Below are positions 1 to 31,582 of a stretch of 31,582 nt of DNA, piece after piece. The notes beneath the pieces are model-generated. The model was not told where the DNA came from and did not search any database. It saw only the letters and a list, made by a program, of their open reading frames with translations. The stretch is from positions 1-31,582 of the forward strand of contig JAFVUY010000119.1 of assembly GCA_017502465.1 (NCBI GenBank), given 5' to 3'. A program made the translations under genes and the position numbers. Every line of letters starts with the position of its first letter. Positions within the stretch are counted from its first letter, which is position 1. Origin of the DNA: Bacilli bacterium. Lineage in GTDB: Bacteria > Bacillota_I > Bacilli_A > RFN20 > CAG-826.

Positions 1-966
1 TATGTAGAAAAAATTAATGTATATAATATTCCTCAGCATTCTCGTTATAAAGAAATATATTATGATTATTTTAATATTTCTAATTCTACAATTAGCTTAA
101 AAGATGAATATAAAGGTACTTTAAAGGGAAAAATTATTTTACCTTCTAAAGATAAAAATAATAATTATATTTATACGATAGGCGATTTTAGAGAAGGGGG
201 AGAAGGAGGAATTACTCATATTTATTTCTCTTCAGACGCTCAGTATACGACTATTGGAAAACACGCTTTCAGTGGTAATTTCAATGATGAAGGAACTTCT
301 GATGGATTTTTTAATCCAAAAATTAAGAAAATTAAATTACCTTCTACTATTACAACTATAACTGAATATGCTTTTTTCCACAATAATACTATAGAAGATA
401 TTAATTGGTCTAATTTAACTTCTTTAAAAATTATTGGAAGATAGGCATTTGGAGGATCTGGTAGCAGTAGCGGTAATAGAAGATGTTCAATCGACATCAA
501 TGGTTTACCCGAATCTTTAATAAAAATTGGCGAAAGTGCTTTTTGGAGAGCCTCTGATACAGTTAATATTACTAATATGCCAGCTTCAATGATAGAAATA
601 GGCGGTAGTGCCTTTGCTTTTGCTTCTAATGTCGCTATTACTGAATTTGGTTCTCGAAATAATAATATTTAGATGACAATTGGAAATCAAGCATTTTTTG
701 ATGCAGGTGAAAATATATCTTCTATTTCAGAAACTTTAATTTTAAATGAATCAGTTATTAAAGTAGAAGATAGTGCTTTTGCAAGCGGTGTTAATAGTAA
801 TATTTATGATAATATTAAAACTGTCTATTTGAGATATGGGGCTGAAAATTATAATGATCGAATGTTTGCGAATGAGGATGAGCCTAAATCAGCTTTCGTT
901 AATTACATTGGTTTGACAAATGTTGAAAATATTATTGATGAATAGGAAGGAGATATTGAACCATAA
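1..966 (+). CDS. BspA-type leucine-rich-repeat (TpLRR-like) surface/fibre protein, 5' partial, read through 3 in-frame TAG codons (442-444, 670-672, 943-945)
   Basis: Frame 1 is open from base 1 to TAA at 964-966 apart from the three TAGs. About 23-residue repeats carry the I-G-x-x-A-F core (IGKHAF, ITEYAF, IGR-TAG-AFGG, IGESAF, IGGSAF, IGNQAF, VEDSAF), typical of BspA/TpLRR repeats. ORF-track fragment 673..945 is part of this gene. Confidence 0.6.
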
Positions 967-1175
967 TGACACAAAAGAAAAAATTTAAATATATTGGTCT
1001 AAATGGAACTATTTTTTCTCCAGTTTTAATTCCAAAAGCTGATAAAACAGAATTTATTGAGTTAAAAGCAGATGAGGGAAAAATTCTTACTAATGGTTCT
1101 GTTTAGAAAAAGATTGTTTTGGTTTTACCAGAAAATGTTTCTAAATGGTCTGAGATTGCGGACGAATTAGAATAA
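966..1175 (+). CDS. small hypothetical protein (69 codons, 1 in-frame TAG), start overlaps upstream stop (TAATG)
   Basis: ATG at 966 in the TAATG overlap. The frame is open to TAA at 1173-1175 with one TAG at about 1104. A hairpin plus T-run follows. Confidence 0.35.
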
Positions 1176-1198
1176 TAAAATATAATAAAAATTTAAAA

Positions 1199-1250
1199 TA
1201 AAGGAGGAGAAGAGTATTTTTCTCTTCCTTTATTTTTTTAAATTGCAGAC
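1199..1250 (+). terminator. rho-independent terminator (imperfect hairpin aaggaggagaagag / ctcttcctt, then T-run)
   Basis: Inverted repeat followed by tatttttttaaa immediately after the stop of the small CDS. Confidence 0.45.
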
Positions 1251-3165
1251 AAGAAAGGATGGCTTTTTAAATATGATTACTCAAGATAATTTAAGTACTC
1301 GTGATGGTTTATATGCGAGAGCCAATGGTGTTCTATTGAATTCTGCTGTTGAAATAACAGATGCTTATGGTAATACTGGTACTGTTAAATCATTGGCAGA
1401 AAAAAGAGGATTTAATATTGGTAGCACTGAGGAAGAAAAAAAGGCAACTCATATTGATAACATTAATACTTATTTTAAATATTTAGATATTTTAGCAGCT
1501 TATGAAAATGTAGAACTAGGTAAGCTTTCTTTAGGGCAAGAGGTAGATCCAATCTCTTTTAGCTATTGGGAAAAAACCGTTAATAATGATGGAGTTATTA
1601 CTGAGGTAATAAAGAATGGTGAAGAAGAATTTTAGCCTATTTTTACTATGCTTCCCGCAGATGAACCTCGTTTTAAAGTAAATTTAAACACTAGAAGAAT
1701 TGAAATTCCTTCTGGGTTTATTGGTCAATAGGTTCAAAATGATAATTATGCAGAAACTATTTGGTTTGAAGTTGATAGATATTTTGATGCTACAGATTTA
1801 TATGCAACAGATATTTCTATTCAATGGGAAAATGGGAGAGATAAGGGTGTAACTCAAGCTTTTAATCCTATGGCTAATTTAAATATTCATTAGATTTATG
1901 GAAAAATTGTTTTTGGTTGGCCTTTAACCTCTAATATTACCAAAAATAGTGGTAATGTAAGATTTACTATTCGTTTCTATAAAGAAAGTGAAAGTACTGG
2001 AGAATGTGTTTACAATTTAACTACATTACCAATGAATTTAAAAATTAATGATGGTTTAGTAATTGAAGGTATAATGCCCACAGATGCTCATAAAGGTTTT
2101 TATGATAATTTAAAAGTAAAATCTTTCTATACTATTGTTCCTGCTGCTATGCCAGCATTAGCAGAACTTATTGCGGATGGCAAGAGTACTTCTGTAAGAG
2201 AAGGAGATTTAGAAAATGGATAGTTAAATCTTTTAGCCAGAGGCGATTTTAATGCTAGTGATAATGGCGGAAAAGGTACTTTGTCCTATGAATGGATTCG
2301 CTATATTGAAGATTCTGATGGTGATATTATTTTAGATCCTAGTTTTAAAGGAGAGGGGGTTCCTTTCTCTCATAGCAATGGAAATGAATATAATAAATTT
2401 ACCGCCAATGCTGCAGGAGCTTATGGAGTAAAAATTAGAAATTATTACGGTGGAGATACAAAATATTTTATTCCTTCTTATTATAAATTAAGTAATGGAG
2501 TTTAGGTTTATAATAGTGAGGAATTGTTTAAGATTCCTTATGCTTCTACCCCTATTTTTAAGAATGTTAATGAAAATAATTTAGAAGTATCTGTTAATGA
2601 CACTAAAGTTATTTCTTTTACTTTAGATAATGAAAAAAATTCTACTTATCAATGGCAGTATAGTAGTGATAATAGCAACTATAATGACATTGATGGTGCA
2701 AATACAACAAGTTTAACTTTTAATAGAACTACAGGGTTTAATGAAGGCTGGTATAAACTTTATGCAACTAATAATAGAAATGATAATAGTAAGAGCGCTT
2801 TAAGTGATTAGGCTTATATTGTTACTTATCCAGCTTAGCCTTATATGATTCAAAGCTTTACTGTAAATAATAAAAATATTAATGCAGGAAATGGTGTTAC
2901 TCTTATTGAATGTGCTGAAAATGAAAGTACAAGCATTACACCAAATCTCTCTGCCAACCCAAATAATATAAAAAGTTTAACCAGTTATTCAATAAAATGG
3001 TATCGTAATGATGTAGAAGTTACTAATGTAAATGGAAATACTTTAATTATAGATGATAGTGAACAAAATGGTGATGAACAAGATGGTCAATACATTTGTA
3101 GAGTAACCACTGTTTATAATGGCAATGAAACTTCTGAAGACTTTATTGTTATGATATATTTTTAA
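1243..3165 (+). CDS. large virion/fibre-like protein with C-terminal Ig-like domains, about 640 codons read through 8 in-frame TAG
   Basis: ORF-track pieces 1243..1635, 2032..2223, 2281..2505, 2524..2811 and 2845..3165 are all in frame 1 and separated only by TAG (1633, 1729, 1891, 2221, 2503, 2809, 2836). There is no TAA/TGA until TAA at 3163-3165, which is followed by AAAAGGAG. The C-terminal segments look like Ig/I-set domains (WYRNDVEV...GQYICRVTT; GWYKLYATN). ATG at 1273 with GGA upstream is an alternative start. Confidence 0.6.
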
Positions 3166-3190
3166 TATTAAATAAAAGGAGTAATGTTTT

Positions 3191-4030
3191 ATGATAACTT
3201 CACATCATGATTATAAAGCATAGCTTTATTAGTTAAATAATCCAAATCATAAGTTACAAATAACAAAACTTCCTTTAGATGAACCTTTTTATAAAATAGA
3301 TTTAAACAAAAGAACTATTTAGACTCCTGAATTTTTAAGTGTAAATTTAGACCATAATGCAGAAACAGTATTTTTTGAAGTAAATCGTTATTTTGATAAT
3401 ATTGATTTAGCGGATATGACTTGTATAATTAGTTTTACAAATGCAAATCCAAATAAAAAAGAAAATGGTTTTATTTACGCTCCACCTTTTTTAGATATTG
3501 TTACTAACCCAGGGAAAATTATTATTCCCTGGGTTATTGAAGGTCCTGCAACTTTATACCCAGGTATAATAACTTTTGCTATTCAATTTTATCATTTATC
3601 AAAAACATATAATGGAAAGACTGTTGAACAATATGAATAGTTTTATGGAGAAGGTAATCTTCCAGAATATATACGAGTAGGATAGGTTAGTCAAGACACC
3701 TTTAATTCTAAGTATCATTATTTAAGAAATGAAAAATCTGAATGTTATTATGATTCAGTTTATAATGAAGACAATATTTACTATGTAAGAAAATCTTAGG
3801 AAGAAATTAATGCTCTTGAAATTGGATATTATTATGATTATAATTTAAATACTTTACCTGTAAAAAGTAAAATTTTACATGGTATGGATGAAATTCGTAA
3901 TTTAGATAATACAAATTATAACTATGAAGTTGATACTTTGAAGGAAATTTGGGATGCCATCAACGAGATAAGAAATAGTTATGAAGATAAAAATATTTTG
4001 TATTGGATCATCCCAGAAGATGAAGAATAA
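3191..4030 (+). CDS. hypothetical fibre-associated protein (279 codons, 6 in-frame TAG), N-terminal domain paralogous to residues encoded at 1636-2031
   Basis: AAAAGGAG RBS, then ATG at 3191 (the first ATG at 3184 hits TGA at once). Frame is open to TAA TAA at 4028-4033 apart from TAGs. The segment DEPFYKIDLNKRTI-TAG-TPEFLSVNLDHNAETVFFEVNRYFDNIDL mirrors DEPRFKVNLNTRRIEIPSGFIGQ-TAG-VQNDNYAETIWFEVDRYFDATDL in the upstream gene. ORF-track 3416..3640 is a fragment. Confidence 0.5.
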
Positions 4031-4046
4031 TAAATGAGGTATTAGT

Positions 4047-4436
4047 ATGGAATGGCTTGATTTATTAAATGACATTTTTAGACTTTGTATTGTTCCTCTT
4101 TTGGCTGTTTTAACTACTTATCTAGTTAACTACATTAAAGCCAAAAGTAATGAACTTGTACAAGGCAATGAAAGTATGCTTGAAGCAAAATATATGACTA
4201 TGCTTGCGGAAACAATTACTGATTGCGTGCTTGCCACAAATCAAACTTATGTTGAAGCATTAAAAGATAAGAATGCTTTTGATGAAGAGGCATAGAAAGA
4301 AGCTTTCAGACAAACATATGAAGCAGTTCTCGCTGTATTAAGCGATGACGCAAAAGAATATTTAACTAATGCTTATGGAGATTTAACTATTTATTTAACT
4401 CAAAAAATTGAAGCAGAAGTTAATATTAATAAATGA
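4047..4436 (+). CDS. holin, Holin_LLH-like (N-terminal TM helix then charged helical tail), 1 in-frame TAG
   Basis: RBS TGAGGT precedes the ATG. N-terminal hydrophobic helix IFRLCIVPLLAVLTTYLV. The pattern QTYVEALKDKNAFDEEA-TAG-KEAFRQTYEAVLAVLSDDAKEYL...IEAEV resembles Lactobacillus phage LL-H-type holins. Ends at TGA 4434-4436 followed by a perfect terminator. Confidence 0.55.
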
Positions 4437-4446
4437 TAAAACAAAA

Positions 4447-4495
4447 ATGGGAGACACCTATATTTTTAGGTGTCTCCCATTTTTTTATTTTGCCC
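4447..4495 (+). terminator. rho-independent terminator (gggagacacc / ggtgtctccc stem, then T7)
   Basis: A 10-bp perfect inverted repeat with a 9-nt loop, followed by ttttttt. Confidence 0.75.
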
Positions 4496-4605
4496 TAGAA
4501 AAATTTTGGAAAATTTTTGGACATTCGCTGTAAATTTATTCCCAGTATTTTTCATATAATGGCGGAAGGGTTGGAAAAAATTTTACAGAAAGGAAACGTG
4601 CGCGT

Positions 4606-5007
4606 ATGTATAATCAACAAATGCCATATGGCTATTATCCGCAACCACAAAACTCTTATAGTCGTCAGCCCGCATCTACATCCTCTCAGATGATGCTAAA
4701 AGGACGTCCAGTATCATCAGTAGATGAAGTTAGAGCGACTGTAGTAGATTTTGATGGTTCAGTATTTTATTTTCCTGATATCGCAAACAAAAGAATCTAT
4801 ACAAAGTAGATTGGTTTAGATGGTTCTGCTATTTTATGTATGTATGAATTAAAAGAACTTCCTCCGGCAGAAACACCAATGATACCATCTAATTTTGTAA
4901 CAAGAGAAGAATTTGAAAGCGTTATTAATCAACTTAGGCAGGTAATGATGGCTCCACCTCAACCGGAACCTGTTCAAGAAAAACCTGCTCTAAATTTAAA
5001 TTTCTAA
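4606..5007 (+). CDS. hypothetical protein with Q/P/Y-rich N-terminus and conserved C-terminal domain (133 codons, 1 TAG)
   Basis: ORF 4606..4809 continues in frame past TAG (4807-4809) to TAA at 5005-5007. The N-terminus MYNQQMPYGYYPQPQNSYSRQP is Gln/Pro/Tyr-rich, and the layout is loosely reminiscent of spore-coat GerQ. Followed by AAAAAGGAGG. Confidence 0.4.
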
Positions 5008-5025
5008 AAAAGGAGGCAAAAATAT

Positions 5026-5268
5026 ATGATGCAAGTAAATCCTATGCAATTAATCTAGGCGATTAAAAGCGGACAGAACCCTCAGCAATTAATGCTAAGT
5101 ATTTTAGAAGGTCAAATGTCCAACACTCCCATGGGAGCAAATTTGTTAAATCTAGCAAGAAATGGAAATAGTAGAGAGATAGAACAAATTGCTCGCAATA
5201 TCTCTAAATAGCGAGGCATTGATTTTGATAAAGAATTTGCCGCCTTTCGTCAATAGTTGGGGGTTTGA
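5026..5268 (+). CDS. hypothetical small Gln-rich protein (80 codons, 3 in-frame TAG)
   Basis: AAAAAGGAGG RBS, then ATGATG at 5026. Frame is open to TGA at 5266-5268 apart from TAGs. Confidence 0.4.
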
Positions 5269-5290
5269 TAATTATTGGAGGTAAAAAATT

Positions 5291-6118
5291 ATGTTTAACA
5301 ATTCTAATGGCTATTCTTTATCTGATATCGCCGCAGTCACTGGCAACCGTTCTGGAGGAAATGGTTGGGGAGATGGCGACGGCTGGTGGATTATCCTGCT
5401 CTTCCTCTTTGCTCTTGGTGGATGGGGAAATTATGGCAACGGCTTTGGTGGCGGCGGTGGTTCTACTACTCGTGAAGAAATTGCTTACGGATTTGACATG
5501 AACGGCCTATCCAATGGCGTTCGTGGAATCCAATAGGGCTTATGTGATGGTTTCTATGCTATGAATACTGGTATGCTGAATGGCTTCGCAGGTGTTCAAA
5601 GTACATTATGCCAAGGCTTCTCTGGTGTAAATACTGCTATTTCTGACTTAGGTTATTCAACTGCAAATGCTATTAATGCTAGCACCGTAGCAGATATGTA
5701 GAACACTAATGTTATTACTGGTCAGTTAGCTGCAATGGCTGCTGATAATGCTGCTTGTTGCTGCGAAACTCAGCGTGCTATTGAACGTGGCTTCGCTGAT
5801 ACTAATTATAATCTGGCAACCCAGTCTTGCGATACTCGTCGTGCGATTGCCGATAGTACTCGCGATATTATTGATAGCAACAATGCTGGTGTTCGTTCTA
5901 TCCTAGACTTCTTAACTCAGGATAAGATTGCTTCTCTGCAAGCAGAAAACCAGACTTTAAAATTTGCTGCTTCTCAGCAAGCACAAAATAGTTACTTAGT
6001 AAGTCAGTTGCGCGAACCTTGCCCAATTCCTGCTTACTTTGTTCCAAATCCCAACTGCTGCTATGATGCCAGAGTGGTATATGGCAACAGTTGCTGCGGA
6101 AGTAATTATAACTTCTAA
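5291..6118 (+). CDS. Gly-rich, single-pass membrane, Cys-rich protein (275 codons, 2 in-frame TAG)
   Basis: ORFs 5291..5536 and 5735..6118 share a frame and are bridged only by TAGs. A GGAGG RBS is present. Gly-rich segments flank a hydrophobic helix (WWIILLFLFALGGW). The C-terminus is Cys-rich (AACCCE, NCCYDARVVYGNSCCGSNYNF). Confidence 0.5.
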
Positions 6119-6143
6119 TTGATGTAATGGAGGTTCATAAGAT

Positions 6144-6563
6144 ATGGAAATTACTGCTAATGCTTTATAGACAGTTAATGAAAATCAAAATGTACTATTT
6201 ACCGACACAGTTATTTGCGGAAGTTGCTCCATGATGCACAGAGACGGCAGTGGTCTGATTACTGTAAAAGGTATTACAGACCAGTGCCGCGCACGCTTCA
6301 AAGTAACCTTCGGCGGCAATATTGCCATTCCCGCAGGTGGCACCGTAGAAGCGATTTCACTTGCTATCTCATTAGATGGTGAGGCTATTGGAACAACTAC
6401 AATGATTGTAACTCCTGCCGCAGTAGAAGAATTTTGGAACGTATTCAGTGCTATCTTTATTGAAATTCCACGCGGTTGTTGCGCTTCTGTTGGAGTTCGT
6501 AATATCAGCACTCAGCCAATAGATGTTCAAAATGCTAATTTGATTGTAGAACGAGTAGCATAA
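6144..6563 (+). CDS. BclA C-terminal-domain-like (C1q/TNF-like jelly-roll) protein, 139 codons, 1 TAG
   Basis: GGAGGT RBS, then ATG at 6144. TAG at codon 9, then the ORF-track 6231..6563 segment. The C-terminus ...NANLIVERVA and the beta-rich, G/T/A/I-rich pattern closely resemble the C-terminal domain of Bacillus exosporium BclA (...SASIIIEKVA). Confidence 0.5.
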
Positions 6564-6576
6564 GGAGGTTTAAAGT

Positions 6577-7314
6577 ATGAGTAAAGATATGATTAAATCA
6601 ATGAAACAAACCTTAATGTGTTGCGCTCAAGGTCAAATGGGACATCTTGAAAGCGTTGATGCTAAGGAACTTGGCGAAGTAATTGATATGATTAAAGACC
6701 TTGAAGAAGCAATGTATTATTGTGTAATCGTTGAAGCGATGGAAAAAGGTGAGCAAGAAGGATAGTCTCGTTACTACCACGATCCTTATATGTATAAAGA
6801 TTGGGATCATGGTCGTATGTTCTATCCTATGAGTATCAATTATTATAGTGAAAGTGGTAAATATAATCCAGAATAGGGTGATATGAAACATTACTTCACT
6901 GAAAACGAAATGAGATATAATAATGGAACTATGTATAATGATGGAACCATGTACAGCAGAGGCCGTATGTATGCTTCCGGTGGAAATGGAGGCTCTGGCG
7001 GCGGCAGTGGTGGCAGTGGAAATGGCAATGGCTCTTCTGGAAGTCGTTATTTTCACGAATACGAAATGCCATATGATATGATGATGCGTGACCATCGTGA
7101 AGGTCAAAGCCCTATGAGTCGCCGCAGATATATGGAAGCCAAAGAAATGAAGCAGGATAAAAATACTCAATTACAGGAATTAGAAAAATATATGAAAGAA
7201 CTTTCTCATGATGTAGTTGAAATGATTGAAGATGCTTCTGCGGAAGAAAAGAAATACTTGGCAAACAAGATTTCTGCTTTGGCAACCAAGGTATCTAAAT
7301 TAGAAAATGATTAA
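6577..7314 (+). CDS. low-complexity protein (M/Y-rich repeats, GGNGGSGGGSGGSGNGNG tract, C-terminal coiled coil), 245 codons, 2 TAG
   Basis: AAGGAGG RBS. ORFs 6577..6765 and 6883..7314 share a frame and are bridged by TAG at 6763 and 6874. Repeats NGTMYNDGTMYSRGRMYASG. Ends at TAA 7312-7314, overlapping the next ATG. Confidence 0.45.
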
Positions 7315-7621
7315 TATCAATGGTGAAGATTGGAGAATCCTTTTGGCTTCTCCTCTTCATCCTTTATTATGTATGCCTAATGGCGACTATGCGATAGGGG
7401 CTTGCGATGACCCGTCAAAAACAATAGTTATAAATGAAGAACTTAATAACTATTATAGAAAAAAAGTGTTATGCCACGAATTAACTCATGCCGCAATGTT
7501 TAGTTATAATGTAGATTTAACATATGACCAAGAAGAGTTGGTAGCTGACTTGGTCGCAACATATGGGCAAGAAATAATTGGCATGACTAATTTAATATTC
7601 AAAAGATTAAAAGATAAATAA
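7307..7621 (+). CDS. small HExxH zinc-metallopeptidase-like protein (ImmA/IrrE-like fold suspected)
   Basis: 104 aa with the motif KTIVINEELNNYYRKKVLCHELTHAAMF. Translationally coupled to the upstream gene (ATGATTAA overlap). Ends at TAA 7619-7621. Confidence 0.5.
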   Translation: MININGEDWRILLASPLHPLLCMPNGDYAIGACDDPSKTIVINEELNNYYRKKVLCHELTHAAMFSYNVDLTYDQEELVADLVATYGQEIIGMTNLIFKRLKDK

Positions 7622-7655
7622 AAAATCGGGAAAGTATAATACTTTCCCGATTAAA
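7622..7655. terminator. bidirectional rho-independent terminator between convergent gene blocks
   Basis: Hairpin atcgggaaagtat-aat-actttcccgat with A-run upstream and T-rich sequence downstream. It sits between the + gene ending at 7621 and the - gene ending at 7658. Confidence 0.7.
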
Positions 7656-7657
7656 TT

Positions 7658-8107
7658 TTATTCTGAATTTCTTATTGGAAGGACAACAGTTTTATCGTAA
7701 TATTCCTTTGCTTGTCCATTTCCTCCAAGACCCTCATACAATTTATAAAATTCAGTTAGCTAATCATACTAATCCTGAGTCATGTATCCTTGTTTTAAAT
7801 AGATTTTACATAATTGAATTAATCTAAATCTATAAGAAGCAATAATTAAATTCATCTAATGTTTTTCTTTCAAATCAACATTTCTAATATAACTTCTTAA
7901 TTCTTCAATATCATTTACTATTGGAGTAATTTGTTTTTCAATTTCTTCATCAATAGTTTCTTGTAAAGCAACCTAATCTCTTTCTTCAAGAAGTGCTTGG
8001 TACGCTTTCATCTATTTCCAAGTCCAACGACAAAATGCTAATGCACCTGCTGTTGTTAGACTAAGTAATACAGAACTCCAATTATTAGCGATAAATTCTG
8101 CTAGCAT
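7658..8107 (-). CDS. membrane-anchored small protein (N-terminal TM helix; possible holin/antiholin-like), 149 codons, 5 in-frame TAG
   Basis: RBS AAGGGGAA then ATG at 8107. The single frame is open to TAA (7660-7658) apart from five TAGs. N-terminus MLAEFIANNWSSVLLSLTTAGALAFCRW. No ORF over 60 aa was reported here, because of the TAGs. Confidence 0.45.
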
Positions 8108-8175
8108 TGGTTGATTCCCCTTTCTTTTGAAACCTTCTAACTTTTATGAAAACAAGAAAGGGAAAATTAAAAAAA

Positions 8176-8215
8176 CTCGGCCTTTATCAATCCCAGATAA
8201 AGGCCGAGTTTTTTT
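8176..8215 (-). terminator. rho-independent terminator hairpin (ctcggccttta / taaaggccgag) overlapping the 3' end of the resolvase gene
   Basis: An 11-bp perfect inverted repeat flanked by A6 and T7, so it is functional in either direction. Confidence 0.6.
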
Positions 8216-8672
8216 CGTTTATCACAGAAGTTCCAATGCAAATAGCATCACATATATCTTCTGGTAATCTTAAACCATATTTTCCTACAACATAGCTCTA
8301 AGCATTTTTCTTCTAAGTGGCGCGGTCGGCACCTTTAATACTTAAACTTGATTTCCAAGTATTAGAAGAAACAATCTAATATTTAATTTTATTTCTTGTA
8401 AAATATTCTTCAAGTACTCCACGTACTTCTGCAAGTGCTCTATAGACTTTTACATTCTAAATATCTTTTCCTTGTAATTGAATATCTTCAATCGCAATTT
8501 CATTGATATCATATTCATCAATTAAGGTTGCTACTTTATTAACGATTTTAACTAAACGAGTTCCAAAATCATCATCGGTAAAAGTAAAAGCACCCCAATT
8601 AATTAATTTGCCATTATCAAAAACAGCATATCCAGTAGTTCTTGATGCCTAATCTAATGCGAGTAATCTCAT
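8187..8672 (-). CDS. ruvC: RuvC-like Holliday-junction resolvase, 161 codons, 5 in-frame TAG
   Basis: The N-terminus MRLLALD-TAG-ASRTTGYAVFDNGKLINWG matches the RuvC catalytic motif I (ILGIDPGSRVTGYGV). ATG overlaps the dut stop (ATGA-type coupling). Ends at TGA 8189-8187. The ORF finder missed it because of the TAGs. Confidence 0.6.
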
Positions 8673-9238
8673 TAATTAGTAGAACCAAAACCGCCTTGGC
8701 GGACTCCTTCTGCGGCATCATTTTCAACTAATTCGTAGGTTTTTAGAATACCTTGACCGATTCTATCACCTTTACGCAGTTGAATGGGGAAAGGAGATAA
8801 ATTAATCATCTGGAAAAAGATTTCTCCTTCATTGTCTGGATTGTTATAATAATCGGCATCAATAATACCAATAGAATTAGCCATGATTAGCCAATGCTTC
8901 AAAGGAGTAGAACTACGAACAGAAAGTTCAAGATACATATCCTTAGGCAAGAAGCATTTTACACCAGTAGAAACAAGCGTAGGTTTAATACCACTTTTTT
9001 TAGTAATATTTTTTATTTCATCTAGGGTAAAAGTACCACAAACAGGAGTCTAATACATATTACTAAAACTTTTCATATCTTGCCAATAAGAAGGGACATA
9101 TGTATCTTCTGCTACTATAAAATCATAACCTGCGGAGGCAGCAGTCCCACGAGTGGGTAATAACATTTTTTCTTCTTTAATAAAACGAGTTACTGCCTCA
9201 AAACGAGGGGCATTAGAATTAATTTTAAAAATATTCAT
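8672..9238 (-). CDS. dut: dUTP diphosphatase (dUTPase), 188 codons with 1 in-frame TAG
   Basis: ORFs 9050..9238 and 8672..8950 share a frame and are joined across TAG (9049-9047). dUTPase motifs are present: PTRGTAASAGYD (I), PKDMYLELSVRSS (II), GIIDADYY (III), RIGQ (IV), RQGGFGSTN (V). Confidence 0.8.
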
Positions 9239-9240
9239 AA

Positions 9241-9483
9241 TTATTCTACCTCATACATAATATTTACTTGAACTTCTGGATACTTTTCATCGGCGAATAC
9301 TTTCTTTGCCTGAACTAAACAATATTCATCTACAACTTCCTTCTTTTCTTTAATTTGCTTTGTTTTATAGTTAAAACTTACAAGTTCAAAGTTAGGGTCA
9401 TCTTTTAATTCAGCATGAAGTTGTTCTACCTCTGTTACGGTTCCTACTCTATAAGTATCAACACTACTAATTAAATATTTCAT
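9241..9483 (-). CDS. hypothetical protein (80 aa)
   Basis: Intact ORF, stop/start overlaps with its neighbours, no TAG. Confidence 0.45.
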   Translation of the reverse strand: MKYLISSVDTYRVGTVTEVEQLHAELKDDPNFELVSFNYKTKQIKEKKEVVDEYCLVQAKKVFADEKYPEVQVNIMYEVE

Positions 9484-9743
9484 TCTATTACCTCAATTTT
9501 AATATTGTTTAAAGCATATACAGTTGATTCCGCACTTTTAATTCCTTCAATAATTTTATCAAGATAGCCTGCTGGACCACTTAATTTAACATTATAAACT
9601 TCTGTGCCATAACATAACCCAGCAATTGCTTCATCTACTAAATTAGTAGGAATATTAGAAATTGGAGTTGTAATTCCATTTTCTTCTAAATAAATAGTTT
9701 GATTTAGAGTTCCTAAATTAACATCACAGTAAATTACTGACAT
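9480..9743 (-). CDS. hypothetical protein (87 aa)
   Basis: Intact ORF with an ATGA overlap onto the downstream gene, no TAG. Confidence 0.45.
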   Translation of the reverse strand: MSVIYCDVNLGTLNQTIYLEENGITTPISNIPTNLVDEAIAGLCYGTEVYNVKLSGPAGYLDKIIEGIKSAESTVYALNNIKIEVIE

Positions 9744-10114
9744 TTAATTACCCCCCTATCATATGGGAAGAAGTACATAACAAACACTTCATCCTCTTCG
9801 GTTTTTACCCAAATTTCAATTGCGTTCTCTCCTTCTTCAACGCTTAAAATAGAACCTATATCATGAGCACATCCAATTACTTCTTCTTCAATATTTGGAA
9901 GATTTAGGCCTAAACTACTCTGATAATCAAATAAAGTAAAATATCTTAATTCATGGCAAAGCAACATATAATATCTATTTTTTTGTTCTTCGCAAAAAGC
10001 AAGGATATTTTCTGTCGCTTCATAAAGTTCATTGTCATCAAGAGGTGTTTGCTATTTCATTATATTTTTATTTAAATCATAAAGAGTTAAGCCAGTTTCT
10101 ATTTTATTTTCCAT
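9734..10114 (-). CDS. hypothetical protein (126 codons, 1 in-frame TAG); start overlaps the nrdG stop
   Basis: ORF 9734..9967 extends upstream in frame through TAG to ATG at 10114, which is preceded by AAGGAG. It overlaps the end of nrdG (ATGGAAAATAA). A later in-frame ATG at about 10057 is an alternative start. Confidence 0.4.
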
Positions 10115-10598
10115 TTACAATCTCCTTAGAATAAATAATTCTTTGATTTGAACTACCTCTCATTTGTAGAGTTGTATCTCGCAATTCTTCAATAAAAGGC
10201 CCATCAATCAAACAATCAATATTGGATAAAACATATTTTGTCTTATTATCATATCTTTTAACTAATTCTTCATAAGTATATCCAGTCCAAAGATAAATCT
10301 TTTGATTTGGATATTTTGCTTTTACTTGTTGAATTAGTAAAGTAGTAAGAAAAATATTCCTATCACATAAAGGCTCTCCGCCCATAATACATAGAGTTCT
10401 ATTAACTCCATTTGCGCGAAGACCTCTTATAATATCTTCTAAAACATCATTTGTAAATCGTTGTCCGCCTTCATAATCCCAGGTTTCTGGATTATGACAA
10501 CCTTTACAATGGTGCGGACACCCCTGGGTAAAAAAGGTTAAACAAACACCAGGAGCGGCCGCAGTATCATTATATATAATACCAGAATAACGCATCAT
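10104..10598 (-). CDS. nrdG: anaerobic ribonucleotide reductase activating protein (radical SAM)
   Basis: CPHHCKGC radical-SAM cluster motif. 164 aa. ATGA overlap with the nrdD stop. Confidence 0.85.
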   Translation of the reverse strand: MMRYSGIIYNDTAAAPGVCLTFFTQGCPHHCKGCHNPETWDYEGGQRFTNDVLEDIIRGLRANGVNRTLCIMGGEPLCDRNIFLTTLLIQQVKAKYPNQKIYLWTGYTYEELVKRYDNKTKYVLSNIDCLIDGPFIEELRDTTLQMRGSSNQRIIYSKEIVNGK

Positions 10599-12784
10599 AT
10601 ATGTTTTACTCTCTTTTCAACCTCATCTTGCTTTCCTTTGTTGAAAGCAGTTTTATAATTACCAGTTAAATAACCGGTTACTCTACGTAATTGTTGAATT
10701 TCTTCGCCGCCGCATACAGGGCAAGCATCATTAAATTCATCAGTATATCCGCAAGTTAAGCAAGTGTCATTAGGCACATTAACTGCGAAATAAGGAATAT
10801 CTTTATTCATAGCATAATTAACAATTTGTTCTAACGCATCCAAATTATTTTTAATACCAGTATCTAATTCTACATAAGTAATACAACCAGCAGAACTATA
10901 ACCAGTCAATTGACTTTCAATATCAATCTTATCAAATGGACTCATTTTCTTCCATACAGGAACGTGCATAGAATTAGTAAAAAATTCTTTATCACTAACA
11001 TTTTCAATTACACCATACTTATCTTTGAATTTCTTCATTGCGGTATGGCATAAGTTTTCCGCAGGAGTATAATAAACACCAAAATTTAATTTATATTGGT
11101 CTTTATAAATAGCACACTTTGTTTTAAATAAACCTTCAATTTCTTTTGCAAGAGCCATACCCTTAGGGTCAGTATGGTCGCAACCAATAAGAATTTGAAG
11201 TGCTTCCGCAAGTCCTAATTGACCCATAGCAAGAGTACCATGCTTTAAAGCAGAACGAATTCCTTCTTCTGGAATATATCCAGCCATCAGTCCGTTTTCA
11301 TACATAAATTTAGCAGAATCGGGAGATTGAGAACAAATCCATTCAAATCTTTCAATTAGCATATCCTTAGCATCTTCAATTGCTTTATTTAAAATCTCCA
11401 TAAACTTATCAACAGAGCCTTCTGCTTCCATTGCCAGAGTGGGAAGAATGATGGTTACAGGACAGATATTTCCGCGACCATCTTTACGTTGTCCAAGCCC
11501 ATTAATATCCCAGCCATTTGCGGTGCGACATCCCATTGTGCTGAAATAGGTACAAGGGTCATTGATATCGTAGCCTGCGTTTCCAGACCAGTCTACATTC
11601 GCATAGTTTGGATATAGGCGCTGAGCAGTGGATTTAAGTGCTAGTCTATACAAGTCATAATTGGGGTCTCCTGGTTCACGATTAACTCCTCTCATTAACT
11701 GGAAAATACCGCATGGGAAGATAGAAGTCTTACGCAATTTACCTAAACCTTCAATAGAAACTTCCAGTAGAGCCTTAATAACCATTCTACCTTCTGGTAG
11801 AGTACAAGTACCATAGTTAATAGAAGTAAAGGGAAGTTGGTTGCCAGAGCGGGACTGTAAAGTATTTAAATTGTGATACATACCTTCAACTGCTTGACGT
11901 ACTTCTTTTTCAGTTAAATCCATTGCATATCTGTAAACTTCTTTATTCTGTTCACAATTTGCTTCTCTATCATTAAAAGAAAGTTCTGCTGGCACGATTT
12001 TTGCATACTCTTCATCTTTTAAGATGTATTTAACACCATCTTTAAAGTGCTTGGAAAAACTTTTTCTTACATATGGAACCATAGTCCAGTCTAAATGAGT
12101 AGCACTTACTCCACCAAACTGCTGTAAAGATTGTAATTGGAAAATTACAGCAACTAATTGGAAAGCAGTATTTACAGAGTTCGCGGGACGCACATCGGTT
12201 TGTCTAGTGTTAAAACCATTTGCTAATAAATCATCAAAAGGAACAGATAAACAGTTATGACTGCCGACAGCATAATGGTCTAGGTCATGAATATAGATTC
12301 TATTTCCTAAATGATTTTTACGGGCTTTGTCTGAAACTAAATAGTCCAAAGCATATGTTTTGGTCAAAAGACTTGAAGCCTCGCCTACGCGTCCGCCAAA
12401 AGATGCTTCATCAACATTCGCATTTTGATTTTGAACATTTGAAGCAGAGAGTTTTTCTCCAATAGCCTTAGTGAAATCATCTCTCTTTTCTCTTGCAACT
12501 TCTCTCTTATATCTATGTCTAATATATGCGCGAGCCACATCTTTGCGTTCTGAACGCATTAGGTAGTCTTCAACAGCATCTTGAATTTGTTCTACGGAAG
12601 GAATATGGTCTTTTGCGTGCTTTTGGAAAAATCTAAAATCACTTTCAATATCATGTGCGATATCTCTTGCGGTATCGCTTTCATATAACTATCCATCCAC
12701 ATCAATAAAGGCACTATTGATAGCATGAATAATTTTTGTTTGATCAAAAGGGACAATATCCCCATTTCGTTTTATAACATTCAT
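10595..12784 (-). CDS. nrdD: anaerobic (class III) ribonucleoside-triphosphate reductase with N-terminal ATP-cone; 729 codons, 1 in-frame TAG in the ATP-cone
   Basis: ORF 10595..12559 extends 75 codons upstream through a TAG to ATG at 12784 (GGAGGT RBS). This adds an ATP-cone (MNVIKRNGDIVPFDQTKIIHAINSAF...). The C-terminus carries the Zn ribbon CLTCGY...CPVCGG and the glycyl-radical motif RRVTGYL. Confidence 0.85.
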
Positions 12785-12859
12785 ATCATATACCTCCAAC
12801 CTAAATGTAGTATTTTTTGTTTTCATCAGTACTATATTTAGGTTTTATTTTTATACGAT

Positions 12860-13426
12860 TTACCAATTGTGGCCTTCTATAACCTCAATAACATTATTAA
12901 CCACTTTAGAAACAGCATAATTATTATTATAAACTATCCAAAAATTAAATTTGGGTTCATTGTAAAGGAGACTTTCAAAATCATAGAAATCAGTTTGAAA
13001 ACGACGACAAATTTCAAGAACGTCTGGATTATGTTCTCTTTCCAATTGTCTTATTAGACGCTCTTTATCATCAGTTTCAATTAAAATAGGCAGAACTTTG
13101 ATTTTATCTTTTTTTTCAAGTTTTAAAAGAGAACGAATTCCAGTAGGATTAAACACCCCGATATTAATTTTATCTTCTTTTAAAGCACTCATTTGAGTAC
13201 CATAAAACCATTTTCTAAATTCTGCTGTTTCTAACATTTTTTGATTATGAAATTCTTCTTCTGTTAAGAAATTATAATCAACGCCATCTTTTTCATAATC
13301 TCTGGGTGGGCGAGTGGTACAACTTACAATCCCATGGAATCGTGGGTCATTAAGACCCATGATTCCTTTTTGAATTGTATCCTTGCCCGCTCCGGCTTTA
13401 CCCATTAACGCAACAATTTTATACAT
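12860..13426 (-). CDS. guanylate-kinase-like nucleoside monophosphate kinase
   Basis: P-loop GKAGAGKDT and guanylate kinase signature TTRPPRDYEKDGVDYNFLTEEEF...AEF..YGT. The start overlaps the polymerase stop. Confidence 0.75.
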   Translation of the reverse strand: MYKIVALMGKAGAGKDTIQKGIMGLNDPRFHGIVSCTTRPPRDYEKDGVDYNFLTEEEFHNQKMLETAEFRKWFYGTQMSALKEDKINIGVFNPTGIRSLLKLEKKDKIKVLPILIETDDKERLIRQLEREHNPDVLEICRRFQTDFYDFESLLYNEPKFNFWIVYNNNYAVSKVVNNVIEVIEGHNW

Positions 13427-16400
13427 CTTCTTCTAATTCTCCTTGATATCTAGTGCTTCGCAACTTTATATCACCATTAGGATATACTTCATCAATCTTA
13501 TATAACTGATGCCCGCCAGTTGAATTATACTTCTTCGCAATAAAATTATCTCCATTGCGAATACCCTGGACTACAATCATACTGCCACGATTGAACCAAG
13601 ATTTTTCAACTACATGCTTCACGCCATCTGCTCCTCGTTCAGAAATCTGCTTATCAAACAGAGAGAAATATTCTTTTCTAAATTTAACTTCTACTACGCC
13701 TTCACGAGTTAAAAGAGTTACAGTTCCTTTATCTTTATTCTTCGCAATACAAGTTCCGCAGATTTTATGAAGTTTGAAAAGATTTATAGTTTTACCATTC
13801 TTGGTAAATGCTCTATCTACCATTGGTTCTTCTGGTAAATCAAAGAAATTAGAAAATCCATACTTAGGATAATTTACATTATTCAACTCATGGCTGTGAT
13901 AATAGAAACATAAAACCTCCATTTCCCAAGCAGAAATATTACCGTTTTTGGCATATTTTTTGTAGTTTTCTAAAAAGATTTTTTCATTGAGGGATTGAAG
14001 TATGTCGTTGTGATTTTCTGCTATCCAGTTTCTAAAAACATCCATGTAAATTTGATAAACTTTTTTATCCCATTCTTTGGAAGATATGAAGTTATTTTCT
14101 TTGATTAAATCTTCTCTTTCAATTTCAATTAAGAAATTAATTGCTCGTTCATCTAATCTATATAAGTCATTATTTACTTTACATACAGCCTTTAAATATC
14201 TATTAAATTCATATACTCTACGAGCAAGAACTCTTTCGTCTGTGTCTTCTGGAATAAGACCATACTTCATCATAGTAGGCATATTCTGTAAAGTAATTCT
14301 TTTTTTCTTATCACAAGTTTCCCAAATATACCAACCCATACAGAGTTTTCTATCCATCATTTCATCAAAAGCACCAGCCTTAATTAGAGAAATCATTGCT
14401 TGACGAGTGGGTTTTACTCGGTTCAAGAAATCTCGTGGGGAAACATAAGGACGATTTTCAATAATTGTATTAACCAAATCGTCGCCAATATTCAATAATC
14501 CTTTTAATCCAAAAAGAATTTGATTATTTTCTACATCTGGAACAAATCCAAAAGATGAAGTGTTAATATTTGCTAAACTAACTTTAATACCTGCTTCACG
14601 AATTTCGCCAATTGCCTTTGCAATCTTACCATAATTGGTGCTTTCATCCGCTTCATCTTCTTCGCTTTCAATAGAACCACTATTTATCAGAAGACAAGCA
14701 GTATTCCAATAAATAGGATTGAAGTTAGTTGCCAAATATAATGTTTGCATACCTACAAAGGAATATGCTAATGCGTGAATAATAGAGAATGAATAACCCA
14801 TCTGCGGCCCTGCTCCATATTTCCACACATACTCACCTAATCTTTTTCTCTTTGCTCTATCAAGAACTTGCTGATGAAGTTGAGGGATTTTATCCATCTG
14901 TTTCTTACCTACAATTTTACGAGCATTATTTGCTTCGCCCAAGGTAAATCCGCAGATATTTTCATCCATCAACATACGCATTAACTGTTCCTGACTAGGT
15001 GGAACGCCATAGGAAGAAAGGAAGTAAGGTTCAAGAGTTTTTTGCTCCTCTTTTGTTAAACCAAAGTCATCCATTTCTTTATACCAAAGATTAATATTAT
15101 TCTTAAAACGAACATATTTATCAATTGGCATTTCGCCACCTTTTTCGCCAGTCATCAATCGCATCAAGCCATTTGCGTCGGCCATTTCAAGTGCGGTAGT
15201 AGGCTTAATCTTTTTTGCTGCCTGAGCACCCACGCTACTATCAAACTGGAAACAACTAATAACAGCATTATTAGCCAAAGCATTCCACATTCTTTTATCC
15301 GTTTGAGGAAGAACATTTGGATGCAAATATTTATTATAGACTTCACGCAAACTTAATTCTGGTTCAATGACACCATCTGCTTGTAAAAATTCAATCGTTT
15401 TAATGATAATATCTTGAACCGAAGTTAACAAAAAGTCATACTTAACACTGCCTGCGGCTTCTTGGTCATGAAGGTCCCACTGGGTTACAATTGCTCCGCT
15501 CGGAGTTCTCATAATCGCTGCGGTATCATAAATATTTTCATCAAATAAAATAACACCAGATGCATGGCTGCCTCGTCGGCAAACCAGGCCTTCAATGCCT
15601 CCAATAATTTCAATCAGACCAGGATACTGATTTGCCGCATTAATAAATTGAGTTTGAGGTTTTCTATCCTTTGAAGGATCACCATGAATCAAATCATTTA
15701 AACTCCACAAAAATCCTCTTTCTACTGGAACCAATGAAGATAAATATTGGGCTTCATCAACATCAATTCCATCTGGATATTCATCAGAACGATAACCTCT
15801 ACACGCAGTTAAGATTGCTGATTTAGTTCCTTCTGTGCCGAAAGTACAGACTTGAACCAAACCTAACTCTCCTCGTTCCTCTCTAATCTTTGCGAAAATC
15901 TTTTTAAGTTTTGAAGGAGCAAGGTCAATATCAATATCGCCCAATTCAACTCGTTCATCATTAAGATATCTCCAAAATGGCAAGTCCCATTTAATTGGGT
16001 CCAATTGAGTGATACCAAGAAGATAATGATTCAAACCAGAACAAGCAGAACCTCGTCCCGCACCTACCGTGCTGCCGCACTCCCAGAACAAATCAATATA
16101 GTGTTGAAGTGTATTAGGATATGCAAACATACAGGTTTCAAGTTTTTCACCAATAATTCTTTTTACACGAGCTTCTTCTTCCAGTCTATCAAGATAACGA
16201 GCATCATTAATTAAATCTAAATCTCGTAATTTTTCAAGACATTGATTTACCCAATATCTTTCTTGAATATTGTCAGATACACACAGTTCTTTTAAAACTT
16301 TATGTCTTCTATTTCCTTCACTAAACCATCCTGTTGTTTTAGGATAATTTTTAACTTCTACTTCTGGAATTGACTGATGATATTCAAGACTATAAAATTC

Positions 16401-17288
16401 AATCTGATTTTTCATATTGATACTATTTTCAAAAATCTTATCAATATATTCATCATCAAACGAAAGTCTTAAAATATCTCTACATTCATCGGGAGACATA
16501 AGATAAGTTGTTTCATAGAATGCATCAACTTCTCTTTCACCGCCTTTTGAATTTAGATAAGCCTTATGAACCCATCTATCTTCTGGTCTAGTGTAATGAG
16601 AGTCAGAACCGACACAAACATTCAAATTAAACTTTTCTGCCAATCGGCGAATTCTGTCATTTACTAATTTCTGCTCTCCGCTTTTACCGGGTGCTACTTC
16701 TAGATAAAAGTTTTCTTTGCCGAAAACACTGGTACAATAATCTAAAAAATAAATAATATTGTTATAGTGTTCTTCTGCGTTCTTCCAATCATCTACGTTT
16801 TCGCAATCTTCTAATAGCATAAGTTCACTGCCAAGGAATCCACCCATACAAGCAGTTGTCGCAATCACATGGCCTTTATAATTTTTCATTACACTGGCCA
16901 ATTCATTATAAAGAAGTGGAACTCTTTCCATTCTTCTATCAGTATAAACATTATACCAAGCAATTGAACTTAATTCCTTCAATGCCCGATAACCAATTTT
17001 ATCTTTTGCAATTAAGATAAAGTGATAATACTTTTGACCACTACTTCTATCTTTTGTGAGATAAATTTCATTACCTAATGCAATTGTAAAATCTGGATTT
17101 GTTTCTCTAATTTTCTTCGCATACTTATTTACCTTAATATGAGAAGATAAACACTCATGGTCTGTGATGGCAATGCCACCCAGACCAAGATTAATTGCTG
17201 TATCAATCAGTTTTTCTGGACGATTAATACAATCAAGTAGACGAAGATTTGAATATTCAGTATGTGTATGATTATCAAAAAAAGTCAT
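13419..17288 (-). CDS. dnaE: DNA polymerase III alpha subunit-like replicative polymerase (DnaE-type, N-terminal PHP domain); 1289 aa, no TAG
   Basis: PHP N-terminus MTFFDNHTHTEYSNLRLLD. Palm motif GDIDIDLAP. Large uninterrupted ORF with a TGAGG RBS. Confidence 0.85.
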   Translation of the reverse strand: MTFFDNHTHTEYSNLRLLDCINRPEKLIDTAINLGLGGIAITDHECLSSHIKVNKYAKKIRETNPDFTIALGNEIYLTKDRSSGQKYYHFILIAKDKIGYRALKELSSIAWYNVYTDRRMERVPLLYNELASVMKNYKGHVIATTACMGGFLGSELMLLEDCENVDDWKNAEEHYNNIIYFLDYCTSVFGKENFYLEVAPGKSGEQKLVNDRIRRLAEKFNLNVCVGSDSHYTRPEDRWVHKAYLNSKGGEREVDAFYETTYLMSPDECRDILRLSFDDEYIDKIFENSINMKNQIEFYSLEYHQSIPEVEVKNYPKTTGWFSEGNRRHKVLKELCVSDNIQERYWVNQCLEKLRDLDLINDARYLDRLEEEARVKRIIGEKLETCMFAYPNTLQHYIDLFWECGSTVGAGRGSACSGLNHYLLGITQLDPIKWDLPFWRYLNDERVELGDIDIDLAPSKLKKIFAKIREERGELGLVQVCTFGTEGTKSAILTACRGYRSDEYPDGIDVDEAQYLSSLVPVERGFLWSLNDLIHGDPSKDRKPQTQFINAANQYPGLIEIIGGIEGLVCRRGSHASGVILFDENIYDTAAIMRTPSGAIVTQWDLHDQEAAGSVKYDFLLTSVQDIIIKTIEFLQADGVIEPELSLREVYNKYLHPNVLPQTDKRMWNALANNAVISCFQFDSSVGAQAAKKIKPTTALEMADANGLMRLMTGEKGGEMPIDKYVRFKNNINLWYKEMDDFGLTKEEQKTLEPYFLSSYGVPPSQEQLMRMLMDENICGFTLGEANNARKIVGKKQMDKIPQLHQQVLDRAKRKRLGEYVWKYGAGPQMGYSFSIIHALAYSFVGMQTLYLATNFNPIYWNTACLLINSGSIESEEDEADESTNYGKIAKAIGEIREAGIKVSLANINTSSFGFVPDVENNQILFGLKGLLNIGDDLVNTIIENRPYVSPRDFLNRVKPTRQAMISLIKAGAFDEMMDRKLCMGWYIWETCDKKKRITLQNMPTMMKYGLIPEDTDERVLARRVYEFNRYLKAVCKVNNDLYRLDERAINFLIEIEREDLIKENNFISSKEWDKKVYQIYMDVFRNWIAENHNDILQSLNEKIFLENYKKYAKNGNISAWEMEVLCFYYHSHELNNVNYPKYGFSNFFDLPEEPMVDRAFTKNGKTINLFKLHKICGTCIAKNKDKGTVTLLTREGVVEVKFRKEYFSLFDKQISERGADGVKHVVEKSWFNRGSMIVVQGIRNGDNFIAKKYNSTGGHQLYKIDEVYPNGDIKLRSTRYQGELEEDV

Positions 17289-17321
17289 ACATAAACCTCA
17301 CTTTAATCATTTTATACTAAT

Positions 17322-17350
17322 ATTATAACATATTTTTAGTATAAAGTCAA
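17322..17350 (-). promoter_or_regulatory. sigma-A-like promoter for the polymerase gene (TTGACT-17-TATAAT on the minus strand)
   Basis: Reverse complement of 17322-17350 reads TTGACT, a 17-nt spacer, then TATAAT, about 35 nt upstream of the polymerase ATG. Confidence 0.45.
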
Positions 17351-17351
17351 T

Positions 17352-17525
17352 TTAATTCTCTTCATTCATACCCTTTGCTTCTTCAAGAAGATTTACTGCT
17401 GCTTGAAGTATAAAGGCAGTATTTTCAAAAGAAGTATTTTCTAATAGAACAGCAACGAGTTCTTCTTCAATAAAACGTTCAACCTCATCCAGGTCTACAT
17501 TAATTTCCATATTTTCTTCAAACAT
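17352..17525 (-). CDS. small highly acidic protein (57 aa), possible DNA-mimic-like protein
   Basis: MFEENMEINVDLDEVERFIEEELVAVLLENTSFENTAFILQAAVNLLEEAKGMNEEN. It sits between the helicase stop (TAATG-type overlap) and the polymerase promoter. Below the ORF-track size cutoff. Coordinates may be off by 1. Confidence 0.35.
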   Translation of the reverse strand: MFEENMEINVDLDEVERFIEEELVAVLLENTSFENTAFILQAAVNLLEEAKGMNEEN

Positions 17526-17526
17526 T

Positions 17527-18651
17527 TTATTTCCTCACAATCACAACTTTACTTCTAGCACGAGTAATAGCAGTATATAGCCAGCGTGCGTGTTCTTCAC
17601 CAGTAGGCCATCTTTCTTCAAAAACAAGAACTTTATCCCATTCACTACCTTGTGCTTTATGGGTAGTAATAGCATAAGCATATGAAAAATCATATGGGCC
17701 TTCTCTTTTTCTTTTTCTCAATTGAGCTTGCTGATAACTAGTCAATGCAGGCACAGATTGAGTTAAGTACTTATAGTCAATAGGAATGTAATCAAAAGTA
17801 TCTGTGGGGTCATCATCAATAGAAACGGTTGTATATAAATGAGTAACAGGTTCTTTACAAATCCAAGGAGGAAAATATACATCCTTCTTATCCATATGAG
17901 TAATAGTTCCAATAGAACCATTGGTTAAGTCCCATTCACCTGAATTAGAACAAAATCCCCAGTGATTAGTTAAACCGATGATTTTATCACCGACACAAGG
18001 CTCAAATCCATATCCTTTAATTGCGCGGACAGTGCAATTAATTTCTTTACGTTTAGCATTGGTAGCACAAAGAATTTGGTCTGCCCATGAATACATCCCT
18101 GTATTTAAATCTTTTTCTGAAACAATCATTACTTGTTCATTTTTACAAGGAAAATCTGCTATATCCTTGCCTTCACGCACCCACATAGATAAACGAATAA
18201 TTTCACTATCTTGTGCCTGCCGCATAATCTCATCCAGAAATACGTGCGGATTATCAAGCACATGGTTATCACTATCTTTATCTACTGGGGGTAATTGACC
18301 GGGGTCGCCAGTTGCGAGAATATAAACTCCACGAGTTAGCAGAAGTTCCCACATATCTTTTGGAAGCATAGATACTTCATCTACTACAATGACTTTTAAA
18401 TGTGCGAATTCTGTTTTTGATTTCTTTACAAAAATAAATCCACTACCATCTGATTTTGGACGAGCGTGATAAAGTAATCTATGTGCGGTGGTCGCGTTAG
18501 GACATCCCTTTGCACGTAGAACAGTAGCAGCCTTACCTGTAAAAGCAACATAGCAAACTTCATTATTTTTATCAACACCCAAAGCGTCAATAATAAAGTT
18601 AATTAAAGTTGATTTACCTGTGCCAGCATTTAAGCGTAGCCAGCAATACAA
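17527..18651 (-). CDS. SF1B Dda/RecD-like DNA helicase (main body)
   Basis: Walker A AGTGKST, Walker B VIVVDEVSM, ATGDPGQLPPV, ITTHKAQGSEWDKV, LYTAITRARSKVVIV. The ORF-track start is a TTG, not an ATG. Confidence 0.8.
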   Translation of the reverse strand: MYCWLRLNAGTGKSTLINFIIDALGVDKNNEVCYVAFTGKAATVLRAKGCPNATTAHRLLYHARPKSDGSGFIFVKKSKTEFAHLKVIVVDEVSMLPKDMWELLLTRGVYILATGDPGQLPPVDKDSDNHVLDNPHVFLDEIMRQAQDSEIIRLSMWVREGKDIADFPCKNEQVMIVSEKDLNTGMYSWADQILCATNAKRKEINCTVRAIKGYGFEPCVGDKIIGLTNHWGFCSNSGEWDLTNGSIGTITHMDKKDVYFPPWICKEPVTHLYTTVSIDDDPTDTFDYIPIDYKYLTQSVPALTSYQQAQLRKRKREGPYDFSYAYAITTHKAQGSEWDKVLVFEERWPTGEEHARWLYTAITRARSKVVIVRK

Positions 18652-18722
18652 GTATAAGGTTTTCTTTCCTTGTATCTGGCTACGGCAATTTTCAATCCTT
18701 CTTCTTGCTTTTTAGTTAGCAT
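18630..18722 (-). CDS. N-terminal 30 codons of the Dda/RecD-like helicase in the -1 frame relative to 17527..18651 (frameshift, split gene or indel)
   Basis: ATG at 18722 (overlapping the HNH stop) encodes MLTKKQEEGLKIAVARYKERKPYTCIAGYA, then TAA. The Dda-like N-terminal consensus (LTEGQKNAF..I..AIKEKK..VTINGPAGTGKTT) spans this segment plus the AGTGKST of the downstream frame. Confidence 0.4.
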   Translation of the reverse strand: MLTKKQEEGLKIAVARYKERKPYTCIAGYA

Positions 18723-19233
18723 CAAGATTTACTTCCTCACTTTCTTCAAAATTTAAATCTTCAATATTCCATAAATTATCATGTAATTCTTTATGACAAT
18801 TTGAACAAATTAAAATACATTTTTTACTTTCTTCTATTGCATCTAATAATTTAAAATGGTCATTGCTTATAGTAAAATCTTTCTAAGAAGGGTCTATGTG
18901 ATGGAACTCTAATGCTTTTATGCATTTATTATAACCACATCTAACACATCTTCCGCCTCGCTGTTCTTTTATTTTTGCTAAAAACATTCCGCGAGTAAGT
19001 TGAATACCATTTGGCATACAGTCATAGCAACAAATTCGCTAACTTGCGGCGGCGCTTTTTGGAGTAAATGTTTTTCCACAAATAGGACATACTTTTTCAG
19101 AAATACCTCTTATACGACCTTTTTCAGCATATTTTTTTCTACGCGAAGCGTTTAAACATTCATTGCTACAATACTTTTTTGTAGATTTTTGTGCTTCAAA
19201 TTCTTTTCCACATATTATACATTTTACTATCAT
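18712..19233 (-). CDS. HNH endonuclease with N-terminal zinc ribbons, 173 codons, 2 in-frame TAG
   Basis: ORF 19039..19233 ends in TAG and continues in frame to TAA at 18714-18712. The continuation encodes GGRCVRCGYNKCIKALEFHHIDPS-TAG-KDF...CILICSNCHKELH (HNH core). The N-terminus has CIICGK...CSNEC and CPICGK CxxC pairs. AAGGAG RBS. Confidence 0.7.
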
Positions 19234-19341
19234 ATTTTATTTTTCTCCTTATAAAAATATTTTCTATATTATTTAAAAAATATCTTTATAATATTCGCCA
19301 GTTATACCCAAAGTTTTTTTCTAACGATATAACCGGCGAAA

Positions 19342-19584
19342 TTAATCATGTTCTCCAATTAAATCATGAAGGATATTATAAAATCGCATTTTATCTCGTT
19401 CTGCCAATTTATAAGCATTTTCAGGGTCTTTATGTTTATAACGAATTTCGTATTCAGCCTGTGCGTCACGAGCAATATTATATCTTAAACACAAACTATC
19501 ATACCCATAGCCTTTAACTTTCTTTTCAATATCTTTAAACATATATGTTAAATCATATTCTTTAATTTTTTCTGTTCTTATCAT
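19342..19584 (-). CDS. hypothetical protein (80 aa)
   Basis: Intact ORF, TAA stop, no TAG. Confidence 0.45.
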   Translation of the reverse strand: MIRTEKIKEYDLTYMFKDIEKKVKGYGYDSLCLRYNIARDAQAEYEIRYKHKDPENAYKLAERDKMRFYNILHDLIGEHD

Positions 19585-19587
19585 AAT

Positions 19588-20226
19588 TTAATATTCCTTA
19601 CTTCTTTTAATCCATCTTAAAATAGGTTCATTTTCATTATTCTTTTTATCCCATACCAGCCAGCAATATGCTTGTGCGGAACTACCCTGAGGACGATTTC
19701 CATTATGCCAGCATTGGATACGATTAACATATTGATAAATATAAGTAGGAGGATTATCTACAAAAATATTTTTATATCTACCTTCCCCTTCAAGAACCTG
19801 AGTCCGACATAAAACGACCAAATGTTCTTGGGCTATTTCCAAAGCCCGAATTAAAAAAGGTTCTAATGTAGAATAAGGTGGATTCATAATAACAATATCA
19901 GTAGATGAAATGGGGTAGTCGTCACTAAGAAAATCTAAATTATATTGAATATTACAATTAATATTATTATATCCTCTATCCTTAAAATCAGTTCCGATTA
20001 AAGTTGGAGACATATTTTGTTCTTTACAATATTCAATAATACCCTCTAACATATGGCCTCCGCCAATACAAGGTTCAAGTATTGTTTTATTATGTAAATC
20101 AATACTTAATGTATTCAAAATATTTTTAACCTCGCAAGACGGAGTGGCATAATAATCTAATTCCGCTCTTTCTTTTGAATTTTTCTTATATCCACTATAT
20201 AAACCATTTTTTGTATATTGTCCCAT
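19588..20226 (-). CDS. N6-adenine DNA methyltransferase (orphan; motif I then NPPY)
   Basis: DYYATP, ILEPCIGGGHML (AdoMet motif I), IVIMNPPY (motif IV). No adjacent restriction gene. Confidence 0.75.
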   Translation of the reverse strand: MGQYTKNGLYSGYKKNSKERAELDYYATPSCEVKNILNTLSIDLHNKTILEPCIGGGHMLEGIIEYCKEQNMSPTLIGTDFKDRGYNNINCNIQYNLDFLSDDYPISSTDIVIMNPPYSTLEPFLIRALEIAQEHLVVLCRTQVLEGEGRYKNIFVDNPPTYIYQYVNRIQCWHNGNRPQGSSAQAYCWLVWDKKNNENEPILRWIKRSKEY

Positions 20227-20259
20227 AATTCATTAAACTCCATTAGTTTTAAAATTTTT

Positions 20260-20838
20260 TCAATATATTCCAAATTCTTCATAAAAATTATAATCTTCTA
20301 CAAGTATAATTGGTTCTTCATCCCAGTCCATTGTCCATGGGTCATAAGAATTAGTCTTAATAGACTTTATTTCTTCTATATAAATGTCTTCAATCTCACT
20401 ATTTGATTCAAAAATTTCCAAATCACTTTTTTGTTTTGCCGTGTCCGCCCCAGTGAAGCCTGCTAATGCCTCAGATAATTTTCTCATGGATTCTGAAAAC
20501 TCACTTACACTTACTCCAAGAGAAAGAAAATCTCTTGTATGGTGAATAGCATTATCTATATCTGGCTCTTTATCAAATAAATAATTTGTTTGACATTCTA
20601 TTTCATCAGTGCGGCATTGAAGAGCAGCAACTTCTGTATATAATTCATTTGTTAAAGCAGGAATTTTATTTTCTATCTATTTCACTCTTACATCTAATTC
20701 CTCTATTTTTGTTTTTAGAAATTTTAGATTTTCTGAAATAGCCTTAAACTCTGCTGTAATATTTTTATCAGAAATAATAATCAACTCTTTTCGCAATTTC
20801 ATAATCTTCAATTTGAATTTGAGGACTTGTAAATCCAT
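20260..20838 (-). CDS. coiled-coil hypothetical protein (about 192 codons, 1 in-frame TAG); start uncertain
   Basis: ORFs 20677..20865 and 20260..20487 share a frame and are joined across TAG (20679-20677). The first ATG is at 20838, and the ORF-track M at 20865 is a TTG. It overlaps the RecJ-like C-terminal extension. Confidence 0.4.
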
Positions 20839-22501
20839 TAAAACTATTTTTCTAAAAAGTTCCAATAATATCTAAAACTAACATTCCATTATCTGGCGGA
20901 GTTAATTCTTCAATTTCATCCTCTTTCATAAAGAATTTTATGAAACTTATTCTATCTTGCGGGAGATCAATTCGCATAGTCTTTCCTCCTGCTCCAATGA
21001 ATCGGAGGCTAGATTTATCAAGTTTGACTCCTCTAATTGCGATGAGAGGTTCGTCAATGTTTTGTCCCCATAACTCTCGCCAATTTGCTAACTCATAAAT
21101 AAGATTTCCTGTAAGTTCACTTGCATCTAAGATGAAGTCTACTCTATATAAGCGTTCAAAAGATACTTCACTAAGTAATAAGTTAATTGTACTAACAAAA
21201 TTGGAAAAATCTTTATCAAGAACTCCTACGCCAAAAGCACCTTGATGTCCCTCCGCATACATAGTTAAATTTGTATCTGCGAGAAAATCTTTTAAATTAG
21301 GAAAATTATAACTGCGGCCAGAACCTTCCCAACTCTTAACTCCATCTCTAATCATTTCTTGTAAGATTAAAGTAGGTCTTTGATATTTCGCAGCCAACTG
21401 GTTCGCAATCAAACCAGATAGATTTTTATCAACCAATCCATTGGGAATGGGAATAATTAAAATCTTATTTTCAAGAAGATTATATTCTTCAATAATTTTA
21501 TCAATCGTTTCAAGACCTTCGTCTTGAATTCTTTTTTGTCTATTCTTTACATTTGTACTGGTGCGACCGGCCTGTTCCGCACGGGTTTCAAACTGACCTT
21601 TACATCCTCTCTTGGTAGAAGGAATCATTTCATATGCTCTAAAATCAAGCATACTTTCAAAAATCAATATCTTTTCATCATAGGAGCCAGAACGGTTAAT
21701 CGCATTAATAAAAGGTGCTACATAGAAAGCAACAGCAACAGGAGTAACTCCTCCTTCAAATTGTCTAGCATTTCTATCAACCATTTCTTTGAAAAATGGA
21801 TTTCTAATATTTAAAAGTCCTTTTTGAATTAATGCCTGTGTTTCAAAATCTCTGGAATCCATCATATCAGCAATCATCCCAAGAGAAACTAAATCTAAGA
21901 AATTGTCTGCTTCATCAATTCCCAGTAGTTCATCAATATAGCAACAGAATTTATATGCCATACCTACACCAGATAAAGATTTAGTAGGATAATCACAAAG
22001 TTGATTATTGATTACGCACGCATTTTCTGAAACCCTGGGAGCCTCATGATGGTCAATAACAAGAACATCAATGCCGGCGTCTGCAAGATTTTTGTGAATA
22101 TCAAATTCATTAGAACTAGAATCAATAGCAATTATTAATTTAGTTCCTTTTGGAATACGGTCTTCAACAATACCATGATGTTTATCTAACTAAGCCTTAT
22201 AAATAATATTGTTCTGAGCAAAATGCGGAAACAATCTATTTAAATAGTTAATAAATAACGCTGCCGAAGTAAAACCATCACAGTCACTATCTATTGGCAT
22301 ATAAACTAAACTATTTTCATTTATATGTCTTAATAGCATTTTTACACCTGTTTCAATATTAGCAACTCTACTAGGAGCAATAATATCAGCATCACTAAGA
22401 TTTAAAAAATGCTAAATATTTTCCCTTTTGATTCCTCTATTTAAAAGAACCTATTCAATCATTGTAGGTTCTGTTTGTTTTGAAATCAATTCATATCTCA
22501 T
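20768..22501 (-). CDS. DHH-family phosphoesterase, RecJ-like ssDNA exonuclease; about 577 codons, 4 in-frame TAG
   Basis: ORF 20852..21961 extends upstream through 3 TAGs (22453, 22414, about 22190). That adds DHH motif I (IDSDCDGFTSAAL) and motif III (LVIDHHEA) plus an RGI-type N-terminus (VLLNRGIKRENI). The DHHA1-like domain (GHQGAFGV, NRSGS) lies in the reported ORF. The reported 'stop' at 20854-20852 is TAG, and the frame continues 28 codons to TGA at 20770-20768. Start is ATG 22501 or 22462. Confidence 0.65.
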
Positions 22502-22817
22502 TCATACTTTCCCCAATAAAAAATCTATATGCTGAAAAAGGTCCAACGCACATGCAACGCATAATTACACTATCAATAAAATCAAAAGGAATACCGTGTT
22601 GAATATAAGATATATTGCATCTTTCTCCTCTGGCTGATTCATGGGCAAGTCTTACTTTCCAAATATCTCCATTGTCAAAGAAAACCATAGGAGACATACT
22701 ATACCAGCACTCTTTTTCAACATTAACACCCCAGTATTTATATGATTCAATCATCCGTCGCAATTGAGCCTTTCCATCTTCGGTTTTCAAACACCAAATT
22801 ACGCCTTTAATTTTCAT
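22491..22817 (-). CDS. hypothetical protein (108 aa)
   Basis: Intact ORF, TGA stop, no TAG. Confidence 0.45.
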   Translation of the reverse strand: MKIKGVIWCLKTEDGKAQLRRMIESYKYWGVNVEKECWYSMSPMVFFDNGDIWKVRLAHESARGERCNISYIQHGIPFDFIDSVIMRCMCVGPFSAYRFFIGESMNEI

Positions 22818-22849
22818 AAATATACTCTTTCTTTAAATAATTTTAATTT

Positions 22850-23587
22850 TTATAATACTATATAATTAGAAGTATTAAGCATGAGGTCAGAAATACATAA
22901 AGTATTTAACTTTGTATATGGTATTCTAATAATTGGTATGTTATGTTTTTTGCACCAACTATTTTTATATTCATCATGTTGTTGTGTTATTAGAAAATTT
23001 TCTTTAGTATTCCATGTGTGAGGATTACTTTTATAATAATAATGTTGCTCGCCATCATATTCAATAATATAAGAATTATTTACATAAAAATCAAATTTAG
23101 CATAATAATTACTATCCTAAAATTTACAATTATCAAAAATTTTTTGTTCTTCAAATGGAATATTCTCAGATTCTAATAAACTTTTGATAAGAACTTCGCC
23201 TTTAGATTTCATGCAACCACAAGAAGATACTTTTCCTTGCTAAAGGTCATGAGTATTAACTTCACACCAGTTTCCACAATCACATAAGCACTTCCAAATT
23301 ACTCTACCGTCATTGCTGCGTTTATTTGTTTTTTCTTTTGCTATTAATTTACCAAACCTCTAATCAATAAGATTTAAAGTCTAACGAGCAATATTATTTT
23401 CTATTAATATAGATTTTTTATAACATCCACAACTTTTAGTTTTTCCATTTTTTAATCCATCACTGCGAATTAATTTTTCTACTCCACACTAACATCTGCA
23501 ATTCCAATAAATTTTATTATTTTTTTTAATCGGGCCATCAATCACTGTAAAATAATTAAAAACTTGACCTATTAAATTTTCAGCCAT
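22850..23587 (-). CDS. homing-endonuclease-like protein: two Zn-finger modules (WxCxCxCG...SCGC) plus PD-(D/E)XK/Vsr-like nuclease domain; 245 codons, 5 in-frame TAG
   Basis: Minus-strand frame from ATG 23587 (RBS GAAAGGAAAGGTGAT) to TAA 22852-22850. Repeats: FNYFTVIDGP..IYWNCRC-TAG-CGVEKLIRSDGLKNGKTKSCGC and RFGKLIAKE..VIWKCLCDCGNWCEV..GKVSSCGC. The C-terminus has DFYV...IIEYDGEQHY. The ORF finder missed it entirely. Confidence 0.55.
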
Positions 23588-23664
23588 TTTATCACCTTTC
23601 CTTTCAATAATATTGAAAATTAAGAATAAATAATTATAATACTTTAACCATAATCAATTGGCAC

Positions 23665-24759
23665 TTATAAAATAGTTCTTTCTTTAAATAATTGAAGAAA
23701 TTTTTCAGGACCTTCATCAATTGGACTTGATTTATACCCTGTAATCATATTTTTATCAAATATAAAACTTATTGTAGCAAAGTTTTTATATTTGTCATTT
23801 ATCTTTCTAAGATTTTTTGTTAGATGATGCCATTCTTCATCTTGGGGTTCTTGAAACTGACGGTCAAACGCAATAATTATTTCTTCAACACCTAAATCCA
23901 AAAGTTGTTGAACTTGATAATTTGATAAACTACTACCGCAGCAAGCAACTGAAATATCAAAATTAAAATAAGATTGATATAATAGACAAGATTTTTCAGA
24001 TTCAAAAACAATTGCTTTTTTCATAATCTTAATATATTCTTTGCTATTATTCAAATTGTATAAATTCATACCAAGAGGATGATTATACATTTGACCCATT
24101 ATATAAAGAGGTCTGTATTTACCAAATCTTTCGGCCTCTTCTTTACCAAGTGTGCGGCCACGCACACCCACCAATCGGCCATCGGGGTCAAAATGTGGAA
24201 TTGTGATTTGGTCGCCTCCTGGATAGAAACCAATTTTATTATAATCAATAACGTCTTGCGAGATGCCTTCATTTAACCAAGGTCTTATATTTACTAAATA
24301 ATTAAATCTATCAAGAATAGTTTTATCATATTCTTTTAATTCAATTTTATTGGTTTTTAATTCAATATTTTGAACTCTATCATAATTATTTAAGAACTTC
24401 CAATCATCTAACTGGTCTTCCGCTTCATCTTTATATGAAGCGGAAATACCAAATTTAAAAGCAATATAACGAACTGCGTCATTTAAGTCAAATACTTTTT
24501 TCTTTTGAATATCAAATACTTTAATTAACAGTTCAAAAATATCAAAGGTTGAATCACAACCAGTATAGCATTTAAATAAACCTGTATTTTCGTAATAATA
24601 TAACTTTCTACTTCCTTCCCCCGGCTCATTATGGCAGATGGTAGTTGAGATAATGCCGAAACTAGTAAACTCTGGTTCACCACCCCACTCTTGAAGCAGT
24701 TCAAATATATCTTCTATTGTTAAACTATTACGAATTTCAAGTTTATCAAATACTACCAT
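23665..24759 (-). CDS. dnaG: DNA primase (DnaG-like: CHC2 zinc finger + TOPRIM)
   Basis: CHNEPGEGSRKLYYYENTGLFKCYTGC zinc finger. TOPRIM residues IVFESEKSC and IIIAFDRQ. 364 aa, no TAG. Confidence 0.8.
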   Translation of the reverse strand: MVVFDKLEIRNSLTIEDIFELLQEWGGEPEFTSFGIISTTICHNEPGEGSRKLYYYENTGLFKCYTGCDSTFDIFELLIKVFDIQKKKVFDLNDAVRYIAFKFGISASYKDEAEDQLDDWKFLNNYDRVQNIELKTNKIELKEYDKTILDRFNYLVNIRPWLNEGISQDVIDYNKIGFYPGGDQITIPHFDPDGRLVGVRGRTLGKEEAERFGKYRPLYIMGQMYNHPLGMNLYNLNNSKEYIKIMKKAIVFESEKSCLLYQSYFNFDISVACCGSSLSNYQVQQLLDLGVEEIIIAFDRQFQEPQDEEWHHLTKNLRKINDKYKNFATISFIFDKNMITGYKSSPIDEGPEKFLQLFKERTIL

Positions 24760-24997
24760 CGCTCTGTGTCACCTTTACACAATATTCCTTCAATCCAAAG
24801 TTTTCATTTACTACTTTACATAGAAAATCATTAGGACGCATTTTTGCGTCTTCGCCTTTGCGGTTCTTCAACAGTTGCTGTGCCATCGCACGAGGCATCT
24901 TGTATTCACAATAACCTGCCTTGTTTGTGCTACTATTCAAAATCTTCTTCAACTCTGCAGGATTTACTTCTATTACATTATTAATATTCTTTGCCAT
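24746..24997 (-). CDS. hypothetical small protein (83 aa) between dnaB and dnaG
   Basis: A strong RBS AAAAGGAGATTAAAAAG precedes ATG at 24997 (MAKNINN...). The ORF-track start at 25072 lacks an RBS and overlaps the dnaB stop. Ends TGA, 14 nt into dnaG. Confidence 0.45.
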   Translation of the reverse strand: MAKNINNVIEVNPAELKKILNSSTNKAGYCEYKMPRAMAQQLLKNRKGEDAKMRPNDFLCKVVNENFGLKEYCVKVTQSDGSI

Positions 24998-25071
24998 CTT
25001 TTTAATCTCCTTTTTTATTTCAATGCTACAAGCATCTTCATATAAGTTTAACTTACTGCGAGAACCTCTCA

Positions 25072-26601
25072 TTAGAAAGCACCCTCTTCTTCTGTGATAA
25101 TTTTCATATCATCAATACTTAAAATTTCATAATCATATGTCGTAGCAAACATAGGCTTAATTCTACAACAACCTAAATCTGCTTTACACCACAAATAAAT
25201 TCCTTTATATCTTCCTCGTCTATTTTTATAAACAGACATCTTGATATTAGGTTTGTCAAAAGCATTAGTTGCTAAAATATTTTCTAATGCTTGAATATCA
25301 TTATCTTTTACACCTAACAAAATTGCCCCATAGTCAATCTTATCGGCGATTGCTTTCGCACCACGAAGTAAATTTTGGTCTGGTGTATCCGCATCTGTAT
25401 AGTTACCATTTAACTGAGTTGCTGACATAATAAAAATACCATATTTATTACATAAATCTTTCAATCTAATTGACAACATAAATAGAATTGTATCTTCACG
25501 AAGTTTTACACCACCGCTCTTGCGAGTAATTTCTTCTAGAATTTTCAAACTTGTATGGATATAGTCGTGAAATACATATTTAATATCATAATCACGAATA
25601 TTTTTTCTAATTTTATCTTCAACGTCTTGAAGTGAGAAGTCTGGTAGTTCTTCAATATAAATTGGACTTTCCGCAAGGATACGGGCTGCTTCCAGAACAC
25701 GTTCTCTTTCATCGCCTTCATATTTACCATTCAAGATATGTTCTTCATTTACATTAGATAAGAAAGCCAACATCATAGTTTGAACTTCGCCAAGTTCTTG
25801 TTCTGTTGTAATATATAATGTTGGTTCTGCTGTACCATTTTTAATCCAGCCGAACATTTCATCATAAATACGATTACAACCAATATAACAAGCATCCGCA
25901 ATCATTGAACGAGTCTTGCCGATACCAGTAGCGGCCGAACGCAAATAAAACTTCTTTAATCTTGCTCCTCGCGTAACTGTATTAATGAGCGGGCCATATA
26001 GAGGAACACCAACTTCTGGATGCTTTTCCAAATCCGCAATCAGTTCAAAAATACCCTCGCCAGCCTGCGATGCTTCTCCAAAAGAACCGTTTACATACTG
26101 ACTACGAATGTCTTCCATCTTGCCATCAATGCGGTCTGCTATTTGCTCCAATGTTGTGTTATCAAGATAATCTTCCTGCATTTGTTTCTTTTTAACATCC
26201 AGAATATTATCTGGGTCATAGATGAAAGAAACATCCAGTCCAAAATTATCATATGCTCTTAATAGAGTCATCTTTTTTAATCGGTTATAATAATAATCAA
26301 AGGAAGAAGAATTCGCAGTTTCAGCAATTTTCATCAACCACTCTTCACCCTTTTGTTTTACAAAAATTTCTTTACTTTTGGGTCTTGAATCCAAAAAGTC
26401 TAATACATTATTAACTGAAATTTTCTCAGCACCTAATTCGTGTAGTTTATAAATTGCTCCAAAAGCAATCTTATGGAATTTATCTGGAAAATCTTCATCT
26501 GTAATAATATACTTATCAGTATAGTCCAAAAGTTGTGGAGTATTGAATACACATCCAATTACTTGCATTATACTTGTAGTATCAACAAATTTACTGCTCA
26601 T
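25072..26601 (-). CDS. dnaB: replicative DNA helicase (DnaB-like)
   Basis: N-terminal DnaB domain. RecA-like C-terminal domain with Walker A SAATGIGKT. 509 aa, no TAG. Confidence 0.85.
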   Translation of the reverse strand: MSSKFVDTTSIMQVIGCVFNTPQLLDYTDKYIITDEDFPDKFHKIAFGAIYKLHELGAEKISVNNVLDFLDSRPKSKEIFVKQKGEEWLMKIAETANSSSFDYYYNRLKKMTLLRAYDNFGLDVSFIYDPDNILDVKKKQMQEDYLDNTTLEQIADRIDGKMEDIRSQYVNGSFGEASQAGEGIFELIADLEKHPEVGVPLYGPLINTVTRGARLKKFYLRSAATGIGKTRSMIADACYIGCNRIYDEMFGWIKNGTAEPTLYITTEQELGEVQTMMLAFLSNVNEEHILNGKYEGDERERVLEAARILAESPIYIEELPDFSLQDVEDKIRKNIRDYDIKYVFHDYIHTSLKILEEITRKSGGVKLREDTILFMLSIRLKDLCNKYGIFIMSATQLNGNYTDADTPDQNLLRGAKAIADKIDYGAILLGVKDNDIQALENILATNAFDKPNIKMSVYKNRRGRYKGIYLWCKADLGCCRIKPMFATTYDYEILSIDDMKIITEEEGAF

Positions 26602-27157
26602 TCATTTCTTCCTCTTCATCTAAAAAAGAAAATAAATTTCTTTTCTTCACTTTTCTTTGCGGAACTGGGATATGAACCTCCCATTCCTTTGGGATATATT
26701 TATTTATATCCTTTGATTCATTCTTTTGTTGTGCCAACCATAACGCATAATAATAATTATACGCATCTTGATAAATATATGGAACAATACCAATTCCAGT
26801 ATACCTTGTATCAAGGGGTTTCTTCTTTATTTCATAATAATAAACTAATGCTTTATGAATACCAGAATATGTATAGTTATAATCATTTATAAATTGATTA
26901 ATTTGTTTTTTAATACGAGGACTTACAAAATCTGTTTTATAAAGTTCCATTATATAAATATCAAGTTTTTCAGCATCAGTCTTTTCTCTTTTATCTTCCA
27001 ATTCAGCACAATGTTTGTGCGAATATTTTTCTCCAATTTTAACAAATTCAGTTTCTTTTTTGTTGAAACTTTTTTTACAATATCTACAAACGACAATATC
27101 ATTTGGGTCTGTAATTTCCAATTCTGGCACATTCGCACCATTAGCCTTCTCTCGCAA
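26591..27157 (-). CDS. zinc-ribbon-containing hypothetical protein (C-x2-C...H-x2-C), TTG start as annotated; a degenerate upstream repeat may indicate a longer product
   Basis: VVCRYCKKSF...YSHKHC motif. A near-identical zinc-knuckle (VKCIYCNTNF...YAHADC) lies in frame upstream (27160-27255), but has no ATG/GTG/TTG start between it and an in-frame TGA. Confidence 0.4.
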   Translation of the reverse strand: MREKANGANVPELEITDPNDIVVCRYCKKSFNKKETEFVKIGEKYSHKHCAELEDKREKTDAEKLDIYIMELYKTDFVSPRIKKQINQFINDYNYTYSGIHKALVYYYEIKKKPLDTRYTGIGIVPYIYQDAYNYYYALWLAQQKNESKDINKYIPKEWEVHIPVPQRKVKKRNLFSFLDEEEEMNEQ

Positions 27158-27269
27158 ATAACAATCTGCGTGAGCATATCTTCTACTTTTAGGAGAAACG
27201 TGAGCAACCTTATCTCGGTCAAAATTTGTATTACAATAAATACATTTTACATTATGTGCTATTGAAAAT

Positions 27270-27317
27270 CACATCCTTTCATATAAATATTATACCATAT
27301 TTTTTTATAAAAATCAA
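27270..27317 (-). promoter_or_regulatory. sigma-A-like promoter (minus strand TTGATT-17-TATAAT, extended TGgTATAAT)
   Basis: Reverse complement reads TTGATTtttataaaaaaatATGGTATAATatttatat. It is nearly identical to the element at 29676-29704 and sits just downstream of the Sak4 terminator. Confidence 0.5.
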
Positions 27318-27348
27318 CCCCAAGCATTTTCTGCTTGGGGTCTTTTTA
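27318..27348. terminator. rho-independent terminator hairpin (ccccaagc / gcttgggg) after the Sak4-like gene
   Basis: An 8-bp G/C-rich inverted repeat with a 7-nt loop, flanked by T-runs on both sides. Confidence 0.55.
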
Positions 27349-28323
27349 TTACATCAAATCTTCTTTGATTTCGTTAAGAATTAGATAAATGAATTCAGCC
27401 TGGTCGGGAGTTGCGTCCGCAACCTTTCTGCCCTTACCTAAATATCTTTCTACGACTGCTGTAATCTTAGGAGCATTGCTCTGATTCTTGGTCATAATTA
27501 CTCCAACGATTTCGTTGAATTCTGCCCTCAAAGCATCGTAATCATAAGTCTTTGCGATAGGAGCAATTGTTCTTTCATCGGTTACATACTGACCATTATG
27601 TTCATCTGCTTCCTTATCAATCGCACCCTGAATAGCATTTACCAGATTTTGATAACTCATAGTAATTTCATTAGGAATATACTTGAATCGGCAGCCGCAC
27701 TCAATAGAGCCATCGGGAGAACGCAAAGTCAGCACAGACATTTCATTCTTACGCTTCTGGTGAGCATAACCATAAATGTCAGCCATACCAGCGATTACTT
27801 CTCTTGTGCTATTGGACAGAGAAGGACGAACGATAGTCTTTACTTCATTAGTTGCGGGGTCGGTAGATTGGGTTTCCTTGTGGTGACCGATAAAGAACAC
27901 CGCATAACCCAATTGAGTCAATCCACGGAAAATTTCGTTGAATTCTTCCTTGAACTTGGTCCAACCCTTGCCATAACCTAGGTCGCCCAGGTCTTCAATG
28001 CCATTTTGCTGGCAAATATATTTCTTACAGCGGTCCGCAGCCACGTCAATAGTATCAACAATAACTGCCTTATAAACTTCCTGTACTTCTGGTCTTTTCA
28101 GTTCACGGAATACCTGCTTCATTTCACCCCAAGAGGTAATATCCTACGCCATTACACCAGGCAGTGCGTTATAACCTGCTTCAAATGCCAGAAGCAAACA
28201 ACCATCCATTTGGGTCGCCAAGGTGGTTTTTCCGGTCTTGGGTGCCCCATAGATGTAGGTGATGTAGCCACTAAGGTCGCGAGAGACCTTATGAGGCTAA
28301 ATATTTAATAGATTAATTGCCAT
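27349..28323 (-). CDS. Sak4-like AAA_24 ATPase (phage recombination/annealing-associated RecA-like ATPase); 324 codons, 2 in-frame TAG
   Basis: ORF 27349..28122 extends upstream through TAGs at 28146 and 28299 to ATG 28323 (RBS AAAGGAGAATAATA). The extension contains the Walker A YIYGAPKTGKTTLA, and Walker B is VIVDTID. Confidence 0.65.
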
Positions 28324-28341
28324 TATTATTATTCTCCTTTA

Positions 28342-29277
28342 TTAGAAGTTAAATGCACCATTTGCGGGAGCAGGAGCAGGATTAATAGCATTGCCCTTAG
28401 AAGCCTTGTATTCATCCTGACGAGCCTTCATATCAGCCAGAGCAACTTCACGTTCTGCCATAAACTTAGTCATTTCAGTAGCGGTGATAGTGCTTTCATC
28501 ATCCCACAGATAGGGTTCCTTCAATGCCCAGGTGATAACGAAATCCTTCTGGGTATTTCTTACTTCACGAATTTCAGTGCCAAATGCACCTTCTTCTTCA
28601 ACTTTGCGAATAATAACCTTAGAAATCTGACGACCCTTTACTCTGGTAAAGACAGGATTCTTGGGGGATGCTTCCAGTCCTTCAAAGTAATTCATAGCAT
28701 TGGGATTTACAACAGATAATTCAACGGGCAGTAGACTATTTCTAAAATCAAAAATAGCACCCTTTACAATTACTTTTTCATCAATGTTTCTTTCTTCGTC
28801 AGCATCAATACGACGAACATTGGTGATGACAATATCACATTCAAAAGTGTTACGATTGTTTTCATCTTCGTCCAGACTTGTTGCTACGTGAACAAAGCCG
28901 CCTTCATTACGCTTTACGCTTACCAGTTCTTCTTTACCAGAACGGTCAGAATAGAATTCGTTCAAACCAATGGCAGAATCACAACGAACCATACTTGCTT
29001 TATCAGCGCCATCCTTCATTACACAAGGAATTACACCATTGATAATATTCATCAAAGTACCAAAGGTAGCATTTTCCTTACCTGCCGCAGTAGTAGCAGT
29101 TATATAAGTGAAATGAACAGGTACAATATTCAGAAGAGCATCATCAGTAGCAATTTCAATATTACCAGAAATGAACTTAGTACCAGGATTCTTGGACTTA
29201 GGACCAGACTCCTTCAATTCAAGTGTGTGCTAATACAGTAGGCCCTCAATATGAGTCTTATTTACAACTTTACGCAT
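28342..29277 (-). CDS. hypothetical protein adjacent to Sak4 (possible ssDNA-binding/recombination partner); 311 codons, 1 in-frame TAG
   Basis: ORF 28342..29217 extends through TAG (29232-29230) to ATG 29277 (RBS AGAAGGAG, in a TAATG overlap with the upstream gene). The C-terminal tail ...NPAPAPANGAFNF is reminiscent of SSB-type tails. No motif firmly recognised. Confidence 0.45.
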
Positions 29278-29642
29278 TATTCATTTACTCCTTCTTCAAT
29301 AATAAAATTCTTTCCTTTTTCAGTCAATGTATATACAACAGGGTCTTGACCTACTTTATCACAGAAACCATCTGTGACCAACTTGCGGAGACTGCCGGAG
29401 ACACCGCGAGAAGAAATAAACAATCCTTCTGCAATATCCTTGGCTTTAAGAGCAGGGATTCCGCACTCCTGCATATATTTCAAAATCTTTCTACCACCAT
29501 CGGTCAGAACAGGCTTATCTTTTACCTTATCATCACGCAGGATAGTCAGATAAGTTTTGACATTTTCAGTCATATACTTTTCAACGATTTCGGGGTTTGC
29601 TTCCATTAGAGCATCTAAAAACTTCAAAAATTCTTCTTTCAT
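29277..29642 (-). CDS. winged-helix DNA-binding protein (putative transcriptional regulator)
   Basis: KDIAEGLFISSRGVSGSLRKLVTDGFCDKVGQDPVVYTLTEKG matches a helix-turn-helix plus wing. First gene downstream of the promoter at 29676-29704. Confidence 0.5.
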   Translation of the reverse strand: MKEEFLKFLDALMEANPEIVEKYMTENVKTYLTILRDDKVKDKPVLTDGGRKILKYMQECGIPALKAKDIAEGLFISSRGVSGSLRKLVTDGFCDKVGQDPVVYTLTEKGKNFIIEEGVNE

Positions 29643-29675
29643 CAGAAAATCCTCTTTCTTATATCTTATATAAAT

Positions 29676-29704
29676 ATTATACCATAATTTTTTAATAAAA
29701 TCAA
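29676..29704 (-). promoter_or_regulatory. sigma-A-like promoter (minus strand TTGATT-17-TATAAT with TG extension)
   Basis: Reverse complement reads TTGATTttattaaaaaattATGGTATAATatttatat. The -35 is at 29699-29704, the -10 at 29676-29681, with an exact 17-nt spacer. Confidence 0.55.
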
Positions 29705-30196
29705 TTAAAGGCGTTCATAAGTTATAAATTGATAATCAATATCTTCAAAAGTTTTTATATCACTCATATCAACAATAGCCCACGAAGAATCTTTATCAAC
29801 ATTTGGGAAATAGGCATCTATGTTATTATGTGATTTATAAATTTTAGTTAAATAAATCACATCGCAAATATCTAAATATTCAGCATAGGTGCGGGCCCCG
29901 CCAATAATAAATACTGTTTCTTCTGGATGATCTTCCAACCAATAGCCGAATTCCTTTTCAGTCATTCGTAAATATTCATCGTGCGGATAAACCTCTTTTT
30001 TTCTGCTTAAAATAATATTTCTACGATTGGGCAAAGGTTTTTTAGGTAAAGACCTCCAAGTATTAGTTCCCATAACTACTGTATGTCTAGTAGTAAGTTC
30101 CTTAAATCTCTTTAAGTCTTCTGGAATATTTTCCAATAGTTGATTATTATAACCAATACCCCAATCGTTATCAACTGCTACAATTGCCGCAATCAT
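29705..30196 (-). CDS. folA: dihydrofolate reductase
   Basis: MIAAIVAVDNDWGIGYNNQLLENIPEDLKRFKELTTRHTVVMGTNTWRSLPKKPLPNRRNIILS is the canonical DHFR N-terminus. 163 aa. Confidence 0.8.
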   Translation of the reverse strand: MIAAIVAVDNDWGIGYNNQLLENIPEDLKRFKELTTRHTVVMGTNTWRSLPKKPLPNRRNIILSRKKEVYPHDEYLRMTEKEFGYWLEDHPEETVFIIGGARTYAEYLDICDVIYLTKIYKSHNNIDAYFPNVDKDSSWAIVDMSDIKTFEDIDYQFITYERL

Positions 30197-30198
30197 AA

Positions 30199-31077
30199 TT
30201 AGATACCTAAATCAAATTTCAACTGAGGCTTCATAGATTCATAATCCATCATGCTGAAGTCATCAATGGTGAAATCATAAAAATTGGTTTTTTCTGGATT
30301 AATATGAAGCATTGGCTTAGGTAAATCTGCCTTAATCCAATTGTCGCCACTCCATTCAGCCGCCTCTCTCTCATTAAAACGAGCAAACATTTCGCCTGCC
30401 TGTTCAATGTGACGGTCATAGATATGTTCATTTGCTACGAAATGACTAAACCTACCAGGCTTATAACCAGTATGTCTAGCAATCATCATTAGTAAAGCCG
30501 CATATTGAACTTCATTAATGCCGCCAGGTCCAGAAGCAGTTAACATATCGCCACTACGCTGAATTAAAACCATATCAAGGTATTCTCCACGAACATTCCA
30601 GATTGTCATAAAAGCACAAGGTGCCAGACCGGGTCCGCTACGCAAATCATCTTCCTGCCACAAAGACATGACCTTGCGGCGGCCGTATGGGTCATTTTTA
30701 ATATCTTCAATAAGACGATTTAGTAAGTCATAATGCTTAACAGTAGCACCATAGCGCTGACCGATAGTACCATCGCCAATATCCCAGTCGCCCCACCAGG
30801 TAACACCCATTTCTTCCATTTCACTAATTACATTAGTAGGCTTCTGGTAGATGGTAAAAATTTCTTTAATACCAGTCTTCCAAGCGATAGGTCTTAAAGT
30901 ACAGATAGGAAATTCTCCCTTTGCCAAATCATAAGTTCTAAAAGTATGATTTATAAAAATACTATGAGCAGGAACGCCATCGGAATATTTAGGACGAGGG
31001 TTAATGTCCTTAATACCATCCATTCTAATGCGAGTAATTATATCACTCATATAGTAATCTGCTTTTGTTAATACCAT
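30199..31077 (-). CDS. thyA: thymidylate synthase family protein (ThyA-like; divergent N-terminal phosphate-binding region, PCA instead of PCH)
   Basis: Active-site Cys context LAPCAF. YGRRKVMSLW (Arg pair), LIQRSGD, GIN...YALL, TWWGDW. Adjacent to folA. Confidence 0.7.
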   Translation of the reverse strand: MVLTKADYYMSDIITRIRMDGIKDINPRPKYSDGVPAHSIFINHTFRTYDLAKGEFPICTLRPIAWKTGIKEIFTIYQKPTNVISEMEEMGVTWWGDWDIGDGTIGQRYGATVKHYDLLNRLIEDIKNDPYGRRKVMSLWQEDDLRSGPGLAPCAFMTIWNVRGEYLDMVLIQRSGDMLTASGPGGINEVQYAALLMMIARHTGYKPGRFSHFVANEHIYDRHIEQAGEMFARFNEREAAEWSGDNWIKADLPKPMLHINPEKTNFYDFTIDDFSMMDYESMKPQLKFDLGI

Positions 31078-31082
31078 TTTTA

Positions 31083-31367
31083 TTACTCCTTATTCATAGT
31101 AAAACCAATAAATTTATCTGCGTTAGGGATAATATATTTTACATATTTATCCAAATCATCAATTACATAAGGGGTATCATCCAGCAGGTCAGGTTCATAT
31201 GCTAAATCTTCATAACTGTAAAATCTTACACCAGAAATGCCATATGCGTGTGCTTTTTCCTGCATTGCTCTTGGATTAGAACATACAACAGCAGCACCCA
31301 CCATTTTAGCATACTTAATTAACTTTTGAGTCTTTCCGCTACCTACGGACTCAATAATCTTATACAT
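31083..31367 (-). CDS. small P-loop-containing hypothetical protein (94 aa)
   Basis: ESVGSGKTQKL Walker-A-like segment near the N-terminus. Too short for a complete kinase, so it is possibly a fragment. Confidence 0.35.
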   Translation of the reverse strand: MYKIIESVGSGKTQKLIKYAKMVGAAVVCSNPRAMQEKAHAYGISGVRFYSYEDLAYEPDLLDDTPYVIDDLDKYVKYIIPNADKFIGFTMNKE

Positions 31368-31377
31368 AATATACTCC

Positions 31378-31582
31378 TTATTTTATACTATATCCAAATT
31401 CTTTTGCTTTATAAAAATTCTGCCAATAATCTTCTCGTTCATTTAATTGAGAACGGTCACATTCTTCAATAATTTCAAATGAAAAATTTTCTACTCCAAT
31501 AGACAACATAGCAGGATAAAGTTTATTGCGGGTTAGAGGCTCTGCTCCTATACCTCGCTTGATATGTTGCTTCCAACGGTCC
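31378..31582 (-). CDS. GIY-YIG homing-endonuclease-like protein, C-terminal part only (start lies beyond the window end)
   Basis: Open minus-strand frame to TAA 31380-31378. It encodes ...RWKQHIKRG...LYPAMLSIGVENFSFEIIEECDRSQLNEREDYWQNFYKAKEFGYSIK, which matches the second half of the GIY-YIG catalytic domain (R..H...N...E; Seg/I-TevI-like). Confidence 0.55.
   Translation of the reverse strand, partial: DRWKQHIKRGIGAEPLTRNKLYPAMLSIGVENFSFEIIEECDRSQLNEREDYWQNFYKAKEFGYSIK

What the first reader, a model, noticed from the sequence alone, without database searches (positions are those of the whole stretch)
1..31582. TAG (amber) is a sense codon on both strands; TAA and TGA terminate
Adjacent ORF-track fragments are single genes separated only by in-frame TAG. 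Conserved motifs continue across the TAGs:
- DHH motifs I and III of the RecJ-like gene lie upstream of three TAGs.
- The HNH core lies downstream of the TAG that 'ends' ORF 19039..19233.
- dUTPase motif I and motifs II-V sit on opposite sides of a TAG.
- The Sak4 Walker A lies upstream of two TAGs.
- The NrdD ATP-cone lies upstream of a TAG.
- The BspA-type repeats run through three TAGs.
- A 1.9-kb fibre gene carries 8 TAGs and no other stops.

Whole genes were missed by the ORF finder for the same reason: RuvC (5 TAG), the 245-codon Zn-finger endonuclease (5 TAG) and the membrane protein at 7658-8107 (5 TAG). Genes end at TAA or TGA with appropriate RBS, overlap or terminator context, so UGA-to-Trp (code 4) is not the explanation. 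This matches the amber-recoded phages reported from gut metagenomes (code-15-like).
Basis: seen in the sequence. Interest (0 to 1): 0.9.

Follow-up and report, generated by a model that had tools for sequence, protein, structure and literature searches.

The report
Phage reads amber stop as glutamine
This stretch of a gut or rumen phage genome uses TAG as a glutamine codon rather than a stop; that is real and well supported here, but it is a phenomenon already described for many gut phages.

Summary
With TAG as sense, the window tiles into 41 genes. They carry 55 in-frame TAGs in 21 genes, 27 on the + strand and 28 on the - strand. All 41 end in TAA (32) or TGA (9).

- **Homology:** Pfam domains and alignments to 78 related loci run straight through the TAGs. 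ORFs of standard-code relatives cross 37 coding-strand TAGs but no TAA or TGA inside a gene.
- **Amino acid:** Relatives have Gln opposite TAG 39% of the time, against a 3.3% background. Gln is the best-fitting residue.
- **Distribution:** TAG is not spread evenly. Core replication and nucleotide-metabolism genes have 1 TAG in 127 Gln-type codons. Structural genes, RuvC, a membrane protein, homing endonucleases and, further along the same contig, the endolysin are TAG-rich.
- **Suppressor tRNA:** None was found in the window or in about 60 kb of its contig. The closest long relative (GyrB 92%) has a 21-tRNA array with a Gln-like tRNA(CUA).
- **Prior knowledge:** This is code-15 recoding as described by Borges et al., Peters et al. 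and Babkin et al. The public gene calls for the source contig already read through TAG.

It is a new member of a known kind, of modest interest.

Unrelated side observation: the helicase gene is interrupted next to an HNH gene in a way that suggests translational bypass or frameshifting.

The parts
1..966 (+). C-terminal part of a giant BspA/LRR_5 protein (2078-2354 aa in related contigs). 3 in-frame TAGs (442, 670, 943); ends TAA.
   Evidence: Pfam LRR_5 across TAGs; TAG coordinates; full gene in L225/L169.
966..1175 (+). 69-aa gene, 1 TAG (1104); ends TAA.
   Evidence: Public call on the identical contig; counts.
1273..3165 (+). 630-aa fibre-like gene. 7 TAGs (1633, 1729, 1891, 2221, 2503, 2809, 2836) and no other stops; ends TAA.
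   Evidence: called as 630 aa in the public record.
3191..4030 (+). 279-aa gene, 6 TAGs; ends TAA.
4047..4436 (+). 129-aa gene, 1 TAG (4293). Gln in 26 of 26 non-TAG relatives.
4606..5007 (+). 133-aa gene, 1 TAG (4807). Gln in 29 of 29 non-TAG relatives.
5026..5268 (+). 80-aa gene, 3 TAGs (5056, 5209, 5254); ends TGA.
5291..6118 (+). 275-aa Gly/Cys-rich gene, 2 TAGs.
6144..6563 (+). 139-aa gene, 1 TAG (6168). Gln in 44 of 44 relatives.
6577..7314 (+). 245-aa gene, 2 TAGs.
7658..8107 (-). 149-aa membrane protein at the distal end of the leftward module, 5 TAGs.
8187..8672 (-). RuvC-like resolvase, 161 aa, 5 TAGs (codons 8, 72, 99, 120, 125); ends TGA.
   Evidence: Pfam RuvC 4-116 across three TAGs. 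Gln dominant at codons 8, 120 and 125.
8672..9238 (-). dUTPase, 188 aa, 1 TAG (codon 63) between motif I (AGYD at 36) and the Pfam-matched core.
9734..10114 (-). 126-aa gene, 1 TAG.
10595..12784 (-). Anaerobic ribonucleotide reductase NrdD, 729 aa, 1 TAG (codon 32, inside the ATP-cone); ends TGA, overlapping the NrdG start.
   Evidence: Pfam ATP-cone and NRDD to the profile end.
18712..19233 (-). HNH homing endonuclease, 173 aa, 2 TAGs (codons 65, 117); ends TAA.
20260..20802 (-). 180-aa gene, 1 TAG.
20768..22501 (-). RecJ-like DHH exonuclease, 577 aa, 4 TAGs (codons 17, 30, 104, 550); ends TGA.
   Evidence: Pfam DHH 66-209 and RecJ_OB 454-566 across TAGs.
22850..23587 (-). 245-aa Zn-finger endonuclease-like gene, 5 TAGs.
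   Evidence: no Pfam hit.
27349..28323 (-). Sak4/AAA_24 ATPase, 324 aa, 2 TAGs (codons 9, 60) flanking the Walker A (26-33).
   Evidence: Pfam AAA_24 22-202. Gln in 30 of 34 non-TAG relatives at codon 60.
28342..29277 (-). YorF-like gene, 311 aa, 1 TAG.
10104..10598 (-). NrdG, TAG-free.
12860..18369 (-). TAG-free block: guanylate-kinase-like gene, DNA polymerase III alpha (1289 aa; 38 Gln codons, 0 TAG), a 57-aa gene and the helicase.
23665..26950 (-). TAG-free block: primase-like gene, a 108-aa gene, DnaB and a 119-aa gene.
29277..31582 (-). Block with no TAG inside the window: a 121-aa gene, DHFR, ThyA, a 94-aa gene, and the last 67 codons of a GIY-YIG endonuclease. The full GIY-YIG gene has 7 TAGs further along the contig.

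Best explanation
**What it is.** The window is the first 31.6 kb of a phage contig of at least 63 kb. Relatives reach 128-169 kb and 33% GC. The replication module resembles SPbeta (PolIII-alpha/YorL, YorF), and the exact GyrB protein also occurs in a MAG labelled Bacilli. The phage decodes UAG as glutamine (genetic code 15), while UAA and UGA remain stops.

**Shown.**
- 55 in-frame TAGs sit in 21 of 41 genes, on both strands.
- These genes are collinear with homologues across every testable TAG.
- Gln is the residue that best fits the TAG positions.
- TAG use is strongly non-uniform. Replisome and nucleotide-metabolism genes avoid it. Structural genes, the resolvase, a membrane protein and homing endonucleases are rich in it, as is the endolysin further along the same contig.
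- A canonical tRNA with a CUA anticodon lies in a 21-tRNA array in the nearest long relative. It has an unpaired 1-72 position and G73, its closest paralogue is tRNA-Gln(UUG), and it is 80% identical to a phAss-1 Sup-CTA.

**Inferred.**
- The window's own genome carries the same suppressor just beyond the end of its contig.
- Infection begins under the host's standard code, so only TAG-free early genes are made in full.
- The tRNA array is transcribed with the early genes, and the suppressor competes with host RF1.
- TAG-containing late, lysis and selfish-endonuclease genes then become translatable. TAG would thus act as a timing gate.
For: **Coding density.** 0.745 rises to 0.935 with TAG as sense.

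**Domains.** Pfam domains cross TAGs.

**Homologue alignments.**
- 37 coding-strand TAGs lie inside alignments from standard-code relatives, with no internal TAA or TGA.
- Opposite window TAGs: Gln 483, TAG 138, Glu 111.
- Q is the best BLOSUM fit, 72.7 against E at 39.9.
- C-termini agree with homologues at TAA or TGA.

**Gene table and heterogeneity.**
- Per-gene table and stop usage: TAA 32, TGA 9, TAG 0.
- TAG is unevenly distributed among - strand genes: permutation p = 0.00025.
- Core genes have 1 TAG in 127 Gln-type codons against 27 in 126 for the rest: Fisher p = 2e-8.
- The + strand late genes have 27 in 96 against 28 in 253 on the - strand: p = 2e-4 (all).

**Same contig, beyond the window.** Endolysin 8 TAGs; GIY-YIG genes 6 and 7 TAGs; GyrA, GyrB and ligase 0.

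**Independent assemblies.** Identical proteins occur on 16-18 independently assembled contigs, which rules out assembly error.

**Family.** It contains standard, TAG-recoded and TGA-recoded members.

**Suppressor tRNA.**
- tRNA(CUA) in L223 at 7633-7707, within a 21-tRNA array. The array is on the same strand as, and upstream of, the TAG-free early genes.
- Gln-like suppressors also lie next to GyrB in L156 and L204.
- Three are annotated in phAss-1 (PMC10607447).

**Published model.** The same model is proposed in bioRxiv 10.1101/2021.08.26.457843. Proteomic proof of code 15 exists for crAss-like phages (PMC9523058).
Against: - No suppressor tRNA, release factor or aminoacyl-tRNA synthetase was found in the window. 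None was found in positions 1-60,237 of its own contig, nor in about 13 kb to the left on a sister contig.
- The relative that carries the tRNA is only about 74-82% identical at the nucleotide level.
- TAG is not confined to late genes. NrdD, Dut, Sak4 and RecJ inside the replication module carry 1-4 TAGs, so a simple early/late switch is an oversimplification.
- Many Bacilli are known to lack GlnRS (general knowledge, not tested here). It is therefore unclear how a CUA tRNA would be charged with Gln. Glu is the second-best fit.
- There is no expression or peptide data.
Confidence: 0.9

Rival explanations
1. The code is standard. The TAG-interrupted ORFs are pseudogenes, split genes, or sequencing or assembly errors.
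For: Under table 11 the genes appear fragmented.
Against: - All interruptions are TAG: 55 TAG against 0 TAA and 0 TGA. Yet CAA is 2.4 times commoner than CAG, so random C-to-T nonsense mutations would mostly give TAA.
- Protein conservation continues downstream of every TAG.
- TAG is conserved at the same column in relatives 138 times.
- Identical proteins occur on 16-18 independent contigs.
Confidence: 0.01
2. TAG is a sense codon but encodes an amino acid other than Gln. The main candidate is Glu, from a Gln-type tRNA charged by a non-discriminating GluRS without amidation. A mixture of residues is also possible.
For: - Glu is the second-best fit: 39.9 against 72.7.
- Glu is the second commonest residue opposite TAG.
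- A Bacilli host may lack GlnRS. This is general knowledge and was not tested.
Against: - Gln is enriched about 12-fold over background and is the plurality residue at 16 of 36 sites.
- The spectrum opposite TAG (Q, then E and K) matches the spectrum opposite genuine CAA and CAG codons.
- W, Y, L and S, the typical amber-suppressor residues, fit poorly.
Confidence: 0.05
3. The host itself reads TAG as sense, so the phage simply matches its host and no phage-driven code switch occurs.
For: No suppressor tRNA was seen in about 60 kb of the window's own contig.
Against: - The replisome and early genes strongly avoid TAG: 1 in 127 Gln-type codons, p = 2e-8. Eighteen consecutive early genes in L213 have no TAG. 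That pattern is expected only if these genes must be read under a code where TAG stops.
- A phage-encoded tRNA(CUA) is present in the nearest relative.
- Sister phages use the standard code or TGA recoding.
- Borges et al. predict standard-code hosts for all TAG-recoded clades.
Confidence: 0.03
4. The recoded stop is TGA, read as Trp (code 4), rather than TAG.
For: Some relatives in the family are TGA-recoded and carry tRNA(UCA).
Against: - In this window there is no in-frame TGA.
- Nine genes end at TGA where homologues also end.
- Coverage with TGA as sense is only 0.79.
Confidence: 0.005

Closest known systems
TAG-recoded (code 15) gut phages of Borges et al. (bioRxiv 10.1101/2021.08.26.457843; Nat Microbiol 2022), in particular the 'Agate' clade
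   Same: - Low GC, large genome, Firmicutes-type host, animal-gut or rumen source.
- The clade mixes codes 11, 15 and 4 among close relatives.
- Recoded stops are concentrated in structural and lysis genes and in homing endonucleases inserted in early genes, while core replication genes use the standard code.
- A suppressor tRNA is present in only some genomes (searches compared).
   Different: - Membership of Agate is defined by TerL phylogeny and could not be tested, because no terminase lies in the sequence reached.
- The Agate genomes analysed in detail by Borges were TGA-recoded; this one is TAG-recoded.
- Here several genes inside the replication module (RecJ, Sak4, RuvC, NrdD, Dut) also carry TAGs.
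phAss-1 / proposed 'Phassvirus' group (Babkin et al. 2023, PMC10607447; GenBank OQ749652; NCBI 'Caudoviricetes code 15 clade')
   Same: - TAG read as Gln.
- The same set of clustered replication genes: PolIII-alpha, NrdD/NrdG, RecJ, Sak4, YorF-like, RuvC.
- Relatives include Enterococcus phage EF1.
- Its Sup-CTA tRNA at 62539-62610 is 80% identical to the tRNA(CUA) of the window's nearest relative.
   Different: - Only distantly related: Pol 36.5%, NrdD 41% and RuvC 28% amino-acid identity; GC 44.5% against 33%.
- It is not the same genus.
- In phAss-1 two suppressor tRNAs sit directly upstream of NrdD. The corresponding 75-nt spacer in the window (12785-12859) holds no tRNA.
Code-15 crAss-like phages and Lak megaphages (Ivanova 2014; Yutin 2021; Peters et al. 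2022, PMC9523058)
   Same: TAG is read as Gln in late genes, the host is presumed to use the standard code, and suppressor tRNAs are present. For crAss-like phages there is direct metaproteomic proof.
   Different: These are unrelated lineages that infect Bacteroidetes. There is no protein-level evidence for the present phage.
NCBI translation table 15 (Blepharisma nuclear code)
   Same: The same codon table: TAG = Gln; TAA and TGA = stop.
   Different: That is a eukaryotic nuclear code fixed genome-wide. Here only about half the genes use TAG, and its use appears to be conditional on a phage tRNA.

Membership tests
Code-15 (TAG to Gln) recoded phage | Coding density rises markedly when TAG is treated as sense, and not when TGA is. 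| tested here: met
   Coverage is 0.745 under code 11, 0.935 with TAG as sense and 0.79 with TGA as sense. Sister contigs behave the same way.
Code-15 (TAG to Gln) recoded phage | In-frame TAGs lie inside conserved genes, and the flanking segments are collinear with homologues. | tested here: met
   Pfam domains cross TAGs. 37 TAG sites lie inside alignments from standard-code relatives.
Code-15 (TAG to Gln) recoded phage | TAG positions align with Gln in homologues. | tested here: met
   Gln 483 against the next residue, Glu, at 111, with a 3.3% Gln background. Q scores 72.7 against E at 39.9.
Code-15 (TAG to Gln) recoded phage | TAA and TGA still terminate. | tested here: met
   Stops are TAA 32 and TGA 9, with none in frame. 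Alignments end at these stops.
Code-15 (TAG to Gln) recoded phage | The genome encodes a suppressor tRNA with a CUA anticodon. This is frequent but not universal: 40% of TAG-recoded genomes in Borges et al. | tested here: inconclusive
   None was found in the window or in positions 1-60,237 of its contig. One is present in the nearest long relative, L223, at 7633-7707. By synteny, the expected position in the window's genome lies beyond the end of the contig.
Code-15 (TAG to Gln) recoded phage | Peptide evidence for Gln at UAG. | not testable with these tools
   This needs metaproteomics of the source samples.
Agate clade (Borges et al.) | Placement within the clade on the large-terminase phylogeny (at least 95% bootstrap). 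| not tested
   No TerL was found in any sequence reached. The Borges genomes are not in the searchable collections.
Agate clade (Borges et al.) | Large genome (about 127-154 kb), Firmicutes host, animal gut, and close relatives using codes 11, 15 and 4. | tested here: met
   Relatives span 128-169 kb. The exact GyrB is in a Bacilli MAG. The GyrB-centred loci classify as 43 standard, 34 TAG and 10 TGA.
Phassvirus (phAss-1 genus) | Genus-level nucleotide similarity to phAss-1. Members in PMC10607447 share 80-86% nucleotide identity. | tested here: not met
   There was no megablast match to phAss-1. Proteins are 27-41% identical and GC differs by 11 points.
Code 4 (TGA to Trp) phage | In-frame TGA in conserved genes. 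| tested here: not met
   There is no in-frame TGA, and TGA ends 9 genes.

The most novel reading that the evidence does not exclude
In this lineage the amber codon may be more than a late-gene marker. It would act as a genome-wide gate that also silences selfish homing endonucleases (HNH, a Zn-finger endonuclease and two GIY-YIG genes, with 2-8 TAGs each) and recombination or resolution genes embedded in the otherwise TAG-free early module.

If the host is a Bacillus-class bacterium that lacks GlnRS, decoding would require the phage tRNA(CUA) to pass through the host GluRS/GatCAB route. The phage's own TAG-free tRNA-handling genes, a YqeY (GatB-tail-like) protein and a Thg1-like protein, might assist. 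That would be a previously undescribed set of accessory factors for a phage code switch.
Probability: 0.12. Interest if true: 0.6.

Novelty: new member of a known kind. Interest (0 to 1): 0.3.

Why it matters
**Practical.** Annotating this phage with table 11 destroys about half of its genes, including RuvC, RecJ, the endolysin and the fibres. Table 15 must be used.

**Biological.**
- It adds a rumen or gut lineage with an SPbeta-like replication module to the set of amber-recoded phages.
- One family holds standard, TAG-recoded and TGA-recoded members, which makes it useful for studying how code changes arise.
- It supports the idea that recoded stops delay expression of late, lytic and selfish genes.

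It does not change current understanding, because the phenomenon, its amino-acid assignment and the proposed mechanism are all published.

Tried and rejected
**1. Hunting the suppressor tRNA by DNA pattern in IMG/VR.**
- Two Gln-type patterns found only L156/L204-type and unrelated phages.
- A pattern from the L223/phAss-1 suppressor found only the Phassvirus group.

**2. Walking by protein.**
- The flotillin gene led to unrelated phages of 40-45% GC.
- The L106 268-aa protein gave no tRNAs.
- Lookups around GyrB in relatives of 79-80% identity gave no tRNAs.
- The walk that worked ran from the GyrB homologue search and exact-sequence cluster look-ups to contig look-ups.

**3. Rfam scans of the window and flanks** found no tRNA or other RNA family, only hairpins.

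**4. 'TAA as sense' control.** Coverage of 0.938 is uninformative. Removing the commonest stop in a 33% GC genome opens overlapping spurious ORFs: 107 ORFs totalling 19,993 codons.

**5. Idea that TAG specifically replaced CAG.** CAG is depleted in TAG-rich genes (12 of 101 against 81 of 225, p = 5e-6). AAG is depleted to the same degree and GC3 is lower (0.156 against 0.234). This is general codon bias, so the idea is not supported.

**6. Idea that phage YqeY is associated with TAG recoding.** Homologues occur in four TAG-recoded loci that are otherwise unrelated. A wider survey of 18 loci was uninformative, because YqeY sits in TAG-free early regions. YqeY is also reported in standard-code T4-like phages. 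The result is inconclusive.

**7. Nearest relatives in INPHARED.** Only Enterococcus and SPbeta phages turned up, at about 40% Pol identity, plus a 766-bp NrdD match to Thomasclavelia phages.

Full report
**Source and layout**

The window is 31,582 bp at 33% GC with no tRNA gene. It is 100% identical to positions 1-31,582 of ENA contig ERZ27256853 k141_154837 (63.6 kb). It is 99.99% identical to XIEF21-1 scaffold_248 (70.8 kb).

Genes on the + strand occupy 1-7621. This is a late or structural module: the end of a giant BspA/LRR_5 protein, a fibre-like gene and small proteins.

Genes on the - strand occupy 7658-31582. This is the replication and nucleotide-metabolism module, which contains:
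- RuvC, Dut, NrdG/NrdD and a guanylate-kinase-like gene;
- PolIII-alpha, a helicase, HNH and RecJ;
- a Zn-finger endonuclease, a primase-like gene and DnaB;
- Sak4, a YorF-like gene, DHFR, ThyA and the end of a GIY-YIG gene.

The public gene calls stored for these contigs already read through TAG, for example RecJ at 577 aa, RuvC at 161 aa and the fibre at 630 aa.

**Checking the observation**

Treating TAG as sense raises coverage by ORFs of at least 100 aa from 0.745 to 0.935. Treating TGA as sense gives only 0.79.

I took gene coordinates from the public calls and re-verified them in the window. This gives 41 genes:
- 55 in-frame TAGs in 21 genes, 27 on the + strand and 28 on the - strand;
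- no in-frame TAA or TGA;
- stop codons TAA 32, TGA 9, TAG 0.

Pfam domains cross the TAGs: RuvC 4-116, ATP-cone, DHH 66-209, RecJ_OB 454-566, AAA_24 22-202 and LRR_5.

As a test that does not presuppose the code, I took ORFs called under table 11 from relatives that clearly use the standard code and ran tblastn against the window.
- On the coding strand the alignments run through 37 TAG sites.
- The only TAA or TGA they touch are three stops lying 1-2 codons upstream of start codons, at alignment edges.
- The other TAA/TGA hits are antisense shadows.

Alignments with relatives end within 0-7 residues of the TAA or TGA stop for nearly all genes. Identical proteins recur on 16-18 independently assembled contigs, so assembly error is excluded.

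The exceptions are listed under the observation check: 7 rather than 8 TAGs in the 1.9-kb gene, and the stated positions of the RecJ, Sak4 and NrdD motifs relative to the TAGs.

**Which amino acid**

A PolIII-alpha search of IMG/VR returned 78 related loci at 46-77% amino-acid identity. Some are standard-code (code-11 coverage about 0.94). Others are recoded, with code-11 coverage of 0.44-0.88 rising to 0.92-0.98 when TAG is sense.

- Opposite the window's TAGs these relatives have Gln 483 times (CAA 352, CAG 131), TAG 138 and Glu 111, against a Gln background of 3.3%.
- In the reverse direction, window residues opposite relatives' TAGs are Gln 448, Lys 130 and Glu 128.
- With one vote per site (36 sites), Gln is the plurality residue at 16 sites.
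- The BLOSUM62 fit ranks Q at 72.7, E at 39.9 and K at 14.8. W, Y, L and S are negative.
- The spectrum opposite TAG matches the spectrum opposite genuine CAA and CAG codons.

TAG therefore means glutamine, which is table 15.

**Distribution of TAG**

TAG makes up 28% of Gln-type codons in the + strand late genes and 11% on the - strand (Fisher p = 2e-4).

Within the - strand module the distribution is very uneven (permutation p = 0.00025).
- PolIII-alpha, the helicase, the primase-like gene, DnaB, NrdG, NrdD, the guanylate-kinase-like gene, ThyA and DHFR together have 1 TAG in 127 Gln-type codons.
- The remaining - strand genes have 27 in 126 (p = 2e-8).

The TAG-rich - strand genes are RuvC (5), the 149-aa membrane protein (5), the Zn-finger endonuclease (5), RecJ (4) and HNH (2).

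Further along the same contig:
- the endolysin has 8 TAGs and the adjacent 99-aa gene has 2;
- the two GIY-YIG endonucleases have 6 and 7;
- GyrA, GyrB and the ligase have none.

In the nearest long relative, 18 consecutive small early genes have no TAG. A five-gene late block there has 24.

This is the pattern Borges et al. describe. Structural genes, lysis genes and intron or homing endonucleases are recoded, core replication genes are not, and use in the replication module is variable.

TAG-rich genes also have lower GC3 (0.156 against 0.234). Their CAG depletion is matched by AAG depletion, so I do not claim that TAG specifically replaced CAG.

**Mechanism**

No tRNA, release factor or aminoacyl-tRNA synthetase gene was seen in any of these stretches (Pfam lists):
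- the window;
- positions 1-60,237 of its own contig (the window plus L215 and L220);
- about 13 kb to the left on a sister contig.

I then walked upstream along the closest long relative. This is ERZ27297701 k141_713442, 169 kb, essentially the same phage as TONG22-1 scaffold_14. Its GyrB is 92% identical, gene order is the same, and nucleotide identity is about 74-82%.

The walk reached a 21-tRNA array at L223 1045-9158. It lies on the same strand as, and upstream of, the TAG-free early genes. At 7633-7707 the array contains a canonical cloverleaf tRNA with anticodon CUA.
- It has an unpaired U1.U72 and G73.
- Its closest paralogue in the array is tRNA-Gln(UUG), at 73% identity.
- It is 80% identical to one of the three Sup-CTA tRNAs of phage phAss-1. 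Babkin et al. assigned their tRNA-SUP-CTA to Gln with tRNAscan-SE.

By synteny, the equivalent position in the window's genome is about 10 kb beyond the Thg1-like gene. That places it just past the ends of both available contigs.

More distant family members, L156 and L204, carry Gln-like tRNA(CUA) genes directly upstream of GyrB.

In summary:
- **Shown:** a phage-encoded Gln-type amber suppressor exists in this lineage's nearest relative and in wider kin.
- **Inferred:** the window's phage has one, it is expressed early, it outcompetes host RF1, and TAG thereby delays expression of late, lytic and selfish genes.
- **Open:** how the tRNA would be charged if the host lacks GlnRS. The exact GyrB protein is deposited from a 'Bacilli bacterium' MAG.

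**Comparison with what is known**

TAG-to-Gln recoding in gut phages is well established.
- Borges et al. surveyed 473 recoded genomes. [quoted passage not shown]
- Peters et al. gave metaproteomic proof for crAss-like phages.
- Babkin et al. described phAss-1 and its relatives.
- NCBI taxonomy has a 'Caudoviricetes code 15 clade'.

The present phage shares a core of replication genes with phAss-1, but at only 27-41% identity, so it is not in that genus.

Its size, host type, animal-gut source and family-level mixture of three codes (43 standard, 34 TAG and 10 TGA loci) resemble Borges's Agate clade. Membership is defined on TerL and could not be tested.

**Verdict**

This is a new member of a known kind, and its interest is modest (0.3).

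**Side observation, not part of the finding**

The helicase gene is interrupted just before its P-loop.
- A 30-codon ORF (ATG 18722 to GCT 18633, MLTKKQEEGLKIAVARYKERKPYTCIAGYA) ends at TAA 18632-18630.
- Five nucleotides later, GCT GGC ACA GGT AAA... (AGTGKST...) continues in another frame down to 17527.
- Intact relatives read IAGYA|GTGKST without a break.

Across the polymerase-centred loci:
- every locus with the HNH gene directly upstream has such an insertion (14 sources);
- all HNH-less loci are intact except four (L022, L048, L053, L056), which carry the insertion with no HNH detected.

In all nine insert variants a stop codon directly follows an Ala codon. An Ala codon directly precedes the Gly of GTGKST in six variants, and a one-base variant of an Ala codon does so in the other three.

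A strong hairpin lies directly 5' of the stop, at -29 kcal/mol with z = -3.9. It is present in all seven interrupted alleles I aligned, and the complementary arms are absent by inspection from intact alleles such as L027 and L003.

The downstream ORF is intact in all lineages. In L073 the short N-terminal ORF even uses TAG at a conserved Gln.

This resembles the phage T4 gene 60 / mobA cassette, a homing endonuclease linked to a coding gap that ribosomes bypass (bioRxiv 10.1101/2022.08.31.505936). It suggests a short translational hop or a frameshift. I have not shown which, if either, occurs.

Noticed in passing
window 17527-18722 (helicase) and 18712-19233 (HNH), - strand; gap at 18625-18632: The PIF1/RecD-like helicase is interrupted just before its P-loop.
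- A 30-codon N-terminal ORF ends ...IAGYA-TAA.
- After 5 nt, GCT GGC ACA GGT AAA (AGTGKST...) continues in another frame. This is a net 8-nt insertion relative to intact relatives.
- All 14 sources with the HNH gene directly upstream have such an insertion (5, 7 or 8 nt). HNH-less loci are intact, except four that carry the insertion with no HNH detected.
- A stop always follows an Ala codon, and an Ala codon or a one-base variant of one precedes the Gly.
- A strong hairpin (-29 kcal/mol, z = -3.9) abuts the stop in the interrupted alleles, and its arms are missing from intact alleles I inspected.

This looks like a T4 gene 60 / mobA-type mobile cassette that requires a short ribosomal hop or a frameshift.
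   Followed up: partly
L223 7633-7707 and the whole array 1045-9158 (ERZ27297701 k141_713442): The nearest long relative has a 21-tRNA array containing the Gln-like tRNA(CUA). The same array holds a tRNA-Phe-like gene with an 8-nt anticodon loop (2792-2868, which ARAGORN reads as a 4-base anticodon 'gaaa'). That is the architecture of +1 frameshift-suppressor tRNAs.
   Followed up: no
L121 499-594; L140 and L141 176-271: Relatives that lean towards TGA recoding carry a 96-nt tRNA(UCA), which ARAGORN labels SeC. It is tRNA-Trp-like. Its long 'variable arm' is a second hairpin that resembles an anticodon arm and carries CCA. This looks like a tandem duplication of the Trp anticodon arm with one copy mutated to read UGA.
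   Followed up: no
L215 10001-12945 (same contig as the window, positions about 38.4-41.4 kb): GyrB is split into a 504-aa part and a 131-aa part by a GIY-YIG endonuclease gene with 6 TAGs. The 92%-identical relative has an intact 633-aa GyrB.
   Followed up: no
L220 1-133 (Thg1-like), 908-1708 (RlaP), 7042-7497 (YqeY), 10001-11118 (AAA_33 kinase + Metallophos); same contig as the window: The TAG-free early region encodes several tRNA- or RNA-handling proteins. One is a YqeY protein (a family I recall as related to the GatB C-terminal domain) and another is Thg1-like. A possible link to charging or maturing the suppressor tRNA was explored and remains inconclusive.
   Followed up: partly
L001-L165 (family survey): One phage family, with 46-77% PolIII-alpha identity to the window, contains standard-code, TAG-recoded and TGA-recoded members. 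In the 10 kb upstream of GyrB, tRNA arrays were seen only in loci not classed as TAG-recoded; no TAG-classed locus had any tRNA there.
   Followed up: partly
L215 2013-3353 (flotillin/Band_7 gene, same contig): The flotillin-like gene uses CAG 29 times and CAA 0 times, unlike the rest of the genome where CAA predominates. Its relatives sit in unrelated phages of 40-45% GC. It looks like a recent horizontal acquisition.
   Followed up: no
window 26591-27268 (- strand) and the gap 26951-27348: The ORF upstream of DnaB extends about 100 codons beyond the called 119-aa gene. The extension has Cys-rich, zinc-ribbon-like repeats but no ATG. About 400 nt here carry no called gene, and the true start is unclear.
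   Followed up: no

What the first reader, a model, noticed from the sequence alone, without database searches (positions are those of the whole stretch)
7658..23587. Which amino acid does TAG encode? Position-specific hints are mixed
Precedent (code 15) predicts Gln. Several contexts are compatible with that: a Q-rich small protein, and a BspA-type repeat position that is Q/S/H in sibling repeats.

Other contexts point elsewhere. In the duplicated zinc-finger module of the endonuclease-like gene, TAG (WNCRC-TAG-CGVEKL) aligns with the Asp of the sister repeat (WKCLCDCGNW). In RuvC motif I (LALD-TAG-ASRTTGY), TAG occupies the position that is Pro in E. coli RuvC (IDPGSR).

The identity therefore cannot be settled from this window.
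Basis: inference. Interest (0 to 1): 0.5.

Follow-up and report, generated by a model that had tools for sequence, protein, structure and literature searches.

The report
TAG codon means glutamine here

Summary
The window (first 31.6 kb of a 63.6 kb metagenome contig) has 55 in-frame TAGs in 21 of 39 genes, 25 of them in 7658-23587. All genes end in TAA or TGA. The two "contrary" contexts are as described: TAG lies opposite Asp of the sister zinc-finger repeat and opposite Pro8 of E. coli RuvC.

The identity is not ambiguous once relatives are used. Opposite the window's TAGs, related phage genomes carry CAA/CAG in 171 of 343 distinct sense observations, and TAG itself in 72 more. On 37 evaluable columns Gln beats every other amino acid by at least 35 log-likelihood units, whichever gene is left out. 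Q is the commonest residue in 54% of TAG columns, against 66% for true Gln codons and at most 2.7% for any other residue. In the RuvC motif, family members have Gln.

A close relative (82-85% nucleotide identity) encodes a tRNA(CUA). Its acceptor and D-arm carry the determinants that direct GlnRS charging. No tRNA was found in the window or in about 59 kb of its own strain.

TAG is three times denser in structural/lysis genes than in replication genes, and absent from core replisome genes, as in published code-15 phages.

Caveat: TAG sites fall somewhat more often on positions where relatives conserve a non-Gln residue (6/37 vs 9/221).

The parts
1..966 (+). C-terminal part of a 2354-aa LRR_5 (BspA-like) protein; 3 in-frame TAGs (442-444, 670-672, 943-945)
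   Evidence: The full-length gene is seen in same-strain contig L166/L227 and has 30 in-frame TAGs. The repeat position of TAG 442-444 is S3, N2, K, H, Y, Q in sibling repeats.
966..1175 (+). 69-aa protein, 1 TAG (1104-1106)
   Evidence: Relatives have TAG or Lys.
1273..3165 (+). 630-aa structural-module protein, 7 TAGs
   Evidence: Public protein P0121 has Q at all 7 sites, which is the gene caller's code-15 choice. Codons in relatives L240/L242/L243: TAG or CAG at 1633-1635, TAG at 1729-1731, variable elsewhere.
3191..4030 (+). 279-aa structural-module protein, 6 TAGs
   Evidence: Only 0-3 relatives per site, all at variable positions (H/K/Y, S/E, E/K, K).
4047..4436 (+). Holin (phrog_13712, E = 1.3e-29), 1 TAG at 4293-4295
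   Evidence: Relatives: Gln 12, TAG 2.
4606..5007 (+). 133-aa protein with Q-rich N-terminus, 1 TAG at 4807-4809
   Evidence: Relatives: Gln 5, TAG 3.
5026..5268 (+). 80-aa protein, 3 TAGs (5056-5058, 5209-5211, 5254-5256)
   Evidence: Relatives: Gln 8; Gln 8; Met 6. The last is a conserved non-Gln column.
5291..6118 (+). 275-aa Gly/Cys-rich protein, 2 TAGs (5534-5536, 5699-5701)
   Evidence: Relatives: Gln 9, N3, T2; Gln 4.
6144..6563 (+). 139-aa protein, 1 TAG at 6168-6170
   Evidence: Relatives: Gln 11, TAG 1.
6577..7314 (+). 245-aa protein, 2 TAGs (6763-6765, 6874-6876)
   Evidence: Variable (Y/E/I); TAG or Gln.
7658..8107 (-). 149-aa protein with an N-terminal hydrophobic segment, 5 TAGs (8012-8014, 7973-7975, 7856-7858, 7769-7771, 7760-7762)
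   Evidence: Relatives: TAG3/Q1; D7 (conserved non-Gln); D3/H2; Q6/TAG3; Q6/TAG3. PHROG families of unknown function.
8187..8672 (-). RuvC-like resolvase, 5 TAGs (8649-8651 in motif I, 8457-8459, 8376-8378, 8313-8315, 8298-8300)
   Evidence: Pfam RuvC, E = 1.5e-9. Motif-I site: Gln 8, TAG 7, Leu 1 in distinct contexts; raw counts Q41, TAG16, L5. Opposite Pro8 of E. coli RuvC. Other sites: N4; T1; Q9/TAG7; Q11/TAG3.
8672..9238 (-). dUTPase, 1 TAG at 9050-9052
   Evidence: Pfam dUTPase. The TAG lies in a variable insertion with no reliably aligned relatives.
9734..10114 (-). 126-aa protein, 1 TAG at 10052-10054
   Evidence: Relatives: TAG, Y, E, Q, one each.
10595..12784 (-). Anaerobic ribonucleotide reductase NrdD, 1 TAG in the ATP-cone at 12689-12691
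   Evidence: Pfam domains. Variable column: I5, TAG4, T3, K3.
18712..19233 (-). HNH endonuclease with Zn-ribbons, 2 TAGs (19039-19041, 18883-18885)
   Evidence: PHROG HNH endonuclease, E = 4e-22. Relatives: Q3, TAG2, N1; Q2, K, E, L.
20260..20802 (-). 180-aa protein, 1 TAG at 20677-20679
   Evidence: Public gene call. No relatives in the fetched loci.
20768..22501 (-). RecJ-like DHH exonuclease, 4 TAGs (22451-22453, 22412-22414, 22190-22192, 20852-20854)
   Evidence: Pfam DHH and RecJ_OB. Relatives: Q3, TAG3, R2; E2, D2, TAG2; H12 (conserved non-Gln); A4, D2.
22850..23587 (-). Homing-endonuclease-like protein with two W-x-C-x-C-x-C-G zinc-finger modules, 5 TAGs (23489-23491, 23381-23383, 23360-23362, 23240-23242, 23117-23119)
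   Evidence: PHROG HNH/homing endonuclease, E = 1.4e-31. Site 23489-23491: D9, E3, F2 in relatives. In 150 diverse homologs the position is D118, E43, S15, K10, Q6, N3 of 204. Other sites: S1; Q4, K2; R5; P4.
27349..28323 (-). AAA_24 (Sak4-like) ATPase, 2 TAGs (28297-28299, 28144-28146)
   Evidence: Pfam AAA_24, E = 4.7e-39. Relatives: Q11, K7, E5, TAG3; Q24, TAG3, L2.
28342..29277 (-). YorF-like protein, 1 TAG at 29230-29232
   Evidence: Pfam YorF. Relatives: Q20, E10, D4.
13419..17288 (-). YorL/SPbeta-type DnaE-like polymerase with no TAG; an example of the TAG-free core replisome genes (also helicase 17527-18651, primase-like 23665-24759, DnaB 25072-26601)
   Evidence: 0 TAG in 1289 codons, against 38 CAA/CAG. 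(41% identity to Enterococcus phage polymerases, 38% to SPbeta YorL).

Best explanation
TAG is a sense codon for glutamine in this phage (NCBI genetic code 15).

Proposed mechanism: the phage infects a standard-code host, probably a member of the Clostridia. During infection it supplies an amber-suppressor tRNA with anticodon CUA. The body of that tRNA carries the acceptor-stem, discriminator and D-arm determinants, plus U35, that lead to charging with glutamine.

Genes without TAG can be translated from the start. These are the polymerase, helicase, primase, DnaB, NrdG, ThyA and DHFR. Genes that contain TAG yield full-length protein only once the suppressor is present. These are nearly all structural genes, the holin, RuvC, RecJ and the homing endonucleases. 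Recoding would therefore also act as a timing device for late functions.

Shown here: TAG is in frame and never terminates a gene; TAG columns behave as Gln columns; a close relative encodes the suppressor tRNA; TAG is concentrated in the structural/lysis module.

Inferred: the window's own genome carries the same tRNA outside the sequenced contig; that tRNA is charged with Gln; recoding controls timing.
For: 1. TAG is sense. There are 55 in-frame TAGs and no in-frame TAA or TGA. All 39 genes end in TAA or TGA. ORF recovery is large. Across relatives, in-frame TAG occurs in 695 aligned cells against 13 for TAA/TGA, 8 of which are at one site just upstream of a start codon.

2. Identity from codons in relatives.
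- Raw counts: CAA 330, CAG 112, TAG 109, next CAT 36.
- After collapsing identical contexts: CAA 121, CAG 50, TAG 72, GAA 24, GAT 21.
- Likelihood uses substitution profiles learned from the same alignments. On 37 columns Gln is best, Glu -35.6, Asn -36.1, Lys -37.9, Asp -53, Trp -82.7. Gln stays best by at least 28 units when any one gene is left out.
- Q is the plurality residue in 20 of 37 TAG columns. The rate is 65.6% for true Gln columns and at most 2.7% for any other residue (binomial p = 4e-22).

3. Reverse test. Relatives' own in-frame TAGs lie opposite a window Gln in 78 of 174 distinct sense columns. Gln makes up 3.4% of aligned columns.

4. Suppressor tRNA. L224:7633-7707, in a 21-tRNA array of a close relative, is a tRNA by Rfam (61 bits). 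The relative shows 82-85% nucleotide identity to the window's contig, and L224 is 100% identical to L221 over their 11 kb overlap. The tRNA has anticodon CUA, a U1.U72 mismatch, G2-C71, G3-C70, G73 and G10. It matches the array's own tRNA-Gln(UUG) at 13 of 15 acceptor and discriminator positions, against at most 10 of 15 for other isotypes. The literature says U35, pairs 1-72 and 3-70, pair 10-25 and the discriminator are GlnRS determinants, and that a tRNA-Trp changed to CUA is charged by GlnRS (PMC9976931, PMC2965240).

5. Distribution. TAG density is 11.2 per 1000 codons in the + strand structural/lysis module and 3.7 in the replication module, and zero in core replisome genes. The close relative's endolysin has 5 TAGs. 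This matches published code-15 phages (Borges preprint). TAG to Gln has been proven by mass spectrometry in crAss-like phages (PMC9523058).
Against: - No tRNA gene was found in the window, in the next 10 kb of the source contig (L079), or in about 18 kb to its left in the same strain (L166, L226). The suppressor is known only from a relative at 82-85% nucleotide identity.
- Whole-sequence similarity does not assign the suppressor's isotype. Its nearest neighbours are Ala, Thr, Val and Gln tRNAs at 0.66-0.70.
- The identity signature is shared with tRNA-Trp (5 of 7 copies).
- If the host lacks GlnRS and makes Gln-tRNA indirectly, charging of a CUA tRNA is less predictable.
- TAG columns are somewhat less Gln-like than canonical Gln columns. 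Mean Q frequency is 0.43, against a 95% resampling interval of 0.47-0.70. Six of 37 lie on positions where relatives conserve M, D, N, H, R or P, against 9 of 221 for true Gln columns (p = 0.011).
- 18 of the 55 sites could not be evaluated because they had fewer than 3 aligned relatives.
- The timing role is inferred from codon distribution only.
Confidence: 0.88

Rival explanations
1. TAG is decoded ambiguously or heterogeneously. Gln is the main product, but a second amino acid (for example Trp, Lys or Glu) is inserted at an appreciable rate. Alternatively, TAG is selected as a slow or leaky codon at sites where the exact residue matters little.
For: - Excess of TAG at positions where relatives conserve a non-Gln residue: 6/37 vs 9/221, p = 0.011.
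- Mean Q frequency at TAG columns lies below the interval for true Gln columns.
- The suppressor body fits both the tRNA-Gln and the tRNA-Trp signature.
- More distant relatives carry two different tRNA(CUA) genes side by side.
- Amber suppressors are prone to mischarging, for example by LysRS through U35 (PMC2965240).
Against: - The commonest non-Gln residues at TAG columns (D, H, E, N, K) are the same kinds seen at true Gln columns.
- Trp appears once among 343 sense observations, and Trp is 82.7 log-likelihood units worse than Gln.
- The excess rests on 6 columns, with thresholds chosen after seeing the data. Two of the six are in a homing endonuclease that may be under weak constraint.
- The L224 array region holds only one tRNA(CUA).
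Confidence: 0.08
2. TAG encodes a single amino acid other than Gln, for example Asp or Glu as the zinc-finger repeat suggests, Pro as the E. coli RuvC comparison suggests, or a classical suppressor product such as Tyr, Ser, Leu, Lys or Trp.
For: - Zinc-finger position: D118 and E43 of 204 modules.
- RuvC motif I is opposite Pro8 of E. coli RuvC.
- Several columns are conserved D, H, N, M, R or P in relatives.
Against: Every alternative is at least 35 log-likelihood units worse than Gln (Glu -35.6, Asp -53, Pro -72, Tyr -81, Trp -83, Leu -87). P(plurality = Q) is at most 2.7% for any non-Gln residue, but 54% is observed. The family's own RuvC has Gln at the motif-I site. The tRNA(CUA) has no long variable arm, which argues against Ser, Leu or Tyr, and it has G73 rather than the A73 used by LysRS.
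Confidence: 0.02
3. Gln is correct, but this particular genome does not encode the suppressor. Read-through would depend on a host tRNA, a co-resident element, or a low natural level of read-through.
For: - No tRNA in about 59 kb of this strain (window, L079, L166, L226).
- By synteny with the close relative, the rest of the source contig corresponds to sequence that has no tRNA (L164, L169, L221).
- The literature notes recoded phages without suppressor genes (PMC10607447).
Against: - In the close relative the array lies about 29-38 kb beyond GyrB, which is past the end of the 63.6 kb source contig. Its absence from the contig is therefore expected.
- 30 TAGs in one 2354-aa gene cannot be read by low-level natural read-through.
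- More distant relatives also carry tRNA(CUA) genes.
Confidence: 0.1
4. The TAGs are real stops. The genes would be fragmented pseudogenes, or the TAGs would be assembly or sequencing artefacts.
For: None beyond the formal possibility. Under the standard code, ORFs of at least 150 codons cover only 33% of the structural module.
Against: Identical proteins recur in independent assemblies and samples. Conservation continues across the TAGs, and TAG aligns with TAG or CAA/CAG in relatives. Only TAG, never TAA or TGA, interrupts frames.
Confidence: 0.01

Closest known systems
Code-15 (TAG to Gln) recoded gut phages: crAss-like, Lak and the 'gemstone' clades (Borges et al., bioRxiv 10.1101/2021.08.26.457843; Peters et al. 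2022, PMC9523058)
   Same: In-frame TAG aligns with Gln. The genome is low in GC. A suppressor tRNA(CUA) is present in the lineage. Recoding is concentrated in structural and lysis genes and in homing endonucleases, and is variable or absent in replication genes. The public gene caller already applies code 15 to this contig.
   Different: The lineage is different. It has a YorL/SPbeta-type DnaE polymerase, and relatives are about 130-170 kb and binned with Clostridia MAGs. No release factor or aminoacyl-tRNA synthetase 'code-change module' was seen in roughly 100 kb examined. There are no proteomic data for this lineage.
phAss-1 / proposed Phassvirus group (Babkin et al. 2023, PMC10607447; OQ749652)
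   Same: A gut phage of about 136 kb with TAG to Gln, a pol III alpha-type polymerase, NrdD/NrdG, TAG in the dUTPase and holin genes, tRNA-Sup(CTA) genes within a large tRNA set, and no dedicated synthetase.
   Different: Only 36.5% polymerase identity and no nucleotide-level match. It is not the same genus and probably not the same family-level group.
E. coli amber suppressors supE (tRNA-Gln CUA) and su+7 (tRNA-Trp CUA, charged by GlnRS)
   Same: CUA anticodon on a body with a weak 1-72 pair, G2-C71, G3-C70, G73 and G10. The literature shows such tRNAs are glutaminylated.
   Different: The tRNA here is phage-encoded, has a U1.U72 mismatch, and its D-loop differs from both E. coli tRNAs. The host's synthetase repertoire (GlnRS, or GluRS plus GatCAB) is unknown. 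Charging was not tested.
SPbeta-like and Enterococcus phages with a YorL-type polymerase (e.g. SPBc2, VRE9_3)
   Same: Replication module: YorL-type polymerase (38-41% identity), YorF-like protein, DnaB, and nucleotide-metabolism genes.
   Different: Those records show no sign of recoding. This is my reading of the ordinary annotations listed. It was not tested codon by codon.

Membership tests
Genetic code 15 (TAG to Gln) recoded phage | In-frame TAG in conserved genes; reading it through restores full-length ORFs | tested here: met
   55 in-frame TAGs in 21 of 39 genes. ORF recovery 28.3 to 38.7 kb. Structural module coverage 33% to 93%.
Genetic code 15 (TAG to Gln) recoded phage | TAG is not used as a terminator; only TAA and TGA end genes | tested here: met
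   TAA 30, TGA 9, TAG 0. In-frame TAA/TGA is almost absent in relatives.
Genetic code 15 (TAG to Gln) recoded phage | TAG columns align with Gln in homologs | tested here: met
   CAA+CAG make up 171 of 343 distinct sense observations. Gln is best by 35.6 log-likelihood units on 37 columns. Reverse test: 78 of 174 columns against a 3.4% background.
Genetic code 15 (TAG to Gln) recoded phage | Phage-encoded suppressor tRNA with anticodon CUA (common but not universal in published cases) | tested here: inconclusive
   None in the window or in about 59 kb of the same strain. Present in a close relative at L224:7633-7707, at a position that falls beyond the end of the source contig.
Genetic code 15 (TAG to Gln) recoded phage | Recoding concentrated in late (structural and lysis) genes | tested here: met
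   11.2 vs 3.7 TAG per 1000 codons. Holin 1 TAG. The relative's endolysin has 5. Core replisome genes have 0.
Genetic code 15 (TAG to Gln) recoded phage | Gln detected at TAG positions in the protein | not testable with these tools
   Requires mass spectrometry. Done for crAss-like phages only (PMC9523058).
Gln-inserting amber suppressor tRNA (supE / su+7 type) | CUA anticodon with U35; weak 1-72 pair, G2-C71, G3-C70, G73, G10 | tested here: met
   The L224 suppressor has U1.U72, G2-C71, G3-C70, G73 and G10. The signature is shared with tRNA-Trp (5 of 7), so it does not reveal the tRNA's origin.
Gln-inserting amber suppressor tRNA (supE / su+7 type) | Aminoacylation with glutamine by the host enzyme(s) | not testable with these tools
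   The host and its GlnRS or GatCAB status are unknown. The only host hint is Clostridia MAG bins.
Phassvirus (phAss-1 group) | Nucleotide similarity and genome synteny with phAss-1 (members are 80-86% identical to each other) | tested here: not met
   No megablast match to OQ749652. Polymerase only 36.5% identical.

The most novel reading that the evidence does not exclude
TAG in this lineage may not be a plain synonym of CAA/CAG.

It sits more often at positions where relatives conserve a non-Gln residue. The lineage's suppressor has a hybrid Gln/Trp-type body with an unpaired 1-72. Distant relatives carry several structurally different suppressors, including tRNA(CUA) and tRNA(UCA) genes with an unusual hairpin of about 20 nt in the variable region.

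The most novel reading not excluded is that decoding is deliberately heterogeneous or stage-dependent. That could mean more than one amino acid, or stop-versus-Gln choices that create alternative products. One possible example is the HNH-helicase junction, which is TAG in relative L055 and TAA in the window.
Probability: 0.08. Interest if true: 0.6.

Novelty: new member of a known kind. Interest (0 to 1): 0.25.

Why it matters
The practical value is for annotation. This contig and its many relatives must be translated with code 15, otherwise most structural, lysis and several DNA-processing genes are fragmented.

It also adds a lineage to the list of TAG-to-Gln phages that is absent from annotated phage collections. 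This lineage has an SPbeta-like replication module and is associated with Clostridia. It shows the same bias of recoding towards late genes, which supports the generality of the timing hypothesis.

It does not change what is known about the code itself.

Tried and rejected
- **Nucleotide search of GenBank phages.** Only a 766-bp NrdD match.
- **tRNA scans that found nothing.** The window, 78 polymerase-anchored loci, the next 10 kb of the source contig, 41 kb of the close relative (L164, L169, L221), the left flank of the same strain (L166, L226-L231), relatives L240-L243 and the MAG loci L245-L250.
- **The odd tRNA(CUA) of L202/L204** (G1-C72, A73, G37). An exact-pattern scan showed it in only two IMG/VR contigs, so it is not a feature of the family.
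- **A strict pattern for the L224/L193-type suppressor.** It matched 8 IMG/VR contigs, none of them among my polymerase-anchored loci. A planned correlation between tRNA presence and TAG use could therefore not be made.
- **Isotype assignment by whole-sequence nearest neighbour.** Ambiguous.
- **My first reading of the acceptor signature as 'Gln-specific'.** This was wrong. tRNA-Trp shares the signature. The argument now rests on published GlnRS determinants and the su+7 precedent.
- **Long-ORF coverage as a per-locus recoding index.** Not discriminating in early-gene regions.
- **Look-ups and the exhaustive search with TAG-containing proteins.** I worked around this with the TAG-free C-terminal domain.
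- **The BspA-repeat hint.** The position is simply variable and uninformative.
- **Pfam gave no family** for several structural proteins.

Full report
**What the window is.** The 31,582-bp window is low in GC (0.28-0.40). It has a + strand module (1-7621) and a - strand module (7658-31382). It corresponds to positions 1-31582 of a 63.6 kb ENA metagenome contig, ERZ27256853 k141_154837.

The - strand module is a replication and nucleotide-metabolism block. It holds RuvC, dUTPase, NrdG, NrdD, guanylate kinase, a 1289-aa YorL/SPbeta-type DnaE-like polymerase, a helicase, HNH endonucleases, a RecJ-like exonuclease, a primase-like protein, DnaB, an AAA_24 (Sak4-like) ATPase, a YorF-like protein, DHFR and ThyA.

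The + strand module is the end of a structural/lysis block. It holds the C-terminus of a 2354-aa LRR_5 (BspA-like) protein, two large proteins without family matches, and a holin (phrog_13712, E = 1.3e-29).

GenBank phages contain nothing close. The best polymerase identity is 41% (Enterococcus phages), SPbeta is at 38% and phAss-1 at 36.5%. IMG/VR and ENA hold many relatives of 75-195 kb. Contigs of about 150 kb with 63-70% polymerase identity are binned in Clostridia MAGs.

**Checking the observation.** With TAG read through, the total length of ORFs of at least 100 codons rises from 28.3 to 38.7 kb. In the same strain's structural module, coverage by ORFs of at least 150 codons rises from 33% to 93%.

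Using the public gene starts, there are 55 in-frame TAGs in 21 of 39 genes, 25 of them within 7658-23587. There is no in-frame TAA or TGA. All genes end in TAA (30) or TGA (9).

- YWNCRC-TAG-CGVEKL at 23489-23491, with the sister repeat IWKCLCDCGNW.
- RLLALD-TAG-ASRTTGY at 8649-8651, opposite Pro8 of E. coli RuvC in a weak alignment to PDB 1hjr (E = 0.15).
- The BspA repeat and the protein with the Q-rich N-terminus exist but lie outside the stated coordinates.

**Which amino acid: codons in relatives.** All window proteins (TAG written as X) were aligned by tblastn to related loci. Contigs of the window's own strain were excluded. The codon opposite each TAG was read only where the 12 flanking residues had no gap and at least 5 identities.

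Counts opposite the window's TAGs:
- Raw: CAA 330, CAG 112, TAG 109, then CAT 36, ATG 34, GAC 31.
- After adding closer relatives for the left third of the window and collapsing identical contexts: CAA 121, CAG 50, TAG 72, GAA 24, GAT 21, AAA 18.

I then learned the substitution profile of each of the 20 amino acids from the same alignments and scored the 37 TAG columns with at least 3 distinct sense observations. Gln is best. The runners-up are Glu (-35.6 log-likelihood units), Asn (-36.1) and Lys (-37.9). Asp is at -53, Pro -72 and Trp -83. Gln remains best by at least 28 units when any one gene is removed.

Q is the plurality residue in 20 of 37 TAG columns (54%). It is so in 65.6% of genuine Gln columns and in at most 2.7% of columns of any other residue (binomial p = 4e-22).

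The reverse test is independent of the window's TAGs. Relatives' own in-frame TAGs lie opposite a window Gln in 78 of 174 distinct sense columns, while Gln makes up 3.4% of aligned columns. In-frame TAA or TGA occurs in 13 cells against 695 for TAG.

**The two contrary hints.**

RuvC motif I: within the family the position is Gln in 8 distinct contexts, TAG in 7 and Leu in 1. The raw counts are 41, 16 and 5. The Pro of E. coli RuvC belongs to a homolog too distant to be informative.

Zinc finger: I searched 1.84 billion representatives with the TAG-free C-terminal domain and extracted W-x-C-x-C-?-C-G modules from the 150 best full-length hits. The position is D 118, E 43, S 15, K 10, Q 6 and N 3 of 204. 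The site does admit other polar residues, and one site cannot outweigh 37. With Gln the window's protein simply has a minority residue there.

**A real nuance.** TAG columns are a little less Gln-like than CAA/CAG columns. Mean Q frequency is 0.43, against a 95% resampling interval of 0.47-0.70. Six of 37 TAG columns fall where relatives conserve M, D, N, H, R or P, compared with 9 of 221 true Gln columns (Fisher p = 0.011). I chose the thresholds after seeing the data. These six sites are 5254-5256, 7973-7975, 8457-8459, 22190-22192, 23240-23242 and 23117-23119.

The simplest reading is that TAG codons accumulate at tolerant or lineage-specific positions, two of them in a homing endonuclease. 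Heterogeneous decoding is not excluded, and I list it as the main rival.

**The decoding machinery.** The window has no tRNA. Neither do the next 10 kb of the source contig or about 18 kb to the left in the same strain.

I walked along a close relative, which shows 82-85% nucleotide identity over the shared region and 61-96% amino-acid identity for shared genes. Forty-one kb held no tRNA (L164, L169, L221). L224 is 100% identical to L221 over their 11 kb overlap, and it revealed a 21-tRNA array with a tRNA(CUA) at 7633-7707. Rfam scores this tRNA at 61 bits. By synteny the array lies beyond the end of the 63.6 kb source contig, so its absence from the contig is expected.

The suppressor has a U1.U72 mismatch, G2-C71, G3-C70, G73, G10, U35 and A37. 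It shares 13 of 15 acceptor and discriminator positions with the array's own tRNA-Gln(UUG), against at most 10 of 15 for any other isotype.

Two cautions apply. Whole-sequence nearest neighbours are ambiguous. Across 171 distinct tRNAs from all loci, this signature is met by tRNA-Trp (5 of 7) as well as tRNA-Gln (3 of 11) and the suppressors (6 of 9).

The literature resolves the ambiguity in favour of Gln. U35, the 1-72 and 3-70 pairs, the 10-25 pair and the discriminator are GlnRS determinants. E. coli tRNA-Trp mutated to CUA loses Trp identity and is charged by GlnRS (PMC9976931, PMC2965240). Whatever its ancestry, such a tRNA is expected to carry Gln if the host has GlnRS. Trp is in any case excluded by the alignments.

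**Distribution and likely role.** TAG density is 11.2 per 1000 codons in the structural/lysis module (28% of all Gln-type codons) and 3.7 in the replication module (11%). The polymerase, helicase, primase-like protein, DnaB, NrdG, guanylate kinase, DHFR and ThyA have none. RuvC has 5 TAGs in 161 codons, the 149-aa membrane-anchored protein has 5, and the homing endonuclease has 5. The endolysin of the close relative has 5.

This is the pattern reported for code-15 and code-4 phages and interpreted as control of late-gene and lysis timing (Borges et al. preprint). TAG to Gln has been shown directly by mass spectrometry in crAss-like phages (PMC9523058). A similarly organised but distant gut phage, phAss-1, has been described with tRNA-Sup(CTA) genes (PMC10607447). 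The public gene calls for this very contig already place Q at TAG. That is an annotation choice, not evidence.

**Verdict.** The interpretation that the identity is open is only partly supported. TAG encodes glutamine here, so this is a further member of the known class of code-15 phages. The lineage has an SPbeta-like replication module, is probably Clostridia-infecting, and is absent from annotated phage collections. Interest is low to moderate. The only features that go beyond the textbook case are the modest excess of TAG at conserved non-Gln positions and the variety of suppressor tRNAs in more distant relatives.

Noticed in passing
window 18561-19236 (- strand); relative L055 570-2285: The HNH ORF and the helicase ORF lie in the same frame, separated only by TAA (18712-18714). 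The residues just after the stop (KARRRIENCRSQIQ) are conserved with relative L055, where the junction codon is TAG. Under code 15, L055 would therefore make one HNH-helicase fusion. Relatives without the HNH gene have a different helicase N-terminus of about 30 aa (M-x-LT-x-KQE-x-GL) before Walker A. In the window, Walker A lies only about 7 residues after the putative TTG start.
   Followed up: partly
L232 1226-1316 and 1320-1394; L234-L239; L119 499-594; L138 and L139 176-271: More distant relatives carry two adjacent tRNA(CUA) genes. One is 75 nt. The other is 91-94 nt with an extra hairpin of about 20 nt in the variable region (motif CCCTCTGAAGG). Others carry 96-nt tRNA(UCA) genes with a similar long arm. 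So both amber and opal suppressors, some of unusual architecture, occur in the wider group.
   Followed up: partly
L202 6416-6492, L204 6659-6735: An atypical tRNA(CUA) with G1-C72, G2.U71, A73, G37 and a 3-bp D-stem. It is found in only two IMG/VR contigs, and its amino-acid identity is unclear.
   Followed up: partly
L221 8431-9324 (= L224 17859-18752): The close relative encodes a Thg1-like protein (tRNA 5'-end repair/guanylyltransferase family) about 10 kb from the tRNA array. Its suppressor tRNA has an unpaired 1-72 position.
   Followed up: no
L079 189-3133 (source contig about 38-41 kb), compared with L164 10001-11902: GyrB of the window's own contig is split by a GIY-YIG endonuclease ORF (GyrB N-terminal part, GIY-YIG, GyrB_C). 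The close relative has an intact 633-aa GyrB. This looks like a mobile intron or homing-endonuclease insertion.
   Followed up: no
window 1-966 and L166 2630-9694: The first ORF of the window is the C-terminus of a 2354-aa LRR_5 (BspA-like) protein with 30 in-frame TAGs, the most heavily recoded gene seen. The window starts at the contig end. Contig k141_1944893 of the same assembly carries the upstream part of the structural module.
   Followed up: partly
window 7301-7303, 13433-13435, 20872-20880: Four TAGs counted in the first stop-to-stop ORF map lie upstream of the real start codons: 7301-7303, 13433-13435, and two within 20872-20880. They are not in genes. At 7301-7303 relatives have TAA.
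   Followed up: yes
L245, L247, L249 (genome contigs): Contigs of about 150 kb with 66-69% polymerase identity are binned in Oscillospiraceae, Eubacterium and Lachnospiraceae MAGs. They are probably whole phage genomes co-binned with their hosts, which is a weak host hint.
   Followed up: no

What the first reader, a model, noticed from the sequence alone, without database searches (positions are those of the whole stretch)
18620..18730. Helicase N-terminus is split across two frames at GCT-TAA-ATG (candidate programmed -1 frameshift, indel or assembly error)
Frame A runs from ATG 18722 to TAA 18632-18630. It encodes MLTKKQEEGLKIAVARYKERKPYTCIAGYA, which is the expected Dda/RecD-like N-terminal helix and the beginning of the P-loop strand (compare T4 Dda ...VTINGPAGTGKTT).

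The Walker A itself (LNAGTGKST) and the remaining 370 residues are in the -1 frame. That frame has no ATG, only a TTG at 18651.

A one-nucleotide slip at ...tac gct taa atg... would yield ...CIAGYA-LNAGTGKST.... The hexamer GCTGGC is also duplicated 17 nt apart, which would suggest a small duplication.
Basis: seen in the sequence. Interest (0 to 1): 0.6.

Follow-up and report, generated by a model that had tools for sequence, protein, structure and literature searches.

The report
Short ribosome hop in phage helicase
A phage helicase gene is interrupted inside its ATP-binding motif by an 8-base gap starting with a stop codon; about 60 related phage contigs carry 5-8-base gaps at the same codon, always behind a conserved RNA hairpin, and ribosomes most likely hop over them, which would make this a second, widespread natural case of translational bypassing linked to a mobile nuclease gene.

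Summary
On the minus strand, frame A (ATG 18722) ends ...CIAGYA-TAA (18632-18630), and the rest of the helicase (AGTGKST... to 17527) lies in the -1 frame.

It is not an assembly error or a pseudogene. About 60 contigs from more than 20 datasets carry an interruption at exactly this codon, and the downstream part is under strong purifying selection (dN/dS 0.02-0.18).

It is not a -1 frameshift. The inserts are 5, 6, 7 or 8 nt, so all three frame offsets occur. There is no slippery site and no downstream structure.

It is not a TTG start. 20 of 52 carriers have no start codon in the resumed frame.

Only skipping the insert restores the invariant family motif GYAGTGKST. Every insert starts with TAA or TGA and ends with an Ala-like triplet (GCN, ACY, GTW, TCC). 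Every insert follows a carrier-specific hairpin of about 50 nt (median -21 against -9 kcal/mol) whose 3' arm ends at the take-off codon.

The best explanation is a programmed short translational bypass, GCU (18635-18633) to GCU (18627-18625). The gap arrived on an HNH homing-endonuclease cassette, as shown by a mosaic breakpoint at the gap and by the HNH occurring only beside interrupted genes. This parallels T4 gene 60/MobA. The translational step is inferred, not shown.

The parts
18712..19233 (-). HNH endonuclease gene (173 codons plus stop). It has two in-frame TAG codons (19041-19039 and 18885-18883) that are read as sense. Its 3' end overlaps the helicase ATG by 11 nt.
   Evidence: CxxC...LEFHHIDPS[TAG]KDF...CSNCHKELH. 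One search gives a weak Pfam HNH hit (19.1 bits, cutoff 21.4). In one search the DNA matches genes annotated as HNH endonuclease in other phages. One search finds homologs at the same position in other carriers.
18625..19341 (-). Approximate extent of the mobile cassette: intergenic DNA, the HNH gene, the recoded 5' end of the helicase, and the 8-nt gap.
   Evidence: Against L003 (no HNH, no gap) the flanking genes and the helicase 3' of the gap are 95-98% identical, but the helicase 5' 104 nt are only 65.6% identical and the HNH is absent. Against L001 (HNH plus gap) the HNH is 85.7% identical, the helicase 5' end 95.2%, and the region 3' of the gap only about 75%.
18633..18722 (-). Helicase segment 1 (frame A): ATG 18722 to the take-off codon, encoding MLTKKQEEGLKIAVARYKERKPYTCIAGYA.
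   Evidence: It matches the N-terminus of 119 of 120 homologs.
18635..18684 (-). Carrier-specific RNA hairpin. The outer stem pairs CGUAGCCAG (18684-18676) with CUGGCUACG (18643-18635). The inner helix pairs AUACAAG (18675-18669) with CUUGUAU (18652-18646). The last paired base is the G of the take-off codon.
   Evidence: -26.5 kcal/mol, z -3.7, 0 of 200 shuffles fold as well; stem of at least 7 bp in 51 of 52 carriers against 6 of 40 non-carriers; constraint at synonymous sites in the arms, seen only in carriers; median MFE -20.9 against -9.3 kcal/mol, p about 1e-14. Column-wise covariation is not significant.
18633..18635 (-). Proposed take-off codon GCT (Ala30).
   Evidence: the codon is GCY in 46 of 47 distinct carriers, while non-carriers use all four Ala codons.
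18625..18632 (-). 8-nt coding gap TAAATGCT: stop codon TAA (18632-18630), spacer AT, and landing triplet GCT (18627-18625).
   Evidence: absent from L003; 28 distinct gap sequences of 5-8 nt, all starting with TAA or TGA and all ending in GCN, ACY, GTW or TCC.
17527..18624 (-). Helicase segment 2. It resumes at GGC 18624-18622 (G-T-G-K-S-T of Walker A at 18624-18607) and runs to the stop at 17529-17527.
   Evidence: Pfam AAA_30, AAA_19 and UvrD_C_2. PDB relatives RecD2 and Dda; dN/dS 0.02-0.18 between carriers.
18649..18651 (-). TTG chosen by ORF callers as the start of the truncated helicase. It is probably not used.
   Evidence: no SD-like motif, absent in many carriers, and the truncated product fits the family profile far worse.

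Best explanation
The gene at 18722-17527 (minus strand) encodes one SF1B Dda/RecD-like helicase. Its Walker A codons are split by an 8-nt coding gap (TAAATGCT, 18632-18625).

Proposed decoding. The ribosome translates frame A until peptidyl-tRNA-Ala sits on GCU (18635-18633) with UAA in the A site. Termination there is slow. A stable hairpin (18684-18635), which the ribosome has just melted and whose 3' arm ends at the G of the take-off codon, re-zips on the mRNA-exit side and drags the mRNA forward. The peptidyl-tRNA lets go and re-pairs with the next Ala-like triplet, GCU 18627-18625. Decoding resumes at GGC 18624-18622, giving ...CIAGYA-GTGKST..., the family's canonical P-loop.

Proposed origin. 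The gap came in with a free-standing HNH homing-endonuclease cassette (about 19341-18625). It probably breaks the nuclease's target in the conserved Walker A DNA, so carrier genomes are not cut while the protein stays unchanged.

Shown here: the gap and its 5-8-nt relatives at the same codon in about 60 contigs; purifying selection on the downstream part; the universal stop; the Ala-like last triplet; the carrier-specific hairpin; the mosaic breakpoint; and the association between the HNH gene and the gap.

Inferred: that removal of the gap is translational; that the hairpin acts as a forward driver and ruler; and that the gap confers nuclease immunity.
For: Restores the family motif. 119 of 120 best homologs read ...G[YF]AG[TS]GKS... 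with no indel, which equals the gap-removed reading. In 52 of 52 carriers the skip product scores 6.4-8.5 bits above the local frameshift or readthrough product.

A family of gaps. Gaps of 5, 6, 7 and 8 nt (28 distinct sequences) sit after the same GGC TAY GCY. Net offsets are -1, 0 and +1, so one frameshift type cannot explain them.

Stop codon. In a sample chosen by homology alone, 20 of 80 loci are interrupted, and all 20 gaps start with TAA or TGA. The base after the stop is never T.

Landing triplet. It is GCN in 15 gap types, ACY in 7, GTW in 5 and TCC in 1. All lie within one mismatch of an Ala codon. Five nt is the shortest gap that can hold a stop plus a triplet with a central C.

Functional gene. 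Downstream ORFs are intact at 350-384 codons. dN/dS is 0.02-0.18 at dS up to 0.6 between carriers that share a gap.

Hairpin.. Published work shows that exit-side mRNA pairing drives forward bypassing in T4 gene 60 (bioRxiv 10.1101/2024.12.09.627546). A refolding upstream hairpin stimulates forward slippage and attenuates -1 slippage at a stop-codon site on 70S ribosomes (PMC6321510).

Cassette. The mosaic breakpoint falls at the gap. An HNH homolog lies upstream in 20 of 49 carriers and 0 of 41 non-carriers, p = 8e-7. The precedent is MobA/gene 60, where the bypass insert protects against MobA nicking (bioRxiv 10.1101/2022.08.31.505936).
Against: There is no protein, RNA or reporter data, so the translational step is inference.

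Take-off and landing codons are identical in the window (GCT/GCT) but not across the family (for example GCC to GCA, GCT to ACT, GCC to GTA). Efficient gene 60 bypassing relies on matched codons.

At take-off the hairpin's 3' arm lies inside the ribosome, so the zipping-driver role is a model and not an observation.

Column-wise covariation of the stem is not significant (3 pairs change on both sides; 141 of 500 shuffles do as well). Support rests on conservation at synonymous sites and on energy contrasts, which shared ancestry of the cassette could partly explain.

Most carriers in the unbiased sample (18 of 20) lack the HNH gene, so the immunity role must be argued indirectly.

The profile-score advantage over frameshift products is modest (about 7 bits).
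Confidence: 0.65

Rival explanations
1. Local recoding at the stop codon. This would be a -1 frameshift in the window, with +1 frameshift or stop readthrough in the 7-nt and 6-nt variants. It would give helicases with 2-3 extra residues in the P-loop (GYA-LN-AGTGKST here).
For: The frames differ by -1 in the window. A stop codon in the A site is a known trigger of shifting. For the 5-nt class the -1 product, ALTGTGKS, still fits the loose [AG]xxxxGK[ST] pattern. The profile-score penalty is only about 7 bits.
Against: There is no slippery heptamer (read directly from the sequence). tRNA-Ala cannot re-pair at -1 (CGC) or at +1. There is no significant downstream structure. The strong structure is upstream, a placement shown to attenuate -1 slippage (PMC6321510). 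Three different mechanisms would be needed at one site. The products would have P-loops of differing length, but the family shows no indel here in 119 of 120 homologs or in 41 non-carrier loci. For the window the product would have Leu at the first Walker A glycine position.
Confidence: 0.1
2. The gap is removed before translation. Either the transcript is processed, or RNA polymerase, pushed by the nascent hairpin, moves forward without synthesis and realigns on the downstream Ala-like triplet. The mRNA would then be contiguous.
For: The hairpin ends 2 nt before the gap, a geometry reminiscent of hairpin-driven forward translocation at intrinsic terminators (my own knowledge). The Ala-like last triplet could equally serve to re-anneal an RNA 3' end. 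No data here distinguish RNA-level from ribosome-level removal.
Against: No such process is known for gaps of 5-8 nt without homopolymer runs. The universal in-frame TAA or TGA directly after the take-off codon (all 20 of the unbiased carriers), the absence of T after the stop, and the GCY restriction of the take-off codon are signatures of the ribosomal A and P sites. Similarity to the take-off site is limited to the triplet and does not extend upstream.
Confidence: 0.07
3. Split or truncated protein. Translation ends at TAA, giving a 30-aa peptide, and the helicase core is made separately from the TTG at 18651 or another internal start.
For: Gene callers annotate it this way (P0006). T4 topoisomerase is genuinely split by the MobA insertion.
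Against: 20 of 52 carriers have no ATG, GTG or TTG in the resumed frame before a stop. None of the other 32 has an SD-like motif. The truncated product loses the first beta-strand and the first Walker A glycine, and scores 45-61 bits lower. Frame A stays open and family-like in every carrier.
Confidence: 0.05
4. A dead gene or an artefact: a sequencing or assembly indel, or a helicase recently inactivated by nuclease-induced mis-repair.
For: An 8-nt insertion with a stop would normally be inactivating. Dda-type helicases can be dispensable (my own knowledge of T4 dda).
Against: An independent assembly has the identical junction. About 60 contigs from more than 20 datasets carry structured gaps at the same codon. 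No second lesion occurs in any complete downstream ORF. dN/dS is 0.02-0.18 between carriers that share the same gap. The hairpin, stop and landing triplet are conserved at synonymous sites.
Confidence: 0.03

Closest known systems
T4 gene 60 programmed translational bypassing with the MobA homing-endonuclease cassette
   Same: A non-coding insert sits inside a conserved replication gene. A stop codon lies directly 3' of the take-off codon. The peptidyl-tRNA is proposed to re-pair at a matching downstream codon (GCU to GCU here). [quoted passage not shown] Distribution among relatives is sporadic and the sequences are mosaic.
   Different: The gap is 5-8 nt rather than 50 nt, so there is no room for the A-site take-off stem-loop or the internal SD-like GAG. 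The 5' hairpin is much stronger, abuts the take-off codon (0 nt rather than 9 nt away) and is the best-conserved signal, whereas the gene 60 5' stem-loop is poorly conserved. The host gene is a helicase and the site is the Walker A motif. Landing triplets are often only near-cognate. There is no sequence relationship to gene 60. The gap persists in many genomes that have no nuclease gene.
Streptomyces phage Hau3 terminase 10-nt inserts (candidate UUA-triggered bypassing; PMC10732093)
   Same: Short (10-nt) inserts in an essential phage gene, bypass supported by mass spectrometry in E. coli, and proposed 5' stem-loop and SD stimulators suited to a short gap.
   Different: There the trigger is a rare 'hungry' UUA sense codon tied to host physiology, not a stop codon. 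Only a few genomes are known. No homing-endonuclease link or Walker A location is described.
Unprogrammed 'stop-hopping' and short hops in E. coli (Weiss et al. 1987; O'Connor et al. 1989, as cited)
   Same: A peptidyl-tRNA detaches at a codon followed by a stop and re-pairs a few nucleotides downstream at a cognate or near-cognate triplet (+5 and +6 hops are described).
   Different: Those events are low-level and lack stimulators. Here the site is a conserved natural gene feature with a dedicated hairpin, under selection in many genomes.
RF2 (prfB) +1 frameshift and hairpin mimics of its upstream SD duplex (PMC6321510)
   Same: A stop codon in the A site combined with a duplex just upstream of the P/E sites pushes the ribosome forward.
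   Different: That shift is +1 onto an overlapping codon. Here the displacement is 5-8 nt onto a non-overlapping triplet, and the duplex is an intramolecular hairpin of about 50 nt.

Membership tests
Programmed translational bypassing (the functional class exemplified by T4 gene 60) | Two ORF segments are separated by a non-coding gap whose removal restores a conserved, collinear protein. | tested here: met
   Removing 18632-18625 gives CIAGYAGTGKST, matching 119 of 120 homologs. The same holds for all 52 carriers scored.
Programmed translational bypassing (the functional class exemplified by T4 gene 60) | A stop or slow-to-decode codon lies immediately 3' of the take-off codon. | tested here: met
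   TAA at 18632-18630. All 28 gap types start with TAA or TGA, and all 20 gaps in the sample where this was not forced do so.
Programmed translational bypassing (the functional class exemplified by T4 gene 60) | Take-off and landing codons are matched and read by the same peptidyl-tRNA. | tested here: inconclusive
   The window has GCT and GCT, so the feature is met there. Across the family the landing triplet is GCN in 15 of 28 types and a one-mismatch neighbour (ACY, GTW, TCC) in 13 of 28.
Programmed translational bypassing (the functional class exemplified by T4 gene 60) | Stimulatory mRNA structure. | tested here: met
   A carrier-specific 5' hairpin ends at the take-off codon. There is no gene 60-like stem-loop within the gap, because the gap is too short.
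Programmed translational bypassing (the functional class exemplified by T4 gene 60) | A single polypeptide spanning the gap is actually made. | not testable with these tools
   This needs mass spectrometry or a reporter assay.
T4 gene 60 / MobA element (homologous family) | A homologous cassette inserted in a type II topoisomerase large-subunit gene, with a gap of about 50 nt. | tested here: not met
   The host gene is an SF1B helicase and the gap is 8 nt. This is an analogue, not a member.
-1 programmed ribosomal frameshift | A slippery heptamer X XXY YYZ at the shift site. | tested here: not met
   Frame A reads ...TGT ATT GCT GGC TAC GCT TAA, which contains no such heptamer.
-1 programmed ribosomal frameshift | A downstream stimulatory structure and a conserved -1 offset in orthologues. 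| tested here: not met
   The downstream 85 nt fold with z -1.45, and 19 of 200 shuffles fold as well. Orthologous gaps give offsets of -1, 0 and +1.
Free-standing HNH homing-endonuclease cassette (intron-less homing, T4 Mob-like) | HNH nuclease motif. | tested here: inconclusive
   CxxC...HH...N...CxxCH is visible in the translation. The Pfam HNH score is 19.1 bits, below the 21.4 cutoff. The DNA matches genes annotated as HNH endonuclease.
Free-standing HNH homing-endonuclease cassette (intron-less homing, T4 Mob-like) | Sporadic presence among close relatives, with a mosaic (co-conversion) tract next to the gene. | tested here: met
   L003 lacks the cassette although its flanks are 95-98% identical. 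The breakpoint falls at the gap.
Free-standing HNH homing-endonuclease cassette (intron-less homing, T4 Mob-like) | The carrier allele differs from the target allele at the recognition site, giving self-immunity. | tested here: inconclusive
   The HNH is found only beside interrupted genes (20 of 49 against 0 of 41). This is consistent with the feature, but the cleavage site is unknown.
Free-standing HNH homing-endonuclease cassette (intron-less homing, T4 Mob-like) | Site-specific cleavage of the cassette-free allele. | not testable with these tools
   This needs an enzyme assay.
SF1B Dda/RecD-like helicase | Walker A GxxxxGK[ST], Walker B, and the AAA_30 plus UvrD_C_2 domain architecture. 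| tested here: met
   After skipping the gap the motifs are GYAGTGKS and VVDEVSM. Pfam AAA_30 scores 1e-22 and UvrD_C_2 scores 1e-16. PDB relatives are RecD2 (3e1s) and Dda (3upu).

The most novel reading that the evidence does not exclude
These 5-8-nt gaps are a previously undescribed, widespread class of obligatory programmed ribosome hops, present in about a quarter of this phage helicase family. A strong hairpin on the mRNA-exit side, abutting the take-off codon, would act as both driver and ruler for a very short bypass. The function would be an anti-homing shield that breaks a nuclease target inside an unchangeable protein motif (Walker A) without altering the protein. The gap is kept even after the nuclease gene is lost, because it protects against nuclease-bearing relatives.
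Probability: 0.5. Interest if true: 0.85.

Novelty: new variant of a known kind. Interest (0 to 1): 0.8.

Why it matters
Natural programmed bypassing in bacteria and phages has rested almost entirely on T4 gene 60 and its direct homologs, described as 'an isolated phenomenon' (bioRxiv 10.1101/2022.08.31.505936).

An independent family would matter for four reasons.

1. It offers dozens of natural variants (four gap lengths, 28 gap sequences, variable landing triplets, hairpins of varying strength). That amounts to a ready-made mutational series for testing how exit-side mRNA refolding moves ribosomes and how little codon-anticodon pairing is enough for landing.

2. It would show that the arms race between homing endonucleases and their targets has reached the same solution twice: insert non-coding bases in the target and let the ribosome skip them.

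3. It has practical consequences for annotation. Gene callers currently truncate these helicases at a spurious TTG or split them in two (P0006; a 30-aa ORF is called in L004).

4. It occurs in TAG-recoded gut and rumen phages, which adds a second layer of non-standard decoding to genomes that are already hard to annotate.

Tried and rejected
tRNA scan of the window: none found.

Loose collection scans, TAYGC N{2,31} GGNACNGGNAARTC.

Column-wise covariation of a 13-bp stem. It was not significant because the core stem hardly varies and the inner helix changes register between lineages. I replaced it with synonymous-site entropy and per-sequence folding.

The lead that Bacillus phages AR9 and PBS1 might be cultured carriers, because their alignments start at residue 25. 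Rejected: their genes are contiguous with a divergent N-terminus. No GenBank phage is more than 40% identical to this helicase.

A window-wide scan for other genes split in the same way. The output was too noisy to interpret, and no other case was evident.

The AAATTT search was irrelevant. The slippery-site check was done by reading the codons directly.

Rfam: no family matches the hairpin. The only hit is a sub-threshold match elsewhere.

The GCTGGC repeat as evidence of a duplication: rejected, because it reflects repeated Ala-Gly codons and is not conserved.

The observation that the two substitutions inside the gap are 'silent in both frames' (window against L001) was considered as evidence for translation of the -1 frame. 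Rejected: GCY followed by TRA automatically gives YTR (Leu) in the -1 frame.

Structure prediction was not run. It would not distinguish the decoding models decisively.
Full report
**1. The observation**

On the minus strand, ATG 18722 opens a frame encoding MLTKKQEEGLKIAVARYKERKPYTCIAGYA, which stops at TAA 18632-18630. The -1 frame carries ...LNAGTGKST... and stays open to 17529-17527. Its only upstream start codon is TTG 18651. GCTGGC occurs twice, 17 nt apart.

The local sequence is tgt att gct ggc tac GCT TAA AT GCT ggc aca ggt aaa tca act. Deleting 8 nt (TAAATGCT, 18632-18625) yields C-I-A-G-Y-A-G-T-G-K-S-T, a canonical GxxxxGK[ST] Walker A. A -1 slip would instead give G-Y-A-L-N-A-G-T-G-K-S-T.

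**2. What homologs say**

The gap-removed protein has thousands of relatives. Of the best 120, 119 read ...[CV]I[AS]G[YF]AG[TS]GKST... without any indel. The exception, P0006 (79% identical), begins MYCWLRLNAGTGKS. That is the same mis-called ORF.

Its DNA comes from two samples (L001, L002) and has GGC TAC GCC TGA AT GCA GGA: the same 8-nt position with a different sequence. P0001 (97% identical; L003) is uninterrupted. A Logan assembly (L004) is identical to the window, including the gap.

Assembly error is therefore excluded.

**3. A family of gaps**

Pattern scans and a homology-based sample recovered about 60 contigs from more than 20 datasets. Most are 75-200 kb IMG/VR phage contigs, and a few are gut or rumen MAG contigs. 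In all of them the helicase is interrupted directly after GGC TAY GCY.

There are 28 distinct gap sequences: 4 of 5 nt, 5 of 6 nt, 6 of 7 nt and 13 of 8 nt. The net frame offset is therefore -1, 0 or +1 depending on the lineage.

In the 80 loci chosen purely by protein homology, 20 (25%) are interrupted. All 20 gaps begin with TAA or TGA, which the search did not force. The base after the stop is never T.

The last three bases of every gap are GCN (15 types), ACY (7), GTA or GTT (5) or TCC (1). Each is an Ala codon or a one-mismatch neighbour. Five nt is the shortest gap that can hold a stop plus a triplet with a central C.

The take-off codon is GCY in 46 of 47 distinct carriers, whereas non-carriers use all four Ala codons.

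**4. The interrupted genes are functional**

Every complete carrier keeps an uninterrupted downstream ORF of 350-384 codons. Between carriers that share the same gap, dN/dS of the downstream part is 0.02-0.18, with dS up to about 0.6. Frame A upstream stays open and family-like in all carriers.

The pseudogene explanation is therefore rejected.

**5. Which decoding?**

I scored three products against a profile built only from uninterrupted homologs.
- The skip product beats the local frameshift or readthrough product in 52 of 52 carriers, by 6.4-8.5 bits.
- Products restarted in the resumed frame score 45-61 bits lower.
- 20 of 52 carriers have no start codon in that frame, and none of the other 32 has an SD-like motif.

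Read directly from the sequence, there is no X XXY YYZ heptamer in frame A. tRNA-Ala cannot re-pair at -1 (CGC). The 85 nt downstream show no significant structure (z -1.45).

A single mechanism that works for offsets of -1, 0 and +1 and always restores GYAGTGKST has to skip the whole gap.

**6. A carrier-specific hairpin**

In the window, CGUAGCCAG (18684-18676) pairs with CUGGCUACG (18643-18635), and the last paired base is the G of the take-off codon. An inner helix pairs AUACAAG (18675-18669) with CUUGUAU (18652-18646). The 89-nt region folds at -26.5 kcal/mol, z -3.7, and 0 of 200 shuffles fold as well.

A stem of at least 7 bp is present in 51 of 52 distinct carriers, against 6 of 40 non-carriers.

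Column-wise covariation is not significant, because the core stem hardly varies. Two other tests do give a clear signal.
- Third-codon-position entropy in carriers is 0.57 bits in the arms against 1.19 in the loop. In non-carriers it is 1.55 against 1.37. For example, GGC has C in 47 of 47 carriers against 7 of 37 non-carriers.
- Per-sequence folding of the 55 nt ending at the take-off G gives a median MFE of -20.9 kcal/mol (z -4.85) in carriers, against -9.3 (z +0.19) in non-carriers. GC content is equal and p is about 1e-14.

The inner helix keeps its pairing with different sequences and registers, for example TACAAG/CTTGTA, TCACAGT/ACTGTGA, ATCACG/CGTGAT and CCCGCTAT/ATAGCGGG. Rfam has no matching family.

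**7. Link to a mobile nuclease**

Directly upstream lies an HNH-type endonuclease gene (19233-18712). It has two in-frame TAG codons and overlaps the helicase start.

The comparison with relatives is a clean mosaic.
- Against L003 (no HNH, no gap), the flanking genes and the helicase 3' of the gap are 95-98% identical, but the helicase 5' 104 nt are only 65.6% identical.
- Against L001 (HNH plus gap), the HNH is 85.7% identical and the helicase 5' end 95.2%, while the region 3' of the gap is about 75%.

The breakpoint is the gap itself. So the HNH gene, the helicase 5' end with its hairpin, and the gap move together as a cassette.

Across distinct loci with at least 700 nt of upstream sequence, an HNH homolog sits at the same position in 20 of 49 carriers and in 0 of 41 non-carriers (Fisher p = 8e-7). 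Carriers without it have RecJ-like or other genes upstream, so the gap outlives the nuclease gene.

**8. Mechanism (inference)**

The features found here are a stop in the A site, a take-off codon restricted to GCY, an Ala-like landing triplet, and a strong hairpin immediately 5' of the P site. These are the ingredients of translational bypassing.

Published work gives three precedents.
- Pairing of mRNA as it exits the ribosome drives forward movement in gene 60 (bioRxiv 10.1101/2024.12.09.627546).
- A refolding hairpin placed next to the E site stimulates forward slippage and attenuates -1 slippage at a stop-codon site on 70S ribosomes (PMC6321510).
- Short hops over stop codons occur at low level even without signals (cited).

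My proposal is that the melted hairpin re-zips while the ribosome waits at UAA and pulls the mRNA forward by 5-8 nt. Peptidyl-tRNA-Ala then re-pairs at the Ala-like triplet, and decoding resumes at GGN. The narrow 5-8-nt range would reflect the minimum distance between a duplex at the mRNA exit and the P-site codon.

The role I propose for the gap is protection of the Walker A-coding DNA from the HNH nuclease. In MobA/gene 60, sequence polymorphisms alone did not block nicking but the bypass insert did (bioRxiv 10.1101/2022.08.31.505936).

None of these steps has been observed here.

**9. Comparison with known systems, and novelty**

This works like T4 gene 60/MobA, but it is not a member of that family. 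The host gene is different, the gap is 8 nt rather than 50 nt, there is no stem-loop or SD within the gap, and the dominant signal is a strong 5' hairpin that abuts the take-off codon.

It also resembles the 10-nt inserts in the Streptomyces phage Hau3 terminase (PMC10732093), which are triggered by a rare sense codon.

Full-text searches of open-access papers and bioRxiv found no description of this helicase case. No cultured phage in GenBank carries it.

I rate it a new variant of a known kind. The features themselves are very likely real. Confidence in translational bypass as the mechanism is about 0.65.

**10. Caveats**

- All the evidence is comparative.
- Many loci come from one metagenome (IMG 3300045988) and are phylogenetically related, so the counts are not independent events.
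- Landing triplets are often only near-cognate.
- Hairpin conservation may partly reflect shared ancestry of the cassette.
- The nuclease's target site is unknown.
- The literature search cannot see subscription-only papers.

Noticed in passing
whole window; e.g. + strand 1-7621; HNH gene TAGs at 19041-19039 and 18885-18883: The phage appears to read TAG as a sense codon. Coverage by ORFs of at least 100 codons rises from 75% to 93% when TAG is treated as sense, and fragmented + strand ORFs fuse into long genes. Residues opposite TAG codons in HNH homologs are most often Gln, then Lys. No suppressor tRNA lies in the window. TAA and TGA remain stops, and all gaps use only those two.
   Followed up: partly
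window 19234-19341 and L003:3578-3766: In the 96%-identical relative L003, a 62-codon ORF occupies the place of the HNH cassette. The cassette seems to have replaced it together with the helicase 5' end rather than simply inserting.
   Followed up: partly
window 18712-18722: The HNH gene's last codons (…CTT GAT GCT AAC TAA) overlap the helicase ATG by 11 nt, and AGGAGG/GAGGAAG lies just upstream. The two genes are probably translationally coupled. The same arrangement recurs in other HNH-bearing carriers, where the HNH match always ends about 100 nt before the GYA codons.
   Followed up: no
L014 vs L272; L005 vs L261/L270: Very close relatives (99% and 93-94% amino-acid identity downstream) differ in the gap. 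L014 has TAAAGCT and L272 has TAAAACT. L005 has TAAATGCA (8 nt) while L261 and L270 have TAAGGTA (7 nt). So gap length and landing triplet change on short evolutionary timescales while the gene stays under selection.
   Followed up: partly
L292, L310, L316, L322, L323, L330 (genome contigs): Carrier helicases also occur on contigs binned into Mollicutes, Anaeroplasmatales, Endomicrobiaceae and Clostridia MAGs from gut and rumen samples. These may be mis-binned phage contigs or prophages, and they hint at Firmicutes/Mollicutes-type hosts.
   Followed up: no
window 13419-17288 and 20768-22501 (minus strand): The helicase sits in a replication module with a 1289-aa DnaE-type PHP/Pol III alpha polymerase and a RecJ-like DHH protein. 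In L003 these carry the Pfam families PHP, DNA_pol3_alpha, DHH and RecJ_OB.
   Followed up: no
window 19128-19179 (minus strand): There is a weak, sub-threshold Rfam match to Clostridium-PBP RNA (29.2 bits against a gathering score of 94.4, E = 0.12) inside the HNH coding region. It is most likely chance.
   Followed up: no

What the first reader, a model, noticed from the sequence alone, without database searches (positions are those of the whole stretch)
18712..23587. Three unrelated homing-endonuclease-type genes sit among replication and nucleotide-metabolism genes
Three genes of this type are present:
- HNH with zinc ribbons (18712-19233), between the Dda-like helicase and the methyltransferase.
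- A double Zn-finger plus PD-(D/E)XK/Vsr-like nuclease (22850-23587), between the RecJ-like region and primase.
- A GIY-YIG Seg-like gene (31378 to beyond the window end) next to the P-loop fragment and thyA.

All three are free-standing, with no intron or intein in the host genes, and they are among the most TAG-dense genes. This resembles the T4-type pattern of homing endonucleases beside nrd, td and polymerase loci.

The 94-aa P-loop protein at 31083-31367 may be a gene truncated by such an insertion.
Basis: partly seen in the sequence, partly recalled or inferred. Interest (0 to 1): 0.55.

Follow-up and report, generated by a model that had tools for sequence, protein, structure and literature searches.

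The report
Homing nuclease cassette with ribosome-skipped helicase gap
Two of the three nuclease genes are ordinary mobile "homing" genes, but the HNH one travels with an 8-base stop-containing insertion in the neighbouring helicase gene that ribosomes apparently skip, a compact parallel to the phage T4 gene 60 bypass.

Summary
The three nuclease-type ORFs exist at the stated coordinates, in a phage that reads TAG as a sense codon, and they are TAG-dense.

- **HNH (18712-19233)** and the **two-zinc-module, Vsr-fold nuclease (22850-23587)** are genuine free-standing homing-endonuclease genes, present or absent among relatives.
- **The GIY-YIG gene** is not Seg-like. It encodes a 343-aa membrane-anchor plus coiled-coil protein, found at the same place in every relative that reaches the site.
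- **The 94-aa P-loop protein** is full length, not truncated.

The HNH gene is one end of a cassette of about 0.72 kb. The cassette carries its own copy of helicase codons 1-30 and ends in an 8-nt insertion (TAAATGCT, 18632-18625) that splits the Walker A codons (GYA|GTGKS).

- All 25 or more HNH-bearing alleles examined have such an insertion: 5-11 nt, starting with a stop codon, 21 different sequences.
- All 49 distinct uninterrupted alleles lack the HNH gene.
- Skipping the insertion always restores GYAGxGK[ST].
- A covarying hairpin ends at the take-off codon.
- The downstream helicase ORF is under strong purifying selection.

Best reading: a homing cassette whose self-immunity insertion is bypassed in translation. 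The bypass itself is inferred, not demonstrated.

The parts
18712..19233 (-). HNH homing-endonuclease gene: 173 aa, 2 in-frame TAG codons at positions 65 and 116. Its stop overlaps the helicase start by 11 nt (ATGCTAACTAA).
   Evidence: PHROG HNH families, E = 4e-22. The FHH...N..H motif and CxxC pairs are conserved in homologues, and both TAG codons align to Gln in several homologues and to Lys or Asn in others. Presence/absence among relatives.
18723..19341 (-). Inserted segment of the cassette: a 108-nt leader with a Shine-Dalgarno sequence, plus the HNH ORF, lying between the g80 stop and the helicase ATG.
   Evidence: In HNH-less L006 the g80 homologue's stop overlaps the helicase ATG. 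In the near-isogenic pair L081/L045 a 641-nt block sits at the same place.
18633..18722 (-). Helicase codons 1-30 (MLTKKQEEGLKIAVARYKERKPYTCIAGYA). This copy is carried by the cassette and ends at the take-off Ala codon GCT (18635-18633).
   Evidence: Reading frames. In near-isogenic pairs these 90 nt carry many substitutions between HNH-plus and HNH-minus genomes, while the sequence beyond the insertion is almost identical.
18633..18686 (-). RNA hairpin. The basal stem is GUAGCCAG (18683-18676) paired with CUGGCUAC (18643-18636). The upper stem is AUACAAG paired with CUUGUAU. Two further pairs involve the G and C of the take-off codon.
   Evidence: MFE -22.8 kcal/mol, z about -5.5. The hairpin is present in every interrupted allele and essentially absent from uninterrupted ones. 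Covariation.
18625..18632 (-). 8-nt insertion TAAATGCT. It consists of the stop TAA (18632-18630), then AT, then the candidate landing codon GCT (18627-18625). It splits the Walker A motif GYA|GTGKS.
   Evidence: The exact 40-mer occurs in 7 retrieved loci from at least 5 different samples.
17527..18624 (-). Helicase body: 365 codons starting GGC ACA GGT AAA TCA (GTGKS). It belongs to the RecD2/Dda-like SF1B family.
   Evidence: NCBIfam RecD2, E = 2.5e-34, scored on the gap-skipped protein. The ORF is intact in all 25 complete interrupted alleles. dN/dS is 0.004-0.18 between close interrupted alleles.
22850..23587 (-). Free-standing homing-endonuclease gene of 245 aa with 5 TAG codons: two zinc modules plus a Vsr-fold (EDxHD-type) nuclease domain. 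It starts 77 nt after the primase gene.
31378..31582 (-). 3' end of a 343-aa gene that runs about 830 nt past the window end. The protein has an N-terminal hydrophobic segment, a coiled coil and a C-terminal GIY-YIG domain. It is a conserved syntenic gene, not a Seg-type mobile gene.
31083..31367 (-). 94-aa protein with a GSGKT motif. It is a full-length member of a small phage protein family.
   Evidence: Two homologues are complete ORFs of 94 and 97 codons, in L042 and L012. It also hits PHROG 1828, a 109-position profile.

Best explanation
The window belongs to a phage that reads TAG as a sense codon and uses a DnaE-type polymerase. Its replication module carries two free-standing homing-endonuclease genes.

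**What the HNH cassette contains**
- It is a mobile cassette of about 0.72 kb at the 5' end of the RecD2/Dda-like helicase gene.
- It comprises a leader, the HNH ORF, a cassette-borne copy of helicase codons 1-30 that overlaps the HNH stop, and a terminal 8-nt insertion (TAA AT GCT).
- The insertion lands between the Ala and Gly codons of the Walker A motif GYAGTGKS.

**Inferred mechanism**
- The HNH enzyme cuts uninterrupted helicase alleles at the conserved P-loop coding sequence. Repair then copies the cassette in.
- The insertion breaks that target in the carrier genome, giving self-immunity.
- The helicase is still made because ribosomes that reach GCT with TAA in the A site leave the take-off codon, slide 8 nt to the second GCT, and resume at GGC. 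This restores GYAGTGKS.
- The slide is helped by refolding of a hairpin whose 3' arm ends at, and partly includes, the take-off codon.

**Shown versus inferred**
- Shown here: the cassette structure, the HNH-insertion linkage, the hairpin, and selection on the downstream ORF.
- Inferred: cleavage specificity, immunity, and bypass rather than some other form of recoding.

**The other genes**
- The Vsr-fold nuclease is an ordinary free-standing homing gene tied to the 3' end of the primase gene.
- The GIY-YIG protein is a conserved component of this phage group.
For: **1. Linkage of HNH and interruption**
- In 80 loci found by helicase similarity, 5 of 5 distinct HNH-bearing alleles are interrupted, against 3 of 52 HNH-less alleles (Fisher p = 1.3e-5).
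- An independent HNH-based scan of metagenome contigs gave 12 of 12 interrupted.
- No HNH-bearing allele has an intact P-loop.

**2. Mobility**
- The HNH genes are 62-74% identical (52% in one divergent group) across at least 6 helicase lineages that are at most 64% identical to each other.
- Near-isogenic pairs differ only by the cassette.
- L091 keeps the displaced old helicase 5' end, truncated exactly after the Gly-Tyr codons.

**3. Nature of the insertions**
- There are 21 distinct insertions of 5, 6, 7, 8, 10 or 11 nt, and all begin with TAA, TGA or TAG.
- Removing the insertion restores GYAGxGK[ST] in every case.
- The last triplet is GCN, or matches the take-off codon, in 12 of 21. In the rest it is one transition away.
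- Five 6-nt alleles are in frame, so frameshifting cannot rescue them.

**4. The helicase is functional**
- All 25 complete downstream ORFs are intact.
- dN/dS is 0.004-0.18 between close interrupted alleles.
- Lineages that lost the HNH gene keep the insertion.
- Some alleles have no start codon from which the body could be translated separately.

**5. Hairpin**
- MFE is -18 to -27 kcal/mol in all interrupted alleles, against a mean of -7.9 in 49 uninterrupted ones (Mann-Whitney U = 0, p about 1e-6).
- Compensatory changes occur: GTAGCC/GGCTAC to GAAGCC/GGCTTC, and GTAACC/GGTTAC. Upper stems differ between lineages.
- 90% of cells pair, against 17-47% in slid controls.
- Synonymous differences from HNH-less siblings build the stem.

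**6. Not an artefact**
- The same 40-mer occurs in 7 retrieved loci from at least 5 samples.

**7. Precedent**
- The MobA HNH element of T4-like phages has the same layout, with a bypass that protects against MobA nicking (bioRxiv 10.1101/2022.08.31.505936).
- Pairing of mRNA leaving the ribosome has been proposed as the forward driver of that bypass (bioRxiv 10.1101/2024.12.09.627546).
Against: - There is no protein or RNA evidence. Bypass is inferred from sequence alone.
- Nine of 21 insertion types lack a cognate landing triplet (GTN or ACY). In gene 60, high efficiency depends on a matched landing codon.
- The Ala landing codon may be only a relic of the recombination junction.
- The gap is far shorter than in gene 60, and no nascent-peptide signal or in-gap stem-loop is conserved.
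- T4 Dda is dispensable (own knowledge), so a weakly expressed helicase might be tolerated.
- Alleles are phylogenetically related, so the p-values overstate independence.
- The cleavage site and the immunity role are untested.
- One uninterrupted allele (L063) also has a hairpin.
Confidence: 0.65

Rival explanations
1. Allele-specific conventional recoding. Ribosomes would shift -1 or +2 at 5-, 8- and 11-nt insertions, shift +1 at 7- and 10-nt insertions, and read through the stop at 6-nt insertions. The resulting helicases would carry 1-3 extra residues in or before the P-loop.
For: - Nine of 21 insertion types lack a cognate landing triplet.
- Some shifted products would still fit a loose [AG]xxxxGK[ST] pattern, for example GYA-KV-GTGKS (reasoned).
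- A stop in the A site and upstream RNA structure are known frameshift stimulators (PMC5009743).
Against: - No slippery heptamer or CUU-UGA-type +1 site is conserved. The peptidyl-tRNA(Ala) cannot re-pair at -1 or +1 (sequence).
- It would need three different mechanisms at one homologous site.
- Only complete skipping restores the family-wide GYAGxGK[ST] motif seen in all 49 uninterrupted alleles.
Confidence: 0.15
2. There is no recoding. The insertion is a repair scar that knocks out, or splits, a dispensable helicase, and the phage lives without it.
For: - T4 Dda is non-essential (own knowledge).
- Gene callers see only fragments of 30 aa plus 374 aa, or 280 aa.
Against: - 25 of 25 downstream ORFs are intact.
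- dN/dS is 0.004-0.18.
- Several alleles have no start codon in the body frame.
- Every insertion starts with a stop codon and sits beside a covarying hairpin. Random scars would not do this.
- The insertion is kept after the HNH gene is lost.
Confidence: 0.08
3. The insertion is removed at the RNA level, by cleavage and ligation or by editing guided by the hairpin, so that translation is conventional.
For: - The hairpin is a conserved RNA-level, or single-strand-level, feature next to the insertion.
Against: - No known system excises 5-11 nt from bacterial or phage mRNA.
- No Rfam family matches.
- The invariable stop codon at the first position of the insertion is explained by a translational pause, not by RNA processing.
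Confidence: 0.05
4. One reading: three unrelated free-standing homing-endonuclease genes simply sit between intact host genes, as in T4.
For: - The HNH and the Vsr-fold nuclease are sporadically distributed nucleases.
Against: - The helicase next to the HNH gene is interrupted in every HNH-bearing genome.
- The GIY-YIG gene is conserved in synteny and has a non-Seg architecture.
Confidence: 0.05

Closest known systems
MobA HNH element with the gene 60 50-nt translational bypass of T4-like phages (Bonocora et al. 2011, as cited in bioRxiv 10.1101/2022.08.31.505936)
   Same: - An HNH homing-endonuclease gene lies immediately 5' of the interrupted target ORF.
- The downstream ORF's start overlaps the nuclease ORF out of frame: 11 nt here, 8-32 nt in MobA elements.
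- The element carries its own version of the target's adjoining coding segment, which resembles the local host lineage.
- A non-coding insertion starts with a stop codon right after the take-off codon.
- The element ends at or near the landing codon.
- Some lineages have lost the nuclease but kept the insertion.
- In the MobA case the insertion protects against self-cutting.
   Different: - The target is a RecD2/Dda-like helicase P-loop, not topoisomerase II.
- The gap is 5-11 nt rather than 50 nt.
- There is no conserved in-gap stem-loop and no evident nascent-peptide signal.
[quoted passage not shown]
- The target gene is not split into two proteins, because the cassette replaces only 30 codons.
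- The hosts are TAG-recoded phages from gut and other metagenomes, not T4-like phages of Proteobacteria.
- No sequence relationship to MobA was shown.
Synthetic 'stop-hops' in E. coli: matched codons flanking a stop, so that 9 nt encode one residue (PMC5009743)
   Same: - The alleles GCC TAA GCA (L042) and GCC TGA GCA (L167) have exactly this configuration.
- The window allele is the same idea with 5 nt between the matched codons.
   Different: - Those were engineered, low-efficiency events.
- The review states that no natural in-frame case is known.
- Here the configuration is natural, conserved, and flanked by a dedicated hairpin.
Free-standing homing endonucleases with intronless or collaborative homing: T4 Seg/Mob genes (PMC2988022) and F-CphI with the psbA intron (own knowledge)
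   Same: - A nuclease gene beside its target gene.
- Sporadic distribution among relatives.
- Co-conversion of flanking sequence.
- In collaborative homing, a separate insertion in the target supplies immunity.
   Different: The immunity insertion here is not an intron or an intein. It is a few nucleotides that must be dealt with by the ribosome.
Mitochondrial bypass elements ('byps') of Magnusiomyces capitatus (PMC5009743)
   Same: Short mobile inserts inside coding sequences that are skipped during translation.
   Different: - Those are 27-55 nt, mitochondrial, and not linked to a nuclease gene.
- The length range and mitochondrial setting are quoted from own knowledge.
Vsr-fold (EDxHD) homing endonuclease I-Bth0305I, compared with the 22850-23587 gene
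   Same: - Invariant acidic and His residues.
- Phage replication-gene context.
   Different: - It is free-standing rather than intron-encoded.
- It has two N-terminal zinc modules.
- The motif reads E-x-D-G-x-x-H.

Membership tests
Free-standing HNH homing endonuclease | HNH (beta-beta-alpha-metal) catalytic motif | tested here: met
   PHROG HNH families score E = 4e-22. Pfam HNH scores 19.1 bits, just under its 21.4-bit cutoff. FHH...N..H and two CxxC pairs are conserved in all homologues.
Free-standing HNH homing endonuclease | Presence/absence at one site among close relatives, and incongruence with the host-gene phylogeny | tested here: met
   L081 carries it and L045 does not, with 99% identical helicases. 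The HNH genes are 62-74% identical across helicase lineages that are at most 64% identical.
Free-standing HNH homing endonuclease | Site-specific cleavage of the nuclease-less allele | not testable with these tools
   Needs enzyme assays. L091's old 5' end is truncated after the Gly-Tyr codons, which places the junction in the P-loop codons.
MobA / gene 60 bypass cassette | HNH gene 5' of the target ORF, overlapping start, an element-borne homologous coding segment, and an insertion that starts with a stop after the take-off codon | tested here: met
   The layout described in 10.1101/2022.08.31.505936.
MobA / gene 60 bypass cassette | Matched take-off and landing codons | tested here: inconclusive
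   Matched in 12 of 21 insertion types, including the window (GCT...GCT). The other 9 have GTN or ACY.
MobA / gene 60 bypass cassette | 50-nt gap with a take-off stem-loop, a nascent-peptide signal, and topoisomerase II as target | tested here: not met
   The gap is 5-11 nt, the target is a helicase, and no such signals are conserved. It is therefore an analogue, not a member.
MobA / gene 60 bypass cassette | Bypass demonstrated at the protein level | not testable with these tools
   Needs mass spectrometry or reporter assays.
Programmed -1 or +1 ribosomal frameshift site | A slippery sequence that allows tRNA re-pairing, and one fixed shift direction | tested here: not met
   No X XXY YYZ or CUU-UGA-type motif is present. 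The shift required would be +2/-1, +1 or 0, depending on the allele.
Vsr-fold (EDxHD-type) homing endonuclease | Vsr-like nuclease fold with conserved catalytic acidic and His residues | tested here: met
   [not shown]
Vsr-fold (EDxHD-type) homing endonuclease | Sporadic distribution, or several insertion sites | tested here: met
   Present after the primase gene in the window, L079, L149 and L151-153, and absent there in L001-L012. Paralogues occupy five other intergenic sites. L013 and L014 differ by its presence.
Seg-type GIY-YIG homing endonuclease | N-terminal GIY-YIG domain followed by a C-terminal DNA-binding domain | tested here: not met
   The GIY-YIG domain occupies residues 254-335 of 343. 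The N-terminus is a hydrophobic segment followed by a coiled coil.
Seg-type GIY-YIG homing endonuclease | Sporadic presence among relatives | tested here: not met
   A homologue is at the same position in all 19 loci with at least 2 kb of sequence left of the YorF-like gene.

The most novel reading that the evidence does not exclude
This would be a second, independently evolved natural system of programmed translational bypassing. It is a minimal 5-11-nt 'stop-hop' across a nuclease-immunity insertion in a helicase P-loop. It would be driven mainly by refolding of a 5' hairpin that includes the take-off codon, and it moves together with an HNH homing-endonuclease gene. It would also include the first natural in-frame stop-hop alleles.
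Probability: 0.5. Interest if true: 0.9.

Novelty: new variant of a known kind. Interest (0 to 1): 0.8.

Why it matters
- **A second, independent bypass family.** Gene 60 bypassing was for decades an isolated case, and the only relatives found so far share its MobA/topoisomerase origin (10.1101/2022.08.31.505936). This family has more than 20 natural gap variants, including frame-shifting and in-frame ones, and natural hairpin variants. It would give recoding research a small, easily cloned test bed of about 110 nt. That would let researchers ask what is minimally needed for a ribosome to leave a codon and resume downstream.
- **A general evolutionary strategy.** It suggests that a homing nuclease paired with a ribosome-skipped insertion is a recurring way to hit highly conserved catalytic motifs without killing the gene.
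- **An annotation trap.** Public pipelines call this helicase as fragments of 280 aa, or 30 aa plus 374 aa.
- **Timing of nuclease expression.** The TAG codons inside the nuclease genes of a TAG-recoded phage hint that full-length nuclease is made only once the phage's suppressor is active. This is speculation.

Tried and rejected
**Searches that gave nothing**
- A megablast of 18.6 kb of the window against GenBank phages found no match.
- The polymerase protein has only distant relatives (about 40% identity) in Enterococcus and SPbeta-type phages.
- HNH relatives in cultured phages are at most 46% identical, and none was seen in this context.
- The window contains no tRNA gene and no Rfam family.
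- The sigma-70 promoter scan was at background, 36 hits against 32 expected.
- A PDB sequence search and NCBIfam gave nothing for the nucleases.

**Ideas rejected**
- *Sequencing or assembly error.* Rejected and by the number of divergent alleles.
- *Independent initiation of the helicase body.* The window has a TTG at 18651, but the L021, L035 and L053 alleles have no start codon in that frame.
- *Transcriptional slippage.* There is no long homopolymer run.
- *Truncated kinase at 31083-31367.* Rejected.
- *One consensus structure for the upper stem.* This fails because lineages use different registers, so per-allele folding was used instead.

**Literature**
- Two literature searches found no description of a helicase-linked case.

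Full report
**1. What the window is**

Under the standard code the minus-strand ORFs at 18712-19233 and 22850-23587 are broken by TAG codons. With TAG read as sense they become ORFs of 173 and 245 aa, and long genes appear throughout the window.

TAG is frequent in the plus-strand block 577-7621 (27 per 2266 codons). It is almost absent from the replication genes on the minus strand (9 per 6397 codons). The window's two HNH TAG codons align with Gln in several homologues and with Lys or Asn in others. No suppressor tRNA gene lies in the window.

The window is identical (18731 of 18733 nt compared) to an ENA metagenome contig of 63.6 kb. The polymerase is a DnaE-type enzyme, about 40% identical to those of Enterococcus and SPbeta-type phages. 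No cultured phage is close at the DNA level.

**2. The three nuclease genes**

*HNH (18712-19233).*
- It hits PHROG HNH families at E = 4e-22.
- It keeps the FHH...N..H motif and the zinc-binding CxxC pairs.

*Vsr-fold nuclease (22850-23587).*
- It belongs to a family of about 4900 proteins.
- Two invariant W-C-C-C-G...S-C-G-C modules are followed by a domain with invariant D166, E176, D178, H182, D205 and K208.

*GIY-YIG gene.*
- On the identical contig it encodes 343 aa: a hydrophobic N-terminus, about 200 aa of coiled coil containing all 7 of its TAG codons, and a C-terminal GIY-YIG domain (Pfam E = 2e-9).

*TAG density.* For HNH plus the Vsr-fold gene it is 12-fold above the other minus-strand genes (p = 2e-5).

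**3. Synteny test**

Eighty related IMG/VR loci share a conserved gene order. It runs ThyA, DHFR, g121, YorF-like, AAA24, g188, DnaB, g108b, primase, (g108), RecJ, a variable stretch, helicase, PolIII, Gmk-like, g743, g164.

- *Vsr-fold nuclease.* It is missing between primase and RecJ in the closest relatives. It is present there in L079, L149 and L151-153, always 75-77 nt after the primase gene. Paralogues occur at five other intergenic sites, and L013 and L014 differ by its presence. It behaves as an ordinary free-standing homing gene.
- *GIY-YIG protein.* It has a homologue at the same place in all 19 loci that extend at least 2 kb to the left of the YorF-like gene. It is a conserved component, not a Seg-type mobile gene.
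- *94-aa GSGKT protein.* Two of its three homologues are complete ORFs of 94-97 codons, so it is not truncated.

**4. The helicase next to the HNH gene is interrupted**

The ORF list starts the helicase at a TTG (18651), only 9 codons before AGTGKS. The true start is the ATG at 18722, which overlaps the HNH stop (ATGCTAACTAA). It opens a 30-codon frame, MLTKKQEEGLKIAVARYKERKPYTCIAGYA, that runs into TAA at 18632-18630.

The body (GTGKSTL...) continues 8 nt further on, in another frame. Relatives without the HNH gene read ...ISGYAGTGKST... without a break.

The same 40-mer is present in 7 retrieved loci from at least 5 samples. Public gene calls split the gene into 30 aa plus 374 aa, or call only 280 aa.

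**5. Linkage of the HNH gene and the interruption**

- In the helicase-based sample, every HNH-bearing allele is interrupted (5 of 5 distinct). Only 3 of 52 distinct HNH-less alleles are (p = 1.3e-5).
- A pattern scan of IMG/VR found 28 distinct interrupted alleles.
- An independent HNH-based scan of metagenome contigs found 12 of 12 interrupted.
- Interrupted alleles without the HNH gene exist. For example, the L052 group retains only about the last 20 nt of the HNH gene.
- The reverse case, an HNH gene beside an intact P-loop, was never seen.

**6. It is a mobile cassette**

- HNH-bearing alleles lie in at least 6 helicase lineages that are at most 64% identical. The HNH genes themselves are 62-74% identical, or 52% in one divergent group.
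- Nucleotide identity of the window to HNH-bearing loci changes along the region. It is about 50% upstream, 71-91% in the HNH gene and 68-78% in the first 90 nt of the helicase. It is 64-73% just after the insertion and 53-60% in the helicase body.
- Within one species-level cluster, HNH-plus genomes (L081, L039, L021, L082, L084) were compared with HNH-minus genomes (L045, L047, L058, L038). They differ in three ways:
  - a 641-nt block between the upstream gene and the helicase ATG;
  - many substitutions confined to helicase codons 1-30;
  - the 7-8-nt insertion itself.
- Beyond the insertion the two sets are almost identical.
- In L021 the cassette ends ...GGC TAC GCC TAA AT, and the resident GCA GGA ACT follows. 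The Ala codon is therefore duplicated across the stop.
- L091 still holds the displaced original 5' end of the helicase. It is truncated exactly after GGT TAT, 1.03 kb upstream of the new copy.
- In the window, the segment 18723-19341 corresponds to the inserted block. In L006 the g80 homologue abuts the helicase start directly.

**7. The insertions**

- Twenty-one different sequences were found, of 5, 6, 7, 8, 10 or 11 nt.
- Every one begins with TAA, TGA or TAG immediately after the Ala codon. In L079 the stop follows a Gly codon two positions further on.
- Deleting the insertion restores GYAGxGK[ST] in every allele.
- The last triplet of the insertion is GCN, or GGT matching the L079 take-off codon, in 12 types. 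It is GTN in 5 and ACY in 4, always within one transition of GCN.
- Five 6-nt alleles are in frame (for example GCC TAA GCA). This is the 'stop-hop' arrangement known only from synthetic constructs (PMC5009743).

**8. The helicase is still in use**

- All 25 complete downstream ORFs are intact, at 350-386 codons.
- Close pairs of interrupted alleles (dS 0.06-0.6) have dN/dS of 0.004-0.18.
- The gap-skipped protein is a RecD2-type SF1B helicase.
- Several alleles have no possible start codon for separate translation of the body.

**9. A hairpin specific to interrupted alleles**

- The 57 nt that end at the take-off codon fold to between -18 and -27 kcal/mol in every interrupted allele (z from -2.7 to -6.3).
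- In 49 distinct uninterrupted alleles the range is -2.2 to -18.3, with mean -7.9 and mean z -0.14 (Mann-Whitney U = 0).
- The 3' arm consists of the codons just before the take-off codon (CUGGCUAC). Two further pairs involve the G and C of the take-off codon itself.
- Upper stems differ in sequence and register between lineages.
- Basal-stem changes are compensated: GTAGCC/GGCTAC, GAAGCC/GGCTTC, GTAACC/GGTTAC, ATAGCC/GGCTAT.
- On a 19-sequence alignment, 90% of cells pair, against 17-47% in slid controls. Five pairs show double changes.
- The differences from HNH-less siblings that create the stem are largely synonymous.

**10. Interpretation**

The layout has five parts:
- an HNH gene;
- an overlapping start codon;
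- an element-borne copy of the adjoining target codons;
- a stop-led insertion;
- the resident gene.

This is the layout described for the MobA element and the gene 60 bypass. There the insertion protects the carrier from MobA, and some lineages lost the nuclease but kept the bypass (10.1101/2022.08.31.505936). Pairing of mRNA leaving the ribosome has been proposed to push ribosomes forward in gene 60 (10.1101/2024.12.09.627546). The hairpin found here is placed to do the same over a few nucleotides.

I therefore propose that the HNH enzyme targets the intact P-loop coding sequence, that the insertion gives immunity, and that ribosomes hop from the Ala codon over the stop and resume at the Gly codon. 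A single bypass mechanism explains all gap lengths. Frameshifting would need different events for different alleles, cannot rescue the in-frame alleles, and has no slippery site.

The following remain inferences:
- the cleavage specificity of the HNH enzyme;
- the immunity role of the insertion;
- the bypass itself.

Mismatched landing triplets in 9 of 21 insertion types are the main weakness.

**11. Novelty**

Two literature searches found no helicase-linked case. Known natural bypass cassettes of this kind all derive from the MobA/topoisomerase element. This system works like that one but fails its defining membership features: a 50-nt gap, a topoisomerase target and the gene 60 signals. It is best described as a new variant of a known kind.

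Noticed in passing
window 577-7621 (+) versus 8187-31582 (-): TAG is used as a sense codon. It is common in the plus-strand block (27 per 2266 codons) and rare in the replication genes (9 per 6397 codons). The window's two HNH TAG codons align to Gln in several homologues and to Lys or Asn in others. No suppressor tRNA gene lies in the window.
   Followed up: partly
L015 about 9900-10040: A relative has an intein-like insertion in the same helicase P-loop (...IVTHN|TTLVNF). The P-loop codons therefore appear to be a hot spot for different mobile elements.
   Followed up: no
L091 3447-3644: A leftover original helicase 5' end (MILTNKQEQGLHIAIERYSHNEAWTCIGGY...) lies 1.03 kb upstream of the cassette-borne copy. 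It is truncated right after the Gly-Tyr codons and fused to unrelated sequence.
   Followed up: yes
L003 9691-10820; L015 2113-3206 and 3760-4790; L013 1559-2622 (absent in L014); L028 and L055 at PolIII codon 440/442: In relatives, the PolIII, DnaB and AAA24 genes are split by insertions of about 1 kb. Some of these hold GIY-YIG genes, so they are likely introns or inteins. The window's copies of these genes are uninterrupted.
   Followed up: no
L063, helicase codons 12-30: One uninterrupted, HNH-less allele still has a strong hairpin (-18.3 kcal/mol, z -4.1). It may be a revertant that lost the insertion, or a precursor.
   Followed up: no
L135 15219-16061; L145 1339-1431 and 1410-2534: Public gene calls for this helicase are fragments: 280 aa, or 30 aa plus 374 aa. 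Automated annotation therefore hides the interruption.
   Followed up: yes
L154 (CAMELE010000010.1, 60.5 kb): A related phage-like contig carrying the 5-nt TAACT allele is binned in a MAG labelled 'uncultured Mollicutes'. This is only a weak hint about the host.
   Followed up: partly
L160 and L079, helicase P-loop: In two alleles the stop that opens the insertion is TAG (GCC TAG GTA; GGT TAG GT). If those phages also read TAG as Gln late in infection, the decoding of the gap could change during infection.
   Followed up: no
window 19588-20226 (-): The DNA methyltransferase between RecJ and the helicase has homologues in only 2 of 80 related loci, and there they lie between the helicase and the polymerase. 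The RecJ-helicase interval is a variable region.
   Followed up: partly
window 31378 to beyond the end (L135 1179-2210): The conserved GIY-YIG protein has an N-terminal hydrophobic segment and a long coiled coil, an unusual architecture of unknown role. All 7 of its TAG codons lie in the coiled-coil part.
   Followed up: partly
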